Of a DNA stretch of 64,000 nt, positions 1-64,000 are shown one piece after another. The position numbers and the translations under genes are program-made. Below the pieces are notes generated by a model. It was not told where the DNA came from, did not search any database, and saw nothing but the letters and a program-made list of their open reading frames with translations. The stretch covers positions 1,145-65,144 of the forward strand of contig JACPDG010000066.1 in the NCBI GenBank assembly GCA_016184125.1. The letters run 5' to 3'. Numbering within the stretch: the stretch's first letter is position 1; each line of letters opens with the position of its first letter. This DNA comes from Candidatus Rokuibacteriota bacterium. GTDB lineage: Bacteria > Methylomirabilota > Methylomirabilia > Rokubacteriales > CSP1-6.

Positions 1-40
1 AGTCGTGTCGTTCGGACGCCGAACCTGTTCGGAGCGCTGG

Positions 41-391
41 TCAACCCCAGACCAATCCCTTTTCGCCTGCTCCTTTCCCGGCCCAGGCAAGTGGTCTTGA
101 CGTTGCCCGAACGAGGATGTCAATGCGTCGCCGACGCATCCCAGATGGCGTAGTCTCCTCGCGTGTTCGCTCGACACGGAGTGCGACACCTTGCAGATAC
201 GATGGCTTCGCACGGGTTTCGTGGAGCGCGAATACAACCCCCTCTCGAATGTGCTCTGGTTTGAGGACCCGCGAGCCGCTGATGAACGTTCCGTCTCCTC
301 GATGGTGTACGCGATTCTCGCCGCGGCACACGAGGTGAACCTCTTGGAGTCTCCGGGGAGAACGCTGCTGAGTACCCTTCGTTTGCGTCAT
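41..391 (-). CDS. hypothetical protein (~116 aa)
   Basis: ORF 41..424; ATG at 391 preceded by GAGGTG; lower GC than flanks; no family recognised. Confidence 0.6.
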   Translation of the reverse strand: MTQTKGTQQRSPRRLQEVHLVCRGENRVHHRGDGTFISGSRVLKPEHIREGVVFALHETRAKPSYLQGVALRVERTREETTPSGMRRRRIDILVRATSRPLAWAGKGAGEKGLVWG

Positions 392-447
392 CGGAGCACC
401 TCGCGCGTTTCGTTGCCCGTCCAACTAGAATTCGACTGCACGCCTCG

Positions 448-565
448 GCATCTAGGGTCAGATGCTGGTATCCAATGCTGGATGCAAGCATCTAGGGGTG
501 GAGGCCGCCGGAGCATCCACGGGTAGATGCTTTGCTGTTTGCACCTGGTATCTGGCATTGGATGC
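448..565. promoter_or_regulatory. array of five palindromic boxes GYATCY-N6-RGAKGC
   Basis: GCATCT-agggtc-AGATGC (448), GTATCC-aatgct-GGATGC (468), GCATCT-aggggt-GGAGGC (488), GCATCC-acgggt-AGATGC (513), GTATCT-ggcatt-GGATGC (548). Confidence 0.6.
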
Positions 566-859
566 CAGACTACTTCTCACGATCCGGTCATCCGGGTCGA
601 GCACTATGGCCTGTGTCGGCGTGCCCAGGGACCGGTCCCCGACCTCGCGATCGCGCTGACTCGGAGCCCGGCTCGGACTCATCATCGCCCTCACGGCGCG
701 GTCAGCCACGCGGTTCGTCGATGCTGAAGGGGCGGCGGGGCGCCTCAACGGTTGGCTGCCTCCTCCCCGCCTGCGCTATGCCGCCCGAAGATAGCCCTTT
801 GCCTTGCGGCCCGCAAGGGGCGGAGGACCATTAGTCAGAGACAGGCGGATGGCGCCCGG

Positions 860-1570
860 TCAGCGCTGCGCGCTCTGCCAGAGGACGTGACCGACGACGA
901 ACGGGCCCAGCGTCTCGAGGTACTGCGACGTCTGCACGGTCTTCCGCATCGCCTGCACGATGTGCGACAGCGGGTAGAGATCCCGGCCGACCAGACCGAT
1001 CACGAAGTCGTTGTCGCGCTCGTCGACGCCGTGGCACGCGAGCCTCACGTCGTGCGCGAGGTCGGCGTCGCCGTACGCGTGGCCGATCATGCCGTGCTCG
1101 CGCATGATCTCGCCCTGCTCCTTCGCCGACAGACGTGAGAACGCGCCGCTCCGGCGCAGCGGGTACCAGATCGCCCACGGCCACGCGGGGTTCAGCACCG
1201 TGCGGCGAGGCCGCTTCAGCAGCCAGTCCTCGAGATCCGCCTCGTACCCCGACGAGTACGTCCGGCCGAACATCCTCAGCGCGGGCTTCGGGACGAACGA
1301 CGCGAACGGCTCGCCGTTCAGGACTTCACGCCAGGCGCCGACGAAGAATGCCGGGTCCTCGCTGAGTCCGACGACCGCGACGCCGCGGGGGTCCATCACG
1401 TCCTGGTAGAGAACCCCCTCGATCCGGCTCGCCTCGAGCGCGCGCACGAGCGGCTTCGGGTCCGCGCAGCCGCCGAACGCCTGGAACTGCATCCACAGGC
1501 GGCGGTCGGACGCCTGGTTTCCGGCCCCACGCTCGCGCACGTCGACCCTGGTCTCGTCAGGACTGGCCAC
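860..1570 (-). CDS. chdC: coproheme decarboxylase (HemQ/ChdC, chlorite dismutase family)
   Basis: WYPLRRS motif, proximal EHGMIG, DNDFVIGL and C-terminal GPFVVG typical of Cld/ChdC. Confidence 0.75.
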   Translation of the reverse strand: MASPDETRVDVRERGAGNQASDRRLWMQFQAFGGCADPKPLVRALEASRIEGVLYQDVMDPRGVAVVGLSEDPAFFVGAWREVLNGEPFASFVPKPALRMFGRTYSSGYEADLEDWLLKRPRRTVLNPAWPWAIWYPLRRSGAFSRLSAKEQGEIMREHGMIGHAYGDADLAHDVRLACHGVDERDNDFVIGLVGRDLYPLSHIVQAMRKTVQTSQYLETLGPFVVGHVLWQSAQR

Positions 1571-1571
1571 G

Positions 1572-2597
1572 CTAGCCTCCCCGGGTGTGCATCTCGAGGT
1601 GCGGATCGCGCTTGAGCTGACCGATCTGCATGAGCGGCGAGCGGTCCCGGAGCGCGAGCCGCTCCTCGGCGCCGCGATCCACGCGCGCCGTCCACCCGCC
1701 GGCGATGAGCGCCTTCAGCTCGTCCACGGACGCGCCGCGCCGGAACGGACCCCGCAGGTCGATCCCCTGGAGCGCGTACAGGCACAGGTACCACATGCCG
1801 TCGGCGGTCAGCCGGCTCCGGTCGCAGTCCGAGCAGAACGGCGCGGTCGTCGACGAGATGATCCCGAAGACGGTGCCATCGGGCAGGCGGAACCGGTCGG
1901 CGGGCGCGGTCGACGTCTCGATCACGGGCTCGATCGTTCCGTAGCGGCGCTCGAGCATCGCCAGCATCTCGGCGCGGCTGAGCACGCTCGCCATCGCCCA
2001 CTGCGTCGCCCCGCCGACGTCCATGTACTCGATGAACCGCACCTCGGCCGGGACGGTCTTGCCGAACTCGATGAGGTCGGCGAGCTCCTCATCGTTCACG
2101 CCCTTGATGACGACGGTGTCGAGCTTCGTCCCCGTGAACCCGGCCTTCGTGACGGCCCGGATGCCCTCGAGCACCTGCGCGTGCGTGGTGCGGCGCGTGA
2201 GCCGCGTGAACCGCTCGGGCACGAGCGTGTCCAGGCTCACGGTCACGCGGTGGAGCCCCGCGTCCTTCAGCGCCGGCGCGTGCTCGGCGAGCAGGACACC
2301 ATTCGTCGTCAGCGCGAGATCCTTCAGGCGCGGCTTCGCGGCGAGCATCTCGACGAGCCGCGGCATGTCACGCCTGAGCAGTGGCTCGCCGCCGGTCAGC
2401 CGCACCTTGTCGACGCCGAGCTCGATGAAGACGTCGACGAGTGCCGCCATCTCCCCGAAGTGCAGGATCTCGTCGCGCGGCAGCCAGACGTACTCCTCCT
2501 CCGGCATGCAGTACTGGCAGCGGAGGTTGCAGCGATCGGTGACCGAGATCCTGAGGTTCTTGAGGAACCGACCCCACGTGTCTCGCACGGCCGTCAT
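1572..2597 (-). CDS. moaA: GTP 3',8-cyclase
   Basis: [35 protein letters not shown]-terminal GG. Confidence 0.95.
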
Positions 2598-4294
2598 CGC
2601 GTCGCCAGCGCCCCCTCATCCGCGTGGGCCCGCTCCCACTCCCTGAGGAGCCCCGCGCGCTTCACCCCGACGTCGAAGTGCTCCCACGGGAACCGCTCGT
2701 CGAGCCGCCGCCCGCGCGTGGTGTAGAAGTCCGGGTCGCCGTCCCACTCGCGGAGCGCGCGACGCCAGTCGCCATTGAAGCCCGCGGCGAGCTCGAGGAA
2801 TCCTGCCACGCGGCGGTCCCCGCGCGCGAGCAGCGCCTGGAGCGCCGCCTCGCGCGGGTTCTCGTGCAGCACGCGCACGTTCGAGAAGCGCCGCACCCCG
2901 CGCTTGATGATCTCCAGCTTCTTCTGGAGCGAATCGGTTCCGTCGAACGCCGCCCACTGGAAGGGCGTCCACGGCTTCGGCACGAACGACGAGATCGACA
3001 GCGTCAGCCGTCCGAACGGCCGGCCCTGCCCGTCCAGCACGCGCAGCCGCTCCAGCATCCGCGCGGCGAGGTCGGGGATCGCCTCGACGTCCTCGATCGT
3101 CTCCGTCGGCTGCCCGATCATGAAGTACGTCTTGAGGTTCGGGATGCCGCGCCGGCGGACCACGTCGCAGGCGGCCATGATCTGCTCGTCGCTGATCGCC
3201 TTGCGGATGACGCGTCGGAGCCGGTCCGTCCCCGCCTCGGGCGCGATCGTGAGCGTGCGGTGCCCGCCGCGCGCCAGCGCGGACACGAGGCCCTCGGTCA
3301 GGCTGTCCGCCCGGATCGACGAGATCGACACCTCGAGCCCGGCGTCCTGGATGACGTCGAGGAGCTGGCCGATCCACGGGTAATCGGAGACACACGCGCC
3401 CACGAGCCCGATCCGCGTGCCGCCTTCTGCCGCGATCTTGCGGACGGTCTCGCCGAGCGCCTCGACCGACCGGTGACGGACGGGCCGGTACACCTGGCCC
3501 TCGAGGCAGAACCGGCACCCGCGCCCGCAGCCCTTGCCGACCTCGACGAGCGCCATGTGCCCGTATTCCGCGTTCGGAGTCTTCACCAGCGAGATCGTCT
3601 CGAACCGGTTGACGTCGCGCAGGCGGCGCTTCACGACGATGGCGGGCGCCCCGCCACGCGGCTTCACCTCGGCGATGGTCCCGTCGGTTTCGTAGCCGAC
3701 GTCGTAGCGCTCCGGGACGTACATGCCCGGAATCGAGGCGACCCCGTCGAGGAACGCCTCGCGGTCGTCGAAGCCCTCGCGGTACGCCGCCACGAGCTCC
3801 CCGGCGATCTCCTCGCCCTCCCCAACGACGACCACGTCCATGAACGGGGCGATCGGCTCGGGGTTCGAGAACGCGCAGACCCCGCCCATGAGCACGATCG
3901 GATGCTCGCGACGCCGGTCGGCCGGACGGAGCGGGATTCCCGCCAGCGCCAGCAGCCGCAGGACGTTCAGGTAGTCGCCCTCGAACGTCACGGAGAAGCC
4001 GACCATGTGGAAGTCGGTCAGCGGGCGCATGGACTCGAGCGAGAACGGCGCGGTCCCGGTGCGGCGGAGCTCCTCGAGATCCTCGTAGTCGGGCAGGAAC
4101 ACGCGCTCGCACACCACGTCGGGCAATTGGTTGAGGTGCCAGTACATCGTCTGGAACCCCAGGTTGGACATCCCGACGGCATACGTGTTCGGGTAGACGA
4201 GGGCGACGGCGATCTTGCCGCCCCAGTCCTTGTAGATCGTGCCCTCCTCCTGGGAGAGCAGAGCTTGGGCCTTTCGCTTCAGATTCCAGGACAT
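2594..4294 (-). CDS. radical SAM protein with B12-binding-like N-terminal domain
   Basis: [14 protein letters not shown]-terminus; GCGRGCRFC CxxxCxxC; APEAGT; [11 protein letters not shown]. Confidence 0.85.
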
Positions 4295-4315
4295 CCTGGC
4301 CAGTCTATCGCGACT

Positions 4316-5710
4316 TCAGCCTTTGATCACGCCCATCGGTCGCATGCGGGCCACGCGCCGCGAGATGCCGAACTGGTGGACGACGTCCACGACGTGCTTC
4401 ACGTCCTTGTAAGCCTCCGGCATCTCCTCGGTCAGCGCGTGACGGCCGGTGGCGCGGGCGACGACCCCGCGCTCGCGCAACTCCTCGTCGATGCGCCGCC
4501 CGCGCGCCGCCTTCACCGCCGCGGTCCGGCTCATCACGCGCCCGGCGCCGTGGCAGGTGCTTCCGAAGGTCTCGCGCATGGCGCGCTCGGTGCCGACGAG
4601 GAGGAACGAGTACCGTCCCATGTCACCCGGCACCAGCACGGGCTGGTCGGGGAACGCGCGCGTGGCGCCCTTGCGATGCACGATCAGCTTCCGGCGCCGG
4701 CCGTTGACCTCGTGCTCCTCTTCCTTCGCGATGTTGTGCGCCACGTCGTACAGGATGCGCACGCTCGACGGTGCCAGCCCGAGCACGCGCGCGAGCACCT
4801 CGCGTGTCCAGTGCGTCATGACCTGGCGGTTGGCGAACGCGAAGTTCGCCGCCGATCGCATCGCCCCGAGATACCGTCGCGCCTCCTCGGAGTCGGCGGG
4901 GGCGCACGCGAGCTGGCGGTCGGGGACGGAGATCCGGTAGCGCTTGAGCGCCGCCTCGCTGACCTTGAGGTAATCCGTGCACACCTGGTGGCCAAACCCG
5001 CGAGAACCCGTGTGGATCAGGACGGTCACCTGCCCCACGTGGACGCCGAGACGCTCGGCCCACGCCGGATCGTAGACCTCGTCGATGACCTGCACCTCGA
5101 GGAAATGGTTGCCCGAGCCGAGCGTGCCGAGCTGCTGGAGTCCGCGCTCCATCGCGTGGTCGGAGACGGCGTCGGGTTGCGCGCCATCGATCCGCCCGCG
5201 GGACTCGATGTGGTCGAGATCCTCGGCGAGCCCGTACCCCTGCGCGACGGCCCAGCCGGCGCCGCCGGTCGCAGCGGCGCTGAGCGCCTTGCGGTCCACG
5301 CGGAGCCCACCCTTCGCGCCAACCCCCGTCGGGATCGCGTCGTAGAGCGCGCCGACGAGCACGGGGAGTCGCGGACGGACATCCGCTTCCTCCAGCGTCG
5401 TCGCGAGCAGCCGCACGCCACAGTTGATGTCGAAGCCGATCGCGCCCGGGCTGACGACGCCGTCCCGCGCGTCCGTCGCGATCACGCCGCCCACCGGCAA
5501 CCCGTAGCCCTGGTGGATGTCCGGCATCGCGAACGCGCCCTTCACGATGCCGGGCAGCGTCGCGCCGTTCGCGAGCTGCTCGAGTGACGCGTCGGTCCTG
5601 ATCTGCGTCATGAGCGCCTCGTCCGCGACGACGAATCCGGGCACCCGCATGCCCGGTTTCGCGTCCATCGGGATGCGCCAGAGATAGGGTCCAACCTGCT
5701 CGACGTTCAC
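4316..5710 (-). CDS. rtcB: RtcB family RNA ligase
   Basis: MPDIHQGYG, GFDINCGVR, GSGNHFLE, HRKGATRA, HGAGR, EEMPEAYKDV. Confidence 0.95.
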   Translation of the reverse strand: MNVEQVGPYLWRIPMDAKPGMRVPGFVVADEALMTQIRTDASLEQLANGATLPGIVKGAFAMPDIHQGYGLPVGGVIATDARDGVVSPGAIGFDINCGVRLLATTLEEADVRPRLPVLVGALYDAIPTGVGAKGGLRVDRKALSAAATGGAGWAVAQGYGLAEDLDHIESRGRIDGAQPDAVSDHAMERGLQQLGTLGSGNHFLEVQVIDEVYDPAWAERLGVHVGQVTVLIHTGSRGFGHQVCTDYLKVSEAALKRYRISVPDRQLACAPADSEEARRYLGAMRSAANFAFANRQVMTHWTREVLARVLGLAPSSVRILYDVAHNIAKEEEHEVNGRRRKLIVHRKGATRAFPDQPVLVPGDMGRYSFLLVGTERAMRETFGSTCHGAGRVMSRTAAVKAARGRRIDEELRERGVVARATGRHALTEEMPEAYKDVKHVVDVVHQFGISRRVARMRPMGVIKG

Positions 5711-5723
5711 GAGACCACCGTTT

Positions 5724-5961
5724 TCATGGGGGGACTATCGAGGCCCCCCATACCCCCCGCGCTCGGAGCGCCCCGGCACAGCCGTGGCGCTCCTCGATCA
5801 CCGGTTTCGTTCACAGGATTCCCCGGGGCGCGTGGAGCGCGGGGTCTGGAGCATTGTCGGCCCTCCTGTCCGCCGAGCGAACTCGAGCAGCGGTCCGGGT
5901 TCCCCCGGGCCGCTTGCGAGCGGTCGGGGGGCTTGGGGGGCCCTTCGAGGCCCCCCATGAA
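5724..5961. repeat. inverted pair of two-hairpin dispersed repeats (copies a +, b -)
   Basis: TCATGGGGGGACTATCGAGGCCCCCC...TTTCGTTCAC on +; TCATGGGGGGCCTCGAAGGGCCCCCC... on -. Confidence 0.85.
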
Positions 5962-5962
5962 T

Positions 5963-6751
5963 TCAGGGCGCGGCGACCGTGGAGGTGCGGCGGTGCACCC
6001 AGACGAACCCGATCACGGCGATCAGCACGCCGATGAGGCTCGCCGCCTGCGGCACCCGCACCGAGCCGACCCAGAAGCTGTCGAGCCTCAGCCCCTCGAT
6101 GAGGAACCGGCCGACCGAGTAGAGCCCGATGTACGTGAAGAACACCGCGCCCGGACGCTTGCGGAAGCGCGGCCGGACGGCCGAAACGAGCATGAGAAAG
6201 ACCGCGAGGTCCCACAGCGACTCGTAGAGGAACGTGGGATGGAAATAGTCGTACTGCGCGTAGCCGGGCGGGCGATGCGACGGCGAGATGTAGAGCTTCC
6301 ACGGCAAGTCCGTCGGACGGCCGAAGGCCTCCTCGTTGAAGAAGTTCCCCCATCGCCCGATCGCCTGCCCGATCGCGAGGCCCGGCGCCGCGACGTCGAG
6401 CCCCCGCAGCACGGGGACGCGCCAGCGCCAGGCGAGCAGCGCGCCGACGAGCGGACCGACGATGAGACCGCCGTGGATCGCGAGACCGCCTTCCCACACC
6501 GCGGGGATCTTCCACGGGTACTCGCCGTAGTAATCCCAGTTGAACGCGACCTCGTACAGGCGCGCACCGACCAGGCCGGCCAGGATCGACCACTGCCCGA
6601 TGCTGATGATGTCGTCGGCCGGCAGCTTTTCCCGGCGCGCCTCGCGGTACGCGAGCCAGAGTCCCACGACGATCGACACCGCCATGAGGATGCCGTACCA
6701 CCGCACCGGCAGCGGGCCGATGTAGAACGCGATCGCGCCGGGCGAGGACAT
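5963..6751 (-). CDS. lgt: prolipoprotein diacylglyceryl transferase
   Basis: VRWYG, GARLY, WEGGLAIHGG, GRWGNFFNEEAFG, HPTFLYES. Confidence 0.95.
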   Translation of the reverse strand: MSSPGAIAFYIGPLPVRWYGILMAVSIVVGLWLAYREARREKLPADDIISIGQWSILAGLVGARLYEVAFNWDYYGEYPWKIPAVWEGGLAIHGGLIVGPLVGALLAWRWRVPVLRGLDVAAPGLAIGQAIGRWGNFFNEEAFGRPTDLPWKLYISPSHRPPGYAQYDYFHPTFLYESLWDLAVFLMLVSAVRPRFRKRPGAVFFTYIGLYSVGRFLIEGLRLDSFWVGSVRVPQAASLIGVLIAVIGFVWVHRRTSTVAAP

Positions 6752-6789
6752 GACTGACGTAAGATATCGTTTCGACTCCGATTCGTCCA

Positions 6790-7431
6790 ATGAAGTCCCG
6801 CATCCGGCGCCTCACCGTCCCGCTCGTCCTGCTCGCCGGGCTCGTCACCCTGGCGGCGTTCGCGCTGCCCGCCGTCGGGCTCTGGCTCGTCGTCGCGGAC
6901 GCGCTCGTCCCGAGCGACGCGATCATCGTCCTGGACGGCCGCACGCCGGCGCGTGAGCTCGGCGCCGCGTCGCTCTACCACGCGCGGTTCGCGCCGGTCG
7001 TCGTCCTCGCACGACCGCGCGACATCGTGGGCGAGATCCCGCGACGTCTCGCGGGCCTCCCCACATCGCAGGAGCACGCCGCGCAGGTGCTGCGCCATGT
7101 CCGCGTTCCCGATCGCGCGATCGTCCGCGCCACGGAGATCGCCGACAACACCGAGCAGGAGCTCTCCATCGACTTCGAGCTCGCGCGCGCCCGCGGCTTC
7201 CGGCGGGTGATCATGGTCACGTCGCCCTCGCACACCCGCCGCGTGAAGACCATCTGGCGCCCCTACGACGACCGCGTGCAGGGCCTCGTCTATCCCACAC
7301 CCTGGGAACGCTTCCCCGCCGAGCGCTGGTGGCAGTCGCGCAAGGCGCTCGAGACGACCGTGCACGAGCTGTTCGGCCTGCTGAACCTCGCGCTCGGCAG
7401 CCCGCTGACGACGTTCGACCGCGACGATTGA
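6790..7431 (+). CDS. YdcF/DUF218 (ElyC/SanA-like) protein
   Basis: N-terminal TM, DAIIVLDG, VIMVTSPSHTRR, HELFG. Confidence 0.8.
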   Translation: MKSRIRRLTVPLVLLAGLVTLAAFALPAVGLWLVVADALVPSDAIIVLDGRTPARELGAASLYHARFAPVVVLARPRDIVGEIPRRLAGLPTSQEHAAQVLRHVRVPDRAIVRATEIADNTEQELSIDFELARARGFRRVIMVTSPSHTRRVKTIWRPYDDRVQGLVYPTPWERFPAERWWQSRKALETTVHELFGLLNLALGSPLTTFDRDD

Positions 7432-7504
7432 GAGTTCGCCGGGGCCTCCGCACCGGCCCCGACACCGTAGCGTTCGCGAGGCTCGGAGTGAACCGAGACC
7501 CGTC

Positions 7505-7990
7505 TCAGGCAGCCCGCTTCGCGGCCCGCCGCCGGCGCGAGGCCGAGGTCCGGCTTGCGGTCTTCCGCGCCTTCGCCTTCGTCCCCGTCTTGGCCGCGCG
7601 GCGCCGGCCCGTATCGTGCCGCCGGTACTCGCGGCCGTACTCCCGTCGCGCCTCGTGCGCCTTCGCGCCGGCCTCGCCCACGGTTCGCGCGATCTTGCCG
7701 CCCGCGGTCGGCGCCGCGGGCTTGGCCGTGGAGCGGCGCCTCGTCGTCGCTCCTCGTGCCGCCTGCGGGTCCGAGGGACCGCGCCAGCCCTTGGGGACCC
7801 ACCGATCGCCTTCCTTCCTGTACTGGTGCTTCAGCGAGGCGAAGGCGACCCGGTGAGCGCGCGACCCCTCGCCGTACGTCTCGACGGCGCTGTCGTGCGT
7901 CTTCTTCCAGATCAGCTGCGCCTGCCGGTCGGACTGGCGGATCGTCCGCGGCACCTTGGTCCGGTCACGCCCACCCTTGTCGCGAGGCAT
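7505..7990 (-). CDS. ChaB family protein with basic C-terminal tail
   Basis: P-x-TIRQS...AQ.IW.KTHDSAVETYGEG.RAHRVAFASLKH.Y.K.GDRW. Confidence 0.8.
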   Translation of the reverse strand: MPRDKGGRDRTKVPRTIRQSDRQAQLIWKKTHDSAVETYGEGSRAHRVAFASLKHQYRKEGDRWVPKGWRGPSDPQAARGATTRRRSTAKPAAPTAGGKIARTVGEAGAKAHEARREYGREYRRHDTGRRRAAKTGTKAKARKTASRTSASRRRRAAKRAA

Positions 7991-8258
7991 CTTGCTATCC
8001 TCCCCGCGGCGCGCGTCCGCGGCGCCGCCCTCGAAGTCTCCCAGCAAGGCCGGCGCCGCCGAGTCGCTGGTGCTGGTGGAGAGAGCCGAACCCCTATGAC
8101 CCAGGCCCCGTCAGCCTATTAACCACTGTTGGGGCGGGTTTGCGAACGCCCGATCGGGCGTGAGCGGGGCTGATCGGCGCCAACCGGAGACAGTTTTGTC
8201 ACACCCGTCACGCCCTGGTCGTGTGATGGAGTGAGCGATGTTACAGTCAGAGAGCGGA

Positions 8259-8347
8259 GCCGGGGTGGCGGAATTGGCAGACGCAGCGCCCTTAAAAGGC
8301 GCTGGTCCAGGGCGGCCGTGCGGGTTCGATCCCCGCCCCCGGCACCA
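8259..8347 (+). tRNA. tRNA-Leu(TAA)
   Basis: GCCGGGG/CCCCGGC acceptor, anticodon arm GCGCC-CTTAAAA-GGCGC, long variable arm, GTTCGA, encoded CCA. Confidence 0.95.
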
Positions 8348-8529
8348 AGCTCTCCGTGGCAGAACGAAGGCGGGTCGCGCCTCTGGTCAACGGGCGCCGC
8401 GGCGAACCCACACCGCGACGCCGGCGAGAAATCCGAGGCATGGAGGATGCGCAGGACCCGTTTCCCACCAGCACGCGCCGTCGGTCGTCGAACGGCGGCT
8501 TCGCTCCCTGCGACGAGCTGCTTGGCGCG

Positions 8530-8755
8530 CGCGAACTCCAGGAGTACCGGAAGAAGCGCCGCCTGAAGAAGACCCCTGAGCCAGCCGCGACGCCGAAAGC
8601 GTCCAGGTCCGGACAGCTCTTCGTGTTCAGAAGCACCGGGCAAGCCAGCTGCACTACGACTTCCGCCTGGAGGCGGATCGCGCGTTGAAGTCGTGGTCGA
8701 TCCCGAAGGGGCCCTCGCTCGATCCGGCGGTCAAGCGCTTCGCCGTGGCCGTCGC
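8530..8755 (+). pseudogene. LigD 3'-phosphoesterase domain fragment
   Basis: LQEYRKKR..KKTPEP, then frameshift to [15 protein letters not shown]...[20 protein letters not shown]; truncated against the aconitase end. Confidence 0.8.
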
Positions 8756-8769
8756 TCCGCCAGACCCCG

Positions 8770-10866
8770 TCAACTGCCGTCCACCTGATCCTGCGGGATC
8801 GGGTTGGTGACCAGCGAGCCCTGATCGACGAGCCCGCTCGCCCCGCGATGCACGCTCATGGGGACGAGGCCGCCGCCCTGGAGCCAGGCGATGAGGCCAC
8901 CGGCGAGGAGCACCTCGCGCTCTCTCGACGAGAAGCGGCCGAGGACCGTGAATCGGGCATCGGTTTCTCGCACCCGCACGAAGAGGCGCTCGGCACCGCT
9001 TTCGAGCGCGCGGCGGACGTCGGAAATCTCCCACGTGTCTCCCTGTCGCGCGCGCCCGAGGTCCTCCTCCCCGGTGAAGACCAGCGGGACGATCCCCTGG
9101 GTGATCAGGTTGCGCCGGTGGATGCGCGCGAACGAACGGGCGACCACCGCGGTGACGCCGAGGAACTTCGGGGCGAGCGCCGCATGCTCGCGGCTCGACC
9201 CCTGGCCGTAGTTGTGGCCCGCCACGATGAAGCCGCCGCCCCACGCATGCGCGCGCTCCGCGAAGCCGCGGTCGAAGCGACGGAGCGTGTAGCGGGAGAT
9301 GGCGGCCACGTTGGAGCGGAACGCCATCACGATCGCCCCATCCGGCGCCAGGTCGCCAGTGGAGATGTCGTCGGGCAGCACGATCAGCACGCGACCGCGG
9401 AGCGACTCGCGCAGCGGTGATTGTGCCGGCGGCGACTGGATGTTCGGCCCGCGCACGATCTCGATCCTGGCCGCCTCCTCGGGCGGAGGAGGGGGCAGGA
9501 TGTTGCGATCGTCGATCGCCGGGTTGGCCAGCGGCGGCGCGATACGTGGCGCCTCGCCGAGATCACGGGGATCGGTGATGACGCCGGTGAGCGCGGCAGC
9601 TGCCGCCGTGGCCGGGCTCGCCAGATAGACCTGATCGTTCTCCGTGCCGCTTCGTCCCGGAAAGTTCCGGTTGAACGTGCGCACGGAGATCGTGCCGGTC
9701 GCCGGCGCCTGCCCCATGCCGACGCACGGCCCACACGCCGGCTCGAGCATGCGGGCGCCGGCCGCGATCAGATCGCGGTAGGTGCTCGTGGCAACCAGCG
9801 TGTCCAGGATCTGTCGCGAGCCCGGCGTCACCGTGAGCGAGACGCGTGGGTGAACTGTCTTGCCCCGGAGCACGGCGGCCACGATGGCGAGATCCTCGTA
9901 TCCAGAGTTCACGGAGCTGCCCACGCAGACCTGACGCACCTCGCGTCCCGCCACGCCGCGCACGGGCAGCACGTTGCCGGGACTCCCCGGCGTGGCGATC
10001 AGCGGCTCGAGGCGATCGAGTTCGATCACCTCGTCCTCGTCGTATCGCGCGCCGGGTTCTGCGGCGCGCTCGACCCAGTGATCCTCCCGCCGTTGATAGC
10101 GGAGCCACTCACGGGTGCGCTCATCGGATGGAAACAGTCCCGTCGTCGCGCCGGTCTCGACGATCATGTTGCAGATGGTCGCGCGCTCGGTGACGCGGAG
10201 CGTCGCTGCCCCCGGCCCGTAGAACTCGAAGATGGCGCCGCGGCCGCCACGCACGCCGCGCCGTCGCAAGATCTCCAGGACCACGTCCTTCGCCTGCACC
10301 CACGGCGACAGCTCACCCTCGAGCCGCACGCCCACGATCCACGGCGTCTCTAGAGGGAACGGGTAGCCTCCGAGCACGCACGCGACCTCGAGACCGCCGG
10401 CGCCGATCGCGACCATGCCGAGCGCGCCCGAGGTGGTCGTGTGACTGTCCGCGCCCACCAGGACCTCCCCCGGTCGCGCGAAGCGCTCGACGTGCAGGTA
10501 GTGACAGATGCCGTTGCCTGGCTGCGAGTAATGGAGACCGTAGCGAGCACAGAAGCCTTGGAGGAATCGATGGTCGTCAGGGTTCTTGAAGTCGAGAGCG
10601 AGCACGTTGTGGTCGACGTACACGATCGCTGAGGGAAGGCGGATTCGGTCGAAGCCGAAGGCCTCGAACTGACGAAGTGCAGGTCCCACGTCTTCTTCTC
10701 CAGACGGCGAGGGGCCCGGCTGAGCGAGCTGCTCGAGCTGGAGGCACGCCATCGTCCCGGTGGCGTCCTGGAGCAATGCCTGATCGACCCGGAGCTGGAC
10801 TTCCTCGCCCGGGACGAGCTGGCCGTCGATCAAGTGCTCGGAAAGAATCTGATGCGTGAGCGTCAT
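8770..10866 (-). CDS. aconitate hydratase (short type)
   Basis: [56 protein letters not shown]. Confidence 0.9.
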
Positions 10867-12118
10867 CGCTGAACGCGGGATCGGCCTGCACATCGATCCC
10901 TCCACAGCTCGCGGCACAACCCGTGCCGGCTACTTCCGCTGAGAGTTCGAGCAACAATCGACCGCCGGGCGGGCGATTGTTGGCTCGAACTGAGTTCATC
11001 GTCGTCGGCTTCCCGTCCACGGCGGGCGCCGTCAGCTCGACGCGCTGGTTCCTCGGTTGCACGAAGGGGGTAGGGGCTCAGGGCACAGGCTCGCTGCAGT
11101 TCGTACAGGAAGGGGCCGGAAACAGGGCCGCCTGGCCGCGTCGGGCATTCACCAAAAGGGGACACGCCCTCCCCCTTCACCGCGACGATGTCCGTGAAAT
11201 GAAGAAGAACCGGAGCCAGCGACCGGAGCACCGGCTTGATGACGCCCTCCTGCGCGGTGATCGGATCCGCGCTGATATCGTCCGCTAAGCGGGTTCAAAC
11301 CGGGTGCCATGGGCTCCGCACCGCACGTGCGTCGCCAGTGTAGTTCTGCCAATGCCTCCGAGCCTCAGGCCTCGAGCCACTGCCTAACGCGCGCAGATCA
11401 CGGCGCGCGCAGATCACGGCGGAAGCGGCGCCATTCACGCAAGCGTCGCCGCGATGCGCGAAGCACTTGTGCTCGGGACGCCGGGCGAACAGCTCCGGAC
11501 AGGGCCGGGCCGGGTCGCCGGCTTTACGCCGGCTGCCTCTGCCGGGTTGGGCTACACCAGCGAAACAGCATCTGCGGACGGTCCAAGCCGCGTGGAGAGG
11601 GTGGCCTCGAAAGAAAATACCGCACGCCCTGGAACTTCCGATCGCGCGCGTGTCGGCGTCGCCGCCGGGGAGGTGCTGGCGTTGCTCATCGACGGGCGCA
11701 ACCATCCGCTCGCTACGACCTTCGCGCCCGCGCGCCTCCGCAGCACGGTCGCACGCCGAGAGGCGTCGCCCAAGGCGGACTCCGCGAAAAGCGTCGGCGC
11801 TTGACACTGGTCGCAAGCCATCGGCACCGCGAGAAGCCGGCGACGTCAGCGGCTCGGGGCGCTCGTTGCCGGCCGCCGATCGTCCCCGGCTCGAGAGCGC
11901 CGGCTCCGTCGGCGGCAAGACAACAGTGGAGGGGCCGTACCCACGATGCCGGTGTCGCCCCGGTAGCTCGCTCGCGGGTCCGCTGGCGCTCGCCTTGCCG
12001 TGCAGACGGGCGAGGTGTGGAGATGACGCCATCGTGGAGCACGGCGCGACGGCAACCGAGAACAAGGTGCGGGCGTGGCCGCGTGAACCGTCCTCCGGTA
12101 TGCTCGTGGTCCGGCGTG

Positions 12119-13547
12119 ATGCAGACGAAACAGGACTTGCGCACATTCCTTGAAGCGGCCCCGGACGCGATGGTGGTGGTCGGTGCCGACGGCCGGATCG
12201 TCCTCCTGAACACGCAGGCCGAGCTGATGTTCGGATATCTCGGGAACGAGCTCCTCGACGAGGGCGTCGAATTGTTGGTCCCAACGCGTGACCACGACGA
12301 CCACGTCCGGCACCGCGAGAAGTACTTCGCGAGCCCGGCCGTTCGTCCGATGGGCGGCGGGTTGGAGCTCTACGGCCGTCGCAGGGACGGCTCGGAGTTC
12401 CCGGTCGAGATCAGCCTGAGCCCGCTGGAGCTCGAAGGTGAGACGGTGGCGATGGCCGCGATCCGTGACATCACCGAGCGCAAGCAGGTGGAGCACGCGC
12501 TTCACCACATGAAGGCCATCGTCGAGTCGTCCGACGATGCGATCATCGGCAACACGCTGGACGGCGTCATCACGAGCTGGAACCGCGGCGCAGCGAAGAT
12601 GTACGGCTATTCCGCGGCGGAAGCGATCGGGCAGTCGATCGCGATGCTGGGGCTTGCTGACCGGCCAAACCAGCTGCCGGCCATCCTCGACACTGTGCGG
12701 CGCGGCGAGCACGTGAAGCACCATGAGACCGTGACGGTGCGGAGGGACGGTCATCCCATCGATGTCTCGCTCACCGTCTCGCCGATCCCCGACGCGGCGG
12801 GCAAGGTCGTCGGAGCGGCCACGATGACCGTCGATATCACGGAACGGAAACGGGCCGAGGTCGAGCACGCGAGCCTGATCCGCGAGCAGGCGGCCCGTCA
12901 GGAAGCCGAGGCGGCCGCGGGGCGAGCGAGCCTCCTGGCCGACGCAAGCCGTCTCCTGTCGTCGTCACACGATTACGAGGCGACGCTCGGTCAACTCGGC
13001 AGCATCGTGGTTCCGGCCTTCGCAGACTGGCTCGTCGTATATCTGCCTGACAGAGCTCCACGGCGGCCGGGTCGAGGCACGGAGCGCCGGCGTCGGGCAG
13101 GGCGCCGAGTTCACCGTGCACCTTCCAGGCATCGCCGTGCCGGCGTCGGAGGAACCAGCCGCCGCCGTCTCCGCAACGCCAGCCCATACACGCCGCCGGG
13201 TCCTCGTCGTGGAGGACAACGAGGATGCGCGGGAATCACTCCGCACGGTGCTCGAAGTCGACGGACATGAGGTGGAGGCCGTCGCAGACGGCCATGCAGC
13301 GACCGAGGCGGTCGGCCGCCTCGAGCCAGACATCGTGCTCATCGACATCGGGCTCCCGGACATGGATGGCTACGAGCTCGCGCGCCGGCTCCGCGCAATG
13401 CCGGGCGCCACGCGACGGCGTCTCGTCGCCGTCACCGGCTACGGGCGGCCGGAAGATCGCCAGCGCGCCCTGCAGGCCGGCTTCGACGCTTACTTGATCA
13501 AGCCGGTTGAAGCCGAGCGACTCGCCAGCTTGGTGGCCCGCCTCTAG
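12119..13547 (+). pseudogene. PAS-PAS hybrid sensor kinase with internal deletion; receiver domain intact
   Basis: Two PAS domains and start of a GAF (ADWLVVYL) join out of frame at ~13050 to the end of HATPase_c (LTELHGGRVEARSAGVGQGAEFTVHLP) and a REC domain (VLVVEDN, DIGLPDMDG, KPV). Confidence 0.8.
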
Positions 13548-13561
13548 CACGACTCGCACGG

Positions 13562-14704
13562 TCATGAACGGCGACTGACACTCCCCACCGCCAGACATCC
13601 GTCAGCGCCCAACTCCACCTCCGATCCGAAGTCGCGCGAGATACGATCGAGCGTTCGCCGTAGCCACTCCGCGTCGCCGGGCGACGCCCGATTCAACCGC
13701 ATTCTCCGGATGTGCATCGGCGTCATCCGGAGCGCCGTCAGCCGCCCGGTCGACGCGTCGACGGCCGGGAAGTACATGAGCGCCAGATCGTCCCTGAACT
13801 CCTCGTAGCCGCTGATCCCTTCGTAGTCGTCGATGAAGTTGCCGCAGCCGTAGAGCACGAGCCTGTCCCGGTACACCTCGATCGGGCGCGGATGGTGCGA
13901 GGAGTGCCCGTGAACGATGTCGACGCCGCCGTCGACGAGCCGATGCGCGAAGCGCACGTGGGCCTCAGGCACCGCGTAGCCCCAGTTGCCACCCCAGTGG
14001 ATCGACACGACGACGACGTCACCAGGTCGCTTCACCCGGCGGACGCGGTCGACGACCGCGCTCGCAGTCGCATCCGACACGTCATGCAAGAAGTCGACGC
14101 CGGCGCGCCTGCCGGCCGCGGCCCACGCTGGCGGGATCCCGCTCGTCTCTGTGCCGCAGGAAAACACGACGACCCGGTATCCGCCGGCCAGGTCGACGAT
14201 CGCCGGACGCTGCGCCTCTGGGAGGGTGCGCCCAGCTCCGGCGGTCTTCAGGCCGGCCGTCCCGAGCGTCTCGAGCGTCTCCTCCAGCCCCGGATCGTCG
14301 TAATCGAGGACGTGGTTGTTCGCGAGCGCGCAGACGTCGATCCGCGCCGCCGTGAGGCACGTGACGTTCGCGGGATGCATCCGGTAGTTGATGCCCTTGC
14401 CCTTCCACCAGAAGTCGCTGCGGGTGACGGCGGTCTCCAGGTTGACGATGCGGGCGGCCGGCTGGACGCGCGCGAGCTCGTCCAGCGCGTCGCCCCAGAT
14501 GTATGCCGGCTCGACCGGTCGCGGAACTGGACCGTTCGCTTCTTCCGCCAGCCGGACGTAGTCGCGCGCATCCCGCACGTACGACTCGTGGATCTCCGGC
14601 GGGCTCGGGCACCGCATGATCTGATCGATGCCCCGGCCGGTCATGACGTCCCCGGCCAGGAACACGGTGGTGACGTGATCACCGATCGGAACCGGTGCAA
14701 TCAC
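13562..14704 (-). CDS. CapA/PgsA-family metallophosphatase (poly-gamma-glutamate synthesis-like)
   Basis: GDVMTGRG, NLET, LANNHVLD, SIHWG, GHSSHH, YGCGNF. Confidence 0.85.
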   Translation of the reverse strand: MIAPVPIGDHVTTVFLAGDVMTGRGIDQIMRCPSPPEIHESYVRDARDYVRLAEEANGPVPRPVEPAYIWGDALDELARVQPAARIVNLETAVTRSDFWWKGKGINYRMHPANVTCLTAARIDVCALANNHVLDYDDPGLEETLETLGTAGLKTAGAGRTLPEAQRPAIVDLAGGYRVVVFSCGTETSGIPPAWAAAGRRAGVDFLHDVSDATASAVVDRVRRVKRPGDVVVVSIHWGGNWGYAVPEAHVRFAHRLVDGGVDIVHGHSSHHPRPIEVYRDRLVLYGCGNFIDDYEGISGYEEFRDDLALMYFPAVDASTGRLTALRMTPMHIRRMRLNRASPGDAEWLRRTLDRISRDFGSEVELGADGCLAVGSVSRRS

Positions 14705-15078
14705 TCCGAGGTCAGGCACGATCCGGTGGCATCGTTTCTCTTCTCGTCTTCTCTGGACGTGACGCTGCGGCGCCACGGCTGGTGCAGCGAGCGGCATGCC
14801 AGGGGCGACCTCCTCGCGTGCCGAGCATCGAGAGGCCCTGCAACGCGGTGTCGATGTTGCACTGACCAGCTCGGTTCAGCAACAATCGACCGCCAGGGCG
14901 GTCGATCGTTGCGCGAACTCTCAGTCCCCCCAGCTGGCATCGATCGCGCAGGCTTGTCTTTCTCCGGAGCTTGCGCGTGGAAGCTGTTCGCCTCCGTTGG
15001 CGAGCGCGATCCCCTCGGTTCCGGGCCGCCGCACGATCTCCCCGGGTGAACCCTCTTCAGGAGGCAGGAGGTCGGACC

Positions 15079-15492
15079 ATGAGACAGGCCATGCTCGTCG
15101 CCGTCGCTGCCGTGCTCGCGACCACCGGTATCGTGGCCGCGCAGCCCCCGACCGTGAGTGACATCGCACTGTGCAACCAGGAAGCTGCGGCGGCCACGGG
15201 TGGCAGCGCCCTGCCCCGCATGCCGGAGCCGCGCCCTGGCCTCGAGAGCACGCATGACCCCGCCGCCCGAGAGGGCGTGCCGGCACCGAGGGAATCGAGC
15301 CCGTCGGTCGTGACGGCACGCGCGACGCGAGAACCGGAGCGACGGACGGAGACCGGCTCGACCGGCACCATCGTGACCGACGCGCCCGATCCCTGGCTCG
15401 AAGGGATGGCGGCCGAGAAGCTGGATGATCCGGCGTACCGCACCGCGTACCGGGACTGCATGCAGCGCCAGCTCGACCGGCCGCGCCGCTGA
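15079..15492 (+). CDS. secreted hypothetical protein with two Cys
   Basis: GGAGG RBS, signal-peptide-like MRQAMLVAVAAVLATTGIVAA, ALCNQEA...YRDCM. Confidence 0.7.
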   Translation: MRQAMLVAVAAVLATTGIVAAQPPTVSDIALCNQEAAAATGGSALPRMPEPRPGLESTHDPAAREGVPAPRESSPSVVTARATREPERRTETGSTGTIVTDAPDPWLEGMAAEKLDDPAYRTAYRDCMQRQLDRPRR

Positions 15493-15577
15493 GTGGGGAG
15501 AGCAGCACACGAAAGGAGGTTGCCGCCATCGGACCACCGTGCCGTGGAAACGGGCGTGCTGGCACGACCTCACCGGG

Positions 15578-16972
15578 GTGCGGCGGACGGTCCCCGGTCT
15601 CGTGGTCGTGTCCGTCGCTTGGCTCGCCTTGGTCCCCGCAGCTCCCTCGCGCCGTGCCATGGAGGAGCCCGCCCTGCTGGTCACGGTCGGCGACGCGACC
15701 GATCGCACCGCCGTGGTCTGGGTCCGAGCACGAGCGGCCGCGCCGGTGACCATCGAAGTCGGCCGCGACGGCGACGAGAGCGTCCGGACAGTCGTGGTGG
15801 AGCCCTCGGCCGCGCGTGACTTCACCGTGCGAGCGAAGCTGGACGGCCTGGTCGCGGCGACCCGCTACCGCTACCGCATCCGCGCGGCGGGCGCGGAGCG
15901 CGAAGGCACGTTCCGGACCGCGCCGGCGCCAGAGGATCGGTTCCCGTTCACACTCCTGTGGAGCGCCGACCTGGGAGCGCGCGGCTTCTGCCGCCGCGTC
16001 GGCGAGCGCTATGCCGTCTTCGACGCCATGACCGCGCGCCGCCCGGATGTCTTCCTGTTCCTTGGCGACACGATCTACGCCGACCATCGCTGCGGCGGCG
16101 GCGGCGCGGTTCCCGGCGCCGAGTTCGTCGCGCGCACGCTCGGCGAGTTCCAGGCGAAGCACCGGTACAACCGCGAGGACCAGGCGGTCCAGGCGTTCCT
16201 CGGACAGACCACGGTGTGGGCGACCTGGGACGACCATGACGTGCGTGGGAACTTCGCAGGTCCCACGGAGGAGTTCATGCCCGTGGGCCGCCAGGCGTTC
16301 CTCGACTACTGGCCGATCGACGTGCCGGCCGATGATCCAACGCGGCTCTATCGGCGCTTCCGCTATGGGCGGCTCGCCGAGGTGTTCATCCTCGACACCC
16401 GCCAGTATCGCAGCCGCAACTGCCAGCCCGACGGGCCGGACAAGACGATGCTCGGCGCACGCCAGCGCCGGTGGCTGATCGACGCGCTCACGACCTCGGC
16501 GGCCGTGTGGAAGATCGTGGCCTCGAGCGTGCCGCTCTCCATTCCCAAGGCGTGGCCCTGTGGCGACTCGTGGGCGCGACGGGGGCTGGCCCTCTTCTCG
16601 ACGGGCTTCGCTCACGAGCGCGACGTCATCCTGGACGCGCTCCTCGAGCGCGCGGTTTCCAACGTCGTGTTCCTCGCCGGCGACGTCCACTTCGCCTCCG
16701 TGATCGCACACCAGCCGCAGCCCGGCTTTCTCCTGCACGAGCTCCTGGCCGGCCCGCTTTCTGCGCGGCCCAAGCAGCCGGACGCGCCGAGCCACGATCT
16801 CAATCCTCGCGTGCTCTTCTCCGCAGGCGGGCGCCCGACGTTCGGCGAGGTGGAGATCGGAGCGATGGGCCTCACCGTCCGCGTCCTCGACGGTGCCGGC
16901 GGCGTCCTCGGAACGGAGCGGATCGCACCGGCTCCGTCGTCCTCTTACCTCGGATCGGCTCAGAGCCCGTGA
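15578..16972 (+). CDS. phoD: alkaline phosphatase D family protein
   Basis: FLGDTIYAD, WDDHDV, LDTRQYRS, TMLG..Q..WL, AGDVH; start codon uncertain. Confidence 0.85.
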   Translation: MRRTVPGLVVVSVAWLALVPAAPSRRAMEEPALLVTVGDATDRTAVVWVRARAAAPVTIEVGRDGDESVRTVVVEPSAARDFTVRAKLDGLVAATRYRYRIRAAGAEREGTFRTAPAPEDRFPFTLLWSADLGARGFCRRVGERYAVFDAMTARRPDVFLFLGDTIYADHRCGGGGAVPGAEFVARTLGEFQAKHRYNREDQAVQAFLGQTTVWATWDDHDVRGNFAGPTEEFMPVGRQAFLDYWPIDVPADDPTRLYRRFRYGRLAEVFILDTRQYRSRNCQPDGPDKTMLGARQRRWLIDALTTSAAVWKIVASSVPLSIPKAWPCGDSWARRGLALFSTGFAHERDVILDALLERAVSNVVFLAGDVHFASVIAHQPQPGFLLHELLAGPLSARPKQPDAPSHDLNPRVLFSAGGRPTFGEVEIGAMGLTVRVLDGAGGVLGTERIAPAPSSSYLGSAQSP

Positions 16973-17062
16973 ACGAATCGGCGTGCCGAGACGGGCCCGG
17001 GTTCATCCCGGGCCCGGCGAACGTCGGGGAGGTTGGGGGCCATTTCGGGGCCCCTCATGAAC
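16969..17062 (-). repeat. two-hairpin dispersed repeat (copy c)
   Basis: TTCATGAGGGGCCCCGAAATGGCCCCC...CCCGGG-ATGAA-CCCGGG...GATTCGTTCAC; its GTGAAC end contains the phoD stop. Confidence 0.75.
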
Positions 17063-17066
17063 TCGG

Positions 17067-17370
17067 TCACGCGACCGCGTCGTGACGCAGGATCGGCCCC
17101 TCACGACGCTCGGGACCTGCGACGGCGAGCGGGCGAATCCGGCCGCGGACCACATCGGCGACGGCGTCGAGCGCGGCGCGCAGCTGGGACTCCGAATCGA
17201 AGACGGTGACCGCGACGACCTCGTGCTCGCCGGTGCGGACGGTAGTGTAGGAGCGAACGCCGGGCTGCGCGCGAAGGCGCTCCGCCACGGCGTTCGCGGC
17301 CGTCGTGTCCGACGGATCGTCCCGGTCGTCGAGGCGCCAGATGTTCACGTGTGCATACCCGCTGACCGCC
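17067..17370 (-). CDS. ABM/dimeric alpha-beta barrel-like protein, start unclear (possibly pseudogene)
   Basis: YAHVNIWRL...LRAQPGVRSY...VAVTVFDSE; no clear start codon. Confidence 0.45.
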
Positions 17371-17399
17371 CGCGGCTCCGTCGTGGTCGGCAGTGAGCG

Positions 17400-17735
17400 C
17401 GCCGCCCGCGCGCGTGTGCTTCCCTCGGCGATGGTCCGCGGTCGTCGCAGGCACGATGTCGCGTCCGACGTGGCCGACGTGCTCGCCGCGGGTCGCGTCG
17501 ATCGCATCGAGCCGGATCTTGCCGGGCCCCGGGCTCGCGGCGCCCCCCAGCTTCGGCATGGAGAGGACGAGGACGCCGTTGTCGTATGTGGCGTTCACGA
17601 GACGCGGGTCGACCGGCTCGAGCAGCGCCACCTCGCGCCGGTACGGCCCGAGCGTCCACTCGCTGATGAGCAGGTTCCGGTCGTGCTGGTGCGGGCCACG
17701 CTGCCGCCCGTGGAGCGTGACGCGACGGCCGCTAC
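17400..17735 (-). pseudogene. Hsp20/alpha-crystallin protein, N-terminally truncated
   Basis: RVTLHG...EWTLGPYRREV.L..PVD...VNATYDNGVLVLSMPK; no start codon, abuts tRNA-Cys 3' end. Confidence 0.7.
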
Positions 17736-17756
17736 CGTGTAACGGCCTGGAAGGTT

Positions 17757-17832
17757 TGGAGGCGGCGGGCGGATTCGAACCGCCGCATAACGGATTTGCA
17801 GTCCGCTCCCTTAACCACTTGGGTACGCCGCC
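17757..17832 (-). tRNA. tRNA-Cys(GCA)
   Basis: GGCGGCG acceptor, GCGGA-CTGCAAA-TCCGT anticodon arm, GTTCGAATCC, CCA. Confidence 0.95.
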
Positions 17833-17860
17833 GCCGAAGCGGAAGACCGATGCGAGGAAC

Positions 17861-17935
<75 letters not shown>

Positions 17936-17946
17936 TCGCCCCGGTT

Positions 17947-17974
17947 ACTCTAGCACGGCGTCGGAAAATCGCAA
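17947..17974 (-). promoter_or_regulatory. sigma70-like promoter of the tRNA-Gly/Cys operon
   Basis: TTGCGA-N16-TAGAGT with TG before the -10. Confidence 0.5.
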
Positions 17975-17991
17975 GGTTGCCGACGGTGCAA

Positions 17992-18451
17992 TCACTCCTC
18001 CTTCACGAGCTGCTCGAACGGCGTCGGGTCCATCTCGAACCGGTTCTCCCGAAGCTGCGTGCGCAGCGCCTCGGCCTCCGCGACGGTGATGACCCCCGTC
18101 CGGATCGCGGTCAGCAGCGCGCCGAGTGTGTTCAGCAGGTAGTCCCCCCGAGCCGGGCGAACAGCTCGCGCCGGAACCGTCGCTTCTCGTCGGCAGCGAT
18201 CACCCACCGCCGGCTGACAGCGACTGCCAGAGAGGCCGACTTCCCGTCTCCGAGGAACCGGCGGAACTCGTCGTAGAGCCGGAGCTCGCCGCTGATCGTC
18301 GTGCCGGACCTCCGCTCTCACGTGGTTGAACTAGGTGGAAGCGCAGGCCGGGGAGCTTACCGAGGATGTCCATGCGGTCGACAACGAGGAAGTTGATGAG
18401 GAAGCTCGCATCGGCAACGACGAGCAGGCGTCCGTCGGCATCCCGCTCCAC
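17992..18451 (-). pseudogene. PIN/DUF3368-like protein, frameshifted
   Basis: VVADASFLINF N-terminus; LGDG.SASLAVA...IAADE and LLNTLGALL..IR.G.IT fall in different frames. Confidence 0.65.
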
Positions 18452-18454
18452 GCC

Positions 18455-19010
18455 TCACGCCCGCGGGACATAGGCCCGCCGCCCCTTCGGCCCCTTCTCG
18501 GGCTCCCGCTCGACCGTCGCGAGTAGCACGTTGAACTCACCCGGCTGAACCTGGGCCAGGTCGCAGAGCTCCCTCAGCTTGGCCCGGCTGATGACTTCCC
18601 GGCGGAGTGCTTCGACGGCGAGCAGCACGAGCTGATGCCGGAACGGCTTGTGCCCAGGCGCCTTCACGTCGGGCTCCGGGCCCAGGAAGCGCATGATGCT
18701 CGCGCCAGCCTCCTTCTGTTCGGCGAGCCCGGCCCGCTCCTCCTCGGTGACGAGCTTGAGGTTCAGCAGCCGGCAAAGCGCCGTCTCGTAGCTCACGCCG
18801 AGGTGATGGGCGAGGTGCGCAACGTCGTACACCTGGACGTCCTGCGAGTGGGCTTCGCGGCGGCGCTGCCCCTCTACCACCGCGGTCTCGTCGTACGCGC
18901 GGAGCTGGCTCCGGCTCTGTTCGCCCTTGCCCAGCCGCCGGACGAAGGCGCGGACGCCCCCCTCTGGCATCAGGAAAGCCGCAGCGAAGGCGTTGGCCCG
19001 CACCTCGAAC
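18455..19010 (-). pseudogene. C-terminal part of ImmA/IrrE family metallopeptidase
   Basis: EVRANAFAAAFLMP, LAHHLGVSYETAL.RL..L; HExxH region and HTH missing. Confidence 0.75.
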
Positions 19011-19142
19011 AGCTGCGGCGGCTGACACGATTCTCGCGAGCGTCGAGGGCGTGAAGAGGGCGGCGGCGTGAACTTGCCGACTCGTCGCTCCCTCGCCTAC
19101 CCTTTCACGAAGTCGGTCCATCCCCGTCAACCAGGAGCCGTT

Positions 19143-19385
19143 ATGCCCGTAAATGTCACCGCGATTCTCAGGACGGCGCTTCACCAGCTCGAGACCGAAC
19201 GGCATCGGGTCGACCGTCAGATGGGCGCCCTCAGGGCAGCCCCGGACAGCAGCGTGCCGCAGAAGTCCTCACGTCGGCGCCGGCCGATGAGCGCTGCGGC
19301 GCGACGAGCTCTGAGCCGGCGCATGAAGGCGTACTGGGCGAAACGGAAGGCGGAGAAGTCGAAGGCGGCGAAGAAGGCCAGTTGA
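19143..19385 (+). CDS. small basic protein (coiled coil + MSAAARRALSRRMKAYWAKRK tail)
   Basis: AGGAG RBS; Lys/Arg-rich C-terminus suggests nucleic-acid binding. Confidence 0.7.
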   Translation: MPVNVTAILRTALHQLETERHRVDRQMGALRAAPDSSVPQKSSRRRRPMSAAARRALSRRMKAYWAKRKAEKSKAAKKAS

Positions 19386-19671
19386 CCGCGCGACCCGCCG
19401 TGACGCCTTTCGGCAGACGGTTGCCAGTGCGAGGGCACGTTCCGGATGTTCAGAGGCCCAGCTCCCGACCCAGGATCCGGGTGACGAAGCGCTCGCCGTA
19501 CGTCTTGCTCGCGACGAGCGCCCTGATCCGATCGCGCACCTCCTCTGTACGTCCCGGCTTCTCCGCCGGCTTCATCGTGTTCGCGTAAGCGGCCCACACG
19601 TCGGCGCCCGTGACTCTCGCCCTCCTGCGGGCTTGAGCCCTATAGCAAATATATGGCACAATTTCGTCATC

Positions 19672-20367
19672 ATGAAGGTTGCGCTCGTCCAGCATCTCCC
19701 GAAGATCTCGCGGCAGCTCGAGGCGGCGGGCCACGAGGTGCACGAGGTGAGCCTCGGGCCCCGGGCACGCACGCGGGCAGGCCAGTTCCACGTGGTCGTC
19801 ATGTCCGGCGCGGCGGCCAGGGGCACGCGCGCAAGGATCGCGAAGCTCAAAGCGACGTTCCCCGACACCCCGTGCGTCTTGGCCTCTGACCGCCTCACCG
19901 GCAAGGCCGCGGCCGACGCGATCGCGGCTGGCGCGCTGCTCACGACCATCCGCTCGGTCCCCAAGACGCTCGCGGCATTGGCGCGACTCGTGCCGCCGGC
20001 CTTGCCGGGCCTTCGCGGCTATGTCGCCCCAGAGCTCCACGACCCCCAGACTGGACGTCTCGACGCCGGGCGCGTGGCCAGCGCCCTGGGCCTCAGTCTG
20101 TCCGCCCTGGCCAAGCCGATCGGCGTGACGCCCTCGGCCCTCTCGAGGCGCCCCACCGCCCGCGCAGCCCAGCCGGGGCTGCGCGAGATCGAGTTCGTGT
20201 GGGCCGCCCTGCGGACCGAGTTCGGCTCCGACCAGGCGGCACGCGCATGGCTCAACGCGCCGCACCCCGACCTCGCTGGCCGGGCGCCGATCACCCTCCT
20301 GACGGAAGGGTCGGCCACCGCCCTCGCCGATTACCTGAGAAGCGCGCTCGCCGGCCAGCCGTCCTGA
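19672..20367 (+). CDS. antitoxin Xre/MbcA/ParS (DUF2384) with HTH
   Basis: HTH LGLSLSALAKPIGVTPSALSR; C-terminal ARAWLNAPHPDLAGRAPITLL. Confidence 0.8.
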   Translation: MKVALVQHLPKISRQLEAAGHEVHEVSLGPRARTRAGQFHVVVMSGAAARGTRARIAKLKATFPDTPCVLASDRLTGKAAADAIAAGALLTTIRSVPKTLAALARLVPPALPGLRGYVAPELHDPQTGRLDAGRVASALGLSLSALAKPIGVTPSALSRRPTARAAQPGLREIEFVWAALRTEFGSDQAARAWLNAPHPDLAGRAPITLLTEGSATALADYLRSALAGQPS

Positions 20368-20606
20368 TGCGGGCGGAGCTCGAGCTCCGCCGGGCGCTCG
20401 AGCGAGCGCCGCTGGTGGAGCGAACTGGACCGCTCCATCGCTTGGCGCGGCTCGGGTACCTCCTGGATCGGCTGCTCCGGACCCGGACTCTCGGCGCGCT
20501 GGACGCAATCGGCTCGCTCCGTGAGGGCGGCCGGTTCAATCTCAAAGCGAGATTCGAGGTCGCGTGCGGTCCCGACCGCTTCCGTGGTGAGCAGCTCGGG
20601 CCGTGA
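20367..20606 (+). pseudogene. RES-domain toxin, truncated
   Basis: TGATG coupling to the antitoxin; GSLREGGRFN motif, then premature end. Confidence 0.7.
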
Positions 20607-20755
20607 ATCCCACGAAAGGCCGTCGGAGAGGAGCCAACGACGCGCCGAGATCCCGACGATTCGTTACGCGCCGTCCGGGCGCGACGACAAGAAGGACACG
20701 GATTCCCGGGAAGGACCGGGAGGGGAGCGCCTCGGTGACCCGCCGAGCGCGCGGT

Positions 20756-20947
20756 CTACACGCGTCTCTCGGGACCGGTCGGATCTGTCCTGACGTACAG
20801 GGTGCCCGGTTCCTTCGCGCCGCACTTCGGGCAGTAAGGGTGCTTTCTCGCATCCTCGTCGCCGGGCAGGTAGAAGACGAGTCCCGCGCGGCAGTGGCGG
20901 CAGAGTTCGATCTGTTCGGGTAGCCCTGCGCTCGTCGTCGCCATCAT
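20756..20947 (-). CDS. 63-aa zinc-ribbon-like protein (CxxC...CxxC)
   Basis: GGGAGG RBS; LCRHCR...YCPKCG. Confidence 0.6.
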   Translation of the reverse strand: MMATTSAGLPEQIELCRHCRAGLVFYLPGDEDARKHPYCPKCGAKEPGTLYVRTDPTGPERRV

Positions 20948-21095
20948 GCGCCTCCCTGGCCTTCGATCCTGCGGGGTTGATTTGGCCGTGACCGGTCGAG
21001 GCGGCGAGGCGCGCACGGGCTCCGCTGAGCGCCGAAGAGAAGTGTCGCCATCCGGATCCTCCCTCGAAGACCACGGCGTTTTAGCATGCGCGCCC

Positions 21096-21250
21096 GGGCC
21101 GGTCTCCTGGCTCTCGGATCGTCCTACTCCCCGCGCCTTCCCGGCCTCGCGGCCAGTGGCTCTTCGCGGGTTTCGTCCCCGATCACAGTGACGGGGTCGC
21201 GGCGGATTCGCACCGCCTTCCCTGGGCCCTCATGGGCACCGCGGGCGCGC
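21096..21250 (-). ncRNA. cobalamin riboswitch
   Basis: AGGGAA-GGCGGTGCGAATCCGCC-GCGACCCCGTCACTGTGA...GCCACTG...GGGAAGGC...GAGCCAGGAGACCGGCC (B12 box). Confidence 0.92.
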
Positions 21251-21344
21251 TTCACCACGGGGGAAGCTAGCAGACGCGACGACTGATCGCAACCGGCGAC
21301 GCCCGCGCTTGCCCGAAGTCGAACCGGAAACCTGCCGAAGCTCC

Positions 21345-21445
21345 CGCAGGCGAACGAGCATCCGGCGGGTGCCGCGAGCATGTTCCGGCTGATGGACATG
21401 CGCCTCTGGCTCGAGAAAGCCGAGGCCGAGATCGCGGCGGTGCCG
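21345..21445 (+). pseudogene. remnant resembling the C-terminal tail of adenylate cyclase/AAA-TPR proteins
   Basis: QANEH...AASMFRLMDMRLWLEKAEAEI; recognised from memory, not searched. Confidence 0.45.
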
Positions 21446-21591
21446 CTGTCGTCGCTGATCTCACTCCACCTCGAGCGTCGCGACGACACCCGCGTGGTCC
21501 GCCGCCGGAGGGCCTCGCCGCGGTGATCGGGCACGCCGTCGGCCTGTTCCTCCCGAGGATGACCAGCCGTCCGGCGCCGCGCGCCAACCCC

Positions 21592-22605
21592 TCACGACGC
21601 CGCCGGCGGTATCGTCACGTCGCGCAGCGCCGCCGCGGCGTCCTCCGGTGGCACCGGGTTGATGAAGAAGCCCGAGCCCCACTCGTACCCGGCGACGCGC
21701 GCGAGCTTCGGGATGATCTCCAGGTGCCAGTGGAACTGCTCCGACGCGGGCTCGCGCAGCGGCGCGGTGTGGAGCATGTAGTTGAAGGGCGGATCGCCGA
21801 GCAGCACGCCGAGCCGCTGGAGGAAGTCGTTCAGGACGACCGCGAGGCCCCGCAGCTCGTCGACCTCGGAGTCCTCGAAGGCCGCGCGGTGCCGCGTCGG
21901 CAGGATCCAGGTCTCGAAGGGAAACCGGGGCGCGAACGGCGCCACGACCGTGAAGCCGTGCGCTTCCATCACGAGGCGCCGGCGGTCGCGCCGCTCCTGC
22001 CGCAGGACGTCGCACCACACGCACCGCTCCTTGAGCTCGAAGTACCGGGCGGAGCCGGCGAGCTCCTCCTGCACCATCACCGGGATGATGGGCGTGGCGA
22101 TGAGCTGCGAGTGCGGGTGCTCGAGCGAGGCGCCGGCCGCCTCGCCGTGGTTCTTGAAGATGAGCACGTACTCGAGCCGCGGGTCCTTCTTGAGGTCGCG
22201 CACGCGCTCGCGGTACGCGATCAGGACCTCGGCGACGGCGTCGACCGGCAAGGTGGCGAGCGAGGCGGCGTGGTCCGGGGTCTCGATGACGACCTCGTGG
22301 GCGCCGACGCCGTTCATGCGGTCGTACAGCCCCTCGCCGGTCGGCTCGAGGTCGCCCTCGACGCGCAGCGCAGGGAACTTGTTGGAGACGACGCGGTACC
22401 TCCATCCCGGCATGTTCGCGCCCAGTCCCGCGGCCCGGCTCGCGATGATCTCGGGCGGCGTCTTGTCCTCGTTGCCCTCGCAGAAGACACAGTTCGACGC
22501 GCGCGGCCGGACCGGATCCGGCGCGAAGTCGCTCGGGCGACGTGCCCGCTCGGTGGAGATGATGACCCAGCGGCCGACCACCGGATCCTTGCGAAGCTCA
22601 GGCAC
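21592..22605 (-). CDS. galT: galactose-1-phosphate uridylyltransferase
   Basis: ELRKDP...RARRP, CVFCEGNE, NKFPAL, GASLEHPHSQ. Confidence 0.93.
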   Translation of the reverse strand: MPELRKDPVVGRWVIISTERARRPSDFAPDPVRPRASNCVFCEGNEDKTPPEIIASRAAGLGANMPGWRYRVVSNKFPALRVEGDLEPTGEGLYDRMNGVGAHEVVIETPDHAASLATLPVDAVAEVLIAYRERVRDLKKDPRLEYVLIFKNHGEAAGASLEHPHSQLIATPIIPVMVQEELAGSARYFELKERCVWCDVLRQERRDRRRLVMEAHGFTVVAPFAPRFPFETWILPTRHRAAFEDSEVDELRGLAVVLNDFLQRLGVLLGDPPFNYMLHTAPLREPASEQFHWHLEIIPKLARVAGYEWGSGFFINPVPPEDAAAALRDVTIPPAAS

Positions 22606-22608
22606 CCC

Positions 22609-23595
22609 TCAGTCCTCCCGGGCCCACGGCCGGTCCAGCAACGCATCGAGCGCAGCGCGCGCGCGCTTGCCGTCGAACAGCACCGCGGCCACCTCCCCGG
22701 CGATCGGGAGCGTCACATCGTGGCGCCGTGCCAGCACGAGGGCGCTGCGGACGGTTCGCACGCCCTCCGCGATCATCCTGGTCCCTCGCTCGACCTCGGC
22801 GAGCGTCGCGCCCCGAGCCAGGGCCACGCCGAGCGCGTGGTTGCGCGAGAGCGTGCCCGTGCACGTGAGCACGAGGTCGCCGAGGCCGGCGAGCCCCGCG
22901 AGCGTCGCGCGCAAGCCGCCCAGCGCGACCGCGAGCCGGGTGATCTCCGCGAGCCCGCGGGTGATCAGGGCGGCGCGCGCGTTCTCGCCGAGGCCGAGGC
23001 CGTCCGCGAGCCCGGTGGCGACCGCGATGACGTTCTTCAGCGCGCCGCCCGTCTCGACCCCCACGACGTCGCGGTTCGTGTAGAGCCTGAGCTCGCGGGA
23101 TCCGAGCGTTCGCTGGAGCTCGACGCCGAGGCCGTCGTCGGTGGTCGCGATCACGGCGGCCGTCGGCAGCGCGGACGCGACTTCCTTCGCGAACGTCGGG
23201 CCGGAGAGCGCCGCGATGCGAGCCGCGGGGAATCGCTCTTCGAGCACCTGCGTCATCCGCAGGTGACGCTCCGGGTCGAATCCCTTGGTCGCGGACACGA
23301 TCGCCACGTCCGCGCCCAGGGCCGGCAGGGGCTTCACCGTGGCAGCGAAGAACTCCGACGGCACGACGACGATGACGACGCCGGCCGCGTGCACCGCCTC
23401 CGCTGGATCACGCGAGGCGCCGAGCCCGGACGGCAGCTCGACGTCCGGCAGGTACCACGGGTTCCGGCGCCCCGTCGTGATGCCCTCGACGACCTCCGCC
23501 TCGCGCGCCCACAGCGTCACGCTCGCTCCCGACCGGGCGAGGTGCACGCCGAGCGCCGTGCCCCAGCTGCCTCCTCCGATCACCCCGATCTTCAT
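22609..23595 (-). CDS. gpsA: NAD(P)H-dependent glycerol-3-phosphate dehydrogenase
   Basis: GGGSWGTAL, LSGPTFAKEV, GGALKNVIA, GLGDLVLTC, SRN. Confidence 0.95.
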   Translation of the reverse strand: MKIGVIGGGSWGTALGVHLARSGASVTLWAREAEVVEGITTGRRNPWYLPDVELPSGLGASRDPAEAVHAAGVVIVVVPSEFFAATVKPLPALGADVAIVSATKGFDPERHLRMTQVLEERFPAARIAALSGPTFAKEVASALPTAAVIATTDDGLGVELQRTLGSRELRLYTNRDVVGVETGGALKNVIAVATGLADGLGLGENARAALITRGLAEITRLAVALGGLRATLAGLAGLGDLVLTCTGTLSRNHALGVALARGATLAEVERGTRMIAEGVRTVRSALVLARRHDVTLPIAGEVAAVLFDGKRARAALDALLDRPWARED

Positions 23596-24194
23596 GCCGC
23601 CGTCCGGTCGCCGATGCGACGCTCGGTGCCGGCGAGGAGCCGGGCGATGTTCTCGCGGTGCCGCCACACGATGACCACGGCCACGGCGAGCGCCGCGACC
23701 CACCGTGCCGGCACGTGGCTGTAGAGCACGAGCGCCCCCAGTGGCACGGTCGCCGCCGCGATGACTGACGCGAGCGACGCGTAACGGAACGTGAGCGCGA
23801 TCACCAGCCACGCGACGGCAGCGGGAAGCGTCGCCCAGGGCACCAGCGACAGCATGGCGCCAAAGCCGGTGGCGACGCCCTTGCCGCCGCGGAACCGGAG
23901 GAACACCGGCCAGCAATTGCCGGCGACGGCAATTGCCGCCGCCGCCGCGGTCGTCGGCTCATCGCCGGCTGCGATGCCGCGGGCGAGCGCCACGGCGGCG
24001 GCGCCCTTCACGATGTCGCCGAGCAGGGTCACCGCGGCGGGCCCCTTGCCCAGTGTCCGGAGCACGTTCGCGGCCCCGATGTTGCCGCTGCCGTGGCGGC
24101 GGATGTCTCCGAGCCCGAGGACGCGCGCCACGACGAACCCCATGGGGATCGCGCCGACGAGGTACGCGGCCACCAGCGCCGCGAGCGCGGTCAC
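23592..24194 (-). CDS. plsY: glycerol-3-phosphate acyltransferase
   Basis: YLVGAIP.G, GSGNIGAANV.R, FRGGKGVAT, RHRENI.RL. Confidence 0.93.
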   Translation of the reverse strand: MTALAALVAAYLVGAIPMGFVVARVLGLGDIRRHGSGNIGAANVLRTLGKGPAAVTLLGDIVKGAAAVALARGIAAGDEPTTAAAAAIAVAGNCWPVFLRFRGGKGVATGFGAMLSLVPWATLPAAVAWLVIALTFRYASLASVIAAATVPLGALVLYSHVPARWVAALAVAVVIVWRHRENIARLLAGTERRIGDRTAA

Positions 24195-24760
24195 GACCAG
24201 CGGTCTTGCTCCGGCACGATCGCGCGGAAGTCGGCCTTCGTGAAGAACCGCCAGAAGTAGTCGATCCCGGACACCACGGTAAGCGCCAGCGCCACCCACA
24301 GCACCCCGATCGCCGCCACGTGGAAGGCGGCGGAGCCAACGCCCTTCTCGACGATCAGCATCGTGATCGCGACGTACTGCCCGACGGTCTTCCACTTCGC
24401 GAGCCGGGACGCGGGCACGATCACGCCCACGCCGGCCGCGACGGCCCTGAGCCCGGTGACCAGCAGCTCCCGGCCGATGATGACGACGACCATCCAGGCC
24501 CCGATCTTGTCGATCTGGAGGAGCGACACCAGCGCCGCAGCGACCAGGAGCTTGTCGGCGATGGGGTCGAGCAGCGTCCCGACGGTGGTGACCTCGTTGC
24601 GCCGGCGGGCGAAGTAGCCGTCCGCCCAGTCGGTGATCGCGGCGGCGATGAAGATGGCCGCCGCGATGAGCGCGTGGACACGCGACGACGAGATCAGGAA
24701 CACCATGAGGAGTGGCACAGCCACGATACGCGTGACCGTCAGGCCGATCGGCAAGTTCAC
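24191..24760 (-). CDS. pgsA: CDP-diacylglycerol--glycerol-3-phosphate 3-phosphatidyltransferase
   Basis: TDWADGYFARR...G.LLDPIADKLL, REL.VTGLR. Confidence 0.93.
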   Translation of the reverse strand: MNLPIGLTVTRIVAVPLLMVFLISSSRVHALIAAAIFIAAAITDWADGYFARRRNEVTTVGTLLDPIADKLLVAAALVSLLQIDKIGAWMVVVIIGRELLVTGLRAVAAGVGVIVPASRLAKWKTVGQYVAITMLIVEKGVGSAAFHVAAIGVLWVALALTVVSGIDYFWRFFTKADFRAIVPEQDRWS

Positions 24761-24796
24761 CGCGACGCTCCCTGGCTGGGACGACTGAGCCGCGTC

Positions 24797-24826
24797 ATTA
24801 TCGAGGCGCCAAAACGACCTTGTCAA
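24797..24826 (-). promoter_or_regulatory. internal sigma70-like promoter for pgsA inside the comB 3' end
   Basis: TTGACA-N18-GATAAT. Confidence 0.45.
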
Positions 24827-25619
24827 CGTCTGGCAGGTACACGGGCACCACGGCCGTCGTGTCGAGGGCGAGGCACGCCGCCACGTCCAGCCCGTGCCCG
24901 GCCGCGTCGAGGTGCCGGGCCCATCGCGAGTCGACCGCGAGCCGTCCGACGTCTGCGCCATACCGGCGAGCCGTCGTGACCGCCTCGCGCGCCGCCGCCG
25001 TCGGCGTGGTACCGGGCAGACGCTCCACGAGCAGCCCCGCGCACACGGTGTCCTCGAGCGAGGACCGGCCGCGCTCGCCCGCGCAGACGATCACCACGTC
25101 TCGCGCCTGCGCCTCCGCCCAGGCCGACGCCGCGGACGCGTTGACGAGCGCCGCGATACCGACCGCGGCAGCCCGGCGCGCGGCGAGCAGCGCCCGCGTC
25201 CCGTTCGACGTCGTGAAGACCACCGTTCGCCCGCGCACGCGCTCGGAGGCGAAGGCGACCGGCGAGTTGCCGAGGTCGAACCCGGGGACCATCTCACCGC
25301 CCCGCTCGCCGGCCACGATGGCGCCGCCGTCGTCGAATGCGCCGGCGCGCAGGCGCGCGTCCGAGGGGCCGGCCACAGGGACGACCGCGGCCGCGCCGTG
25401 CGCGAGGGCGGTGATGATCGTCGTGCTGGCCCGCAGCACGTCGACGATCAGCACGGCCGCACCCCCCAGCGCCTCCGGGTCGACGGCGTCGGCGGTCGGG
25501 ATGACCTCGACCCGGACGCTCCGTGTGAACGAGTCGAGTCCCCGAGGAGCGGCCCGGGTTCCCCGGGCCGCTTCCGAGCCGCCAATGGGGGGTTTGGGGG
25601 GCCCTTCGAGGCCCCCCAT
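24798..25619 (-). CDS. comB: 2-phosphosulfolactate phosphatase; N-terminus apparently repeat-derived
   Basis: IVDVLRASTTI, GERGG...FDLGNSP, TTSNGT, SLED..CAG; nearest upstream ATG lies in repeat copy d. Confidence 0.85.
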   Translation of the reverse strand: MGGLEGPPKPPIGGSEAARGTRAAPRGLDSFTRSVRVEVIPTADAVDPEALGGAAVLIVDVLRASTTIITALAHGAAAVVPVAGPSDARLRAGAFDDGGAIVAGERGGEMVPGFDLGNSPVAFASERVRGRTVVFTTSNGTRALLAARRAAAVGIAALVNASAASAWAEAQARDVVIVCAGERGRSSLEDTVCAGLLVERLPGTTPTAAAREAVTTARRYGADVGRLAVDSRWARHLDAAGHGLDVAACLALDTTAVVPVYLPDVDKVVLAPR

Positions 25620-25724
25620 GAACTCAGAGGGTGTGACCAAATACCGTTCCCGAGCCGCGGCCCGGGTCCCCCGGGCCGCGTGCGAGTGCGGGGGGTTTGG
25701 GGGGCTTCGATAGTCCCCCCATGA
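25524..25724 (-). repeat. tandem two-hairpin repeats (copies d, e)
   Basis: TCATGGGGGGACTATCGAAGCCCCCC... followed by TCATGGGGGGCCTCGAAGGGCCCCCC...TCGTTCAC. Confidence 0.85.
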
Positions 25725-25726
25725 TC

Positions 25727-26926
25727 TCAGGCGTCACGCAACGCGCGGATCTTGAGGCGCAGCCCTTGGAGGCTGATGAACCCCTCGGCGTCCCGCTGCC
25801 GGTAGACCTCGTCGCGCTCGAACGTGACGAAGTCGGTCCGGTAGAGCGAGCGAGGCGACCGGCGGCCGAGCACGGTCACGTTGCCCTTGTAGAGCTTGAG
25901 CCGGACGGTCCCGGTGACGTCCTTCTGGCACTCGTCGATGAGCGTCTGGAGCGCCTGCCGCTCCGGCGAGAACCAGAACCCGTAGTAGATCATCTCCGCG
26001 TACCGCGGGACCAGCGAGTCGCGCAGGTGCAGCACCTCGCGGTCGAGCGTCAGGGACTCGAGCGCACGATGCGCCACGTGCAGGATCGTGCCCCCGGGGG
26101 TCTCGTACACGCCGCGGCTCTTCATGCCGACGAAGCGGTTCTCCACCATGTCGACACGGCCGATCCCGTGCTCGCCGCCGATACGGTTCAGGCGCGCCAG
26201 CAGGTCCGCGGGACCGAGCGTGACGCCGTCGACAGCGACCGGATTGCCCTGCTCGAAGTCGACGGTGATCTCAACCGGCACGTCGGGTGCCGCCTCCGGC
26301 GACTGCGTGCGGAGGAACATCTTCGCCGGCGGCTCCGCCCACGGGTCCTCCAGGATGCCGCCCTCGTACGAGATGTGGAAGAGGTTGGTGTCCATGGAGT
26401 ACGGGCGCTCGGCCGTCACGGGCACGGGGATGTCGTGCCGCTTCGCGAACTCGATCATGTCGGTCCGCGAGCGCAGGTCCCACTCGCGCCACGGCGCGAT
26501 GACCTTGAGATGCGGCGCGAGCGCGGCGTACGTGAGCTCGAACCGGACCTGGTCGTTGCCCTTCCCGGTCGCGCCGTGCGAGACCGCATCGGCCCCTTCC
26601 TCGAGCGCGATGTCCACCTGCGCCTTGGCGATGAGCGGCCGCGCGATCGAGGTGCCGAGCAGGTAGCCGCCCTCGTAGACGGCGTTGGCGCGGAGCATCG
26701 GGAAGATGTAGTCGCGGACGAACTCCTCCCGGAGGTCCACGATGTGCACGCTCTTCGCGCCCGTCCTGAGCGCCTTGTCGCGGATGGGGATGAGCTCCTC
26801 GCCCTGGCCGAGGTCGGCGCAGTACGCCACGATCTCGCACCGGTAGCGCTCGATGAGCCAGCGCAGGATGACGGAGGTATCGAGGCCTCCGGAGTAGGCC
26901 AGCACGACCTTCGTGTACTCAGGCAT
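25727..26926 (-). CDS. argG: argininosuccinate synthase
   Basis: [33 protein letters not shown]. Confidence 0.97.
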
Positions 26927-27845
26927 CGTCGGCTCCTCCTCCGAGCAGTTGCAGGATGACGGCCTTCTGAGCATGGAGCCGATTCTCCGCCTGATCGAGC
27001 ACGATCGACTGCGGGCCGTCCAGCACGGCGTCGGTGACCTCCTCGCCGCGGTGCGCGGGCAGGCAGTGCATCACGAGCGCGTTGGGCCTGGCGAAGCCCA
27101 CGATCGTTTCGTTCACCTGGTAGCGGCCGAAGGCCTCGAGCCGCCGTTCGCGCTCCGCCTCCTGGCCCATCGAGATCCACACGTCGGTGTACAGCACGTC
27201 CGCCCCCGTGGCCGCCTCGCGCGGGTCTTCCGTGACCAGCAGCGACGGGCCGAGGCGGCTTACCTCGGCCTGCACCGCCGGATCCGGCTCGAAGCCGGGC
27301 GGGCACGCCACGCGGACCTTCGCGCCGAGCATGGCCCCGAGCAGGATGACCGAGTGGCAGACGTTGTTGCCGTCGCCGATCCACGCGACCGTCGTGCGCG
27401 TGAAGTCGACGCCCCGCTCCCACAGCGTGAAGAAGTCGGCGAGCGCCTGGCACGGGTGCTCGAAGTCCGACAGCGCGTTGATCACCGGGATCGTCGCCAC
27501 GCGTGCCATCGTCTCGACGGTGGCGTGCGCGTGCACGCGCGCCGCGATGCCGTCCACCCAGCGCGACAGGTTCCTGGCGACGTCGGGCACCGATTCCCGT
27601 GTGCCGAGGCCGATCTCGCTGCCCTGCAGGTAGACCGCGCGCCCGCCGAGCTGGACGATCCCGACCTCGAAGGTCACGCGGGTGCGCAGGGACGGCTTCT
27701 CGAAGATGAGCGCGAGCGTGCGGGCGGCGAGCGGCACGGTGCGCTTGCCGGCCTTCCAGCCCTGCTTGAGATCGGCCGCGAGCCGGAAGAGCCCGAGCGC
27801 GGACTCCCGCGTGAGATCGGCGGTGGTGATGAAGTGGCGCATCAC
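26919..27845 (-). CDS. argF: ornithine carbamoyltransferase
   Basis: [30 protein letters not shown]. Confidence 0.95.
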
Positions 27846-29128
27846 GCGAGCCGGGGGTGCGCGGACGCACCCGTGGGGTGCGCGGACGCACCCGTGGGGT
27901 GCGCGGACGCACCCGTGGGGTGCGCGGACGCACCCGTGGGGTGCGCGGACGCACCCGCGCCGAGCGACTTCTCGATGATCCCGAGCGCCCGGTCGCAGTC
28001 CCGCGGCTCCACGATGAGCGGCGGGGCGAGCCTCAGCACGCGCTCCCCGGCCGAGAGCACGAGCAGGCCGGCATCACGGCACGCATCGATGACGGGCGCC
28101 GCGGGACCGCTCAGCTCCGCGCCGATCAGCATCACCGTCACGACGCCGGTGCGGTTCTGGATCCGGGCCAGGCCGTCCACGAGGTACTGGCCCATGCGCG
28201 CCGCGCGTTCGGGGAGCTTCTCCTCGATGACGGTCTGGAGCACGGTGAGCGCGACCGACGTGACGAACGGGGTCCCGCCGAACGTCGAGCCGTGCGTGCC
28301 CGCCGTCAGCACGCTCGCGACCTCCTCGCGGCACAGCATGGCGCCGATGGGCACGCCGTTCGCGAGCGCCTTGGCGAGCGTCATGATGTCCGGGGCGGTC
28401 CCGGCGTGCTCGTACGCCCACAGTCGCCCCGTCCGGCCCATCCCGGTCTGGATCTCGTCGAGGATCAGGAGGATGCCGGCCGCGTCACAGAGCTTCCGGA
28501 GCCCGGGCAGGTATCCGTCGTCCGGCACGTTCACGCCGCCCTCACCCTGCACCGGCTCCACGAGCACGGCGGCGGTGTGGGCGTCGATCGCGCGCTCGAC
28601 CGCGCGCAGGTCGTTGTACGGCACGTGCTTGAAGCCCGGGACGAGCGGCTCGAAGCCGTGCTGGTACTTCTCCTGCCCTGTCGCCGTGACCGTCGCGAGC
28701 GTCCGGCCGTGGAAGGAGTTGCGCGTGGCGATGATCTCGTAGCGGTCGGAGGCGAAGCGCTCGCGGGAGTACTTGCGCGCGAGCTTGATCGCCGCCTCGT
28801 TCGCCTCGGCGCCCGAGTTCGCGAAGAACACGCGGTCGGCGAACGAGTGATCGCAGAGCAGCTTCGCGAGGTGGATCTGCGGCGCCGAGTGGTAGAGGTT
28901 CGACACGTGCAGCAGCGTCGCGGCGGCCTCGCGGATCGCGCCCGTCACCCGCGGATGCGAGTGCCCGAGCGCGGTGACCGCGATGCCGGACCCGAAGTCG
29001 AGGTACTCGCGCCCGTCCGTGTCCCACACGCGCATCCCGTCCCCCCGGACGAGACAGACCGGCGCGCGCGCGCCGTAATTCGGGGTGTGGTACCGCGCGG
29101 ACCACTCGAGCAGCGTCTTCGTGTCCAT
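27842..29128 (-). CDS. argD: acetylornithine aminotransferase with C-terminal (GASAHPT)x5
   Basis: NSGAEANE, SFHGRT, EPVQGEGG, DEIQTG.GRTG, AKALANG, HGSTFGG. Confidence 0.93.
   Translation of the reverse strand: MDTKTLLEWSARYHTPNYGARAPVCLVRGDGMRVWDTDGREYLDFGSGIAVTALGHSHPRVTGAIREAAATLLHVSNLYHSAPQIHLAKLLCDHSFADRVFFANSGAEANEAAIKLARKYSRERFASDRYEIIATRNSFHGRTLATVTATGQEKYQHGFEPLVPGFKHVPYNDLRAVERAIDAHTAAVLVEPVQGEGGVNVPDDGYLPGLRKLCDAAGILLILDEIQTGMGRTGRLWAYEHAGTAPDIMTLAKALANGVPIGAMLCREEVASVLTAGTHGSTFGGTPFVTSVALTVLQTVIEEKLPERAARMGQYLVDGLARIQNRTGVVTVMLIGAELSGPAAPVIDACRDAGLLVLSAGERVLRLAPPLIVEPRDCDRALGIIEKSLGAGASAHPTGASAHPTGASAHPTGASAHPTGASAHPRLA
27854..27958. repeat. 5 x 21-bp tandem hairpin GGGGTGCGCGGACGCACCCGT inside argD
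   Basis: Direct reading; core GGGTGCG-CGGA-CGCACCC is a 7-bp stem. Confidence 0.95.
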
Positions 29129-29146
29129 CACTCTCCTCCGATCGGA

Positions 29147-29225
29147 GTGGGGGGCCCCGACATGGCCCCCCACACCCCCCCAACGCTCGGAAACGCCCCG
29201 GGAAACCCGGGGCGCTCCTCGGGTC
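29147..29225 (+). repeat. two-hairpin dispersed repeat (copy f)
   Basis: GGGGGGCCCCGACATGGCCCCCCACACCCCCCCAACGCTCGGAAACGCCCCGGGAAACCCGGGGCG. Confidence 0.85.
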
Positions 29226-29353
29226 CCGCTCATCGTGGCAAACGGGGAGTTATCAGGGAAATCAATTGTCGTGATGCCAACCATCAGCCGAGATCGCGCT
29301 CGTGCACCAAGGAGGTCACGCATGGAGCGGCCAGGGAGATCGGCCGGGTGGCG

Positions 29354-29467
29354 CCGGGGTGGCCCCCGTCCGCCGCGCGGGAGTGGGACCCCCTCGTACC
29401 GTCGCAGTGCGAAGCACTGCGTTCGGTCGAGTGGGTGACGGAGCGCGGCGGACGGGGGCCACCCCGG
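29354..29467. repeat. perfect 25-bp inverted repeat enclosing a GAA-loop hairpin
   Basis: CCGGGGTGGCCCCCGTCCGCCGCGC (29354-29378) / reverse complement (29443-29467); inner CGCAGTGC-GAA-GCACTGCG. Confidence 0.85.
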
Positions 29468-29520
29468 TGACAGGACCCGGCCGCCTCGCGTGTCGTCGAT
29501 ACATCGCTAACGCCCGCCGG

Positions 29521-31766
<2,246 letters not shown>

Positions 31767-31770
31767 GGGC

Positions 31771-32313
31771 TCACAGCGCCTCGATGGTCACGTGCTCGTT
31801 CGTGAAGACGCAGATGCCGGCGGCGATGCGCATCGCCTCGACCACGATGGCCTTTGCGTCGAGGTCCGAGTGGCCGCAGAGCGCGCGCGCCGCCGCCAGC
31901 GCGAACGGTCCGCCGGACCCGATCCCGATGAGCCCGTCGTCCGGCTCGATGACCTCGCCGGTGCCCGAGACGATCAGCGAGTGGTCGCTATCCGCGATGG
32001 CGAGCAAGGCCTCCAGCCGGCGCAACACCCGGTCGGTACGCCAGTCCTTGGCGAGCTCGACCGCCGCGCGCGGCAGGTTGCCGCGATACTCCTCCAGCTT
32101 CGCCTCGAACCTCGCGAACAGCGTGAACGCGTCGGCCGCGGTGCCGGCGAAGCCGACCACGACCTTGTCGTGGTGGAGCTTGCGCACCTTCTTCGCCTCG
32201 GCCTTGACGATCGTGTTGCCCATCGACACCTGCCCGTCGCCGCCCATCGCGACGTGGCCGCGATGGCGCACGCCGAGGATGGTGGTCGCGTGGACCGGCC
32301 GGCCCGGCATCAT
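31771..32313 (-). CDS. hslV: ATP-dependent protease peptidase subunit
   Basis: HATTI, GDGQV, GFAG.AADAF, WRTD, GSGG. Confidence 0.96.
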
Positions 32314-33215
32314 CGCGGGCGGCGCGGCGTGGACGCGGCGCGGGCGCGCGGGTGAGCCTGGTCGTACACGCGCATCAGCTGGTCCGCGCTCACGTGCGTG
32401 TAGCGCTGGGTCGTCGACAGGCGCCGATGACCGAGCAGCTCCTGGATCATCCGCAGATCCGCGCCCGCGTCGAGCAGATGCGTGGCGAACGTGTGCCGGA
32501 GCGTGTGCGGGCTCACGCGGCGGGCGATGCCGGCCGCCCGCGCCGTGCGCCGCACGATCGTGTGCATCGACCGCACGGTGAGGCGCCCGCCACGCGCGTT
32601 CTGGAAGAGGGGCCCGGGAGCGGGTCCGCGGCGTGCCAGGTACGCGTCGAGCCGGCGCGCCGCGGACCGGCCGAACGGCACGATGCGTTCGTGTCCGCCC
32701 TTGCCGAGGACGCGCACCGTGGACTCGCCGCGATCCACGTCGTCGAGGTCGAGACCGGCGAGCTCCGAGACGCGGACGCCGCTGGCCCACAGGAGCTCGA
32801 CGATCGCGAGGTCACGCTCGCGCGCGGCCACCGCGACGCCGCGGCCGCCGACCAGCGCCATCGCCTCGTCGATCGGAAGGAAGCCGGCGAGCTTGCGCGG
32901 CACCCGGGGGCCGCGGACGTCGCGCGCCGGGTTCGATCCGAGGACGCCACGACGGACGAGGAAGCGGAACCAGCTCCGCAGCGCGGCGAGGCGCCGCTCG
33001 ATGGACGACGGCTCGAGCCGCCGGGCCGCCAGACGCGCCAGCCAGCCGCGGACCACGCGCGTGTCCACCTGCGTGACGGACGCGCGCTCCCCGAGGGTCT
33101 CGGTCAGGTACGCCTGGAAGTCCCTCAGGTCCGTACCGTACGAGCGCACGGTGTGGTCGGATGCGCCGCGTTCCACGGCGAGATGCCTGAGGAACGCCTG
33201 GAGCGGATCCGTCAT
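32310..33215 (-). CDS. xerC: tyrosine recombinase XerC
   Basis: [37 protein letters not shown]; topA-xerC-hslVU context. Confidence 0.9.
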
Positions 33216-35635
33216 ACCGCGGCCGGCTCGGGCTGCGGCTCGATCTCGACCTTGAAGTCGCAGCCCTCGCGCGCGCAGGCGCGGACCAGCCGGCCACGCG
33301 CAACCCGCTCGGTGATGAACGGCGCCTGGCACTTCGGGCACGGCTCGGCGATCGGCCGGTTCCACACCGCGAAGCGGCACGCCGGATAGGCCGAGCACCC
33401 GTAGAAGACGCGGCCGCGCTTGCTCCGCCGCTCGGTCAGCTCGCCGGAGCAGCCAGGCATGAGGCACGCGATGCCGAGCGTGACCGGCTTCGTGATCTTG
33501 CACTCGGGGTAACCGGAGCACGCGATGAACCGACCGAACCGGCCGTGCTTGATGACCATGGGCTTGCCGCACTCGGGGCACGTCTCGTCGGTCGGCTGGT
33601 CCTCCGGACGCTCGCGGCCGGACAGATCCTTCGTGTACCGGCACTCCGGATATGTCGAGCACGCCATGAACTTCCCGAACCGGCCCCAGCGCTCGAGCAG
33701 CGGGCTGCCGCACTCCGGGCACACCTCGCCGGTGTCCACGCCAACCTTGTGGTCCACCATCTCGGCGTGCGCCCGCTTGAGGTCCGTCGTGAAGGGGTCG
33801 TAGAACTCGCGCACCGTCTCGACCCAGTTGCGCTCACCCTCCTCGACCTTGTCGAGGTGGTCCTCCATCTGCGCCGTGAACTCGACGTCCATGATCTCGG
33901 GGAAGAACGGCAGGAGCTTGTCGGTCACCTCGATGCCGAGCTGCGTGGGAAAGAGCGTCCGGCGCTCGCGGTGCACGTACCCGCGGTCGTTGATGATCGT
34001 GCCGAGGATCGACGCGTACGTGGACGGACGGCCGATGCCGAGCTCCTCGAGCACCTTGATGAGGGACGCTTCGGTGTAGCGCGGCGGGGGCTGCGTGAAG
34101 TGCTGCCTGGGGTCGAGACCGAGCAGGCGCAGCAGCTCGCCCTCGTCCAGCGCCGGCACCTGAGCGCCCGCCTCCTCGTCGTCCACGGGCGCGTCCTCGC
34201 GCCCCACGGGCGCGTCCTCGCGCCCCTCGACGTAGACCGCCATGAACCCGTTGAACCGGAGCGTCGCGCCCTGCGCTCGGAACACGCACTCGCCCGGCCC
34301 CGGTCCACCGTCGGTCCGCGCCGGCGTCGCCTTGATGTCCGCGCTCACCGTGTCGTAGACCGCGGGCGTCATCTGGCTCGCGACGAACCGCTCCCAGATC
34401 AGGCGGTAGAGCGCCTGCTGGTCCCTGGTGAGGTAGCGTGTGAGGCTCTTCGGCTCACGCCGCACGTCGCTCGGACGCACCGCCTCGTGGGCCTCCTGGG
34501 CGGAGCCGCGCGACTTGTAGACGGGCGGGGTCTCCGGCACGTAGCTCGCCCCGTAACGCTTGGCGACGAGCTTGCGGGCGTCCTGCTGGGCCTCCCGCGC
34601 GATGCGGACGGAGTCGGTGCGCATGTACGTGATCAGTCCGACCTGCCCCTCGCGGCCCAGCTCGATGCCCTCGTAGAGCTGCTGGGCGACGCTCATCGTC
34701 TTCCGTGCGGTGAACCCGAGCTTGCGCGCCGCCTCCTGCTGCAGCGTGGAGGTGATGAACGGCGGCGGCGGAAAGCGCCGGCGCTCGCCGCGGCTGACCG
34801 AGCGGACGGTCCAGTGCGCGCCGTCGAGGGCGTGGACGATCGCCTGCGTCGTCGCCTCGTCCGGCAGCGACGGCTTCTCGCCGTCGATCTCGCGGAGGGT
34901 CGCGACGAACTCTGCGCGAGGACGCTCCGGCCGCCCCGACGCCTCGAGGCGCGCGTGCAGCGACCAGTACTCCTCGGGCCGGAAGCTCCCGATCTCCCGC
35001 TCGCGGTCGACGATCAGCCGGACGGCGACGGACTGCACGCGGCCCGCGGACAGCCCGCGCCGGAGCTTGTCCCAGAGCAGCGGCGACAGGCTGTAGCCGA
35101 CCAGCCGGTCGAGGACACGACGGGCCTGCTGGGCGTCCACCTTCTTCTGGTCGATCTTCCCGGGATGCTGGAAGGCGGCCCGGACGGCCCGCTCGGTGAT
35201 CTCGTTGAACGCGACGCGGTAGACGTGGCGCTTGTCGACGCCGAGCTCCTGGGCGAGATGCCAGCCGATCGCCTCGCCCTCACGGTCCGGGTCGGTGGCG
35301 ACGTAGAGCACGTCGGACTTCTCGGCGGCCCTCTTCAGGTCGTCCAGCACCTTCTTCTTGGTCGGCGAGATCACGTACTTCGGCTTGAAGTTGCGGCGCG
35401 GGTCGACCCCGAGGCTCGACTTCGGGAGGTCCCGGACGTGCCCCATGGACGCCTTCACGATGTACTTGGAGTCCAGGTACTTCTGGATCGTCTTCACCTT
35501 GGTCGGTGATTCGACGACGACCAGCGCGCGCCCGGCCGGCGCGGACGCCCGAGCGGTCTTGCCGCCGCGACTCGCGCCACGGCGCTTCTCGGTCACCTTC
35601 GTCACACTCACATCCGTCTCGTTGTCGCGATCCAT
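33212..35635 (-). CDS. topA: DNA topoisomerase I with Zn ribbons
   Basis: VVESPTK, DPDREGEAI, SAGRVQS, ITYMRTDS, GIGRPSTY, C4 ribbons. Confidence 0.97.
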   Translation of the reverse strand: MDRDNETDVSVTKVTEKRRGASRGGKTARASAPAGRALVVVESPTKVKTIQKYLDSKYIVKASMGHVRDLPKSSLGVDPRRNFKPKYVISPTKKKVLDDLKRAAEKSDVLYVATDPDREGEAIGWHLAQELGVDKRHVYRVAFNEITERAVRAAFQHPGKIDQKKVDAQQARRVLDRLVGYSLSPLLWDKLRRGLSAGRVQSVAVRLIVDREREIGSFRPEEYWSLHARLEASGRPERPRAEFVATLREIDGEKPSLPDEATTQAIVHALDGAHWTVRSVSRGERRRFPPPPFITSTLQQEAARKLGFTARKTMSVAQQLYEGIELGREGQVGLITYMRTDSVRIAREAQQDARKLVAKRYGASYVPETPPVYKSRGSAQEAHEAVRPSDVRREPKSLTRYLTRDQQALYRLIWERFVASQMTPAVYDTVSADIKATPARTDGGPGPGECVFRAQGATLRFNGFMAVYVEGREDAPVGREDAPVDDEEAGAQVPALDEGELLRLLGLDPRQHFTQPPPRYTEASLIKVLEELGIGRPSTYASILGTIINDRGYVHRERRTLFPTQLGIEVTDKLLPFFPEIMDVEFTAQMEDHLDKVEEGERNWVETVREFYDPFTTDLKRAHAEMVDHKVGVDTGEVCPECGSPLLERWGRFGKFMACSTYPECRYTKDLSGRERPEDQPTDETCPECGKPMVIKHGRFGRFIACSGYPECKITKPVTLGIACLMPGCSGELTERRSKRGRVFYGCSAYPACRFAVWNRPIAEPCPKCQAPFITERVARGRLVRACAREGCDFKVEIEPQPEPAAV
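34185..34226. repeat. 2 x 21-bp tandem hairpin in topA encoding (GREDAPV)x2
   Basis: Minus-strand unit GGGGCGCGAGGACGCGCCCGT. Confidence 0.9.
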
Positions 35636-36489
35636 CGTTGCCCCGGCAGCTGCCGGGCCCATCCTTCGAGCTCGAGCTGGAGCAGCGTTCGCCCGACCAC
35701 GGCAGCCGGAGATCGGCTCCGCTCGATCAGCTGCTCGATGTCCTGCGGGTCGTCGGGGGAGAGCATGGCGAGCACCCGACCGGCATCGTCCGTCCCCCCG
35801 GGCGGTACCGCGTGATCATTCGTAATACCACGGACCAGGCGCCGCCACTGCTCGGGCAACTCTGACACGACATCCGCCCAGTCCCGGATCAATATAGCAC
35901 CGTCGCGCAGGAGGGCGTGGCAGCCCCGGCTCGTCTCCGACGTCACCCGCCCCGGCACCGCGAAGACTTCTCTGCCTAGCTCGCCGGCGAGCCCGGCCGT
36001 GATCAGGGCGCCGCTGCGCTCGGCGGCCTCCACGACCACGACACCGAGCGCCAGGCCGGCGATGAGCCGGTTCCTCGCCGGGAAGTGGTACGGCAGCGGC
36101 GACGTGCCCGGCGGAAACTGCGACACCAGAGCGCCGTGCTGCTCGACCTCGGCCACCAGGCGTGCGTTCTCCGGGGGATACACGACATCGACGCCGCATC
36201 CGAGGACCGCGAGGGTGCGGCCTCCCGCCTGGAGCGCCCCCCGATGTGCCGCCGTGTCAATGCCTCGGGCCAATCCGCTGACGATCGTCACGCCGCGCTC
36301 GGCCAGGTCCCGGGCGAGGCACTCCGCCACCTGGACCCCGTAAGGCGTGGAGCGACGGGAACCGACGATCGCGATCGCCAGGGCATCGTCCGCGAGGAGC
36401 TCCCCACGCACCCAGAGCGGCGGCGCCATCGGGACCGTGGCGAGCGCCGGCGGGTAACCCGGATCGGATGGCTGGAGGTAGGTCGGCAT
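35608..36489 (-). CDS. dprA: DNA-processing protein DprA (short form)
   Basis: IAIVGSR, VSGLARGID..AH, FPARNRLIAGL, EA..RSGALITA. Confidence 0.92.
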   Translation of the reverse strand: MPTYLQPSDPGYPPALATVPMAPPLWVRGELLADDALAIAIVGSRRSTPYGVQVAECLARDLAERGVTIVSGLARGIDTAAHRGALQAGGRTLAVLGCGVDVVYPPENARLVAEVEQHGALVSQFPPGTSPLPYHFPARNRLIAGLALGVVVVEAAERSGALITAGLAGELGREVFAVPGRVTSETSRGCHALLRDGAILIRDWADVVSELPEQWRRLVRGITNDHAVPPGGTDDAGRVLAMLSPDDPQDIEQLIERSRSPAAVVGRTLLQLELEGWARQLPGQRWIATTRRM

Positions 36490-36560
36490 GGGGCTCGAGC
36501 ATAGCCGCCGGCTGGCGCCGCGGGAAAGACCGCGAACGGATACACCGAGACTATTGGTGT

Positions 36561-36726
36561 GGGGGGCCCCGACATGGCCCCCCACGCCCCCCAACGCTCG
36601 CAACCGGCCCGGGGAACCCGGGCCGGTGCTCGAGTTCTCGCGGCGGCGTTCTGGGGGCCCCGACATGGCCCCCCACGCCCCCCAACGCTCGCAACCGGCC
36701 CGGGGAACCCGGGCCGGTGCTCGAGT
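36561..36726 (+). repeat. two identical 74-bp copies of the two-hairpin repeat (copies g, h)
   Basis: 36562-36635 = 36653-36726, 17-nt spacer. Confidence 0.9.
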
Positions 36727-36739
36727 CACGGGCGAGATC

Positions 36740-37588
36740 CTAACGGGCCGGTGGGCTGGACGGCGCGCGAAGGAACTCGCGAGCCTTCGCGGCGGCGTCG
36801 CTCTTGGGATGGTCACGGACCAAGCGGCGCCACACGTCCGCGGCCTTCGCGACCTCTCGGAGCGCGCGGTGACTCATCCCGATCTTCAGGAGCGCGTCGG
36901 GCACTTTCCGGTGCCTCGCCCCGTGGTCGAACACCTTCTCGAACTCGGCGATCGCCTGCCGGTAGTCGCGCTGGACGTAGTACGCCTCGCCGATCCAGTA
37001 CTGGGCGTTGCCGGCGAGCGGGTGCTTCGGGAAGCGGCCGATGAAGTCGAGGAACTCGAGCACGGCCTGACCGTGCTCGCGCGCGCGGAACGTCCCGAGC
37101 GCAGCGGCGTAGACCTGCTCGGGGGACTGCGTCGACCGCGGTGGCGGCGCCGCACGTGACGGCGCGTCAGCGGGCGGCGGAGCGGCGCGCGGAGGGCCCG
37201 GACGCGGCAAGGCCGGCGCGGACGGCGCCGCGCTCGGTGGCGAAGGCGGCGGCGGAGTGAGCTGGTCGATGGCCTTGCGAACCTCGTCCAGCGCCGCCCG
37301 GTCCTCGCGCGTCGCGCGCTCGGTCGCGGCCAGGCGCGCATCGAGCCGGCCCACCTGCACGGCCGTGTCCGCCATGCGCGTTTCGAGCGCCAGCGCCTGC
37401 GCACCCAGCGTCCTGAGCTCGTTCCGGATGGCGTCCTGATCGGTGATGGAAAGCTGCCGGCCCTGGAGGTCTCGCACGGCGACGTTCAAGTTGGCCAGTT
37501 CGCCCCGGAGCGCCCGCACCTGCCCGCGTGTCGCGCACGCCTGGATGCTGACCGTGACCATCAGCAGCACGACGAGGCGGGCCTGCAT
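36740..37588 (-). CDS. cpoB: Tol-Pal system protein YbgF/CpoB-like lipoprotein
   Basis: Lipobox-like IQAC, coiled coil, Pro-rich linker, TPR NAQYWIGE, KVPDALLKIG. Confidence 0.8.
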   Translation of the reverse strand: MQARLVVLLMVTVSIQACATRGQVRALRGELANLNVAVRDLQGRQLSITDQDAIRNELRTLGAQALALETRMADTAVQVGRLDARLAATERATREDRAALDEVRKAIDQLTPPPPSPPSAAPSAPALPRPGPPRAAPPPADAPSRAAPPPRSTQSPEQVYAAALGTFRAREHGQAVLEFLDFIGRFPKHPLAGNAQYWIGEAYYVQRDYRQAIAEFEKVFDHGARHRKVPDALLKIGMSHRALREVAKAADVWRRLVRDHPKSDAAAKAREFLRAPSSPPAR

Positions 37589-37671
37589 GCCGCCCGGACC
37601 GTAGCACAGCGCGGAAAACGAAGTCAACCGAAGGAGCGCGCAGGTCGATACTTCGAGTCTATCCTGAAGTA

Positions 37672-38868
37672 TCAGGACATAAGCTCGCGAAGAACTAGAA
37701 CTTCCACGGTGTCCCCTGGCACGACGACCGTATCGCCAGGAACGACGGCGAGGCCATCGGCGAGGATCATGGACCGGAGAATGCCCGATCCCTGATCCCC
37801 GGTCAGCCTCGCTCCCCACTCATTGCCGTCGCGAGAGAGCTGGACGCGGAGGTAGCCACGTCGCGAGCCGGGATTCGGGATCCGGGCGAGCGCACGCGCC
37901 GCGATGCGCGGCCGATGGAGCCGTCGATGACCGGCCATCCTCAGGAGCGCCGGCCGGACGAACAGCTCGAACGTCACCATCGCGGAGACGGGATTGCCGG
38001 GCAGACCGAACACGGGCCGGCCGCGTAGCGACCCGAACGTGATCGGCTTTCCAGGCCGCATGGACACCTTCCACAGATGGAGCTCGGCGCCGAGGGCCAC
38101 GAGCGCCTCGCGCACGAGATCGAGCTCACCGACGGACACGCCGGCGGAGGACAGCAGCACGTCAGCCGAGAGCCCCCAGTCGAGGCGTCTCTCGATGTCG
38201 TCGAGACGGTCCGCGGCGACGCCGAGCACGATCGGCTCGACCCCGGCCTCGAGCACCTGCGCCATGAGGGAGTACGTGTTGGTGTTCGGAATCTGGCCGG
38301 GGCCGGGCTCGGTCCCGAGGTCGGCCAGCTCGTTGCCGGTGGACAGGATCGCGACCCTCGGACGCCGGACGACGCGGACCTGCCGGTAGCCGAGCGCCGC
38401 GAGGAACCCGATCTCGGCGGCGCCGAGCCGGCACCCGGGCTCGAGGACCACGTCCCCTCGCCGCACGTCCTCGCCGGCCGGGCGGACGTACGCGCCGGGA
38501 TCCACGCGGGTGCGCAGGCGCACGCGTGAGTCCGAGGCCTCCACGTCCTCCTGCGGGACGACCGCGTCGGCACCGTCGGGAAGCGGCGCGCCCGTGAAGA
38601 TGCGCATCGCCTCGCCGCGCGCGAGCGGCCGCGACGGCAACGTGCCCGCGATGATCCGCCCGACGACGGCGAGATCGACCTCGCCGGTGTCCTCGGCCCG
38701 CACCGCGTAGCCGTCCATCGACGAGTTGCGCCACGGGGGTATCTCTCGCCGCGACACGATCGTCTCGGCGAGCGCACGACCGAGCGCGCCTCGGAGGTCG
38801 ACGCGCTCGGTCTGGAGCGGCACGGTCCGCGACAAGATCTGTTCGAGCGCCTCTTCGACGGTCAGCAT
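37672..38868 (-). CDS. moeA: molybdopterin molybdenumtransferase
   Basis: SSMDGYAV, IFTGAPLP.GAD, STGNEL, GVSVG..D, PGKP, LPGNPVS. Confidence 0.95.
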   Translation of the reverse strand: MLTVEEALEQILSRTVPLQTERVDLRGALGRALAETIVSRREIPPWRNSSMDGYAVRAEDTGEVDLAVVGRIIAGTLPSRPLARGEAMRIFTGAPLPDGADAVVPQEDVEASDSRVRLRTRVDPGAYVRPAGEDVRRGDVVLEPGCRLGAAEIGFLAALGYRQVRVVRRPRVAILSTGNELADLGTEPGPGQIPNTNTYSLMAQVLEAGVEPIVLGVAADRLDDIERRLDWGLSADVLLSSAGVSVGELDLVREALVALGAELHLWKVSMRPGKPITFGSLRGRPVFGLPGNPVSAMVTFELFVRPALLRMAGHRRLHRPRIAARALARIPNPGSRRGYLRVQLSRDGNEWGARLTGDQGSGILRSMILADGLAVVPGDTVVVPGDTVEVLVLRELMS

Positions 38869-39029
38869 GGCTTTCTACTATCGCACGCCGACCCAGACGC
38901 TCGCCGAGGCGAGCGTGCTCGCCACCGTTCACCGCACGCCGCGCAGCTTCCACGCCGGTCCGCTCCGCTCATCTTCCTCACCGCCCCCGTCTGGTGGTCA
39001 AAGGATGAGGCGGTTGGGGCATTGACAGC

Positions 39030-39300
39030 CTGGAGGACAGTTGCTTCACGCCGGGGACCGCGAAGCGATCGCCCTCGCGGCGAGCCAGCCGGACTGCCTG
39101 TTGCTGATGGACGTGCGAGATGGTCGGCAAGTCGCCCGACGGCCTGGGCATCACCGTGCTGGGCACGGGGGGCCTCCTGGTCGAGGCGAAGAGGGTCGGT
39201 CTCCTTACGGCGGTGGCACCCGTGCTCGAGGAGCTGATCGCCACCGGCTTTCGGGTAGATCCCAGCACTCGCGGGCCAGCGAGAAGCCATGACGGCCAGC
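39030..39300 (+). pseudogene. DUF3368 (PIN-like) fragment
   Basis: LHAGDREAIALA...LLMD.RDGRQVAR, frameshift, LGITVLGTGGLLVEAK..GL. Confidence 0.7.
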
Positions 39301-39404
39301 ATGGCTCCCTACTCTATCGCACGGGGCACACGCGCCTCGGCGCGTCGCTCTCTGCGCGCGAACGCCGTCGCAAGTGCGCGTAACGATCAGCACGCCGACG
39401 GATG

Positions 39405-39481
39405 AGTGGGCGCTCCGAGCGCCGGCTTTGCCGGCGCAATCGAGGGGGATGCTCGAAGGGGGCCGCCGAGGCCCCCTTCGA
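39405..39481 (-). repeat. divergent repeat copy (i) / strong hairpin after actF, possible terminator
   Basis: TCGAAGGGGGCC-TCGGC-GGCCCCCTTCGA immediately after the TAA. Confidence 0.55.
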
Positions 39482-40609
39482 TTAATGGCCGGTGTGCGGC
39501 AGGTTCAGGACCGGCTTGAACCGGCTGAAGAACCAGCGCCGGGACAGCAGGAACAGCGCGAGGAAGCCGAGCGTGATCAGCAGTTCCTGCACGCCGAGCA
39601 GGCGGTTGTCTTCGCTGACCGACGGGAACACCACGAACACGCGCTCGAGGAAGATCGCGACCAGGCCGAAGACCGCCATGACGACGAGCGGTGTGTGTCG
39701 CTGCGGGGGCCGGCCGGTCAGGCGCTTGAGCAGGTACGCGAAGGGGATCAGCCAGCCGACGACGAGGATCACCCACGCGAGCGTCTGCCACGGCTGGACG
39801 AAGACGCGCCGCAGGAAGAAGCGGGTCTCGATCGGGATGTTGCCGTACCAGATCACGAGGTACTGCGACCAGAAGAAGTACATCCACACGACCGAGAACG
39901 TGAACTGCAGCTTGGCGACGTCCTGCACCGCGGCCGGCGCGATCGACGCCAGCCCGCGCGCGTTCGCGCTCACGGTCAGGATCGACAGCAGGCAGAACGT
40001 CGTGTAGAGCGTCGTCACGACGAAGTAGCCCCCGAAGAGGCCGCTGTACCACACGGGGTCGAGCGACATGATGAGGTCGAAGCCCCAGAGCGACAGCGTG
40101 ACGATCCACAGCATGAGCAGGATGACCGCCAGCCGGTTGCGCCGACTCCGCTCGAGCTCGTCGTCCGGCGGCACCGGGTCGCGCAGGAGCGCCCGCACGA
40201 ACGCGAAGCACGTGCCGAACAGCAGGGCGGCGAGGACGAGCGTGCGGCCCCAGAAGAAGGGCGCGTTCAGCCACGCCGCCTTCTTCGCGACCAGCGCCGC
40301 GATGTCGGGCGGCGGCGTCAGCCACCGCGCGTAGAGCACGCCTTGCCCGGCGATCAGCACCACGAACAGGACGAACGCGACGGGCAGGAAGCCGAACGTC
40401 GTGAGCGCGATGCGGCGCACGCTCGGCGACCATCGCGCCTCGGTGATCTGCATCATCGCGGCGACGGCGGGTCCCGTCGCCGCGAGGCCCGACCAGAACA
40501 CGAGGTTCACGAGGTAGATCGACCACGCGCGGACGGGATCGCCGGTCGTCACGCCGGCGAGGAACGTGACGGCGCCGACGGCGGCGATGACGGCCCAGAC
40601 CATGCTCAT
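39482..40609 (-). CDS. actF: alternative complex III subunit F
   Basis: Multi-TM NrfD-like; DLIMSLDP.WYS.LFG, W.Y...SQYLVIWYGNIP.E. Confidence 0.85.
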   Translation of the reverse strand: MSMVWAVIAAVGAVTFLAGVTTGDPVRAWSIYLVNLVFWSGLAATGPAVAAMMQITEARWSPSVRRIALTTFGFLPVAFVLFVVLIAGQGVLYARWLTPPPDIAALVAKKAAWLNAPFFWGRTLVLAALLFGTCFAFVRALLRDPVPPDDELERSRRNRLAVILLMLWIVTLSLWGFDLIMSLDPVWYSGLFGGYFVVTTLYTTFCLLSILTVSANARGLASIAPAAVQDVAKLQFTFSVVWMYFFWSQYLVIWYGNIPIETRFFLRRVFVQPWQTLAWVILVVGWLIPFAYLLKRLTGRPPQRHTPLVVMAVFGLVAIFLERVFVVFPSVSEDNRLLGVQELLITLGFLALFLLSRRWFFSRFKPVLNLPHTGH

Positions 40610-41112
40610 TTCGCGGCGATCGACCGCAGGAAGTTCACGATGTGCCAGGCCTCGGTCGCCGACATCGTTTCGCCGTACGCCGGCATGACGGCGCCGCCGG
40701 TCATGATGACGTGGTGCCAGTACCCGTCGGTGCGCTGCTTCTGGAACTCGGCGTTGGTCAGGTCGGGCGTCGGAATGAACTTGGTCGCGACAGGGCCGGT
40801 GACGCCCCCCTTGCCTTCGGGGCCGTGGCACGGCGCGCAGAACACGGTGTAGTGCTGCTGGCCCTCCTCGATGGAGGGCGGCGCCATCTTCACGGGGTTC
40901 GGCCGCTTCGCGGCGAGATCGCGCTGCTCCCTCGGGATCATGAGCTCACCACCCCGCGGCACGACGCCCGCGGGCATCGGGAAGTTGCGCTCGCCCGGCA
41001 TGATCCGCGCCGTCTGGGTCATGTTGTCGACGAACCGGAAGACGGCCGCGGCGCCGAGCAGGCCGCCGGACGCGGCCACGATTCCCAGGACGAGAATGAA
41101 CACGTACTTCAT
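40606..41112 (-). CDS. actE: alternative complex III monoheme cytochrome c subunit E
   Basis: CAPCHG, distal Met AVMPAYG, W.IV.F.R. Confidence 0.8.
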   Translation of the reverse strand: MKYVFILVLGIVAASGGLLGAAAVFRFVDNMTQTARIMPGERNFPMPAGVVPRGGELMIPREQRDLAAKRPNPVKMAPPSIEEGQQHYTVFCAPCHGPEGKGGVTGPVATKFIPTPDLTNAEFQKQRTDGYWHHVIMTGGAVMPAYGETMSATEAWHIVNFLRSIAAK

Positions 41113-41672
41113 CACACGCTCGCCCCCGTCACGAACCGCACCTCTTCGGCGCCGGCTTTCGAGAGAATCTCGTGCACCGACGGACCCCGCTCCGGAGGAC
41201 AGTGCACGGCGACGCCGAAGCGGTCGTTGGTGAACCGCGGATCGAACGCGGGCGAGGGTCGCACGCGCGGCAGCCGCGCGAGCGTGACGAGACCGATGAG
41301 CGTCGCGATGCCGCCGAACAGTACCATCAGCTCGAACGCGATGATGAAGAACGGCGGGATCGACGCGCCCCAGATGCCGCCGCCCGGCCCGTACTGCAGG
41401 AACTTGCCGCCCGTCACCAGCCCCCACTTCGCCGAGGTCCAGATCGTCAGGATGAACGCGGACGCGATCCCGGTCAGCCCGCCGAGCAGCGTGAACAGCC
41501 GCACGCGGCTGACCGGCCGGTCGCGCTCCAGCACGTCCTCGATCTCGTGCACCGGCACCGGCGTGTAGACGGTCACGTCGTGGTAGCCCTTCGCGCGGAG
41601 CTCCTCGAGCGCCCGGACCGTCGTGTCGACGTGTGCGAAGACGCCCAGCACCGTCTCAGTGGTGGGAGGCAT
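41112..41672 (-). CDS. actD: alternative complex III subunit D (DUF3341)
   Basis: YTPVPVH, GGK, FELMVLF, DPRFT.DRF. Confidence 0.85.
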   Translation of the reverse strand: MPPTTETVLGVFAHVDTTVRALEELRAKGYHDVTVYTPVPVHEIEDVLERDRPVSRVRLFTLLGGLTGIASAFILTIWTSAKWGLVTGGKFLQYGPGGGIWGASIPPFFIIAFELMVLFGGIATLIGLVTLARLPRVRPSPAFDPRFTNDRFGVAVHCPPERGPSVHEILSKAGAEEVRFVTGASV

Positions 41673-43008
41673 GCGCGGCGTCCTTCACGGGTGGCGGCAG
41701 CGTTTCCTTGACCTCGACGACGGAGACGGACGGCATCAGCTTGATGAAGCCGAGGAACAGCAGGAAGAACCAGGCGAAGCTGCCGATCACGATCGCGGTG
41801 TCCGTCGGGCTCGGCCAGTAGATGCCCCAGGCATACGGGTAGAAGGCGCGGCCGAGCGACGGGACGATGATGTTGAACCGCTCGAACCACATGCCGATCA
41901 GGACGAGGATCGACACGACGTAGAGGACCACCGTGTTCGTCCGCGCGCGCTTGAAGAAGAGCACGAGCGGCGCGACGCAGTTGCAGAAGTACATCAGCCA
42001 GATCGCCCAGGCGTACTCCTTGGTCATGCGCCAGAAGAGCGACGCGCGCTCGAAGTGGTCGCCGCTGTACCAGGCGGTGAAGACCTCGCAGAGGTAGAAG
42101 TACGTGAGGACCAGGCTGGTCACGAGGATCAGCTTCGCCATCGCGTCCAGGTGACGGTCCTGGATGTAGGCGTGCAGCCCGAAGAAGTGGCGCATCGGGA
42201 TGACGAGGACCAGCACCATCGCGAACCCGGAGAAGATGGCGCCGTTGACGAAGAACGGCGCGAACAGGGTCGAGTGCCAGCCCGGGACCAGCGCCATCGC
42301 GAAGTCCCAGGACACGACGCTGTGCACCGAGAGCACGAGCGGCGTCGCGAGCGCGGCGAAGAGCCCGTAGGCGCGCCGGTAGTGACGCCACTGCTCGTGC
42401 GAGCCCTCCCAGCCGAGGGAGAGCATCGCGTAGATGCGCCGGCGCCAGCCCGTCGCGGAGTCCCGCAGCGCGGCGATGTCCGGCACAAGCCCGACGATGA
42501 AGAACACCGTCGAGATCGACAGGTACGTCGAGATCGCGAAGACGTCCCAGACGAGCGGCGACCGGAAGTTCGGCCAGAGGTCGCGCTGGTTCGGGTACGG
42601 CAGCAGGAAGTACGCGAACCACATGCGGCCGGCGTGGATGAGCGGGAACAGGCCGGCCGTCAGGACGGCGAAGATCGTCATTGCCTCGGCGGCCCGGTAG
42701 ATCGACGTGCGCCAGCGCGCGCGGAACAGGTAGAGGATCGCCGAGATCAGCGTCCCGGCGTGGCCGATACCGATCCAGAACACGAACGTGGTGATGTACA
42801 TCGCCCACATCTGGGGCGTGCGCTTGCCCGCGGCGCCCATGCCGATCCAGATCTGGTAGGCCCAGGCGAGGATGCCGCCGGCCAGGATCAGCGCGACGAC
42901 GCTCATCCACGCGAAGTAGAGGTTGCCGGGCGGCGCGAGCGTCTTGATGACGTCGCGGTTGACGTCGCTGAACGTGGGTGTGGTCGCGGTCGTGCGCGCC
43001 TCGTTCAT
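41656..43008 (-). CDS. actC: alternative complex III subunit C (NrfD/PsrC family)
   Basis: FVFWIGIGHAGTLISAIL, NFRSPLVWD, TPLVLSVHSVVS, WFERF. Confidence 0.92.
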   Translation of the reverse strand: MNEARTTATTPTFSDVNRDVIKTLAPPGNLYFAWMSVVALILAGGILAWAYQIWIGMGAAGKRTPQMWAMYITTFVFWIGIGHAGTLISAILYLFRARWRTSIYRAAEAMTIFAVLTAGLFPLIHAGRMWFAYFLLPYPNQRDLWPNFRSPLVWDVFAISTYLSISTVFFIVGLVPDIAALRDSATGWRRRIYAMLSLGWEGSHEQWRHYRRAYGLFAALATPLVLSVHSVVSWDFAMALVPGWHSTLFAPFFVNGAIFSGFAMVLVLVIPMRHFFGLHAYIQDRHLDAMAKLILVTSLVLTYFYLCEVFTAWYSGDHFERASLFWRMTKEYAWAIWLMYFCNCVAPLVLFFKRARTNTVVLYVVSILVLIGMWFERFNIIVPSLGRAFYPYAWGIYWPSPTDTAIVIGSFAWFFLLFLGFIKLMPSVSVVEVKETLPPPVKDAAHASHH

Positions 43009-43012
43009 CGGG

Positions 43013-45970
43013 CTACGCGTGTCCCCTGCCCGGGCGGCCGGGCTCGGCGTGTTCGCGGACGACCTTCTTCAGGTACGTGACCGAGGGGCGGGTGCCGAGC
43101 TCGTCGAGGACGTGATACGCGCGGGGCGAGTGCGAGAGCTCCGTGACCTGGCTGCCCTCGTCCTTGAGGTTGCCGAAGGTGATCGCGCCGGTCGGGCACG
43201 TCTGCTGGCACGCGGTCATGATGTCGCCGTCCTTCACCGTGCGCTTCTCGTCGCGCGCACGATCCTTGCCGGCGATGATCCGCTGCACGCACATCGTGCA
43301 CTTCTCCATGATGCCGAGCTGGCGCACCGTCACGTCCGGGTTGAGCTGGACCTCGAGCGGCGACGGGAACTCGTAGAGGTACCAGTTGAAGCGCCGCACG
43401 TGATACGGGCAGTTGTTGCCGCAGTAGCGCGTGCCGACGCAGCGGTTGTAGACCTGCCCGTTGAGCCCTTCCTCGGTGCGATACGCCGCGAACACCGGAC
43501 AGACCGGCTCGCACGGCGCGACCTCGCAGTGCTGGCAGAACATCGGCAGGAACGCGTTCCCGGGCTCCGCCGCCGTGCCTTCCGCCCACCGCTCGATGCG
43601 CAGCCAGTGGAGCTGCCGGCCGTAGGCGGCCTGCGCCTTGCCGACGATGGGCACGTTGTTCTCGGCCTGGCACGCGACGGCGCACGCCTGGCAGCCGAGA
43701 CAGGCGTCGACGTCGACGGTCATGCCCCAGCGATAACCCGGGTACTGCTGGTCGGGATAGAGGCTGGGCACCTGGTGCAGCCCCGTGCCGCCCCTGAGCG
43801 CCTGCTCGCGCGCGCTCTTGAGGCCGACGTGCCGGACGAGCTCGCGGTCGTCCTGATCGTGCGTCGCCTGAAGGACCGCGAGCGGCCGGCGGGCGCCGGT
43901 CTTCGTGAGCGTCACGCGGACACCGAGATACGGCAGCGCGCCCGACGCCTGGTCCGGCGTCCCGCCGAGCAGCGCCACCGGGTTCATCGACGTCGGGGCG
44001 GGCGCGACGTACGGGCGCGACTCGCGCATGTTGAAGCCGCCGGCGGCGACGTGGTACGGCACGTAGCGGTGCCCGATCGGGATGGCGACCGTCTTCGGGT
44101 CGATGGTCGACGAGACGTACGCGGGCAGTTCCAGCGTGCCGTGCGGCGACGACACGCGCACGACGTCGCCGCGTGAAACGCCGAGGCGCTTCGCGGCATC
44201 CTCGGGCACCTCGACCCACGCGTCCCACACCGCCTGCGTCATCGTGTCCGGCATTTCCTGGAGCCACGAGGCGCCGGCGCTGCGACCGTCGTAGAACCGG
44301 AACGACGGGTACGCGATGAGCGTGAAGCCGTTGGCGTCGCCCTCGAGCTCCGGCGGCACGGCGTCGACCGGAGCCGGCTTCGCCGCGACGGCGGCGGGCG
44401 CCACGTCCTTCCAGACGCCACCCTGCTGGAGCACGGCCCCCCAGTTCGGTCCCACGCGCGGCTCCCACTCCGCCCGGACGAATGCCTCGAAGCTGGGCCA
44501 CGGCAGCGGCCCCTTGCCCTCCTCGCTGCCGAGCACCGCGCGCGCGACCTGGATCAGCGTCGTGCCCCACGCGCGCGCATCGCGGATCGGGCTCATCGTC
44601 GGCTGCATGAGACCGACGACGCCTTCGCGCGGCGAGTAGTCACCCCAGGACTCGAGCCAGTGGACGTCCGGGAGGATCAGGTGAGCGAGCGCGGTCGTCT
44701 CGTTCGGCTGGTTCGAGAAGCTCACGACCATGCCGACCTTGCGCGCGGCGTCGGCGAACTTCACGCCGCCGGGCAGCGTGAAGGCCGGGTTGACGTTCGG
44801 GCCGAGGAGCAGGAGCTCGATCTCGCCGGCCGCCATCGCCCGAGTGAGCGCGGCGACGTCCGCGTACGGCGTGACCTTGCCGTACGCCGAGTCGGGGCCG
44901 AACCGGACCGTCTTGCCGACGTTCCCCGTCGCCGCATTGAGGAGATTGATCGCGGTCAGCGTGGCGACGGCGTGGCTGCCGGTGACGGCGACTCCTCCGC
45001 CGACCGCGAGGCCCGGCTTCGCGTGGCCGAACGCCTCGGCGATGTGCTCGAGGCGATCGACCGGCACGCCACTCGTCTCGGCGACCTTCGCGACGTCGAC
45101 GTTCGCGACCGCCGGCGCGAATGCGCGGTCGGCGGCGCCGGCCTCGATCAGCAGCTTGAGGACGGCGAGCGCGACGAGGCCTTCCGTCCCCGGGACGTTG
45201 CGCACCCACTCGTCGGCGTTCGCGGCGGTCAGCGACTGCCGCGGCTCGACGTGGATGAACGTCCCGGTCCTGCCTTCCTTGAACGCGTGCATCCGCGCGA
45301 AGCCGCGTGCGTACGCGACGTTCGAGATCCACGTCTCGATGAAGTCCGCGCCGAACGACAGCACGACCTCCGCGTCCTCGAAGGCGTGGTACGGGATCGC
45401 ATCCCGGTTGAAGACCGCGCGGTTCGCCGCGCGGACCGCCTCGTAGCCGTACGGCTCGAACGCCACGCGCGGACGCGTGCCCATCGCCTGGGCCCAGCGG
45501 TCGAGCAGCGCGCCGAGGCTGCCGTTCTCGAGCTGCGAGACGACGGCGATCGCCTTGCCGTTGCCCGCCTGGCGCAGGGCCAGCACCGTGTCGGTGAGCG
45601 CCTTGACGCCGTCCTCCCACGCGACCGAGCGCAGCGCGTTGCCCTCTCGGCGCTGCGGACCCGCGAAGCGGTCGGGGTGATAGAGCGTCTGGAGCGCGGC
45701 CTGGCCCCGGGCGCAGAGCGCGCCGCGGTTCACCGGATGGTCCGGGTTCCCCTCGAGCTTGACGACGCGGCCCTCGCGGTTCCGCGCGAGCACCCCGCAT
45801 CCCGCGGGGCACTCGCGGCAAACCGTCGCGAACCACGAGGCGACGCCGGGGACGACCTGCTCGTTCGGCACCACGAGCGGCAGGATCTTCTCGGCGGCGC
45901 CCTGGCAGCCCGCCGTCGCAGCCGCCGCCGTCGTCGTCGTCAGGACCTTGAAGAAGTCGCGTCGATTCAT
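43013..45970 (-). CDS. actB: alternative complex III subunit B (molybdopterin-oxidoreductase-like + Fe-S)
   Basis: Tat NRRDFFK, EGNPDHP, CLGCQACAVAC, CQHC..APC..VCP, CVGTRYC.NNCPY. Confidence 0.88.
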   Translation of the reverse strand: MNRRDFFKVLTTTTAAAATAGCQGAAEKILPLVVPNEQVVPGVASWFATVCRECPAGCGVLARNREGRVVKLEGNPDHPVNRGALCARGQAALQTLYHPDRFAGPQRREGNALRSVAWEDGVKALTDTVLALRQAGNGKAIAVVSQLENGSLGALLDRWAQAMGTRPRVAFEPYGYEAVRAANRAVFNRDAIPYHAFEDAEVVLSFGADFIETWISNVAYARGFARMHAFKEGRTGTFIHVEPRQSLTAANADEWVRNVPGTEGLVALAVLKLLIEAGAADRAFAPAVANVDVAKVAETSGVPVDRLEHIAEAFGHAKPGLAVGGGVAVTGSHAVATLTAINLLNAATGNVGKTVRFGPDSAYGKVTPYADVAALTRAMAAGEIELLLLGPNVNPAFTLPGGVKFADAARKVGMVVSFSNQPNETTALAHLILPDVHWLESWGDYSPREGVVGLMQPTMSPIRDARAWGTTLIQVARAVLGSEEGKGPLPWPSFEAFVRAEWEPRVGPNWGAVLQQGGVWKDVAPAAVAAKPAPVDAVPPELEGDANGFTLIAYPSFRFYDGRSAGASWLQEMPDTMTQAVWDAWVEVPEDAAKRLGVSRGDVVRVSSPHGTLELPAYVSSTIDPKTVAIPIGHRYVPYHVAAGGFNMRESRPYVAPAPTSMNPVALLGGTPDQASGALPYLGVRVTLTKTGARRPLAVLQATHDQDDRELVRHVGLKSAREQALRGGTGLHQVPSLYPDQQYPGYRWGMTVDVDACLGCQACAVACQAENNVPIVGKAQAAYGRQLHWLRIERWAEGTAAEPGNAFLPMFCQHCEVAPCEPVCPVFAAYRTEEGLNGQVYNRCVGTRYCGNNCPYHVRRFNWYLYEFPSPLEVQLNPDVTVRQLGIMEKCTMCVQRIIAGKDRARDEKRTVKDGDIMTACQQTCPTGAITFGNLKDEGSQVTELSHSPRAYHVLDELGTRPSVTYLKKVVREHAEPGRPGRGHA

Positions 45971-46563
45971 CAGTGGTGGCAGGCGACGCAGTCGAGCGGC
46001 GCCTTCATGTCCTTCTTCGTCCGGTTCTGCTCGCGATGGCAGGCGAGGCACCACCCCATCGACAGCGGCGGGGCGCCCGGCCGCATCCCCGCGACGTGCA
46101 GCAGGTCGTTGGCGAGCTGCGGGCCCGTCGTCGCGGACACCGTCGTCATCTCCTCGACCTTCCCGTGGCAGTCCTGGCACTTGATGTCGGCCCGGACGTG
46201 CGCCTTGTGCGGGAAGTACGTGAACTCGGGCATCTTGTAGATGCGCACCCACGGGATCGGCTCGCCCCGCTGCGCGTAGGCCGCGAGCTTCTGGATCTCG
46301 GGCCGATCAGCGGCCGTGATCTTGTGACAGCCCATGCAGCGCGTGACGGACGGCAGCCCGGCGTACTCGGAGCGCCGCGCCTCGGTGTGGCAGTACTTGC
46401 AGTCGAGCTTGTACTGCTGCACGTGCACGTTGTGCGGGAAGCTGATCGGCTGCTCCGCTACCTTGGCCGCAGCGGGCTGGCGACTCCACGTCGAGAGCGC
46501 CAGCGAGAGGAGGATGGCGAGGAGCACAGCCCCGAGCACTCCAACGCCTGCTTTTGACGTCAT
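45970..46563 (-). CDS. actA: alternative complex III pentaheme cytochrome c subunit A
   Basis: Five CxxCH (CKYCH, CMGCH, CQDCH, CLACH, CVACH), QPISFPH, LSMGWC. Confidence 0.88.
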   Translation of the reverse strand: MTSKAGVGVLGAVLLAILLSLALSTWSRQPAAAKVAEQPISFPHNVHVQQYKLDCKYCHTEARRSEYAGLPSVTRCMGCHKITAADRPEIQKLAAYAQRGEPIPWVRIYKMPEFTYFPHKAHVRADIKCQDCHGKVEEMTTVSATTGPQLANDLLHVAGMRPGAPPLSMGWCLACHREQNRTKKDMKAPLDCVACHH

Positions 46564-46663
46564 CGGACGCGGACAATCCTCCGGATATCAGAGCGGCTTG
46601 CGAATCTGGGCACGCGACCCGCGAGATGCTACCACAACCGTTCGAGCGCGCAACCGACATCGA

Positions 46664-46948
46664 TCATGGGGGGACTATCGAAGCCCCCCATACCCCCCGC
46701 GCGCGGAGCGCCCCGGCCCAGCCGTGGCGCTCCTCGACCACCCGCTTCCTTCATGGGGGGACCATCGCTGCCCCCAAACCCCCCGCGCTCGCGCCCCGGG
46801 ATACCCAGGGATACCAGGGGCGCGGCTCGAGCCCCCAACCCCCGCGCCATCGAGGGCCGTCCCGGGGTTCACGGGTGCGTCCGCGCACCCCCCGGGACGG
46901 GCTCCGAGCGCTGGGGGGTGTGGGGGGCCATGTCGGGGCCCCCCATGA
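46664..46948. repeat. cluster of three two-hairpin repeats (j +, k +, l -)
   Basis: j ends ...CCTTCAT, which is the start of k; l carries the 18-bp hairpin at 46873-46890. Confidence 0.85.
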
Positions 46949-46950
46949 TC

Positions 46951-48228
46951 TCAGACGGCCGCGAGCGCTTCCGTCGCCGCGCGTGCCGCGGCCTCGATGT
47001 CGTCGGGCGAGTGCGCCAGCGAGACGAACGCGGCCTCGAACTGCGAGGGCGCCAGGTAGACCCCACGCTCGAGCATGCCGTGGAAAAACCGCGCGTACCG
47101 CGTCGTGTCCGCCGTCTTCGCCGACGCGTAATCACGGACCGCGGTCGACGTGAAGAACCCGGTCAGCATCGAGCCGACGCGGTTCACGGTGGCGGGCACG
47201 CGCGCCTTCTCCGCTGCGGCCACCAGCCCGCGCTCGAGATCGGCGCCGAGACGCTCGAGCCGCTCGTACACGCCCGGCGCCTGGAGCGCTCGCAGCGCGG
47301 CCGTGCCGGCCGCCACCGCCAGCGGGTTCCCGGACAGCGTCCCCGCCTGGTAGACGGGCCCCAGCGGGGCGACGCGCTCCATCACGTCGCGGCGGCCACC
47401 GTACGCGCCGACCGGAAGCCCGGCGCCGATGATCTTGCCGAGGCAGGTGAGGTCCGCGCGCACACCGAAGCGCTCCTGCGCACCACCGTAGGCCACCCGG
47501 AAGCCGGTGATGACCTCGTCGAAGATGAGCAGCGCGCCGTGGCGCGCCGTCACGTTGCGGAGGCCGTCGAGAAAGCCCGGCAGGGGCGGCACGACGCCCA
47601 TGTTGCCGGCGACGGGCTCGATGATGATGGCCGCGACGCGATCGCCCTGCGCCCGGAACAGGTCGCGCGCGGCGTCCAGGTCGTTGTACCCGAGCGTCAC
47701 GGTGAGCTCCGCGAGCGCGGCGGGGACGCCCGCGCTGTCCGGGACGCCGAACGTCGCGCCGCCGGAGCCCGCCTTGACGAGCAGGCTGTCCGCGTGGCCG
47801 TGGTATCCGCCCTCGAACTTCACGATCACGTCACGCCCGGTGAACCCGCGCGCGACACGGATCGCGCTCATCGCCGCCTCCGTGCCCGAGCTCACGAGCC
47901 GCACGAGCTCCATCGACGGGAACGCGCGCGTGATCATCTCCGCGAGCTCCAGCTCCCCGGGCGTCGGGGCCCCGTAGCTGGTCCCTCGCCGCGCGGCCTC
48001 CGTCACCGCCTCCACGACGGCCGGGGCCGCGTGCCCGAGGATCAACGGCCCCCAGGAGCCGACGAAGTCGATGTAGCTCCGCCCGTCGACGTCCGTGAGG
48101 CGGGAGCCCTCCGCGCGCTCGACGAAGAACGGCTCGCCGCCGACGCCGCGGAACGCGCGCACGGGACTGTTCACGCCGCCCGGGATGACGCGCATGGACC
48201 GGGCGAAGAGACTCGAGGACCGGGTCAT
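46951..48228 (-). CDS. hemL: glutamate-1-semialdehyde 2,1-aminomutase
   Basis: [44 protein letters not shown]. Confidence 0.97.
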
Positions 48229-48704
48229 GGACATCCCTCCGGTGTGACGGGGAGCGCGAGCCCGACGTCCACGGCGGCGAAGTCGCGGGCCGCGGCATCC
48301 CAGCGGAACGCGGCCACGCCCTCGGGACGCCCGGCGCGGACCGACGTGACCACGTACGTGGTGTCCGGATACGCGGGCTCGTCCACCACGAGCGCCCGCG
48401 CCCGGTCCGTCTCCGAGAAGTACGCTCCGGCATCGGCATGGGAGTGGTAGATGACGGCGATGCTGAACCCCTCGCCCTCCAGGCGCCCGATGCGCAGCAG
48501 GTCGAGCGGATCGATGTAGTACGCGGTGCGCGCGTCGCGGGGATGGCGCACGGGGTCGCGGCCGTGCAGGTCGTCCTGGATGTTGCGGCACCGGATCACG
48601 CGCCGCTCGTCGCCGCGCGCGACAATCACGCCGCACGACTCGCGCGGGTACTCGCGCACAGCGTGCTCGACGAGCGCCGCGAGCTCGTCGGGCGTGAGGA
48701 TCAT
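48225..48704 (-). CDS. JAMM/MPN+ (Mec-like) metallopeptidase
   Basis: YPRESCG, IYHSH.D..AYFS.TD. Confidence 0.88.
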
Positions 48705-48979
48705 CGACCGCCGGCTAAGGCTGGAATGATCGCGACCTCGTCGCCGTCGCGGAGTCGCGTCCCGAGGCCGTCGCGGTCCTCGATCGCCTCGTTGTTGACG
48801 TAGATGTTCACGTGGGGATGGACGTCGCCCTGCTCGTTGCGGACCAGCCCTTTCAGATCCGTGTACGTCGTCTCGAGCCGGTCGAGCAGCTGACCGACGT
48901 CGCCCGCTTCCAGGTCGACGCGGCCACGGTTGCCGGTCGCACGGCGGAACGGCGTCGGGATGTACACCGTGACAGGCAT
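48701..48979 (-). CDS. ThiS/MoaD/CysO-like sulfur carrier ending AGG-R
   Basis: [29 protein letters not shown]. Confidence 0.88.
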
Positions 48980-48987
48980 GGCGCCTC

Positions 48988-49896
48988 CTACCCCAGACTG
49001 AGATACCGCTCGCCGGTGTCCGGCAAGACGGTGACGACGAGCTTGCCGGCGCCGAGCCGCCCGGCGACCTGGCATGCGGCGAACGCGGCCGCGCCGGCGG
49101 AGATGCCGACGAGGAGACCTTCCTCTCGTGCCAGCCGGCGCGACCAGCCGACCGCATCGTCGTCGCGCACGAGGATGATCTCGTCGATGATCTTTCGGTT
49201 CAGCACGCCGGGCACGAACGAGGCGCCGATCCCCTGGATGCCGTGCGGCCGCGCCTTCCCGCCCGACAGGACCGGAGACCGTGCCGGCTCGACGGCCACC
49301 ACGCGCACCCCGGGGACCCGGTCCTTCAGCACTTCGCCCACGCCCGTGAGGGTCCCGCCGGTGCCGACGCCCGCGACGAACGCATCGACGCGGCCGTCGA
49401 CGGCATCCAGAATCTCGAGCGCCGTCGTGCGCCGGTGAACGTCGGGGTTCGCCGGGTTCTCGAACTGCTGCGGGATGAAGTACTCGGGATGCTCGCGGAG
49501 GAGCTCCTGCGCCGCGTGAACCGCGCCGGTCATGCCTTCGATGGCGGGCGTCAGGTACAGCTCGGCGCCGAAGCGCGCGAGCAGGCGCTGTCGCTCGACG
49601 CTCATGTCGTCCGGCATGGTCAGGATCAGCCGGTAGCCCTTCACGGCAGCCGCCATGGCGAGACCGATGCCCGTGTTGCCGCTCGTCGGCTCCACGATGG
49701 TCGCGCCCGGCCGGAGCACGCCCCGGCGCTCGGCGTCCTCGATCATCGCGAGCGCGATCCGGTCCTTCACGCTCCCGCCCGGATTGAGCGATTCGACCTT
49801 CGCGAGGATCTCCGCGCTGCCGGGCTTCGGCAGCCGGTTCAGGCGGACGAGCGGCGTGTGGCCGATGAGCTCGAGGACGTTGGCCGCGACCTTCAC
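48988..49896 (-). CDS. cysK: cysteine synthase
   Basis: [40 protein letters not shown]. Confidence 0.93.
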
Positions 49897-49906
49897 GGGG
49901 GTGTCC

Positions 49907-50341
49907 TCATATGTGGTACATCATCCGGCCCGCGCCCACGCGCTCCGCCGCGCGGCTCGCGAGCTCGCCGAACGTCAGCCGATCGACCACCGACGACACC
50001 GCCTCGGAGATCTCCGTCCAGAGCTCGGCGAGATCCTGACCGTTGCGGTTCGGCTTGCGCCCGCCCAGCGCCTCGAACGCGGACGCGCCCTCCACGGCCC
50101 GGAGCACGTCGCCGACGGTGATGTCCTCCGGCGGGCGCGTCAGGTGGTAGCCGCCCGCGGAGCCTCGCTTCGACCGCACGAGCCCTCCGCGCTTGAGCGC
50201 GATCAGCACCTGCTCGAGATAGCGCTGCGGGATCCCCTGGCGGGCCGCGATCTCCTGGATGGGCACGAGCCCGACCTCGGGGTGCATCGCGAGGTCGAGG
50301 ACCGCCTTGATCGCGTACTCGCTCTTGGCCGAGATCCGCAT
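49907..50341 (-). CDS. Rrf2 family regulator (CymR-like, no Fe-S cysteines)
   Basis: EIA.RQ.IP..YLEQV, S.RG..GGY.L; no Cys triad. Confidence 0.88.
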
Positions 50342-50355
50342 GGCGCGCAGACGGG

Positions 50356-51345
50356 CTAGCGGAGCCCGCGGTCGCGCTCCAGCACGCGCGCCACGTCCTT
50401 CGCGAAGTAGGTGATCACGATGTCGGCGCCCGCGCGACGGATCGCGGTCAGCGCCTCCAGCATCGCGCGCTCCTCGTCGAGCCAGCCGAGCTTGCCGGCG
50501 GCCTTGATCATCGCGTACTCACCGGACACCGAGTACGCGGCGACGGGCAGCCCGAACTCGTTCTTCGCCCGCGAGATGATGTCGAGGTACGCCAGCGCGG
50601 GCTTCACCATCACGAGGTCCGCGCCCTCGTCGACGTCGAGCGCGATCTCGCGCATCGCCTCGAGCGCGTTCGCCGGGTCCATCTGGTACGACCGCCGGTC
50701 GCCGAACTGCGGCGACGAGTCCGCGGCTTCCCGGAACGGCCCGTAGAACGCGGACGCGTACTTCGCGGAGTACGCCATGATCGGCGTCTCCAGGTAGTTC
50801 GCGTCGTCGAGCGCCTCGCGGATCGCCGCCACGCGCCCGTCCATCATGTCGGACGGAGCCACCATGTCGGCGCCCGCCTCGGCGTGCGACACTGCCACGC
50901 GCGCGAGCAGGTCCAGCGTCGGGTCGTTCTTCACGCTGCCGTTCTCGACGACGCCGCAGTGGCCGTGGCTGGTGTACTGGCACAGGCACACGTCGGTGAT
51001 GACGAGCAGGTCGGGCACGGTGTCCTTGACCGCCCGGACCGCCTGCTGCACGATCCCGTCGTCCGCGTACGCCTCGCTGCCCCGCGGGTCCTTCTCCTCC
51101 GGCAGCCCGAACAGGATGACCGCCGGGATGCCCATCCCGGCGACGTCCTTCACGTCCTTCACGAGCTCGTCGACGGTCAGCCGATACTGCCCGGGCATCG
51201 AGCCGATGGGCTCCCGGACGCCGCGCCCGTGGATCGCGAACATCGGATAGACGAGGTCCTGCAGGTCGAGGCGGGTCTCGCGGACCATCGTCCTGAGCAG
51301 CGCCTTCTCGCGCAGTCGTCGGGGGCGGAACACCGGATGTGCCAT
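50356..51345 (-). CDS. hemB: porphobilinogen synthase
   Basis: [37 protein letters not shown]. Confidence 0.97.
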
Positions 51346-51346
51346 C

Positions 51347-52153
51347 TCAGCCACTCCTTTGCTCGAAATGAGCCTCGATCGCCCGGACGAGCGCCGGGAT
51401 CGTGTACTCGACCGGCATCACGTGACTCGTCAGACCGTACTCCGCGGCGGTCGCGGCCGTGATCGGCCCGATCGCGGCGATCGTCACGCCGGCGAGCCAC
51501 GCACGCCGCTCGTCCTCCGTGAAGAGCTCGGCGAAGTGCCGCGCCGTGGACGAGCTCGTGAGCGTCACGACGTCGACCCGCCGCGCCGCCACGGCCTCGC
51601 GCACCCGCGCCGCGGCGTCCTCCACCCGGCGCGTGACGTACGCGGCCACTTCGCGGACGACGGCGCCCAGGGCCTCCAGCTGGCGCACGAGGACGTCGCG
51701 CGTGCGCGCCGCCCGCGGCAGCAGCACATGATCGCCGGGCGCGAGCTCGGCGCGCAGGCCGTCGGCGAGCGACTCGGCGCGGTACTCCTCGGGCACGAGG
51801 GCCACGGGCACGTCGTGCTCGCGCAGCGCCCCGGCCGTCGCCGGGCCGATGGCGGCGACGCGTCGCGCGGCGATCGCGCTCCACGGGATGCCGAGCGCCT
51901 CGAGGCGCCGGCCGACCATCGCGACGCCGTTGACGCTCGTGAACACGACCCACCGGAAGCGCTCGATCTCGCCGAGCGCGGCATCGAGCGGCTCCCAGGA
52001 TGGCGGCGGCTCGATCGCGATGGTCGGCGCCTCCAGCACGTCCGCACCGGCGGCCTCGAGCAGCGACCGGAGCGACGCAGCCTGGCTCGCCGCGCGCGTG
52101 ATCGCGACGGTGCGCCCGGCGAGGGGTCCGCTCCGCGTGGTCGCGGCGCTCAT
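51347..52153 (-). CDS. hemD: uroporphyrinogen-III synthase
   Basis: [27 protein letters not shown]. Confidence 0.9.
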
Positions 52154-53067
52154 CGTCCTGCCTCGGGCCTGAGCGCGACGACCGAGGCCGCGCCGCGTTC
52201 CAGCAGCGTGTCGGCGAGCGTGCGGCCCAGCTCGGTCGCCCGCGCGGGATCCCCGCTCGTGCTCGCGCGCAGCACCTGCCGGCCGTCCTCGCTCGCCACG
52301 ACACCGGTGACGTGGAGCGTGCCGCGGTCGAGGCGCGCGTACGCGCCCATCGGCGTCACGCACGAGGCGCCGAGGCGCGCGAGATACGCGCGCTCCGCGG
52401 ACGCGCAGCTGCGGCTCGTCGGATCGTCCAGCCGTCCCAGCCACCCGAGCGTCTCCGCGTCGTCGTCGCGTGCCTCGATCCCGATGATCCCCTGGCCGAC
52501 GGCGGGCACGAAGACCTCGGGATCGAGCGGCTCGGCGTGCTCGAGCGCGAGCCCGAGCCGGCGGATCCCGGCGGCCGCCAGCACGATCGCGTCCCAGCCC
52601 TCGGAATCGAGCTTCCTGAGCCGCGTGTCGACGTTGCCCCGCACCGGCTCGATGCGGAGATCCGGGCGCACCGCCAGCAGCATCGCGCGGCGGCGAGGGC
52701 TCGAGGTCCCGACGACCGCACCCTGTCCGAGCGCCGCGACACCGCCCCCCTGCCGGGTGACGAGCACGTCGCGGGGATCCTCGCGCTCGGGATACGCCGC
52801 CATCGTGAGGCCTGCCGGCACCTCCGCCGGCAAGTCCTTGAGGCTGTGCACCGCGATGTCGATCTCCTTGCGGAGGAGCGCCTGCTCGATGTCGCGCACG
52901 AAGAGCCCCTTGCCGCCGATGTCGGCCAGCCGCTTCTCCACGAGGCGATCGCCCTCCGTCCGCATCGGCACGAGCTCCACCGTCGCGCCGAGGTCGCGCA
53001 GCCGTGTCGCCATCGCGTTCGCCTGCGCGAGCGCCAGCGGGCTCGAGCGCGTCCCGAGACGGATCAC
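52150..53067 (-). CDS. hemC: hydroxymethylbilane synthase
   Basis: GTRSSPLALAQ, GGKGLF, VHSLKD, GTSS.RR, RGNVDTR, LGASC. Confidence 0.96.
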   Translation of the reverse strand: MIRLGTRSSPLALAQANAMATRLRDLGATVELVPMRTEGDRLVEKRLADIGGKGLFVRDIEQALLRKEIDIAVHSLKDLPAEVPAGLTMAAYPEREDPRDVLVTRQGGGVAALGQGAVVGTSSPRRRAMLLAVRPDLRIEPVRGNVDTRLRKLDSEGWDAIVLAAAGIRRLGLALEHAEPLDPEVFVPAVGQGIIGIEARDDDAETLGWLGRLDDPTSRSCASAERAYLARLGASCVTPMGAYARLDRGTLHVTGVVASEDGRQVLRASTSGDPARATELGRTLADTLLERGAASVVALRPEAGR

Positions 53068-54335
53068 GGCTTCCGTCCCAGCCCGAAGAGCTCGTGCACG
53101 AGCTCGGTCCACGAACGGCCGGCGCCCGCGCGCGACGACTCGCGCAGCTTCGTGATCGGCGCGTGCAGGATCTTGTTCACGATGGCCGCCGACAGGGCCT
53201 CGATCGCCTCCCGGGTCTCCGGGGAGCTGTCGCCGAGCCGCCCGAGCGTCTTCTCGACCTCACTCCTGCGGATGGCCTCGAGCCGCTCGCGGAGCGACAC
53301 GATCGTCGGCACGACCTCCGCATCGCGCAGGCGCGCCGAGAACTTCGCGACCTCGCGGTCGACGAGGCTCTCCGCGCGCTGCGCCTCGCGCAGGCGCTCG
53401 CGCAGGTTGGCGTCGACCACCTGGCGCAGGTCGTCGATGTCGTAGCAGTACACGTCGTCGAGCCGGTTCACGTCCGCCTCGACGTCCCGCGGCACCGCGA
53501 TGTCGATGAAGAACAGGGGCCGGCCGCGCCGGTCGCGCATCACGCGCTGGACCATGTCGACGCGGACGAGCGGCTCGCGCGCGCCGGTTGACGTGATCAC
53601 GATGTCCACCGAGCCCATCGCCGCCTCCAGCTCGTCGAACGAGACGGCGGTCCCGCTCAGCGCGCGCGCCATGTCCTGGGCGCGCGCCCACGTCCGGTTG
53701 ACGACGTAGATCGGGAACGCGCCCTGCTCGACGAGGTGGCGCGCGGCCAGTGTCCCCATCTTGCCGGCGCCGACGAGCAGCACCGACTTGCCCTGGAGCC
53801 CCTCGAAGATCTTCTTGGCCAGCTCGACGGCGGCGAACGAGATCGACACCGCGTGGCGCGCGATCTCGGTCTCGGTCCGTACCTTCTTCGCGACGGCGAA
53901 GGCCTGCGTGAAGAGCCGGTGGAGCATCGGGCCGACCGCGGCGGACGCCTGCGCCAGCGCGAAGGCGTCCTTCACCTGTCCGCCGATCTGCGGCTCGCCC
54001 ACGACCATCGAGTCGAGGCTCGACGCCACGCGGAACGCGTGCCGGACCGCGCTGTCCTCCTCGTAGGTGTAGAGGTAGGGCTCGATCTTCGCCGGCTCGA
54101 GCCCGCGATACCGGCAGAGCTGCCGGAACGCCAGCGTCCGCGCCTCCGCGATGACGTCCCCCACGCCGTAGACCTCGACGCGGTTGCACGTCGACAGGAT
54201 CACGACCTCCTCGAGCGGCCCGGCCGTCTGGAGATCGCTCAGGACTTCCCGGAGCTTGTCTTCCTCGACCGCGAGCTGCTCCCGGACGTCGACGGGCGCC
54301 GTCTTGTGCGAGAGCCCCGACACGAACAGGGTCAC
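53064..54335 (-). CDS. hemA: glutamyl-tRNA reductase
   Basis: LSHKTAPV, STCNRVE, SMVVGEPQI, GAGKMG, DIAVPRD. Confidence 0.96.
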   Translation of the reverse strand: MTLFVSGLSHKTAPVDVREQLAVEEDKLREVLSDLQTAGPLEEVVILSTCNRVEVYGVGDVIAEARTLAFRQLCRYRGLEPAKIEPYLYTYEEDSAVRHAFRVASSLDSMVVGEPQIGGQVKDAFALAQASAAVGPMLHRLFTQAFAVAKKVRTETEIARHAVSISFAAVELAKKIFEGLQGKSVLLVGAGKMGTLAARHLVEQGAFPIYVVNRTWARAQDMARALSGTAVSFDELEAAMGSVDIVITSTGAREPLVRVDMVQRVMRDRRGRPLFFIDIAVPRDVEADVNRLDDVYCYDIDDLRQVVDANLRERLREAQRAESLVDREVAKFSARLRDAEVVPTIVSLRERLEAIRRSEVEKTLGRLGDSSPETREAIEALSAAIVNKILHAPITKLRESSRAGAGRSWTELVHELFGLGRKP

Positions 54336-54349
54336 GCGCACACCCGGCG

Positions 54350-54718
54350 ACCGGGCGCAATCACGACGCGTCCGCCGTCCCCGCCGGGTCGAGTGTCGAG
54401 CGATCCGACTTCATGGGGGGCCTCGAAGGGCCCCCCAAACCCCCCGAACGCTCGCACACGCCCCGGCGGGTGCGCGGACGCACCCGCGGAACCCGGGGCG
54501 CGGCTCGACCATCGGATTCGTTCACGGGCTCCGTGAGCGACGTGGCGCGACGTCGATCGGCCCGGCGCGGTCACGAGCCGCCGACTGTTCCCGCCGGGTC
54601 GAGTGTCGAGCGATCCGAGGCCCGAGGGAGGCGCCGACCGGAGCGTACTTCGAGTACGTGAGGATCGGCGACGACCGAGAACGAAGGAGCGCGAAGGCAA
54701 TCGGCCCGGCGCCGTCAC
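54350..54718. repeat. composite insert: duplicated 28-mer, three GTGA-CGC..GG motifs and repeat copy m with a nested 18-bp hairpin
   Basis: CCGCCGGGTCGAGTGTCGAGCGATCCGA at 54381 and 54591; copy m at 54411-54525. Confidence 0.8.
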
Positions 54719-55518
54719 GAGCCGTGCTTTCCGGGGAGGAAGAGCCCTGCGCCGAGGGTGATCGCGAGCGCGACGAACCCGACGATCGAGAAGTACGCCG
54801 CCCGCCGGCCGTGCCATCCGGCCGCGGCACGACCCGCGAGCGTCCCCGCGTAGATCAGCCACACGATCATCGAGAGCGCCGCCAGCGGGTCGAAGGTGAA
54901 CACGCTGCCCCACGAGGCCGGCGCGGACACCATGCCGAGGATCAGGCCCGTCGTGAGGAACGGAAACCCGAGCGCGAGGGTCTGGTACGTCAGGCGGTCG
55001 AGCGTCTGGAGCGACGGCAGCCGGTAGTAGAAGGCTCCCTGCCGCTTCACCTTGATCTGCCGTTCCTGCAGCACGTACATGAGCGCGCCGGCGAAGTTCA
55101 GGACGAACGCCGCGATACCGATGAGTGCCAGGCCGATGTGCACCCAGACCCACGCGCTCACGAGCGCCGTGCCCAGGGCGGGCGGCCGCGCGGCCGACGC
55201 CTTGACCATCAGCACGACGACGACGGGGAACACGAACGCGCCGAGCACGCGCATGCCGTACTGGCGCTCCACCCACATCTCCAGCAGCACGACCACCCAC
55301 ACGGCGACGGACAGCGCCTCGGACAGCGTGCCGAGCGGCGGGCGTCCGATCTGGTGACCGCGGGCGACCAGCGCGATCGTGTGGAGCACCCACCCCGCGA
55401 TGGTGGCGAGGCCCGCGACCCGGTGCACCAACTCGGAGCGATGAATGAGGTAGGCGAGGGCAAGCCCTGCCGCACAAATGTAGGCAACGATTGAGATATT
55501 GAAGGCTGCGACGTGCAT
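54715..55518 (-). CDS. ccsA: cytochrome c assembly protein (CcsA/HemX-like)
   Basis: Multi-TM, W..VH, Q..K.K...F..RLPSL..LD, GFPFLT.G; upstream of hemA. Confidence 0.8.
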   Translation of the reverse strand: MHVAAFNISIVAYICAAGLALAYLIHRSELVHRVAGLATIAGWVLHTIALVARGHQIGRPPLGTLSEALSVAVWVVVLLEMWVERQYGMRVLGAFVFPVVVVLMVKASAARPPALGTALVSAWVWVHIGLALIGIAAFVLNFAGALMYVLQERQIKVKRQGAFYYRLPSLQTLDRLTYQTLALGFPFLTTGLILGMVSAPASWGSVFTFDPLAALSMIVWLIYAGTLAGRAAAGWHGRRAAYFSIVGFVALAITLGAGLFLPGKHGS

Positions 55519-55595
55519 CCTCTCGCGTCCCGGGCGAGTGTACCACATTCCCGCATAATCCCGCCGACTTGGTGGGTTAGGATACCGACCGGCCG

Positions 55596-56156
55596 ATGAG
55601 CGAGCTTCATCTGATCAGGGATGCGCGAGAGGTCCTGCGAAGGCGTACGCTCCTGCCACCGGGGACGTTCGTGGAAGTGTGGCCGGATCTCGAGCTCGAG
55701 GACCACGTCTGGGTCGGACAGGACGCCAAGACCCTCCTCGACGGCGCCGGGCCGGTGCTCGCCCCGGTCCTCTCCGTCGACGGCAATCAGGTAGCGATCT
55801 ACTACGGGCCGTGGCTGACCGACACCGAGGGACTTCCGACCGAGCAGTCGCTGCGCACGCGGATCGTCTCCGCTCACGGCATCGCCGCAGCCTGGGTCAC
55901 GCGGGATCGGTTCGGCCAGCGCACCGAGGTCCGGCCCACCTCGCCGCTCGATGCGACGTTCGCGCTCAGGCGGCCGCGCACCGGCGTGGCGCATCTGTGG
56001 CGACTGTTCAGGACGGACGACGAGGCCCGCGCGTACCTGCGCGAGTTCTACGGCGACGATCCGGAGGCGCTGGCGTGGGCCGATCGCATCGCCGTCCGGA
56101 GCTACGCCGAGCTGCTCGAGCGCCACGCGCGCGGCGGCGAGCCCGGCGCGCGCTGA
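55596..56156 (+). CDS. hypothetical protein
   Basis: 186-aa ORF with GC3-biased codons; no family recognised. Confidence 0.7.
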   Translation: MSELHLIRDAREVLRRRTLLPPGTFVEVWPDLELEDHVWVGQDAKTLLDGAGPVLAPVLSVDGNQVAIYYGPWLTDTEGLPTEQSLRTRIVSAHGIAAAWVTRDRFGQRTEVRPTSPLDATFALRRPRTGVAHLWRLFRTDDEARAYLREFYGDDPEALAWADRIAVRSYAELLERHARGGEPGAR

Positions 56157-56204
56157 CCGCGGCGGTGGGCACGCTCGATGGCCCTCCCGTACGCCGAGTC
56201 AAGA

Positions 56205-56280
56205 CGAGGGGCGGCCCGGGTTTCCCGGGCCGCTTCCGAGCCGCCATGGGGGGCTTGGGGGGCTTCGATAGTCCCCCCAA
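56205..56280 (-). repeat. two-hairpin repeat (copy n) directly after the fdhE stop
   Basis: TGA-TTGGGGGGACTATCGAAGCCCCCCAAGCCCCCC...GCGGCCCGGGAAACCCGGGCCGC. Confidence 0.85.
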
Positions 56281-57144
56281 TCAGTCAGTCCGCGCGGTGA
56301 CGACGAGCGGGACGAGCGGCCGCGCGTAGCCCTCCCGGAGCGCGACGACGTCGAAATGCGGCGAGCCCCAGTCCTCCACGAGCGCAGGGCCGGCGTTCCA
56401 GCGCTCGCGCCGATCGACCGACTTGAGATACGCGCGGCACCTGGTGCACGTCGCCAGCGCGTAGCCTCCCTCCGGCCCCTCCGCCGTCATGCGCCGGAGC
56501 TCCTTCGCGTCGTCCGTCCCGCAGAACGGGCAGCGGAGCCGCGAGAACGCCCACGCGCCGCCACAGAGGTGACACGCGAGCTCGAGTCGTCCGTCCTCGC
56601 CGATGTCGCCCCATGCCGGTGGCGCGCCGCAGAAGGGGCACACGCCGAGCGACCAGTCGCCGTGGACAAGGTGCTCGTGGCACGGGGCGAACACCTGTTC
56701 GAGCAGCGGCCGGAGGCTGCCGATCGCGAGGAACCCGACGAGGTCCGGAGCGAGCCCGGTCGTGACCGGCACACCGAAGCCGCCGCGGGACGGCAGCAGG
56801 GAGGCCGGCCGGACGTCGCCGCGCTCCCAGGCCGCGGCGAACGCCTCCACGGCGGGCGCGGCGTCCGGCCGCACCGTCGCCACGACGCCGAGGAGCGGCC
56901 CGAGCAGCGCCTCGACCGGCTCCGTCCGGAGATCGGGGCGGACCTCCGCGATGAGCGGGACACCGCGGCTCCATCGCTCGCGGCACGCGTCCGCGTCCAC
57001 GTCGAGCGGCGCGGCAAGCGCGGAGACCTCGGCCCAGAGGTCGAACACCGCCCCGTACGCCGAGAGCGCAGCCGACAGCGCGGCCCGGCGCCGGAGGACG
57101 TCCGCCCACGCCTCGCGGAGGTCGAGAGCCACGCAGGCGGTCAC
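56281..57144 (-). CDS. fdhE: formate dehydrogenase accessory protein
   Basis: CPFCG, CHLC, CPFCG, CTRC..YLK. Confidence 0.85.
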   Translation of the reverse strand: MTACVALDLREAWADVLRRRAALSAALSAYGAVFDLWAEVSALAAPLDVDADACRERWSRGVPLIAEVRPDLRTEPVEALLGPLLGVVATVRPDAAPAVEAFAAAWERGDVRPASLLPSRGGFGVPVTTGLAPDLVGFLAIGSLRPLLEQVFAPCHEHLVHGDWSLGVCPFCGAPPAWGDIGEDGRLELACHLCGGAWAFSRLRCPFCGTDDAKELRRMTAEGPEGGYALATCTRCRAYLKSVDRRERWNAGPALVEDWGSPHFDVVALREGYARPLVPLVVTARTD

Positions 57145-57965
57145 GTCTGGATCGACATCACCACGACGTAGCGGAGCACGAATCCGCCGACGAGCACGAG
57201 CACGGCCGAGACGGCCCCGAGCGCCGCGGTGCGGTGGGCCACGAGCTCGAGCGCCAGAGGCACCGCCAGGCCGACGACGACCAGCCCGCCCCAGAAGAGC
57301 ACGGCGAGGCGGCCACCGAGCAGGGGCGCGGCGGCGGAGCCCAGCAGCACGAGGAAGAGCGCGAGGACGCAGAGCTCGAAGCCGATGGCATAGCGGTCCG
57401 CCTGCTTGACCTTCCTCCACCCCTCGCCGCCCGCGCCCCCGGTCAGGAACAGGATGAGCGCGATCGTAGCCATCCCCGTCGACGCGCCGGACGCGAGGAA
57501 CAGCGCGCCCATCAGGCGGCCCTCGCTCCAGAACGGCAGCGCCGTGTTGCTGATGAGCACGCCCGTGTAGCTGGCGAGGAAGAACCCGAAGAAGATCCCG
57601 ACGAGGCCGATCTTCCGGCGCCAGGCGACCGCCGGCGGCGACGGCGAGAAGCTCAGCAGCGCCGACGCGAACGTGAAGAGGCCGAAGACGCCGAGCGCCC
57701 AGGCGCCGATCGACATCGGGTCCCAGAACTTGAAGGTGCCGAGCATGTTGAGGAACCGCATCGGCACCCCGAGGTCGGCGATGAGCAGCGCCCCGCAGAT
57801 CACGACAAGCGGCAGCGCGACGAGATACCCGATGCGCGCCACCGCGCGGTCCCGGGCGGTGCCGAAGGCGTCGGCGACGGCGGCGGTGAAGTAGGCGCCG
57901 CCCGCGATGCCGCCCAGGAAGAAGTACCAGACGATCATCATCTCCCAGTGCGGCGTCTTAAGCAT
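57141..57965 (-). CDS. NrfD/PsrC-family membrane anchor of FDH
   Basis: W.I..YFFLGGIAGG, DLG.P.RF..M, MS.GAW, YTGVL, GG..LRY. Confidence 0.85.
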   Translation of the reverse strand: MLKTPHWEMMIVWYFFLGGIAGGAYFTAAVADAFGTARDRAVARIGYLVALPLVVICGALLIADLGVPMRFLNMLGTFKFWDPMSIGAWALGVFGLFTFASALLSFSPSPPAVAWRRKIGLVGIFFGFFLASYTGVLISNTALPFWSEGRLMGALFLASGASTGMATIALILFLTGGAGGEGWRKVKQADRYAIGFELCVLALFLVLLGSAAAPLLGGRLAVLFWGGLVVVGLAVPLALELVAHRTAALGAVSAVLVLVGGFVLRYVVVMSIQT

Positions 57966-58734
57966 CGCCGTCCCCTTTCCCGCGGCTCCGGAACGACACG
58001 ATGGCGCCCAGGCCCACGACGAGCGCCGACCCGATCGACAGCAGCGAGTCGACGACCACGTTCCGCTGCGGCAGCCGCGGGTGCTCCGGCAGGTTGTACG
58101 TCGAAGGCTTCGACAACAGCAGGAAGAACGCGTTCAGGCCGCCGAGGAAGCCCCCGGTGTCCGCGCCGTAGAGCTGCGCCTCCTTGAAGCCCATGCCCTT
58201 GAGCGTCTCGACGCGCTTGCCCGCCTTCGCGACGAGCTCGTCGCGGAAGCCGAACTGGATCGAATCGGTCGGGCAGGCCTTGGCGCAGGCGGGCCCGAGC
58301 CCGTTGTGGATGCGGTCGTTGCAGAAGGTGCACTTCCTCGCGGTGCCGCTGCCGTCGTCGAAGTGCACGACGCCGAACGGGCACGACGCCACGCAGTACC
58401 GGCACCCGTTGCAGACGTCCTGGTTGATGTCGACCGTGCCGAACTCGGTGCGGTAGATCGCGCCGGTCGGGCACGCCTCGAGACAGCCCGCCTGCGCGCA
58501 GTGCTTGCAGACGTCGGACATCAGGAGCCAGGCGAGGTCGCCGCTCGGCTTCGGCTCCTCGACGAACCGGACGAGGCGGAACGTCTGGTCGGTGAAGTGC
58601 GCGTGGTTCTGGTACGTGCCGGTCCACTCGGGCGCCTCGGCGCCGAGCTCGTTCCACTGCTTGCACGCGACCTGGCACGCGCGGCAGCCGATGCAGAGGG
58701 AAGTGTCGGTGAACATCGCGAGCGTGCGCGCCAT
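57958..58734 (-). CDS. fdnH: formate dehydrogenase Fe-S beta subunit
   Basis: CIGCRACQVACK, CKHC..AGC..ACP, CNGCRYC..SCP, KCTFC...PAC.KACP; C-terminal TM. Confidence 0.88.
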   Translation of the reverse strand: MARTLAMFTDTSLCIGCRACQVACKQWNELGAEAPEWTGTYQNHAHFTDQTFRLVRFVEEPKPSGDLAWLLMSDVCKHCAQAGCLEACPTGAIYRTEFGTVDINQDVCNGCRYCVASCPFGVVHFDDGSGTARKCTFCNDRIHNGLGPACAKACPTDSIQFGFRDELVAKAGKRVETLKGMGFKEAQLYGADTGGFLGGLNAFFLLLSKPSTYNLPEHPRLPQRNVVVDSLLSIGSALVVGLGAIVSFRSRGKGDGDA

Positions 58735-58736
58735 GG

Positions 58737-61700
58737 CTACACCACTCCCTTCTTCACGCTGCACACGAACGCCTTCGTCTCCTGGATGAAGACGGTCGGG
58801 TCGCCGACGGTCGCGGAGAGATCGTTCGTGATGTCGCCCTTCGAGCCGGGCAGCGCGTCGATGCCCTTGTAGCCCCAGTGCCACGGCACGCCGATCTGGT
58901 GGACCTTCTTGCCGTCGACGACGAACGGCTTGAGGCGGCTCGTCACCATGGCGCGCACGTGGATCTTCCCGCGCGGGCTCGCCACGGTGACCATCTCGCC
59001 GTTCGCGATGCCGAGCTCGCCGGCGAGCTCGTGGCTGATCTCGGCGAAGTGCGAGTGGTGCAGCTCCGCGAGGAACGGCAGCTGCCGCGACATGACGCCC
59101 GACAGGTGATGCTCCGTCAGGCGGTAGGTCGTGATGACGTACGGGAACTCCTTGGAGCCGACCGGGGCGAGGACGTTCTTCTCGTCCGGCACTTCCCAGA
59201 TCTTCGCGACCGGATTCCGCTGCTGCTTGGACAGCAGGTTGACCACGGGCGACTCGACCGGCTCGTAGTGCTCCGGGAACGGCCCGTCGACCAGCGGTCC
59301 GAACAGCGCCCCGACGAGGTCCGCGCGCATGATGAACGGCTTGTCGCCGTTCTTCCCGTCGGGAGCGAGCAGCGCATTGAAGTCCGGCACGTCGAGCCCC
59401 ACCCACTTGCCGGGCTTGTCGGGCGCGCCCGGCGCTTGCGGGTCCCACCAGATCAGCTTCTTCTTCTCGCTCCACGGCTTGCCGGTGAGGTCGGCCGAGG
59501 CGCGGTTGTAGAGGAGCCGGCGGTTCGCGGGCCACGCGAAGCCCCACCCGTGGCCGAGGTAGTCCTTGGCGTCGGCCGGCTTGCGCGACGCCGCGCGGTT
59601 GACGAGCTTGCCGTCCGGCGTCTCGTTGATCACGCCGCCATAGATCCAGCAGCCGCCGGCGGTCGCGCCGTCGTCCGTGAGGTGAGCGAAGGTGCTGAGC
59701 GCCTGCCCCTTCTTGTAGAGGGGCTTGCCGTCCTTGTCGGCGATGTCCCGCGCCGCGTAGCCGCTGATCTCCTTGAGCACGAGCTCCATGTTCGGCTCGT
59801 CGGGATGCTCGCCGTACGTGAAGTTCGCCGCGCGGAAGCCCTGGTCGCGGTCCTTCTTCGAGCCTGCGTAGAGCTTCTGCAGGCGATGCGCGAGGCGCAC
59901 GATGAACGCCGCGTCCGACGTGCAGTCGCCGGGCGGCTTGACCGCCGCTTCGTGCCACTGGATGAGCCGCATCGTGTTCGTGAGCGACCCGTCCTTCTCG
60001 GCCGCCGGCGCCATCGGGAAGAAGAAGACCTCCGTCTTGACGTCCTTCGGGTTCGTCCCGGGCGCCTTCCAGACCTCGGCGGTTTCCGTGATGAAGATGT
60101 CGTTGACGACGAGCCAGTCGAGCTTCTGCATCGCCGCGCGCGCGAGCTTGGCGTTCGGGCCGCCGACCGCCGGGTTCTGGCCCATCGCGAGGAAGCCCCT
60201 GATCTTGCCCGCGTACATGTCGACGAAGATGTGCTGGTGGCTGTACGCGTCGGCCGAGGCCCGCTTCGGCAGCCACTGGTAGCCGTACTCGTTCTTCTCG
60301 GTCGCCGCGTCGCCGTAGAACGCCTTCAGCAGGCTGATGAAGAACTTCGGCTTGTTGATCCAGTAGCCGCCCTTCGGCGTCTCCTTGTCGAGGTAGGTCG
60401 CGAGGTCCGGGTGCACGTCGCGGAGCGGCTGCGCCATGTACCCCGGCAGCTCGTGGAACAGTAGCTCGAGGTCGGTCGCGCCTTGCACGTTGGCGTGGCC
60501 GCGCAGGGCGACGACGCCGCCGCCCGGCCGTCCGACGTTCCCCAGCAACAGCTGCAGCATGCAGAGGGCGCGGATGTTCTCGACGCCGGTCGTGTGCTGC
60601 GTGAGGTTGAGCGCGTACGTGATCGCCCCGGTCTTCTCCGGGCCGCTGTGCTCACAGTAGAGCTTCGCCACTGCGAGGAACTTGGCCTTCGGGATGCCGC
60701 ACACGCGCTCGACCATGTCCGGGGTGTAGCGGCTGTAGTGGCGGCGCAGGAGCTGGAAGACCGAGTGCGGGTCCTTCAGCGTCAGGTCCCGTTTGGGGTT
60801 GCCGTCGGCATCGAGCTGGTACTTCCACGTCGACCGGTCGTACGTCTTCTTGCTCGTGTCGAAGCCGCTGAACAGGCCGTCGCCGTCCGTCGCCGTCTTG
60901 AACGCGGGGTCGATGAGGAACGACGCGTTCGTGTAGTGGACGACGTAGTCCTTGAAATAGAGGTTGTTCTCGATCGCGTGGTGGATCAGACCGCCGAAGA
61001 ACGCGATGTTCGTGCCCGAGCGGATGGGCACATGCAGGTCGGCCGCCGCGCTCGTGCGCGTGTAGCGCGGATCGACGTGGATGAGCTTCGCGCCGCGCTC
61101 CTTGGCCTTCATCACCCACTGGAAGCCGACCGGGTGGTTCTCGGCCATGTTGGACGTCGCCATGATGACGTCCGCATGCTGGATGTCGATCAGGTTGGTG
61201 GTCATCGCGCCCCGCCCAAACGTGGTCCCCAAAGCTGGGACCGTGGCGGAGTGTCAGACCCTGGCCTGATGCTCGTGGTAGACGATGCCGTACGTGCGGT
61301 TGAACTTCGACAGGAGGTACGCCTCCTCGTTGTCGATGCAGGCCGACCCGAGCGAGGCGATCGCCTCCAGCCGGTTCACCGTCACGTCCCGGCCGTCCTT
61401 GCCCTTCTCCTTCTCGATGAAGTGCTTCTCGCGCGTGTCGTAGTAGCGCTTCACCAGCTCGGTGTACATCCAGTCGAGCGGCTTCTCCTCCCACCGGTCG
61501 GAGCCCGGCGCGCGGTAGAGCGCCTTCGTCGGCCTCAGCGGGTTGTTGGAGAGCTGGATCGTCGCGGCGCCCTTCGGGCAGAGCCGCCCGAGCGTGTGCG
61601 GCGTGTCCGGGTCGCCCTCGATGTCGATGATCTTCCCGTCCTTCGCGTAGACGAGTTGTCCGCAGCCGACGGCGCAGTACGGGCAGACGCTGTGGGCGAC

Positions 61701-61832
61701 CTTCGCCTCCTTGATCTTGAGCGAGGTCGCCGCGGCTTCGACGGGGGCGACATCGATGCCGCGCGCGCCGATCGCGACGCCGGCCGCGGTGGTGCCGCCG
61801 AATTTCAGGAACTCACGCCGGTTGAGACTCAT
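58737..61832 (-). CDS. fdnG: selenocysteine-containing formate dehydrogenase alpha subunit (TGA at 61254-61256 read as Sec)
   Basis: Tat NRREFLK, CPYCAVGC, HQARV-TGA-HSATVPALG.TFGRGAMT; ORFs 61254..61832 and 58737..61232 are in the same frame. Confidence 0.92.
61224..61242 (-). promoter_or_regulatory. bacterial SECIS hairpin
   Basis: GGTCCC-AGCTTTG-GGGACC starting 11 nt after the TGA; locally atypical A/T-containing codons. Confidence 0.75.
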
Positions 61833-61916
61833 GAGCCACCTCCTGCCGGGCAGGCGCGCCCGGAACGTGTCGCCAGGACATGGACCTTGCGGTGACGCCG
61901 ACCGCGGTCGTCCACG

Positions 61917-62192
61917 TTAGAACTCGGGGCTGCTGAACTCGTCCCAGACGCGCCGGACCACGCGGATCCGCTCCGCGGCGCCGGGGTTCGATTCGATGCG
62001 CACGATGTCGCCGGCGCAGAGCGCGTCCAGACCTCCCTGGACGTCGTCCGCAACGACCTCGGCCTCGCCGCTGCAGGTGACGTCCGTGCACACGCCGGCG
62101 GTCCCCTTGAGGCGGATCCGCCGCGCGGCGGTGTCGACAGCCACGACGGTGAGCCGGCTCTCGTGCAACCAGTCGGTGACGCTCTGAGCCAT
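61917..62192 (-). CDS. small beta-rich hypothetical protein leading the fdh operon
   Basis: GGAGG RBS; 91 aa, VVAVD...L..L..GD.V.I pattern (OB-fold-like), three Cys. Confidence 0.7.
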   Translation of the reverse strand: MAQSVTDWLHESRLTVVAVDTAARRIRLKGTAGVCTDVTCSGEAEVVADDVQGGLDALCAGDIVRIESNPGAAERIRVVRRVWDEFSSPEF

Positions 62193-62229
62193 CGCGCACC
62201 TCCGTTTGTAGAATGGTGAAGTGCCGCGA

Positions 62230-62258
62230 AGGCTAAAGCACATGCCCTAGGCTGTCAA
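62230..62258 (-). promoter_or_regulatory. sigma70 promoter of the fdh operon
   Basis: TTGACA-N17-TAGCCT. Confidence 0.65.
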
Positions 62259-62334
62259 GCGGACGCACCTGTAACAGTGGATATCGGCCAAACTTATCGG
62301 ACCGTTACAAAAAGGACAGATGGTCCGACCAATA

Positions 62335-62540
62335 TCATGGGGGGACTATCGAAGCCCCCCAAGCCCCCCGCGCTCGGAGCGCCCCGCGGGGGTGCGCGGC
62401 CGCACCCGTGGTGCGCGGACGCACCCGCCAAAGCCGTGGCACTCCTCGATCACCCGATTCGCCCACGGGCTCATAGCGCGCGCCAGCTCGGCGAACTGGA
62501 CTCGATGCCGGCTTCCCTCGATCACCCGACTCGTTCACGG
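62335..62540 (+). repeat. two-hairpin repeat (copy o) with two nested small hairpins and a duplicated tail
   Basis: TCATGGGGGGACTATCGAAGCCCCCC...; nested GGTGCGCGG(C/A)CGCACCC at ~62390 and ~62409; CTCGATCACCCGA twice. Confidence 0.85.
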
Positions 62541-62574
62541 GCTCTCAGCGCGCCGGCTGTGAATCGCGGCCGGT

Positions 62575-62832
62575 CTACCGGCCGTCGGATGGACGCGTGT
62601 ACGAGGCCAGTCGCTGCTCGAGCATCGTGCGAGCCGTCTCGACGTCGCCGCGTTCGAGCGCTTCGAGGACGGCGCGCCGTGACGCAACATCGACGATCGG
62701 CGCGTCCAGGTACGGGTTGTAGAAGCGGCCGAGCTCGAGCAGGATCCGGCCGACGCGCTCGACGTCACCGAGCTTCGCGAGCGCCTCGTGGAAGAGCTCG
62801 ACCGCGTAGTCGTCACGCCGACGGAACGTGTC
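62575..62832 (-). pseudogene. start-less coding remnant (DTFRRRDDYAVELFHEAL...ELGRFYNPYLDAPIVD...)
   Basis: Stop-free GC3-biased frame ending TAG at 62575; no ATG/GTG start; abuts the fdhE-2 stop. Confidence 0.55.
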
Positions 62833-63694
62833 ACGCAGGTTCCTCCAGCTGGATCAGCGTCGGGATAGCCCGCCAGTATCCGGCCCGGTGCGCGATGAGG
62901 TCCAGGTGCGGGGATCCCCAGTCCTCCACCAATGCCGAGCCCGCATTCCAACGTAGCCTTCGATCGACCTCCTTCACGTACCCGTTACACGCCTTGCAGG
63001 TGCTGATCGAGTAGCCTTCCTCCTGCTCCTCAGCTCGCAGCACGGCGAGATCCTTCGCGTTCCGGCCCCCACAGTAGGCGCACTCGAGACGTGGGAAGGT
63101 CCACCCCGCCCCGCAGAGATGGCAGGCCAGGCGACGTTGACCACCTTCGAGGAGGTCAGCGAAACCCGGCGGACCGCCGCAAAAAGGACAGACGCCGAGA
63201 TTCCATGGGCTATCGGTCAGGTGCGGACGGCAGTCGGCGAAATACGACTCGAGGATCGGGCGCAGGCTCGCGTGGGCCAGGAACGCCACGAACTCCTGAG
63301 AGAGCCCGGATCGCTCTTGAACTGCGGCCGAACCGATTCTCCCCTTTTCGGGGAATAACGCCGCAGGGCTCACGTCGCCCCGGTCCCAGGCTTCGGCGAA
63401 GCGCGCGAGCGCCGTCTCCTCCCTGCCGATCGTCACGAGAAACTCGATCGCGGGAGCGAGAAGGTCTTCCATCTCCTCGGGGCGGATCGACGGGACCGCC
63501 GCCGCAAGCAGAGGATCTCCCCGTCGCCAACGCTCGCGACAGTCCTCGGCGCTCCACCGGAGCGGGGCCACACGGTCCCCGCACCACTGAGCCCACGCGT
63601 CGAGAATCTTCCCGTAGGGGGCGAGAGGCTCGCGAAAGGTGGGGCGGCGCTCCAAGAGGTCATTCCACTCGTCCCGCAGCCTGGCGTAACTCAT
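62831..63694 (-). CDS. fdhE: second FdhE paralog
   Basis: CPFCG, CHLC, CAYCG, CKAC; shares ALVEDWGSPH with the first copy. Confidence 0.85.
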   Translation of the reverse strand: MSYARLRDEWNDLLERRPTFREPLAPYGKILDAWAQWCGDRVAPLRWSAEDCRERWRRGDPLLAAAVPSIRPEEMEDLLAPAIEFLVTIGREETALARFAEAWDRGDVSPAALFPEKGRIGSAAVQERSGLSQEFVAFLAHASLRPILESYFADCRPHLTDSPWNLGVCPFCGGPPGFADLLEGGQRRLACHLCGAGWTFPRLECAYCGGRNAKDLAVLRAEEQEEGYSISTCKACNGYVKEVDRRLRWNAGSALVEDWGSPHLDLIAHRAGYWRAIPTLIQLEEPA

Positions 63695-63787
63695 TTCCTT
63701 GTCACCAGCCGGGGAGGCTTCTTCGATTCAAACGACGAGGGGCCCCGCACTACGGGGCCCCTGATGGGGTGCGGAACGGTTGTCCAA

Positions 63788-64000
63788 TTACGACGCTACC
63801 ACCTGGCCCGCCGCGACAATGACGTACTTGACGACGAACCCGCCGACCAGCACGAGCACCGAAACGAGCGCGACCATGCCTGCCTCGGCCTTTTTGATCA
63901 CCCCCCCGAACTGAAGGGCTAGTGGTGCGGCGAGCCCGACCGAAACGAGCGCGACCATGCCTGCCTCGGCCTTTTTGATCACCCCCCCGAACTGAAGGGC
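63788..64000 (-). CDS. 3' end of a second NrfD-family membrane protein (partial)
   Basis: GLAAPLAL...VSVLVLVGGFVVKYVIV.AGQ resembles the C-terminus of 57141..57965. Confidence 0.7.
   Translation of the reverse strand, partial: ALQFGGVIKKAEAGMVALVSVGLAAPLALQFGGVIKKAEAGMVALVSVLVLVGGFVVKYVIVAAGQVVAS

Follow-up and report, generated by a model that had tools for sequence, protein, structure and literature searches.

A REP/BIME/RPE-like family of modular two-hairpin repeats dispersed through a Rokubacteria genome

The stretch of DNA analysed here (hereafter, the window) comprises 64,000 nucleotides of contig JACPDG010000066.1 (positions 1,145 to 65,144, forward strand) from the Candidatus Rokuibacteriota bacterium assembly GCA_016184125.1. 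It is dotted with an undescribed repeat found in uncultured soil and groundwater bacteria, whose copies adjoin, among others, rtcB, lgt, argG, dprA and hemA. The repeats and related modules are listed below, with bit scores from cmsearch with a covariance model, R1, that was built from 10 window copies.

5716..5814, plus: copy upstream of the rtcB start, with head (loop ACTATCGAGG), hairpin 2 and tail TTTCGTTCAC; 85.4 bits, E 8e-14 for 5716-5797
5883..5968, minus: copy (loop CCTCGAAGG), 84.5 bits; its 5' CTGA supplies or overlaps the lgt TGA stop (5963-5965)
16963..17068, minus: copy with hairpin 2, full tail GATTCGTTCACGGGCTC and a G-run degraded to GAGGGG; 65.6 bits for 16986-17068
25523..25629, minus: second copy of the tandem pair 3' of argG; 91.2 bits for 25542-25629
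25650..25732, minus: copy adjoining the argG stop (TGA, 25727-25729); 92.0 bits
27852..27957, plus: five tandem 21-nt units GGGGTGCGCGGACGCACCCGT, in-frame C-terminal tail of argD
29138..29222, plus: copy of the 'GT-head' type (loop CCCCGACATGG); 76.8 bits
36550..36633, plus: first copy of the tandem pair upstream of dprA; 90.7 bits
36641..36724, plus: second copy of that pair; 84.3 bits
39415..39489, minus: divergent relative, G5-loop-C5 and a second GC hairpin; 28.9 bits, E 0.0015
46656..46753, plus: copy whose tail TTCCTTCA leads directly into the next head; 81.5 bits for 46656-46737
46743..46830, plus: copy with aberrant hairpin 2; 50.1 bits
46850..46956, minus: copy with one nested 21-nt unit, 61.4 bits; its 5' CTGA overlaps an aminotransferase gene stop (46951-46953)
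54403..54531, plus: copy upstream of hemA with one nested unit and full tail; 63.5 bits for 54403-54508; predicted fold -43.4 kcal/mol, z -3.65
56204..56290, minus: copy between convergent genes; 87.2 bits
62327..62472, plus: copy with two nested units and tail GATTCGCCCACGGGCTC; 52.9 bits for 62327-62409
62505..62545, plus: orphan CTCGA and tail module (CCCTCGATCACCCGACTCGTTCACGGGCTC), without hairpins

A first-pass annotation of the window had reported 15 dispersed copies, and all of them were recovered at their positions by R1: 14 at E<=2e-7, as full-length matches (50-92 bits, E 4.9e-15 to 2.1e-7), and the divergent locus at E=0.0015. The other 16 matches listed by cmsearch are the same palindromes echoed on the reverse strand. 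A regular expression for the head (G5+ N6-14 C5+ N2-5 C5+) matched 13 copies in the window and 584 in the 4,085,520-base genome, versus a single match in a simulated genome of matched size and composition (first-order Markov). The two-hairpin repeat family is real, as first observed. What had been overlooked are the orphan tail module at 62505-62545, the five-unit array at 27852-27957 and the nested units within copies 46850-46956, 54403-54508 and 62327-62449. Comparison with Rfam at gathering thresholds returned only a cobalamin riboswitch and three tRNAs for the whole window, with no match on the repeat copies, and a search of 46600-47000 at E<=1 gave one match of 18.3 bits, which is at chance level.

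A unit measures ~85-125 nt and contains two hairpins. The head, (C)YGA-NN-TCAT, is followed by hairpin 1 (G6-loop-C6) and ANN-C6; hairpin 2 is long and GC, and its apical loop may hold 1-5 mini-hairpin units of 19/21 nt, the 21-nt form being the one arrayed in argD. A tail is often present, either TTCGTTCAC-GGGCTC or, in fuller form, GATTCGTTCAC-GGGCT-CYGA(G). The consensus of 567 genome copies, TCAT-G6-[CGA loop]-C6-A-NN-C6-..GCTCG-[GC stem]-CTCG..-TTCGTTCAC, matches the shared architecture originally described. That stems are kept while loops vary is also borne out: in a set of 27 window and relatives' copies, 94.8% of stem cells pair (81.8% when shuffled), and both sides change in 10 of 20 stem pairs, a number reached in 0 of 500 shuffles. 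In hairpin 2, such covariation affects 9 of 12 pairs, and 4617 of 4751 pairs across 422 copies are Watson-Crick.

The modules combine as mosaics. Heads are of the G6 type (584 copies) or the GGGGGCTCACGCCCCCC type (48 copies), nested-unit arrays (n=185) vary from 1 to 5 units, and whole units occur in tandem, the two copies upstream of dprA having 74 nt identical. At the argD array, 141 nt in the window correspond to 38-63 nt between the same flanks in relatives, and the Pfam match of argD stops at residue 403 of 443. The TTCAT junction said to be shared by tandem copies was located at 46743-46753, where a tail TTCA is fused to a head TGGGGGG, though this join is atypical; the usual one outside the window pair is ...GGGCTC-TGAG-ATCAT-GGGGGG. 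The proposal that TTCAY junctions form the ends of the element did not hold, since TCAT and TTCAC are internal and the motif that recurs on either flank is (C)YGA(S).

In a sample of the phylum, the repeat is present in 48 of 72 genomes of one family versus 1 of 48 across eight other families. Loads range from 0 to beyond the highest number scored, and some genera include genomes both with and without copies. The presence/absence polymorphism expected at orthologous loci was found. At the site 3' of argG, the window has two copies, genome G021 one, and G001 and G023 none; the site near 31766 is filled in G002 and G023 and empty in G000 (the genome of the window), G001, G021 and G015; the site near 32313 is filled in G001 only. 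The one site aligned with base-exact resolution is a clean empty site inside a gene for 2833 aa (G000, contig C113), where the insertion is 102 nt long and in frame. The filled allele reads ..GGTCCGAG / GTCATGGGGGG..TTCACGGGC / TCCGAG / ACC, with TCCGAG on both sides, and relatives carry a single motif: TCCGAA (G023), TCCGAC (G021) or CCCGAC (G001). The 34 inserted residues are missing from 13 of 13 closest orthologs in the genome contigs searched.

Units insert as a ~96-102-nt block at (T/C)CYGA(S), with the motif left on both sides (C(.69) Y G A S on the left, C(.81) Y G A G on the right); the flanking motif may represent either duplicated target or a right end that is fixed. In intergenic regions, the insertion site is often the TGA stop of the upstream gene: of 311 copies that have a neighbour on the stop side, 125 follow a stop ending 1-7 nt ahead of the G-run, most frequently (59) at a distance of 6 nt. 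There are 31 copies at least 90 nt inside predicted ORFs; of the 20 that are co-oriented, 14 use the frame ATG GGG GGA.. (MGGLSKPPKPP..DSFTGSE). Because its main frames are open, in-frame copies of the element survive within genes. Most copies have a nearest partner of 90-98% identity, and just 2 have one of 100%, a pattern that gives no evidence of very recent activity.

Two strand asymmetries, both new here, bear on how the repeat may spread. Among the transition mismatches of hairpin 2, 26 are A:C and 8 are G:T; the 188 distinct hairpins have 24 and 7 (binomial p 0.003), the asymmetry comprising 31-34 cells in total. Since A:C exceeds G:T, the mismatches are wobble-compatible mainly on the complementary strand. 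Copy orientation, in turn, follows local GC skew at ~2:1. GC skew marks the leading strand as a general rule; the genome here is a 121-contig MAG without a mapped origin. With skew computed from coding sequence only, repeat-masked, within +-15 kb of each copy, the counts were [[76,121],[90,65]] at |skew|>0.01 (OR 0.45, p 4e-4) and [[26,69],[37,24]] at |skew|>0.02 (OR 0.24, p 5e-5), and the bias is retained when 487 clusters are counted (p 9e-4 and 2e-4). By hand count of per-contig majorities, 16 of 23 contigs run in the expected direction, the copies not being independent. Orientation was unrelated to the strand of the majority of genes (OR 1.24, p 0.33). Relative to transcription, orientation in tandem-gene contexts is 160:160, which speaks against an RNA role and is itself no proof of mobility.

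Skew-linked orientation and complementary-strand wobble would both fit movement as single-stranded DNA, as would a consensus that lacks terminal inverted repeats. According to PMC5027513, an orientation bias of this kind, toward the lagging-strand template, is seen in members of the IS200/IS605 group. The best explanation, which taken as a whole we consider about as probable as its opposite, is a lineage-restricted, non-autonomous, modular family of mobile single-stranded-DNA hairpin repeats, ~580 or more copies per genome, served by an enzyme in trans. The hairpins would be recognised by this enzyme at the replication fork, the element would move as single-stranded DNA in a mode perhaps like that of REP/REPIN or IS200/IS605-type 'peel and paste', and its active strand would be the complement of the orientation first assigned. 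The earlier inference of HUH-like movement thus gains indirect support from the strand asymmetries for its single-strand mode; its Y1 HUH partner (RAYT/TnpA) was not found.

As had been stated, the window encodes no mobilising enzyme: among its 59 predicted proteins there is no transposase, and the sole recombinase-type match is a XerC-like recombinase. Across 41 genomes, Y1_Tnp is present in 10, mostly repeat-free ones, and anticorrelates with repeat load. It was absent from searches of G001, G002, G021, G023 and G024, each with at least 66 scored copies, and present in G006 and G014 (0 copies) and G018 (2 copies). None of 14 Y1 loci has a copy within 1.5 kb, and only 1 of 20 Y1/Y2 loci has one nearby. 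The single Y1 match of G000 is a C-terminal half at a contig end, with a different hairpin polarity (C6-loop-G6) and, by our reading, lower GC. TnpB was found in 0 of 5 high-load genomes and DDE_Tnp_4 (Harbinger-type) in 0 of 41; Y2/IS91 (23 of 41) is unrelated to load, and RVT_1 (reverse transcriptase, 16 of 41) does not track it. No nuclease or transposase domain was found in 40 repeat-bracketed genes, nor was any RAYT/TnpA gene flanked by the repeat in the genomes searched. Y1, TnpB, IS91, DDE_Tnp_4 and reverse transcriptase are not supported as mobilisers, being absent, load-independent or, for Y1, inversely related to load in the genomes searched; in the best explanation, the mobilising enzyme belongs to none of the families tested.

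With the lone Y1 truncated, Y1 genes in repeat-free genomes and no TnpB, the proposed membership in REP/RAYT or IS200/IS605-derived families is not upheld. A genuine REP/RAYT (or IS200/IS605-PATE) system would now require that the Y1 gene be missing from the MAGs because repeat-flanked genes assemble into short, dropped contigs. Contigs do often terminate in copies, several R1 matches lie within ~150 nt of contig starts, the G000 Y1 match is itself at a contig end, and tnpA-REP genes are patchy in general, according to PMC6006769. The hairpin architecture, the lack of terminal inverted repeats, the fixed flank motif and the strand asymmetries also fit. Given the distribution of Y1, the mismatched G000 fragment and a unit that is not an inverted REP doublet, we nevertheless regard this explanation as rather unlikely.

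Still less probable is a host function, with the units acting as structural or regulatory sites, such as hairpins that bind proteins, insulators or stabilisers of mRNA 3' ends, comparable to enterobacterial REP/BIME, and being spread and lost mainly via recombination, slippage and gene conversion rather than transposition. Placement at gene ends speaks for such sites, convergent spacers being most often occupied (71/311, versus 270/1870 tandem and 35/346 divergent), as do loops constant inside subfamilies with a common YCGA, the mosaics and arrays of varying unit number, and the empty-handed enzyme searches. The precise 102-nt insertion in a conserved gene and the intragenic copies are hard to account for in this way, the 160:160 orientation is against it, and units are dispensable in many related genomes. 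Hairpins are not followed by a T-run, and the interval 36450-56400 contains 8 copies and 5 terminator-like sites, none of which coincides with a copy.

A classical DDE-type MITE with a short target duplication (YGA or CYGAS, 3-5 bp) is highly improbable: where both motifs are in register, the Y state matches left and right in 20 of 24 copies (Fisher p 0.003), or 12 of 15 when those with tandem neighbours are set aside, TCCGAG flanks the clean in-gene insertion on both sides and one CTGAG is common to adjacent tandem copies, but identical flanking 5-mers occur in just 10 of 61 copies, the consensus has no terminal inverted repeats (head S-N-TCATGGGGGG and tail reverse complement AGCCCGTGAACG mismatch), and the DDE search, which covered the TNA-duplicating Harbinger/IS5-like DDE_Tnp_4 family, was negative.

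The repeat is an undescribed REP/BIME/RPE-like family for which the searches returned no mobiliser. According to Bertels & Rainey 2011 (PMC3116915, PMC3337134) and Quentin et al. 2018 (PMC6006769), REP/REPIN with RAYT (TnpA-REP) are likewise lineage-specific, non-autonomous families of hundreds of short GC-rich extragenic palindromes, clustered at gene ends in both orientations and predicted to form hairpins in ssDNA. In contrast to them, the Rokubacteria unit has two unlike hairpins in series and a tail, copies also lie in frame inside genes, and Y1, never as a repeat-flanked RAYT in the genomes searched, anticorrelates with load. With the IS200/IS605-derived miniature elements and IS608/ISDra2 peel-and-paste, as portrayed in PMC3201880 and PMC5027513, it has in common imperfect subterminal hairpins without terminal inverted repeats, a short fixed flank motif and an orientation that is biased with respect to strand composition linked to replication. 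Here, however, a full-length parent IS whose ends match is missing, tnpA is just a truncated, unrelated-looking fragment, no tnpB was found, the motif stands on both flanks, possibly as a duplication, and the bias is ~2:1 rather than near-absolute.

Rickettsia palindromic elements (RPE) are, as summarised in PMC10969869, palindromic repeats of 100-150 nt that enter unrelated genes in frame, adding a conserved peptide. Compared by this description only, the Rokubacteria repeat also enters genes in frame, but it belongs to a different phylum, has a very different composition (70% GC) and is mostly intergenic, at stop codons. RPE are not known to have a transposase. BIMEs of E. coli and Salmonella are mosaics of palindromic units, and the present family is similarly modular, with alternative heads, an optional tail, nested units and tandem arrays; its modules are unrelated in sequence, and binding of IHF, gyrase or Pol I is without support here. 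Mycobacterial MIRUs are tandem minisatellites without a two-hairpin architecture; they lie between cistrons and overlap, at their ends, the stop and start codons of the flanking genes. The Rokubacteria repeat would share this placement and overlap and differ in its two hairpins.

All 15 loci listed in the first-pass annotation as copies of a dispersed two-hairpin repeat proved to be real. A covariance model (R1) was built from 10 window copies; with scores of 50-92 bits (E<=2.1e-7) it recovered 14 of the loci, and the divergent one at 39415-39489(-) was retrieved with E=0.0015. The remaining R1 matches listed for the window were echoes on the opposite strand. No Rfam family matched the copies at gathering score. 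A regular expression describing the head of the unit found 13 copies in the window and 584 in the whole genome (G000; 4.09 Mb in 121 contigs, 70.7% GC, 92.8% complete), compared with 1 match in a first-order Markov simulation. The repeat family is real, abundant and structured. In G000 coordinates the window is C69:1145-65144; for one protein of this genome, the nearest named records are MAGs labelled 'Candidatus Methylomirabilia' and 'Candidatus Rokuibacteriota', at 68-78% identity. The genes flanking the copies in the window are ordinary housekeeping ones: rtcB, lgt, argG/F/D/B, dprA-topA-xerC-hslVU, moeA, those of alternative complex III, hemA/C/D/B and formate-dehydrogenase-like genes. Rokubacteria are uncultured; their genomes are known to be large, non-coding DNA making up 8-17% of them (Becraft et al. 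2017, PMC5712423, where repeats are not mentioned). Among the papers listed in searches of the Rokubacteria literature for repeats and palindromic elements, none describes the family.

The consensus of 567 copies reads (C)YGA-NN-TCAT, G6-loop-C6 (hairpin 1), A-NN, C6 and G/A-CGCTCG-GA-N in its 5′ part, followed by the stem of hairpin 2 (GCGSCCCGGG..CCCGGGSCGC), (C)CTCGA, ..GATTCGTTCAC-GGGCT and CYGA(G). Both TCAT and TTCAC fall within the unit, so the "TTCAY junctions" previously taken for its ends are not the ends. The loops of hairpin 1 form subfamilies, CCCCGA(C/A)ATGG (213 copies), ACTATCGA(A/T/G)G (163), CCTCGAAGGG (35) and others, in all of which YCGA is present. In a second style of head, ..GGGAAGT-G6, part of another head usually comes next. 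A third kind of head (GGGGGCTCACGCCCCCC; ..GACACTCGTACGAAGGGGGCTCACGCCCCCCTCGTACTCCCCCGGCCCC), unrelated to the others, occurs in 48 copies genome-wide with the same hairpin 2 and tail (for example, C5:107854-108004) and is sometimes inserted behind a G6 head. The strict tail motif is found in 138 of the 567 copies. The family is a mosaic of at least four modules.

One of the modules is nested. A mini-hairpin of 19/21 nt (GGTGCGCGGACGCACCCGT) forms 185 arrays of 1 to 5 units (263 units in total) across the genome, and in the examples inspected the units occupy the apical loop of hairpin 2 and have the same strand as the element around them. Next to 137 of the 185 arrays there is a recognised G6 head or tail; a further 12 that were inspected have the alternative head, a head that is degraded, or no element at all. 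Nested units are present in three window copies, and one array in the window is free-standing:

27852-27957, argD/argF junction: five free-standing tandem 21-nt units, read as an in-frame 5x7-residue C-terminal tail of ArgD

The tail stops at a TGA overlapping the argF ATG; in five relatives, the same flanks enclose only 38-63 nt.

Folding was assessed on 27 copies from the window, other loci of the same genome and relatives, in an alignment fitted to model R1. Paired cells made up 94.8% of the total, compared with 81.8% in shuffles (0/500) and 41-59% in slid-alignment controls. The consensus fold consists of two unlike hairpins in series. The earlier statement that stems are kept while loops vary holds. 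In hairpin 2, changes on both sides were seen in 9 of 12 pairs; the G6/C6 stem is invariant and so carries no information on covariation. An independent palindrome search in 422 copies yielded 4617 Watson-Crick pairs out of 4751. For both strands, folds as single-stranded DNA gave z-scores between -2.5 and -4.3. A guide-like pairing of left flank and tail, suggested by the fold of 54400-54535, was judged by eye not to be general in other copies. In the CCGGC..GCCGTGG subfamily of hairpin 2 (for example, 5769-5789), 24 distinct hairpin sequences share a conserved C:T mismatch, five pairs away from the loop; such a fixed mismatch could be a strand-identity mark for a binding protein.

The family is restricted to one lineage. 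Among 41 relatives, R1 matches were present in 21 of 24 genomes of the taxonomic family of the window organism (f1) and in 2 of 16 from the rest of the order, with a single match each. In an even sample of the phylum (121 genomes, E<=1e-6), f1 gave 48/72 and eight other families 1/48. These tallies take in three unpublished genomes (G011, G024 and G122), none of whose sequence is used. The number of copies per genome (load) is patchy, some genera containing both carriers and non-carriers. High-load members are found in the genera of G000/G001, G021, G023 and G065, while G009, G062, G066, G081 and G096, all 98-100% complete, have a load of zero. Metagenome contigs contained 80 hemA loci, all with <=80% protein identity, and the head motif was found anywhere in only 5 of them.

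Synteny with five relatives at 73-83% nucleotide identity revealed the presence/absence polymorphism anticipated for a mobile family, with orthologous sites filled in some relatives and empty in others. Downstream of argG, G000 has two copies, G021 one, and G001 and G023 none; the hslU-hslV spacer contains a copy in G002 and G023 and is empty in four other genomes; the hslV-xerC spacer is occupied in G001 only. In G002, the locus orthologous to 25500-25740 (L016, downstream of argG) holds ca. 180 nt of different hairpin-containing sequence (GGAGCGGGGAGCTCGGAAGCTCCCGCC ... GTTTCACGAACTCTCA), which may represent another repeat family in the same spacer.

Copies are also found within genes: 31 copies lie >=90 nt inside predicted ORFs, and 14 of the 20 co-oriented ones use the frame ATG GGG GGA, reading MGGLSKPPKPPAL...DSFTGSE. 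One of the in-gene copies, in the gene of a 2833-residue protein, provided a base-exact empty site. The filled G000 sequence is ..CAGCGGTCCGAG / GTCATGGGGGG...TTCACGGGC / TCCGAG / ACCCCGG, and its empty counterparts are ..TCCGAA / GCCG (G023), ..TCCGAC / GCCG (G021) and ..CCCGAC / AGCG (G001). The corresponding 34-residue insert is absent from 13/13 closest orthologs in public genomes. No further base-exact empty sites were obtained from in-gene copies on contigs C27 and C77, which lie in linkers that could not be aligned with relatives, or from two intergenic sites (A and B), where the junctions were too diverged. The repeat family has been mobile. Most copies share 90-98% identity with their nearest partner, and identical partners exist for only two; the spread is therefore lineage-specific and not demonstrably ongoing.

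The motif (C)YGA(S) is present on the left and right flanks. Its T/C state was equal in 20 of 24 copies with both motifs in register (p 0.003) and in 12 of 15 copies without tandem neighbours; identical 5-mers on both sides were seen in only 10 of 61 copies. Either a 3-4-nt target is duplicated or the element brings its own copy of the motif, and the single base-exact empty site fits both readings. Y state and loop subfamily are modestly associated (p about 0.001), which is compatible with an origin of the motif in the target or in the element. A longer, 5-7-nt target duplication was rejected as largely an effect of tandem neighbours: once 25 of the 61 copies were removed, only position -9 remained significant.

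The left-flank TGA is very often the stop codon of the upstream gene. Gene calls came from a crude model based on GC3, which gave 3523 genes covering 85% of the genome, so counts that depend on gene ends are crude as well. By these calls, 125 of 311 copies have the end of the upstream gene 1-7 nt ahead of the G-run, the commonest distance being 6 nt (59 copies). By our reading of the consensus, the left and right TGA are in one frame, and the left CGA variant therefore reads through to the right TGA. Copies in predicted intergenic spacers number 442 of 567, and they occupy 71/311 convergent, 270/1870 tandem and 35/346 divergent spacers.

In tandem contexts, the orientation of copies relative to transcription is 160:160, and none of the five terminator-like sites in 36450-56400 lies on a copy, which makes an orientation-dependent RNA role of the repeats unlikely.

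Two strand asymmetries were detected. Transition mismatches in hairpin 2 comprise 26 A:C and 8 G:T; among 188 distinct hairpins the numbers are 24 and 7 (binomial p 0.003), and the mismatches affect several positions of the stem. An A:C in the written strand corresponds to a G:T wobble in its complement, so the fold of the complement is better preserved. In addition, copy orientation follows local GC skew at about 2:1; all copies were masked and non-coding DNA was left out when skew was calculated. For absolute skew >0.01 the 2 x 2 counts were 76, 121 and 90, 65 (OR 0.45, p 4e-4), and for absolute skew >0.02 they were 26, 69 and 37, 24 (OR 0.24, p 5e-5). The bias remained (p 9e-4 and 2e-4, respectively) when copies within 400 nt were merged into 487 clusters, and orientation was not associated with the strand that carries most genes (p 0.33). 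The two signals are mutually independent and concordant; they are also modest, and the copies share ancestry. The strand as written tends to be C-rich, and hence its complement G-rich. As a general rule, leading strands are G-rich; by that rule, the G-rich strand would be the template of the lagging strand.

The window was said to encode no mobilising enzyme, and indeed none of its 59 predicted proteins is a transposase. The association with a RAYT/TnpA gene that a REP-like family would imply was not borne out: none of the 14 loci of Y1-type HUH transposases in 10 genomes has a copy. The only Y1_Tnp (PF01797) match in G000 (L001, C45:3887-4151) is the C-terminal half of an IS200-type TnpA at a contig end, lacking the N-terminal HUH half and located in lower-GC DNA without repeat copies; the hairpin that follows, CCCCCC-AATAAATT-GGGGGG, has a polarity (C6-loop-G6) opposite to that of the repeat family. 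Y1 genes were present in 10 of 41 genomes. Within f1 they occur in G006 and G014, which have no copies of the repeat, and in G018, which has two; none was found in G001, G002, G021, G023 and G024, an absence limited by MAG completeness of 72-100%. TnpB (PF07282) was detected in 0/5 high-load genomes and DDE_Tnp_4 in 0/41; Y2/IS91 (23/41) and RVT_1 (16/41) bore no relation to load. A copy lay within 1.5 kb of only 1 of 20 Y1/Y2 loci. Of 42 genes bracketed by two copies in G000, 40 were scanned: 34 encode ordinary enzymes or transporters and six had no Pfam match, nor anything above cut-off in NCBIfam (one is pseudopilin-like). Because MAGs lose short repeat-flanked contigs, the absence of a mobiliser is not proven.

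An IS91-like mobiliser was considered at locus L122 (C19:63362-65410), where a repeat copy is followed, after ca. 200 nt, by a Y2_Tnp zinc-finger gene (498 aa, C19:63676-65172). This candidate was rejected, as the other five Y2 loci examined have neither a copy nor the L122 features and Y2 presence is independent of load. Behind the L122 gene stand five tandem repeats of 22 nt (GGGGGCGGACGCGAGAACCG), which have the GCGGACGC core in common with the nested 21-nt unit; upstream of the gene is GAACGAGTGAACGAGTG, which resembles the reverse of the repeat tail.

In several testable respects, the repeats behave like REP and IS200-type single-strand hairpin elements. As with REP/REPIN-RAYT, abundant short imperfect palindromes are dispersed in extragenic space. 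A REPIN, however, is a replicative unit of two inverted REPs forming one long hairpin (PMC3116915), whereas here two different hairpins stand side by side; moreover, no repeat-flanked Y1 HUH gene was found in G000 or at the Y1 loci examined. The REP/RAYT membership proposed in the first-pass annotation is thus not supported. With PATEs of IS200/IS605, the repeats share subterminal imperfect hairpins and a lack of terminal inverted repeats. PATEs insert 3′ of a fixed tetra- or pentanucleotide without duplication; here (C)YGA(S) on the left recurs on the right, and the one base-exact empty site fits insertion with or without duplication. No parent IS was found: no full-length element with tnpA and/or tnpB was seen to share the ends, PF07282 is missing from all five high-load genomes, and no Y1 locus has an R1 match, which speaks against the proposed IS200/IS605-derived miniature element. 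IS200/IS605 members are reported to insert with the active strand on the lagging-strand template (PMC5027513); the repeats show a significant bias of ca. 2:1 relative to GC skew, with replication direction inferred from skew alone. Rickettsia palindromic elements (RPEs) resemble the repeats in inserting in-frame into genes and adding a conserved peptide, and BIMEs in their mosaic build. DDE-type MITEs have terminal inverted repeats, which are lacking here, as the head consensus does not resemble the reverse complement of the tail. As to the target duplication of fixed length that such elements leave, the Y state agrees in 20/24 copies and 5-mers are identical in only 10/61. Intrinsic terminators differ in that the repeat hairpins precede ANN-C6 or CTCGA and not a T-run. 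As the repeats lack a defining feature of each family tested (REPIN doublet and RAYT; parent IS; terminal inverted repeats), we file them under none.

In a single-strand model, the strand on the lagging-strand template would read GTGAACGAA...G6-NNT-G6-loop-C6-ATGA, and a tail-to-head circle junction would read ...GGGCT / N-TCATGGGG. Tentatively, and at a probability that we put low, the repeats might be moved by an enzyme of a new kind, neither Y1 RAYT/TnpA nor Y2 IS91 HUH and unlinked to TnpB, whose substrate would be hairpins of single-stranded DNA at the replication fork and whose integration sites would lie beside YGA triplets, including stop codons. Such a peel-and-paste-like system would be confined to one Rokubacteriales family, with the nested 19/21-nt mini-hairpin as a second, orientation-locked layer of its machinery. 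If the strand asymmetries hold in closed genomes, the family would display REP-like single-strand behaviour without RAYT, and a direct test of what moves orphan hairpin repeats, RPEs included, would become possible by setting genomes rich in the repeat against repeat-free ones from one genus.

The repeats sit on stop codons genome-wide. They also add tails and internal peptides to ordinary proteins, as in the ArgD tail and the insert of the 2833-residue protein. A family with hundreds of copies also shapes assembly breaks in MAGs. Logan contigs (X3, X5, X6 and X7) on 36450-56400 were short and broke at repeats, with joints derived from other copies, and yielded no usable evidence of excision or of empty sites; 11 groundwater metagenome runs from 3 studies were found, with no RNA run listed.

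The window contains several other features. A cobalamin riboswitch (RF00174, 92.7 bits) is located at 21080-21259(-), and tRNA genes at 8259-8344(+), 17760-17832(-) and 17864-17935(-). An exact 62-nt repeat (63858-63919 and 63939-64000, 81 nt apart), without relation to the hairpin family, lies within a predicted minus-strand gene at the window's end. At 58737-61232 and 61254-61832 (minus strand), a molybdopterin oxidoreductase is encoded in two parts with ca. 20 nt between them, a large one of 831 aa and an N-terminal Fe4S4 one of 192 aa. Together with an FdhE-like gene at 62831-63694, the arrangement suggests a formate dehydrogenase containing selenocysteine (in-frame TGA) and not a broken gene.

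Follow-up and report, generated by a model that had tools for sequence, protein, structure and literature searches.

A new MITE/REP/MIRU-like repeat beside TGA stop codons in a Rokubacteria-type genome, with probably incidental gene-bridging reading frames

Described repeats and the present family

Among the closest described systems are the MIRUs, which excerpts of two papers (PMC3184786, PMC12548453) present as GC-rich units of 40-100+ bp in operon spacers, sometimes in tandem arrays, with filled and empty sites between species and short direct repeats at their ends. In the same excerpts, MIRU ORFs touch the flanking genes, and it is proposed that polarity is minimized via translational coupling. 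MITEs such as Correia, RUP, Nezha and ERIC appear in an excerpt of PMC3184786 as small, high-copy elements with stable folds that are often fused to a host ORF at its 5' or 3' end. That excerpt also reports for Neisseria REP2 that the ATG of the repeat becomes the start codon of host genes.

The repeat described here was found in a window (the whole stretch of DNA analyzed, 64,000 nt) of a Candidatus Rokubacteria-type genome from an uncultured groundwater bacterium (92.8% complete), and its heads number 584 across the 4.09 Mb genome. A unit is 90-140 nt long with two GC hairpins and reads, in order, TCATGGGGGG, a loop, CCCCCC-ANN-CCCCCC and a second GC stem of 11-13 bp; at least one 21-nt module sometimes stands between the second stem and the tail CGATTCGTTCACGGGCTC. 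The GC content is ~75%, the first five bases are TCATG, and folding predicts two GC hairpins on either strand (z = -2.5 to -3.5). The unit ends, TCATGGGGGG... and ...TTCACGGGCTC, are alike as direct repeats and not as inverted ones, the inverted repeats being internal. The exact head pattern has 414 matches in this genome vs 0-6 per genome in 60 further members of the order, 2-3 in two genomes of the same genus and none in JGI metagenome contigs; Rfam holds no family matching the repeat.

As far as the excerpts go, the repeat resembles MIRUs in its GC-rich operon-spacer units, tandems, filled and empty sites, direct repeats at the ends and ORFs that touch genes. However, the MIRU ORFs in these excerpts overlap the neighboring start with -4 spacing, whereas the head of the present repeat lies 4 nt past the stop, and 40-50 MIRU copies compare with hundreds here. 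No sequence similarity was seen between the two, by inspection only. The orientation of MIRUs follows that of the host operon, whereas half of the copies here are antisense (162 sense vs 158 antisense heads at co-directional junctions, p = 0.87). Nor is it a property of the family that the unit's ORF adjoins both genes in phase, as MIRU-like coupling would require: the upstream side conforms in part (a distance of 4 nt for 57 of 243 heads), and the distal end is unphased, with the element ATG in phase with the terminal TGA in 34 of 89 copies (34/18/37 over the three registers).

REP/BIME elements and REPINs are likewise short GC-rich extragenic palindromes that occur in both orientations and as modular mosaics, concentrate past gene 3' ends and in convergent spacers, and receive insertion sequences (the C31 case here; a general statement in an excerpt of PMC3184786). 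The present family differs in that it has no RAYT, a longer unit (90-140 nt), two different hairpins and directional ends. It is as small, non-coding, numerous and lineage-specific as MITEs, and shares with them, as the excerpt describes them, bursts of amplification, stable RNA folds and frequent ORF-end fusion, but clear terminal inverted repeats were looked for at its ends and not found, target duplication is weakly supported, and no parent insertion sequence was found. Like Neisseria REP2, it lends an ATG as a gene start (here that of comB); in the excerpt, however, REP2 carries a promoter and ribosome-binding site and lies upstream of genes, while the ATG here lacks a Shine-Dalgarno motif and lies after stops.

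Copies in the window and their junctions in relatives

An earlier note on this DNA proposed that repeats inside operons form stop-free bridging ORFs that could preserve translational coupling. The features concerned, together with further copies in the window, are as follows; gene coordinates come from a simple gene caller, and start codons are uncertain.

4316-5710: rtcB (Pfam RtcB), GTG start at 5710
5707..5958, minus strand: 83-aa "bridge" ORF from lgt to rtcB, passing two inverted repeat copies; its TGA overlaps the rtcB GTG
5724..5813, plus strand: repeat copy antisense to the operon, head 16 nt upstream of the rtcB GTG (5710)
5872..5960, minus strand: repeat copy sense to the operon, head TCATGGGGGG 2 nt past the lgt TGA; two GC hairpins predicted by folding; 3' limit approximate
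24798..25619, minus strand: comB ORF (Pfam 2-ph_phosp) with a 34-aa repeat-encoded N-terminal stretch
25518..25621, minus strand: repeat copy 2; ATG 25619 in frame with comB; usual terminal TGA missing
25624..25724, minus strand: repeat copy 1 after argG, with predicted fold; ATG 25722 in phase with TGA 25626-25624, giving a 32-aa ORF
29147..29224, plus strand: antisense copy with GTG-type head, followed by GGAGGAGA and the start of the next gene
36559..36730, plus strand: two tandem GTG-type copies, 91 nt apart, with 100% identity over 74 nt
46664..46840, plus strand: two tandem antisense copies, heads at 46666 and 46753, sharing TCA at their junction
46869..46948, minus strand: repeat head after hemL with a 25-aa ORF from ATG 46946; the copy continues further 3'
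54332..54718, minus strand: 128-aa ORF from the ccsA GTGA to the hemA GTGA (GTG 54718 to TGA 54334-54332), part of a 404-aa open alternative frame from 55546
54402..54531, plus strand: antisense copy in the ccsA-hemA spacer, head ATG 54413, with a 21-nt GGGTGCGCGGACGCACCC module
56160..56280, minus strand: copy at a convergent gene end, head TTGGGGGG directly past TGACTGA; 3' limit approximate
62335..62472, plus strand: antisense copy with two 21-nt modules

What the note had read at four loci is accurate as a statement about sequence. The stop of lgt (Pfam LGT), TGA 5965-5963, is followed by attc and ATG 5958, from which the 83-aa ORF runs to the rtcB GTG. The argG stop (TGA 25729-25727) is followed by gatc and ATG 25722, which opens the 32-aa ORF MGGLSKPPKPP...GHTL, and TGA-gttc-ATG(25619) then begins the copy fused to comB. 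After hemL, TGA-gatc-ATG(46946) opens a 25-aa ORF whose stop overlaps a GTG at 46872, and the 128-aa ORF links the ccsA GTGA (54715-54718) to the hemA GTGA (54332-54335). The spacing TGA-NNTC-ATG (TGANNTCATGGGGG) indeed occurs four times in the window, vs 0.00 times in 100 shuffles, and 112 of 148 TGANNTCATG sites genome-wide are repeat heads. The repeat and its place beside stops exceed chance; the stop-free frames and GTGA overlaps do not.

The comparison with related genomes covered seven junctions, six co-directional and one convergent; for an eighth (62192-62831), no counterpart was found in them. Filled and empty sites were seen, and which repeat a given junction holds, if any, varies between relatives. 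The spacer of lgt-rtcB is 18-59 nt in relatives (220 nt in relative G012); that of argG-comB is 1-4 nt in 5 of 11 and 14-106 nt in the other six; the ccsA-hemA junction ranges from a TGATG overlap to 28 nt; and of four relatives compared at the junction at 29131-29521, two have spacers of 7-9 nt and two have spacers of 112 and 202 nt. In relatives, a conserved spacer of ~110 nt that contains GGAGG separates hemL from the gene that follows. The stops of lgt, hemL and ccsA lie at the same aligned position in relatives without the insertion, and that of argG lies 1-4 codons further on in relatives. These alignments show that the stop codons are older than the insertions.

The comB gene represents one real case of co-option. 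Its Pfam domain begins at residue 47 (profile position 8), and the position of the native start is GTC here vs GTG or ATG in 11 relatives. The native GTG has been lost, with the ATG of the element as the sole canonical start left.

The repeat lies directly 3' of gene ends, almost always beside TGA

Across the genome, copies of both orientations stand immediately past the 3' ends of genes. The distance from head to stop peaks at 4 nt among the 243 stop-facing heads, of which 169 lie at -1 to 12 nt; these 169 come from 441 copies, vs 6.7% expected if insertion were uniform. As for REPs, these extragenic palindromes are enriched 3' of genes: there are 1.20 copies per kb of convergent spacer and 1.07 of co-directional spacer, vs 0.36 of divergent spacer. 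Stops are directly abutted by 52 heads (47 at TGA) and 15 reversed tails (all at TGA), and a second, unrelated palindromic family has 23 of ~33 copies directly after stops, again all TGA. TGA therefore makes up 85 of 90 abutted stops, vs 71% of stops genome-wide (2604/3672). The upstream reading frame is random relative to the head register (76/84/75).

The earlier note had suggested, as one alternative, that the element targets TGA-NN-TCA at stop codons. The preference for TGA, at stops already present in relatives, supports the first half of that motif, but NN-TCA is not part of the target. Whichever the orientation, homology between copies sets in at the stop or ahead of it (median -7.5 nt in sense, +2 nt in antisense). 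It mostly runs from TCATG on rather than from TGA, so that TCA belongs to the element. Because the element begins TCATG, the TGA-NNTC-ATG spacing is automatic for any copy landing 2 nt past a TGA. Targeting is further favored by the independence of this spacing from the downstream gene (40/162 co-directional vs 17/81 convergent, p = 0.63).

Insertion would take place at a short (C)TGA(G)-like site that is kept or duplicated. The upstream gene would be left intact, and copies at stop codons may survive for that reason. Left and right flanks agree more often than permuted pairs (z = 3.6), a weak target-duplication signal; among 80 solo copies, the flank pairs are TGA/TGA in 8, CGA/CGA in 6 and TGA/CGA in 3 (14 concordant vs 3 discordant). 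A search of the 92.8% complete genome for a transposase partner found only a truncated IS200 fragment and two DDE_Tnp_1 genes with ends unlike the element, with no DDE_Tnp_4 or TnpB. No RAYT flanked by repeats was found; the one trace is the C-terminal piece of a Y1 gene where a contig ends, and no repeat adjoins it. Of 41 family genomes, 8 have Y1 genes, and a search of G001, from the same genus, found none.

Translational coupling and competing explanations

The other alternative in the note was that copies are retained only when they relay ribosomes to the next gene. This is not supported by orientation, start codon, phase or frame. An ATG, GTG or TTG is kept no better in sense heads (154/162) than in antisense (149/158), convergent (78/81) or divergent (39/40) ones, and the ATG frame reaches the next gene at 50 of 90 junctions, vs 43/90 and 41/90 for the virtual frames (84/180 together, p = 0.20). 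The note's own caveat, that open frames are common at 70% GC and its cases were noticed post hoc, was well placed: frames from the head stay open for at least 90 nt in 85-100% of cases in all three frames and every context. Near elements, a start codon lies within 4 nt of a stop in 54-70% of cases in any frame, and 43-62% of stops have GTGA-type overlaps in any frame and context. Every frame through the element is open because of its ~75% GC content, and GTGA overlaps arise everywhere because G precedes TGA ~37% of the time (at element-free TGA stops). Given these two properties and the TCATG start, the bridges are by-products. Downstream genes carry a Shine-Dalgarno motif in 95 of 261 cases with an element and 377 of 1002 without.

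In genome-wide comparisons of the kind that the note proposed, the spacing shows no excess over convergent controls, and chains of coupled ORFs occur at 107 of 261 junctions vs 59.8 +/- 5.2 in shuffled spacers. In sense-only junctions, chains number 61/130 vs 25.5 +/- 3.0 shuffled (23 in a reverse-complement control), and in antisense junctions 43/125 vs 34.3 +/- 4.0 (sense vs antisense, p = 0.056). Overrun into the next gene is also rarer for the ATG frame than for the others (9/90 vs 44/180, p = 0.005). A path for re-initiation is thus present in about half of the sense junctions. We attribute the excess to the built-in ATG, and a function is possible.

Operon copies might persist because a short ORF from the element ATG re-initiates translation and hands ribosomes to the next gene, as a non-polar or tuning module. 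The chain excess in sense junctions is consistent with this, as is the position of the ATG, which follows the stop by 4 nt and stands at the base of a 10-bp GC hairpin that a terminating ribosome would already have melted. Insertions have also entered junctions that are tight in relatives (argG-comB in five of eleven, and ccsA-hemA), comB needs the element's ATG, and MIRUs, as presented in excerpts of PMC12548453 and PMC3184786, provide a published precedent. However, antisense copies are equally common and retained with a chain rate slightly above shuffles, the spacing is just as frequent without a downstream gene, neither phase nor start codon is conserved, virtual frames nearly equal the real one, stop/start proximity is at base rate, and there is no coupling partner downstream of hemL, so we regard a relay as very unlikely. 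Less credible still is that the element supplies the stop, having replaced the native gene end by insertion into the last codons. The flank GAC-YGA varies less than stop contexts elsewhere (C precedes TGA in 69% vs 36%), 42 heads lie within gene 3' ends, and the TGA of the reversed tail GTGAACGAA is the stop codon of some upstream genes, but the aligned stops of lgt, hemL, ccsA and argG in relatives, and homology that mostly begins at TCATG, make this extremely improbable.

A role for the host in RNA structure has somewhat better prospects while still being unlikely: REP/BIME-like hairpins, kept in either orientation, would stabilize mRNA 3' ends, attenuate expression or modulate termination at the adjacent stop. 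Both strands fold into two very stable hairpins, copies are depleted in divergent (promoter) spacers, and the hairpin foot lies ~6 nt from the stop, within the footprint of a terminating ribosome. Liang, Rudd and Deutscher reportedly found in 2015 that, in E. coli, a gene is translated less when a REP lies within 15 nt of its stop codon, and such an effect would fit here. However, the burst is species-specific and nearly absent from same-genus relatives with the same operons, which argues against a conserved regulatory need; junctions in relatives hold different repeats or none; and no T-run, as in an intrinsic terminator, follows the hairpins of the window copies on inspection (AAGCCCCCC or CGA... 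stands there instead), nor is there an Rfam match. The RNA-structure reading is compatible with a selfish element.

The repeat is a new MITE/REP/MIRU-like element, and the gene-bridging ORFs are incidental. Most probably, it is a non-autonomous, recently amplified hairpin element whose bridges are by-products and not a selected coupling device, although bridges are co-opted now and then, as in the comB start and the C-terminal extensions of the ~40 genes that read into a copy. Against this stand the chain excess, the rarer overrun of the ATG frame and the somewhat higher chain rate in sense; an equal chance per junction, which would place 39% of copies within 12 nt of a stop, near the observed share; and, for mobility, the missing transposase partner, the lack of clear terminal inverted repeats and the weak target duplication. 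A bolder combination seems doubtful: that two unrelated hairpin repeats share one insertion rule, entering (C)TGA(G) with TGA kept on both sides and the stop as a safe landing site, and that the main family's ATG 4 nt downstream allows re-initiation. Sense insertions in tight operons such as argG-comB and ccsA-hemA would then be largely non-polar, a MIRU-like strategy that arose independently in an uncultured phylum and has already given comB a start codon.

For annotation of such high-GC MAGs, "proteins" of the MGGLxxPPxPP type, in their hundreds, and numerous lengthened gene ends are repeat read-through and not genes, and starts such as that of comB may be overlooked. In DNA of 70% GC, neither stop-free frames nor GTGA overlaps tell much unless set against other frames and contexts. 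Operon junctions of 1-4 nt accommodate 100-400 nt of highly stable hairpin RNA, and the repeat presents a clean, species-specific burst of a small element landing at the TGA stop region, in a phylum without cultured members.

Composition of the repeat and its copies at operon junctions

The sequence features that the earlier note had read at four operon junctions of the window are all borne out, with every coordinate recovered by sequence reading, ORF listing and translation. At lgt-rtcB, the lgt TGA-attc-ATG (5958) opens an 83-aa ORF that ends in the rtcB GTGA (5707-5710). At argG-comB, the argG TGA-gatc-ATG (25722) opens a 32-aa ORF, whose TGA is followed by gttc and by the ATG of a second copy (25619), in the comB frame. 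At ccsA-hemA, 128 aa run from the GTG at 54718 to the TGA at 54332, and the hemL TGA-gatc-ATG (46946) opens a 25-aa ORF whose TGA overlaps a GTG at 46872. Pfam supports the gene identities (LGT, RtcB, 2-ph_phosp for ComB, GlutR for HemA, Cytochrom_C_asm for CcsA and Aminotran_3 for HemL). The four-fold recurrence of TGA-NNTC-ATG is likewise real: TGANNTCATGGGGG is found four times in the window versus 0 in 100 shuffles.

The complete unit consists of TCATGGGGGG, a loop and CCCCCC-ANN-CCCCCC, followed by a second stem, CGAGCGCCCCGG...CCGGGGCGCTCG; in some units, 21-nt GGGGTGCGCGGACGCACCCGT modules lie between this stem and the tail, CGATTCGTTCACGGGCTC. Two GC hairpins are predicted on either strand. 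The genome carrying the window (4.09 Mb, 121 contigs, GC 70.7%) has 584 heads, the start of the unit, with the pattern G5-6/N7-14/C5-6/N1-6/C5; 410 open with ATG and 121 with GTG. Homology among copies begins at the T of TCATG, and hence the TC before the ATG belongs to the element and TGA-NN to the flank. The exact head pattern has 414 matches in this genome, versus 0-6 across 60 further genomes from the order and 2-3 in each of two same-genus genomes, and is absent from JGI metagenome contigs. The burst of heads is species-level; related stems with different heads are present in relatives. On contig C10 (~370-560, minus strand), three short units without the long tail lie head-to-tail at 77-nt spacing, a VNTR-like array of the main repeat.

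Rfam at the gathering threshold matched a cobalamin riboswitch and three tRNA genes in the window, and nothing on the repeats. The end of the window holds a perfect 62-nt direct repeat (63858-63919 and 63939-64000, 81-nt spacing) of lower GC, with no relation to the main family.

Rfam matches and copies of a second palindromic repeat in the window
21080-21259 (-), 17760-17935 (-), 8259-8344 (+): cobalamin riboswitch (92.7 bits) and three tRNA genes
10950-10991: second palindromic repeat
14878-14919: second palindromic repeat

Open frames and the proposed ribosome relay

The earlier note had proposed, as one of two alternatives, that the element is retained only where it passes ribosomes on to the next gene. 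Junctions were counted on genes called with a custom codon-bias ORF picker (3725 genes, 87% coding; stops TGA 2604, TAG 867, TAA 201), which recovered the Pfam-confirmed window genes; its stops are exact and its starts approximate, a limit that applies to all junction counts. Tests of orientation, phase, frame and start codon do not support selection for such a role. In co-directional junctions, 162 heads are sense and 158 antisense relative to the operon (binomial p = 0.87). Heads retain an ATG, GTG or TTG in 154 of 162 sense copies and 149 of 158 antisense copies, and likewise in 78 of 81 convergent and 39 of 40 divergent ones. At least 90 nt are open from the head in 85-100% of frames, whichever of the three frames or six contexts is taken, and in sense copies the ATG frame has the lowest median length (207 nt versus 244 and 254). 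A start codon lies at −4 to +4 nt of any-frame stops in 54-70% of cases in every context, with GTGA/ATGA/TGATG-type overlaps in 43-62%, since a G before TGA already makes GTG; such proximity is found for 101/154 sense co-directional versus 44/77 convergent copies (p = 0.25). A conserved mini-ORF, with ATG and TGA in phase, was considered and rejected: among 89 copies with a recognisable tail and TGA, the terminal TGA is in phase 0, 1 or 2 in 34, 18 and 37, and unit lengths differ in steps of one nucleotide (95, 96, 97, 98). Non-coding frames of 343-420 aa extend without a stop over real genes on either strand, so that an open frame means little at 70% GC.

Long open non-coding frames in the window
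5726-6757 (+): open across real genes
5811-6944 (-): open across real genes
25697-26959 (+): open across real genes
54332-55546 (-): open across real genes

For the 243 heads that face a gene end, the distance from stop to ATG is most often 4 nt (57 heads); in 169 it falls at −1 to 12 nt. Convergent ends serve as a control that lacks a downstream gene to relay to; the 4-nt class makes up 17/81 heads there versus 40/162 in co-directional junctions (p = 0.63), indicating that the position of the built-in ATG is unrelated to the downstream gene. The register of heads against the upstream reading frame is uniform (stop-facing 50/78/65, read-through 26/6/10, totals 76/84/75), and TGA-4-ATG is simply the one-third of copies whose gene frame meets the flank TGA.

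Relay chains were defined as series of ORFs, each starting −4 to +4 nt from the preceding stop, that end in the frame of the downstream gene. These occur in 107/261 element-bearing co-directional junctions, as compared with 59.8 ± 5.2 in dinucleotide shuffles and 65 with the spacer reverse-complemented. The corresponding values are 61/130, 25.5 ± 3.0 and 23 for sense-only junctions, and 43/125, 34.3 ± 4.0 and 41 for antisense-only junctions. Shuffling, however, destroys the ATG beside the stop. In a control that kept the head and compared the real ATG with virtual starts displaced by 1 or 2 bases, the next gene was reached in 90 junctions by 50 real and by 43 and 41 virtual starts (real versus virtual, p = 0.20), and thus the excess over shuffles reflects the built-in ATG beside the stop. 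Two residual signals are that overrun into the next gene is rarer for the real frame (9/90 versus 44/180, p = 0.005) and that chains are commoner in sense than in antisense junctions (p = 0.056). Shine-Dalgarno sequences after elements showed no difference (36% versus 38%), a weak test because start calls are uncertain.

Placement beside TGA stops

Heads lie within 12 nt after a stop in 169/441 cases, versus 6.7% under uniform insertion in element-free spacer. A per-junction insertion model expects 39%, from which it follows that hits on short spacers are much more frequent than spacer length would lead one to expect. Homology with further copies starts at or before the stop (median −7.5 nt sense, +2 nt antisense). 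The 52 heads of the 4-nt class directly after stops abut 47 TGA, 3 TAA and 2 TAG; the 15 reversed tails directly after stops all follow TGA (TGA-GAGCCCGTGAACGAA). A second palindromic repeat, unrelated to the main family (CTGAGAG-TTCGAGCAACAATCGACCGCC...GGCGGTCGATTGTTGCTCGAA-CTGAG; ~33 copies genome-wide), directly follows stops in 23 copies, again all TGA (TGA-GAGTTCGAGCAACAATCGACCGCC...); it often sits beside a main-family head or tail. Together, TGA accounts for 85/90 of the stops abutted by heads, reversed tails and the second repeat, versus 71% genome-wide. The 5' flank of heads is GAC-YGA, with C before TGA in 69% versus 36% in ordinary stop context, and CTGA(G) is found on both sides in both families. 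Among 80 solo copies, left and right flanks agree beyond permuted pairs (z = 3.6; TGA/TGA 8, CGA/CGA 6, TGA/CGA 3). These data suggest insertion into a short site resembling (C)TGA(G), which would be kept or, more tentatively, duplicated. As to the targeting of TGA-NN-TCA suggested earlier, adjacency to TGA holds, but the TCA is the element's own, since homology starts at TCATG.

Ancestral junctions were taken from syntenic contigs in genomes belonging to the same genus or the same family. The argG-comB spacer, from TGA/TAG to GTG, is 1-4 nt in 5/11 relatives and 14-106 nt in the remaining six (one of the 11, L008, comes from the unpublished genome G011). The ccsA-hemA junction is a TGATG overlap in G010 and 28 nt in G002, and carries an independent, different, antisense repeat in the same-genus genome G001. 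The lgt-rtcB spacer is 18-59 nt in G010 and G001 and 220 nt in G012. At junction 29131-29521, G002 and G012 have 7-9 nt with GGAGA, G001 has 112 nt and G010 has 202 nt. The ~110-nt spacer with GGAGG between hemL and the cytochrome gene is kept in 4/4 relatives, and therefore there was never any coupling to keep at the hemL junction. In relatives, the stop codons of lgt, of hemL, of ccsA and of the gene at 29521 have identical aligned positions, and are thus older than the insertions. Certain junctions have been struck repeatedly across relatives. In G010, of another genus, the locus orthologous to 29131-29521 (L025) is filled by a different tandem repeat (~65 nt x 3 units, GAGCCGCAGGACCTCGCGGGGC...GAAATCAGGAGGGC), and the hemL and ccsA junctions of G001 hold independent repeats of another head type. 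In four DNA read runs of one study, contigs break at repeats; with joint sides of only 20-30 letters, neither an empty-site allele nor a target duplication could be read reliably. Searching metagenomes for the argG end and for the most frequent head gave 0 matches each, and therefore no strain-level empty sites.

No mobilising enzyme was found in the genome, which is 92.8% complete and in which repeats are often unassembled. A RAYT/IS200 partner was rejected: the genome has only a truncated Y1 fragment of IS200 type, located where a contig ends, and Y1 genes occur in 8/41 family genomes and not in G001. Two DDE_Tnp_1 genes have inverted ends unrelated to the repeat, and no Harbinger-type DDE_Tnp_4 or TnpB was found in the genome. 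On contig C31, one DDE_Tnp_1 insertion sequence, bounded by inverted ends of a different kind (GGGGCATAAGCACTAACCTA...), lies inside a repeat head; a separate ~70-nt insert (CTAAGAAACTGGTCAC...CATGTGA) splits the second stem in at least two copies. The places concerned are C31, ~13050-14400, and C2, ~3700.

Gene-end fusions and relation to known repeats

At the start of comB, a site noted at 25517-25619 of the window, 11 relatives read GTG/ATG-CGC-(ATC/GTC)-GAC-GTC, and the window has GTC-CGG-GTC-GAG-GTC at the aligned position. The only in-frame canonical upstream starts are the element ATG (25619) and a TTG 21 nt further up (25640); the Pfam domain of the extended ORF begins at residue 47 (profile position 8). 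If expressed, comB would start in the repeat, with ~34 extra residues. Genome-wide, 42 heads fall within called genes, 40-320 nt from the 3' end; 26 of these are in the ATG frame. Read-through genes with a co-directional neighbour have a −4 overlap in 10/31 cases versus 573/2860 genome-wide, which is not taken as evidence. The gene at 27842-29131 (minus strand, 429 aa) carries five tandem 21-nt internal modules in frame at its 3' end (27854-27966), encoding (TGASAHP) x5 just before a stop that still overlaps the next gene start by 4 nt. That repeat ORFs can become fused to the ends of host genes has been described before (PMC3184786).

Repeat-borne translational coupling itself has precedent in MIRUs (PMC3184786, PMC12548453). 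The main family resembles MIRUs in its operon spacers, GC-rich hairpins, filled and empty sites and occasional tandem arrays, but, taken as a family, lacks their defining coupling features of orientation, phase and distal overlap. It is similar to REP/BIME in location and structure but is without a RAYT, and to MITEs in size and burst but without clear terminal inverted repeats. Literature searches returned no paper on Rokubacteria intergenic repeats, and no paper that connects MITEs of bacteria with stop codons and translational coupling.

Both the repeat and its position next to TGA greatly exceed chance expectation, and the ORFs that bridge genes, like the GTGA overlaps, are a product of composition in any frame, orientation and context. 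The tests do not support selection for a ribosome relay, although a mechanical relay may operate in about half of sense copies.
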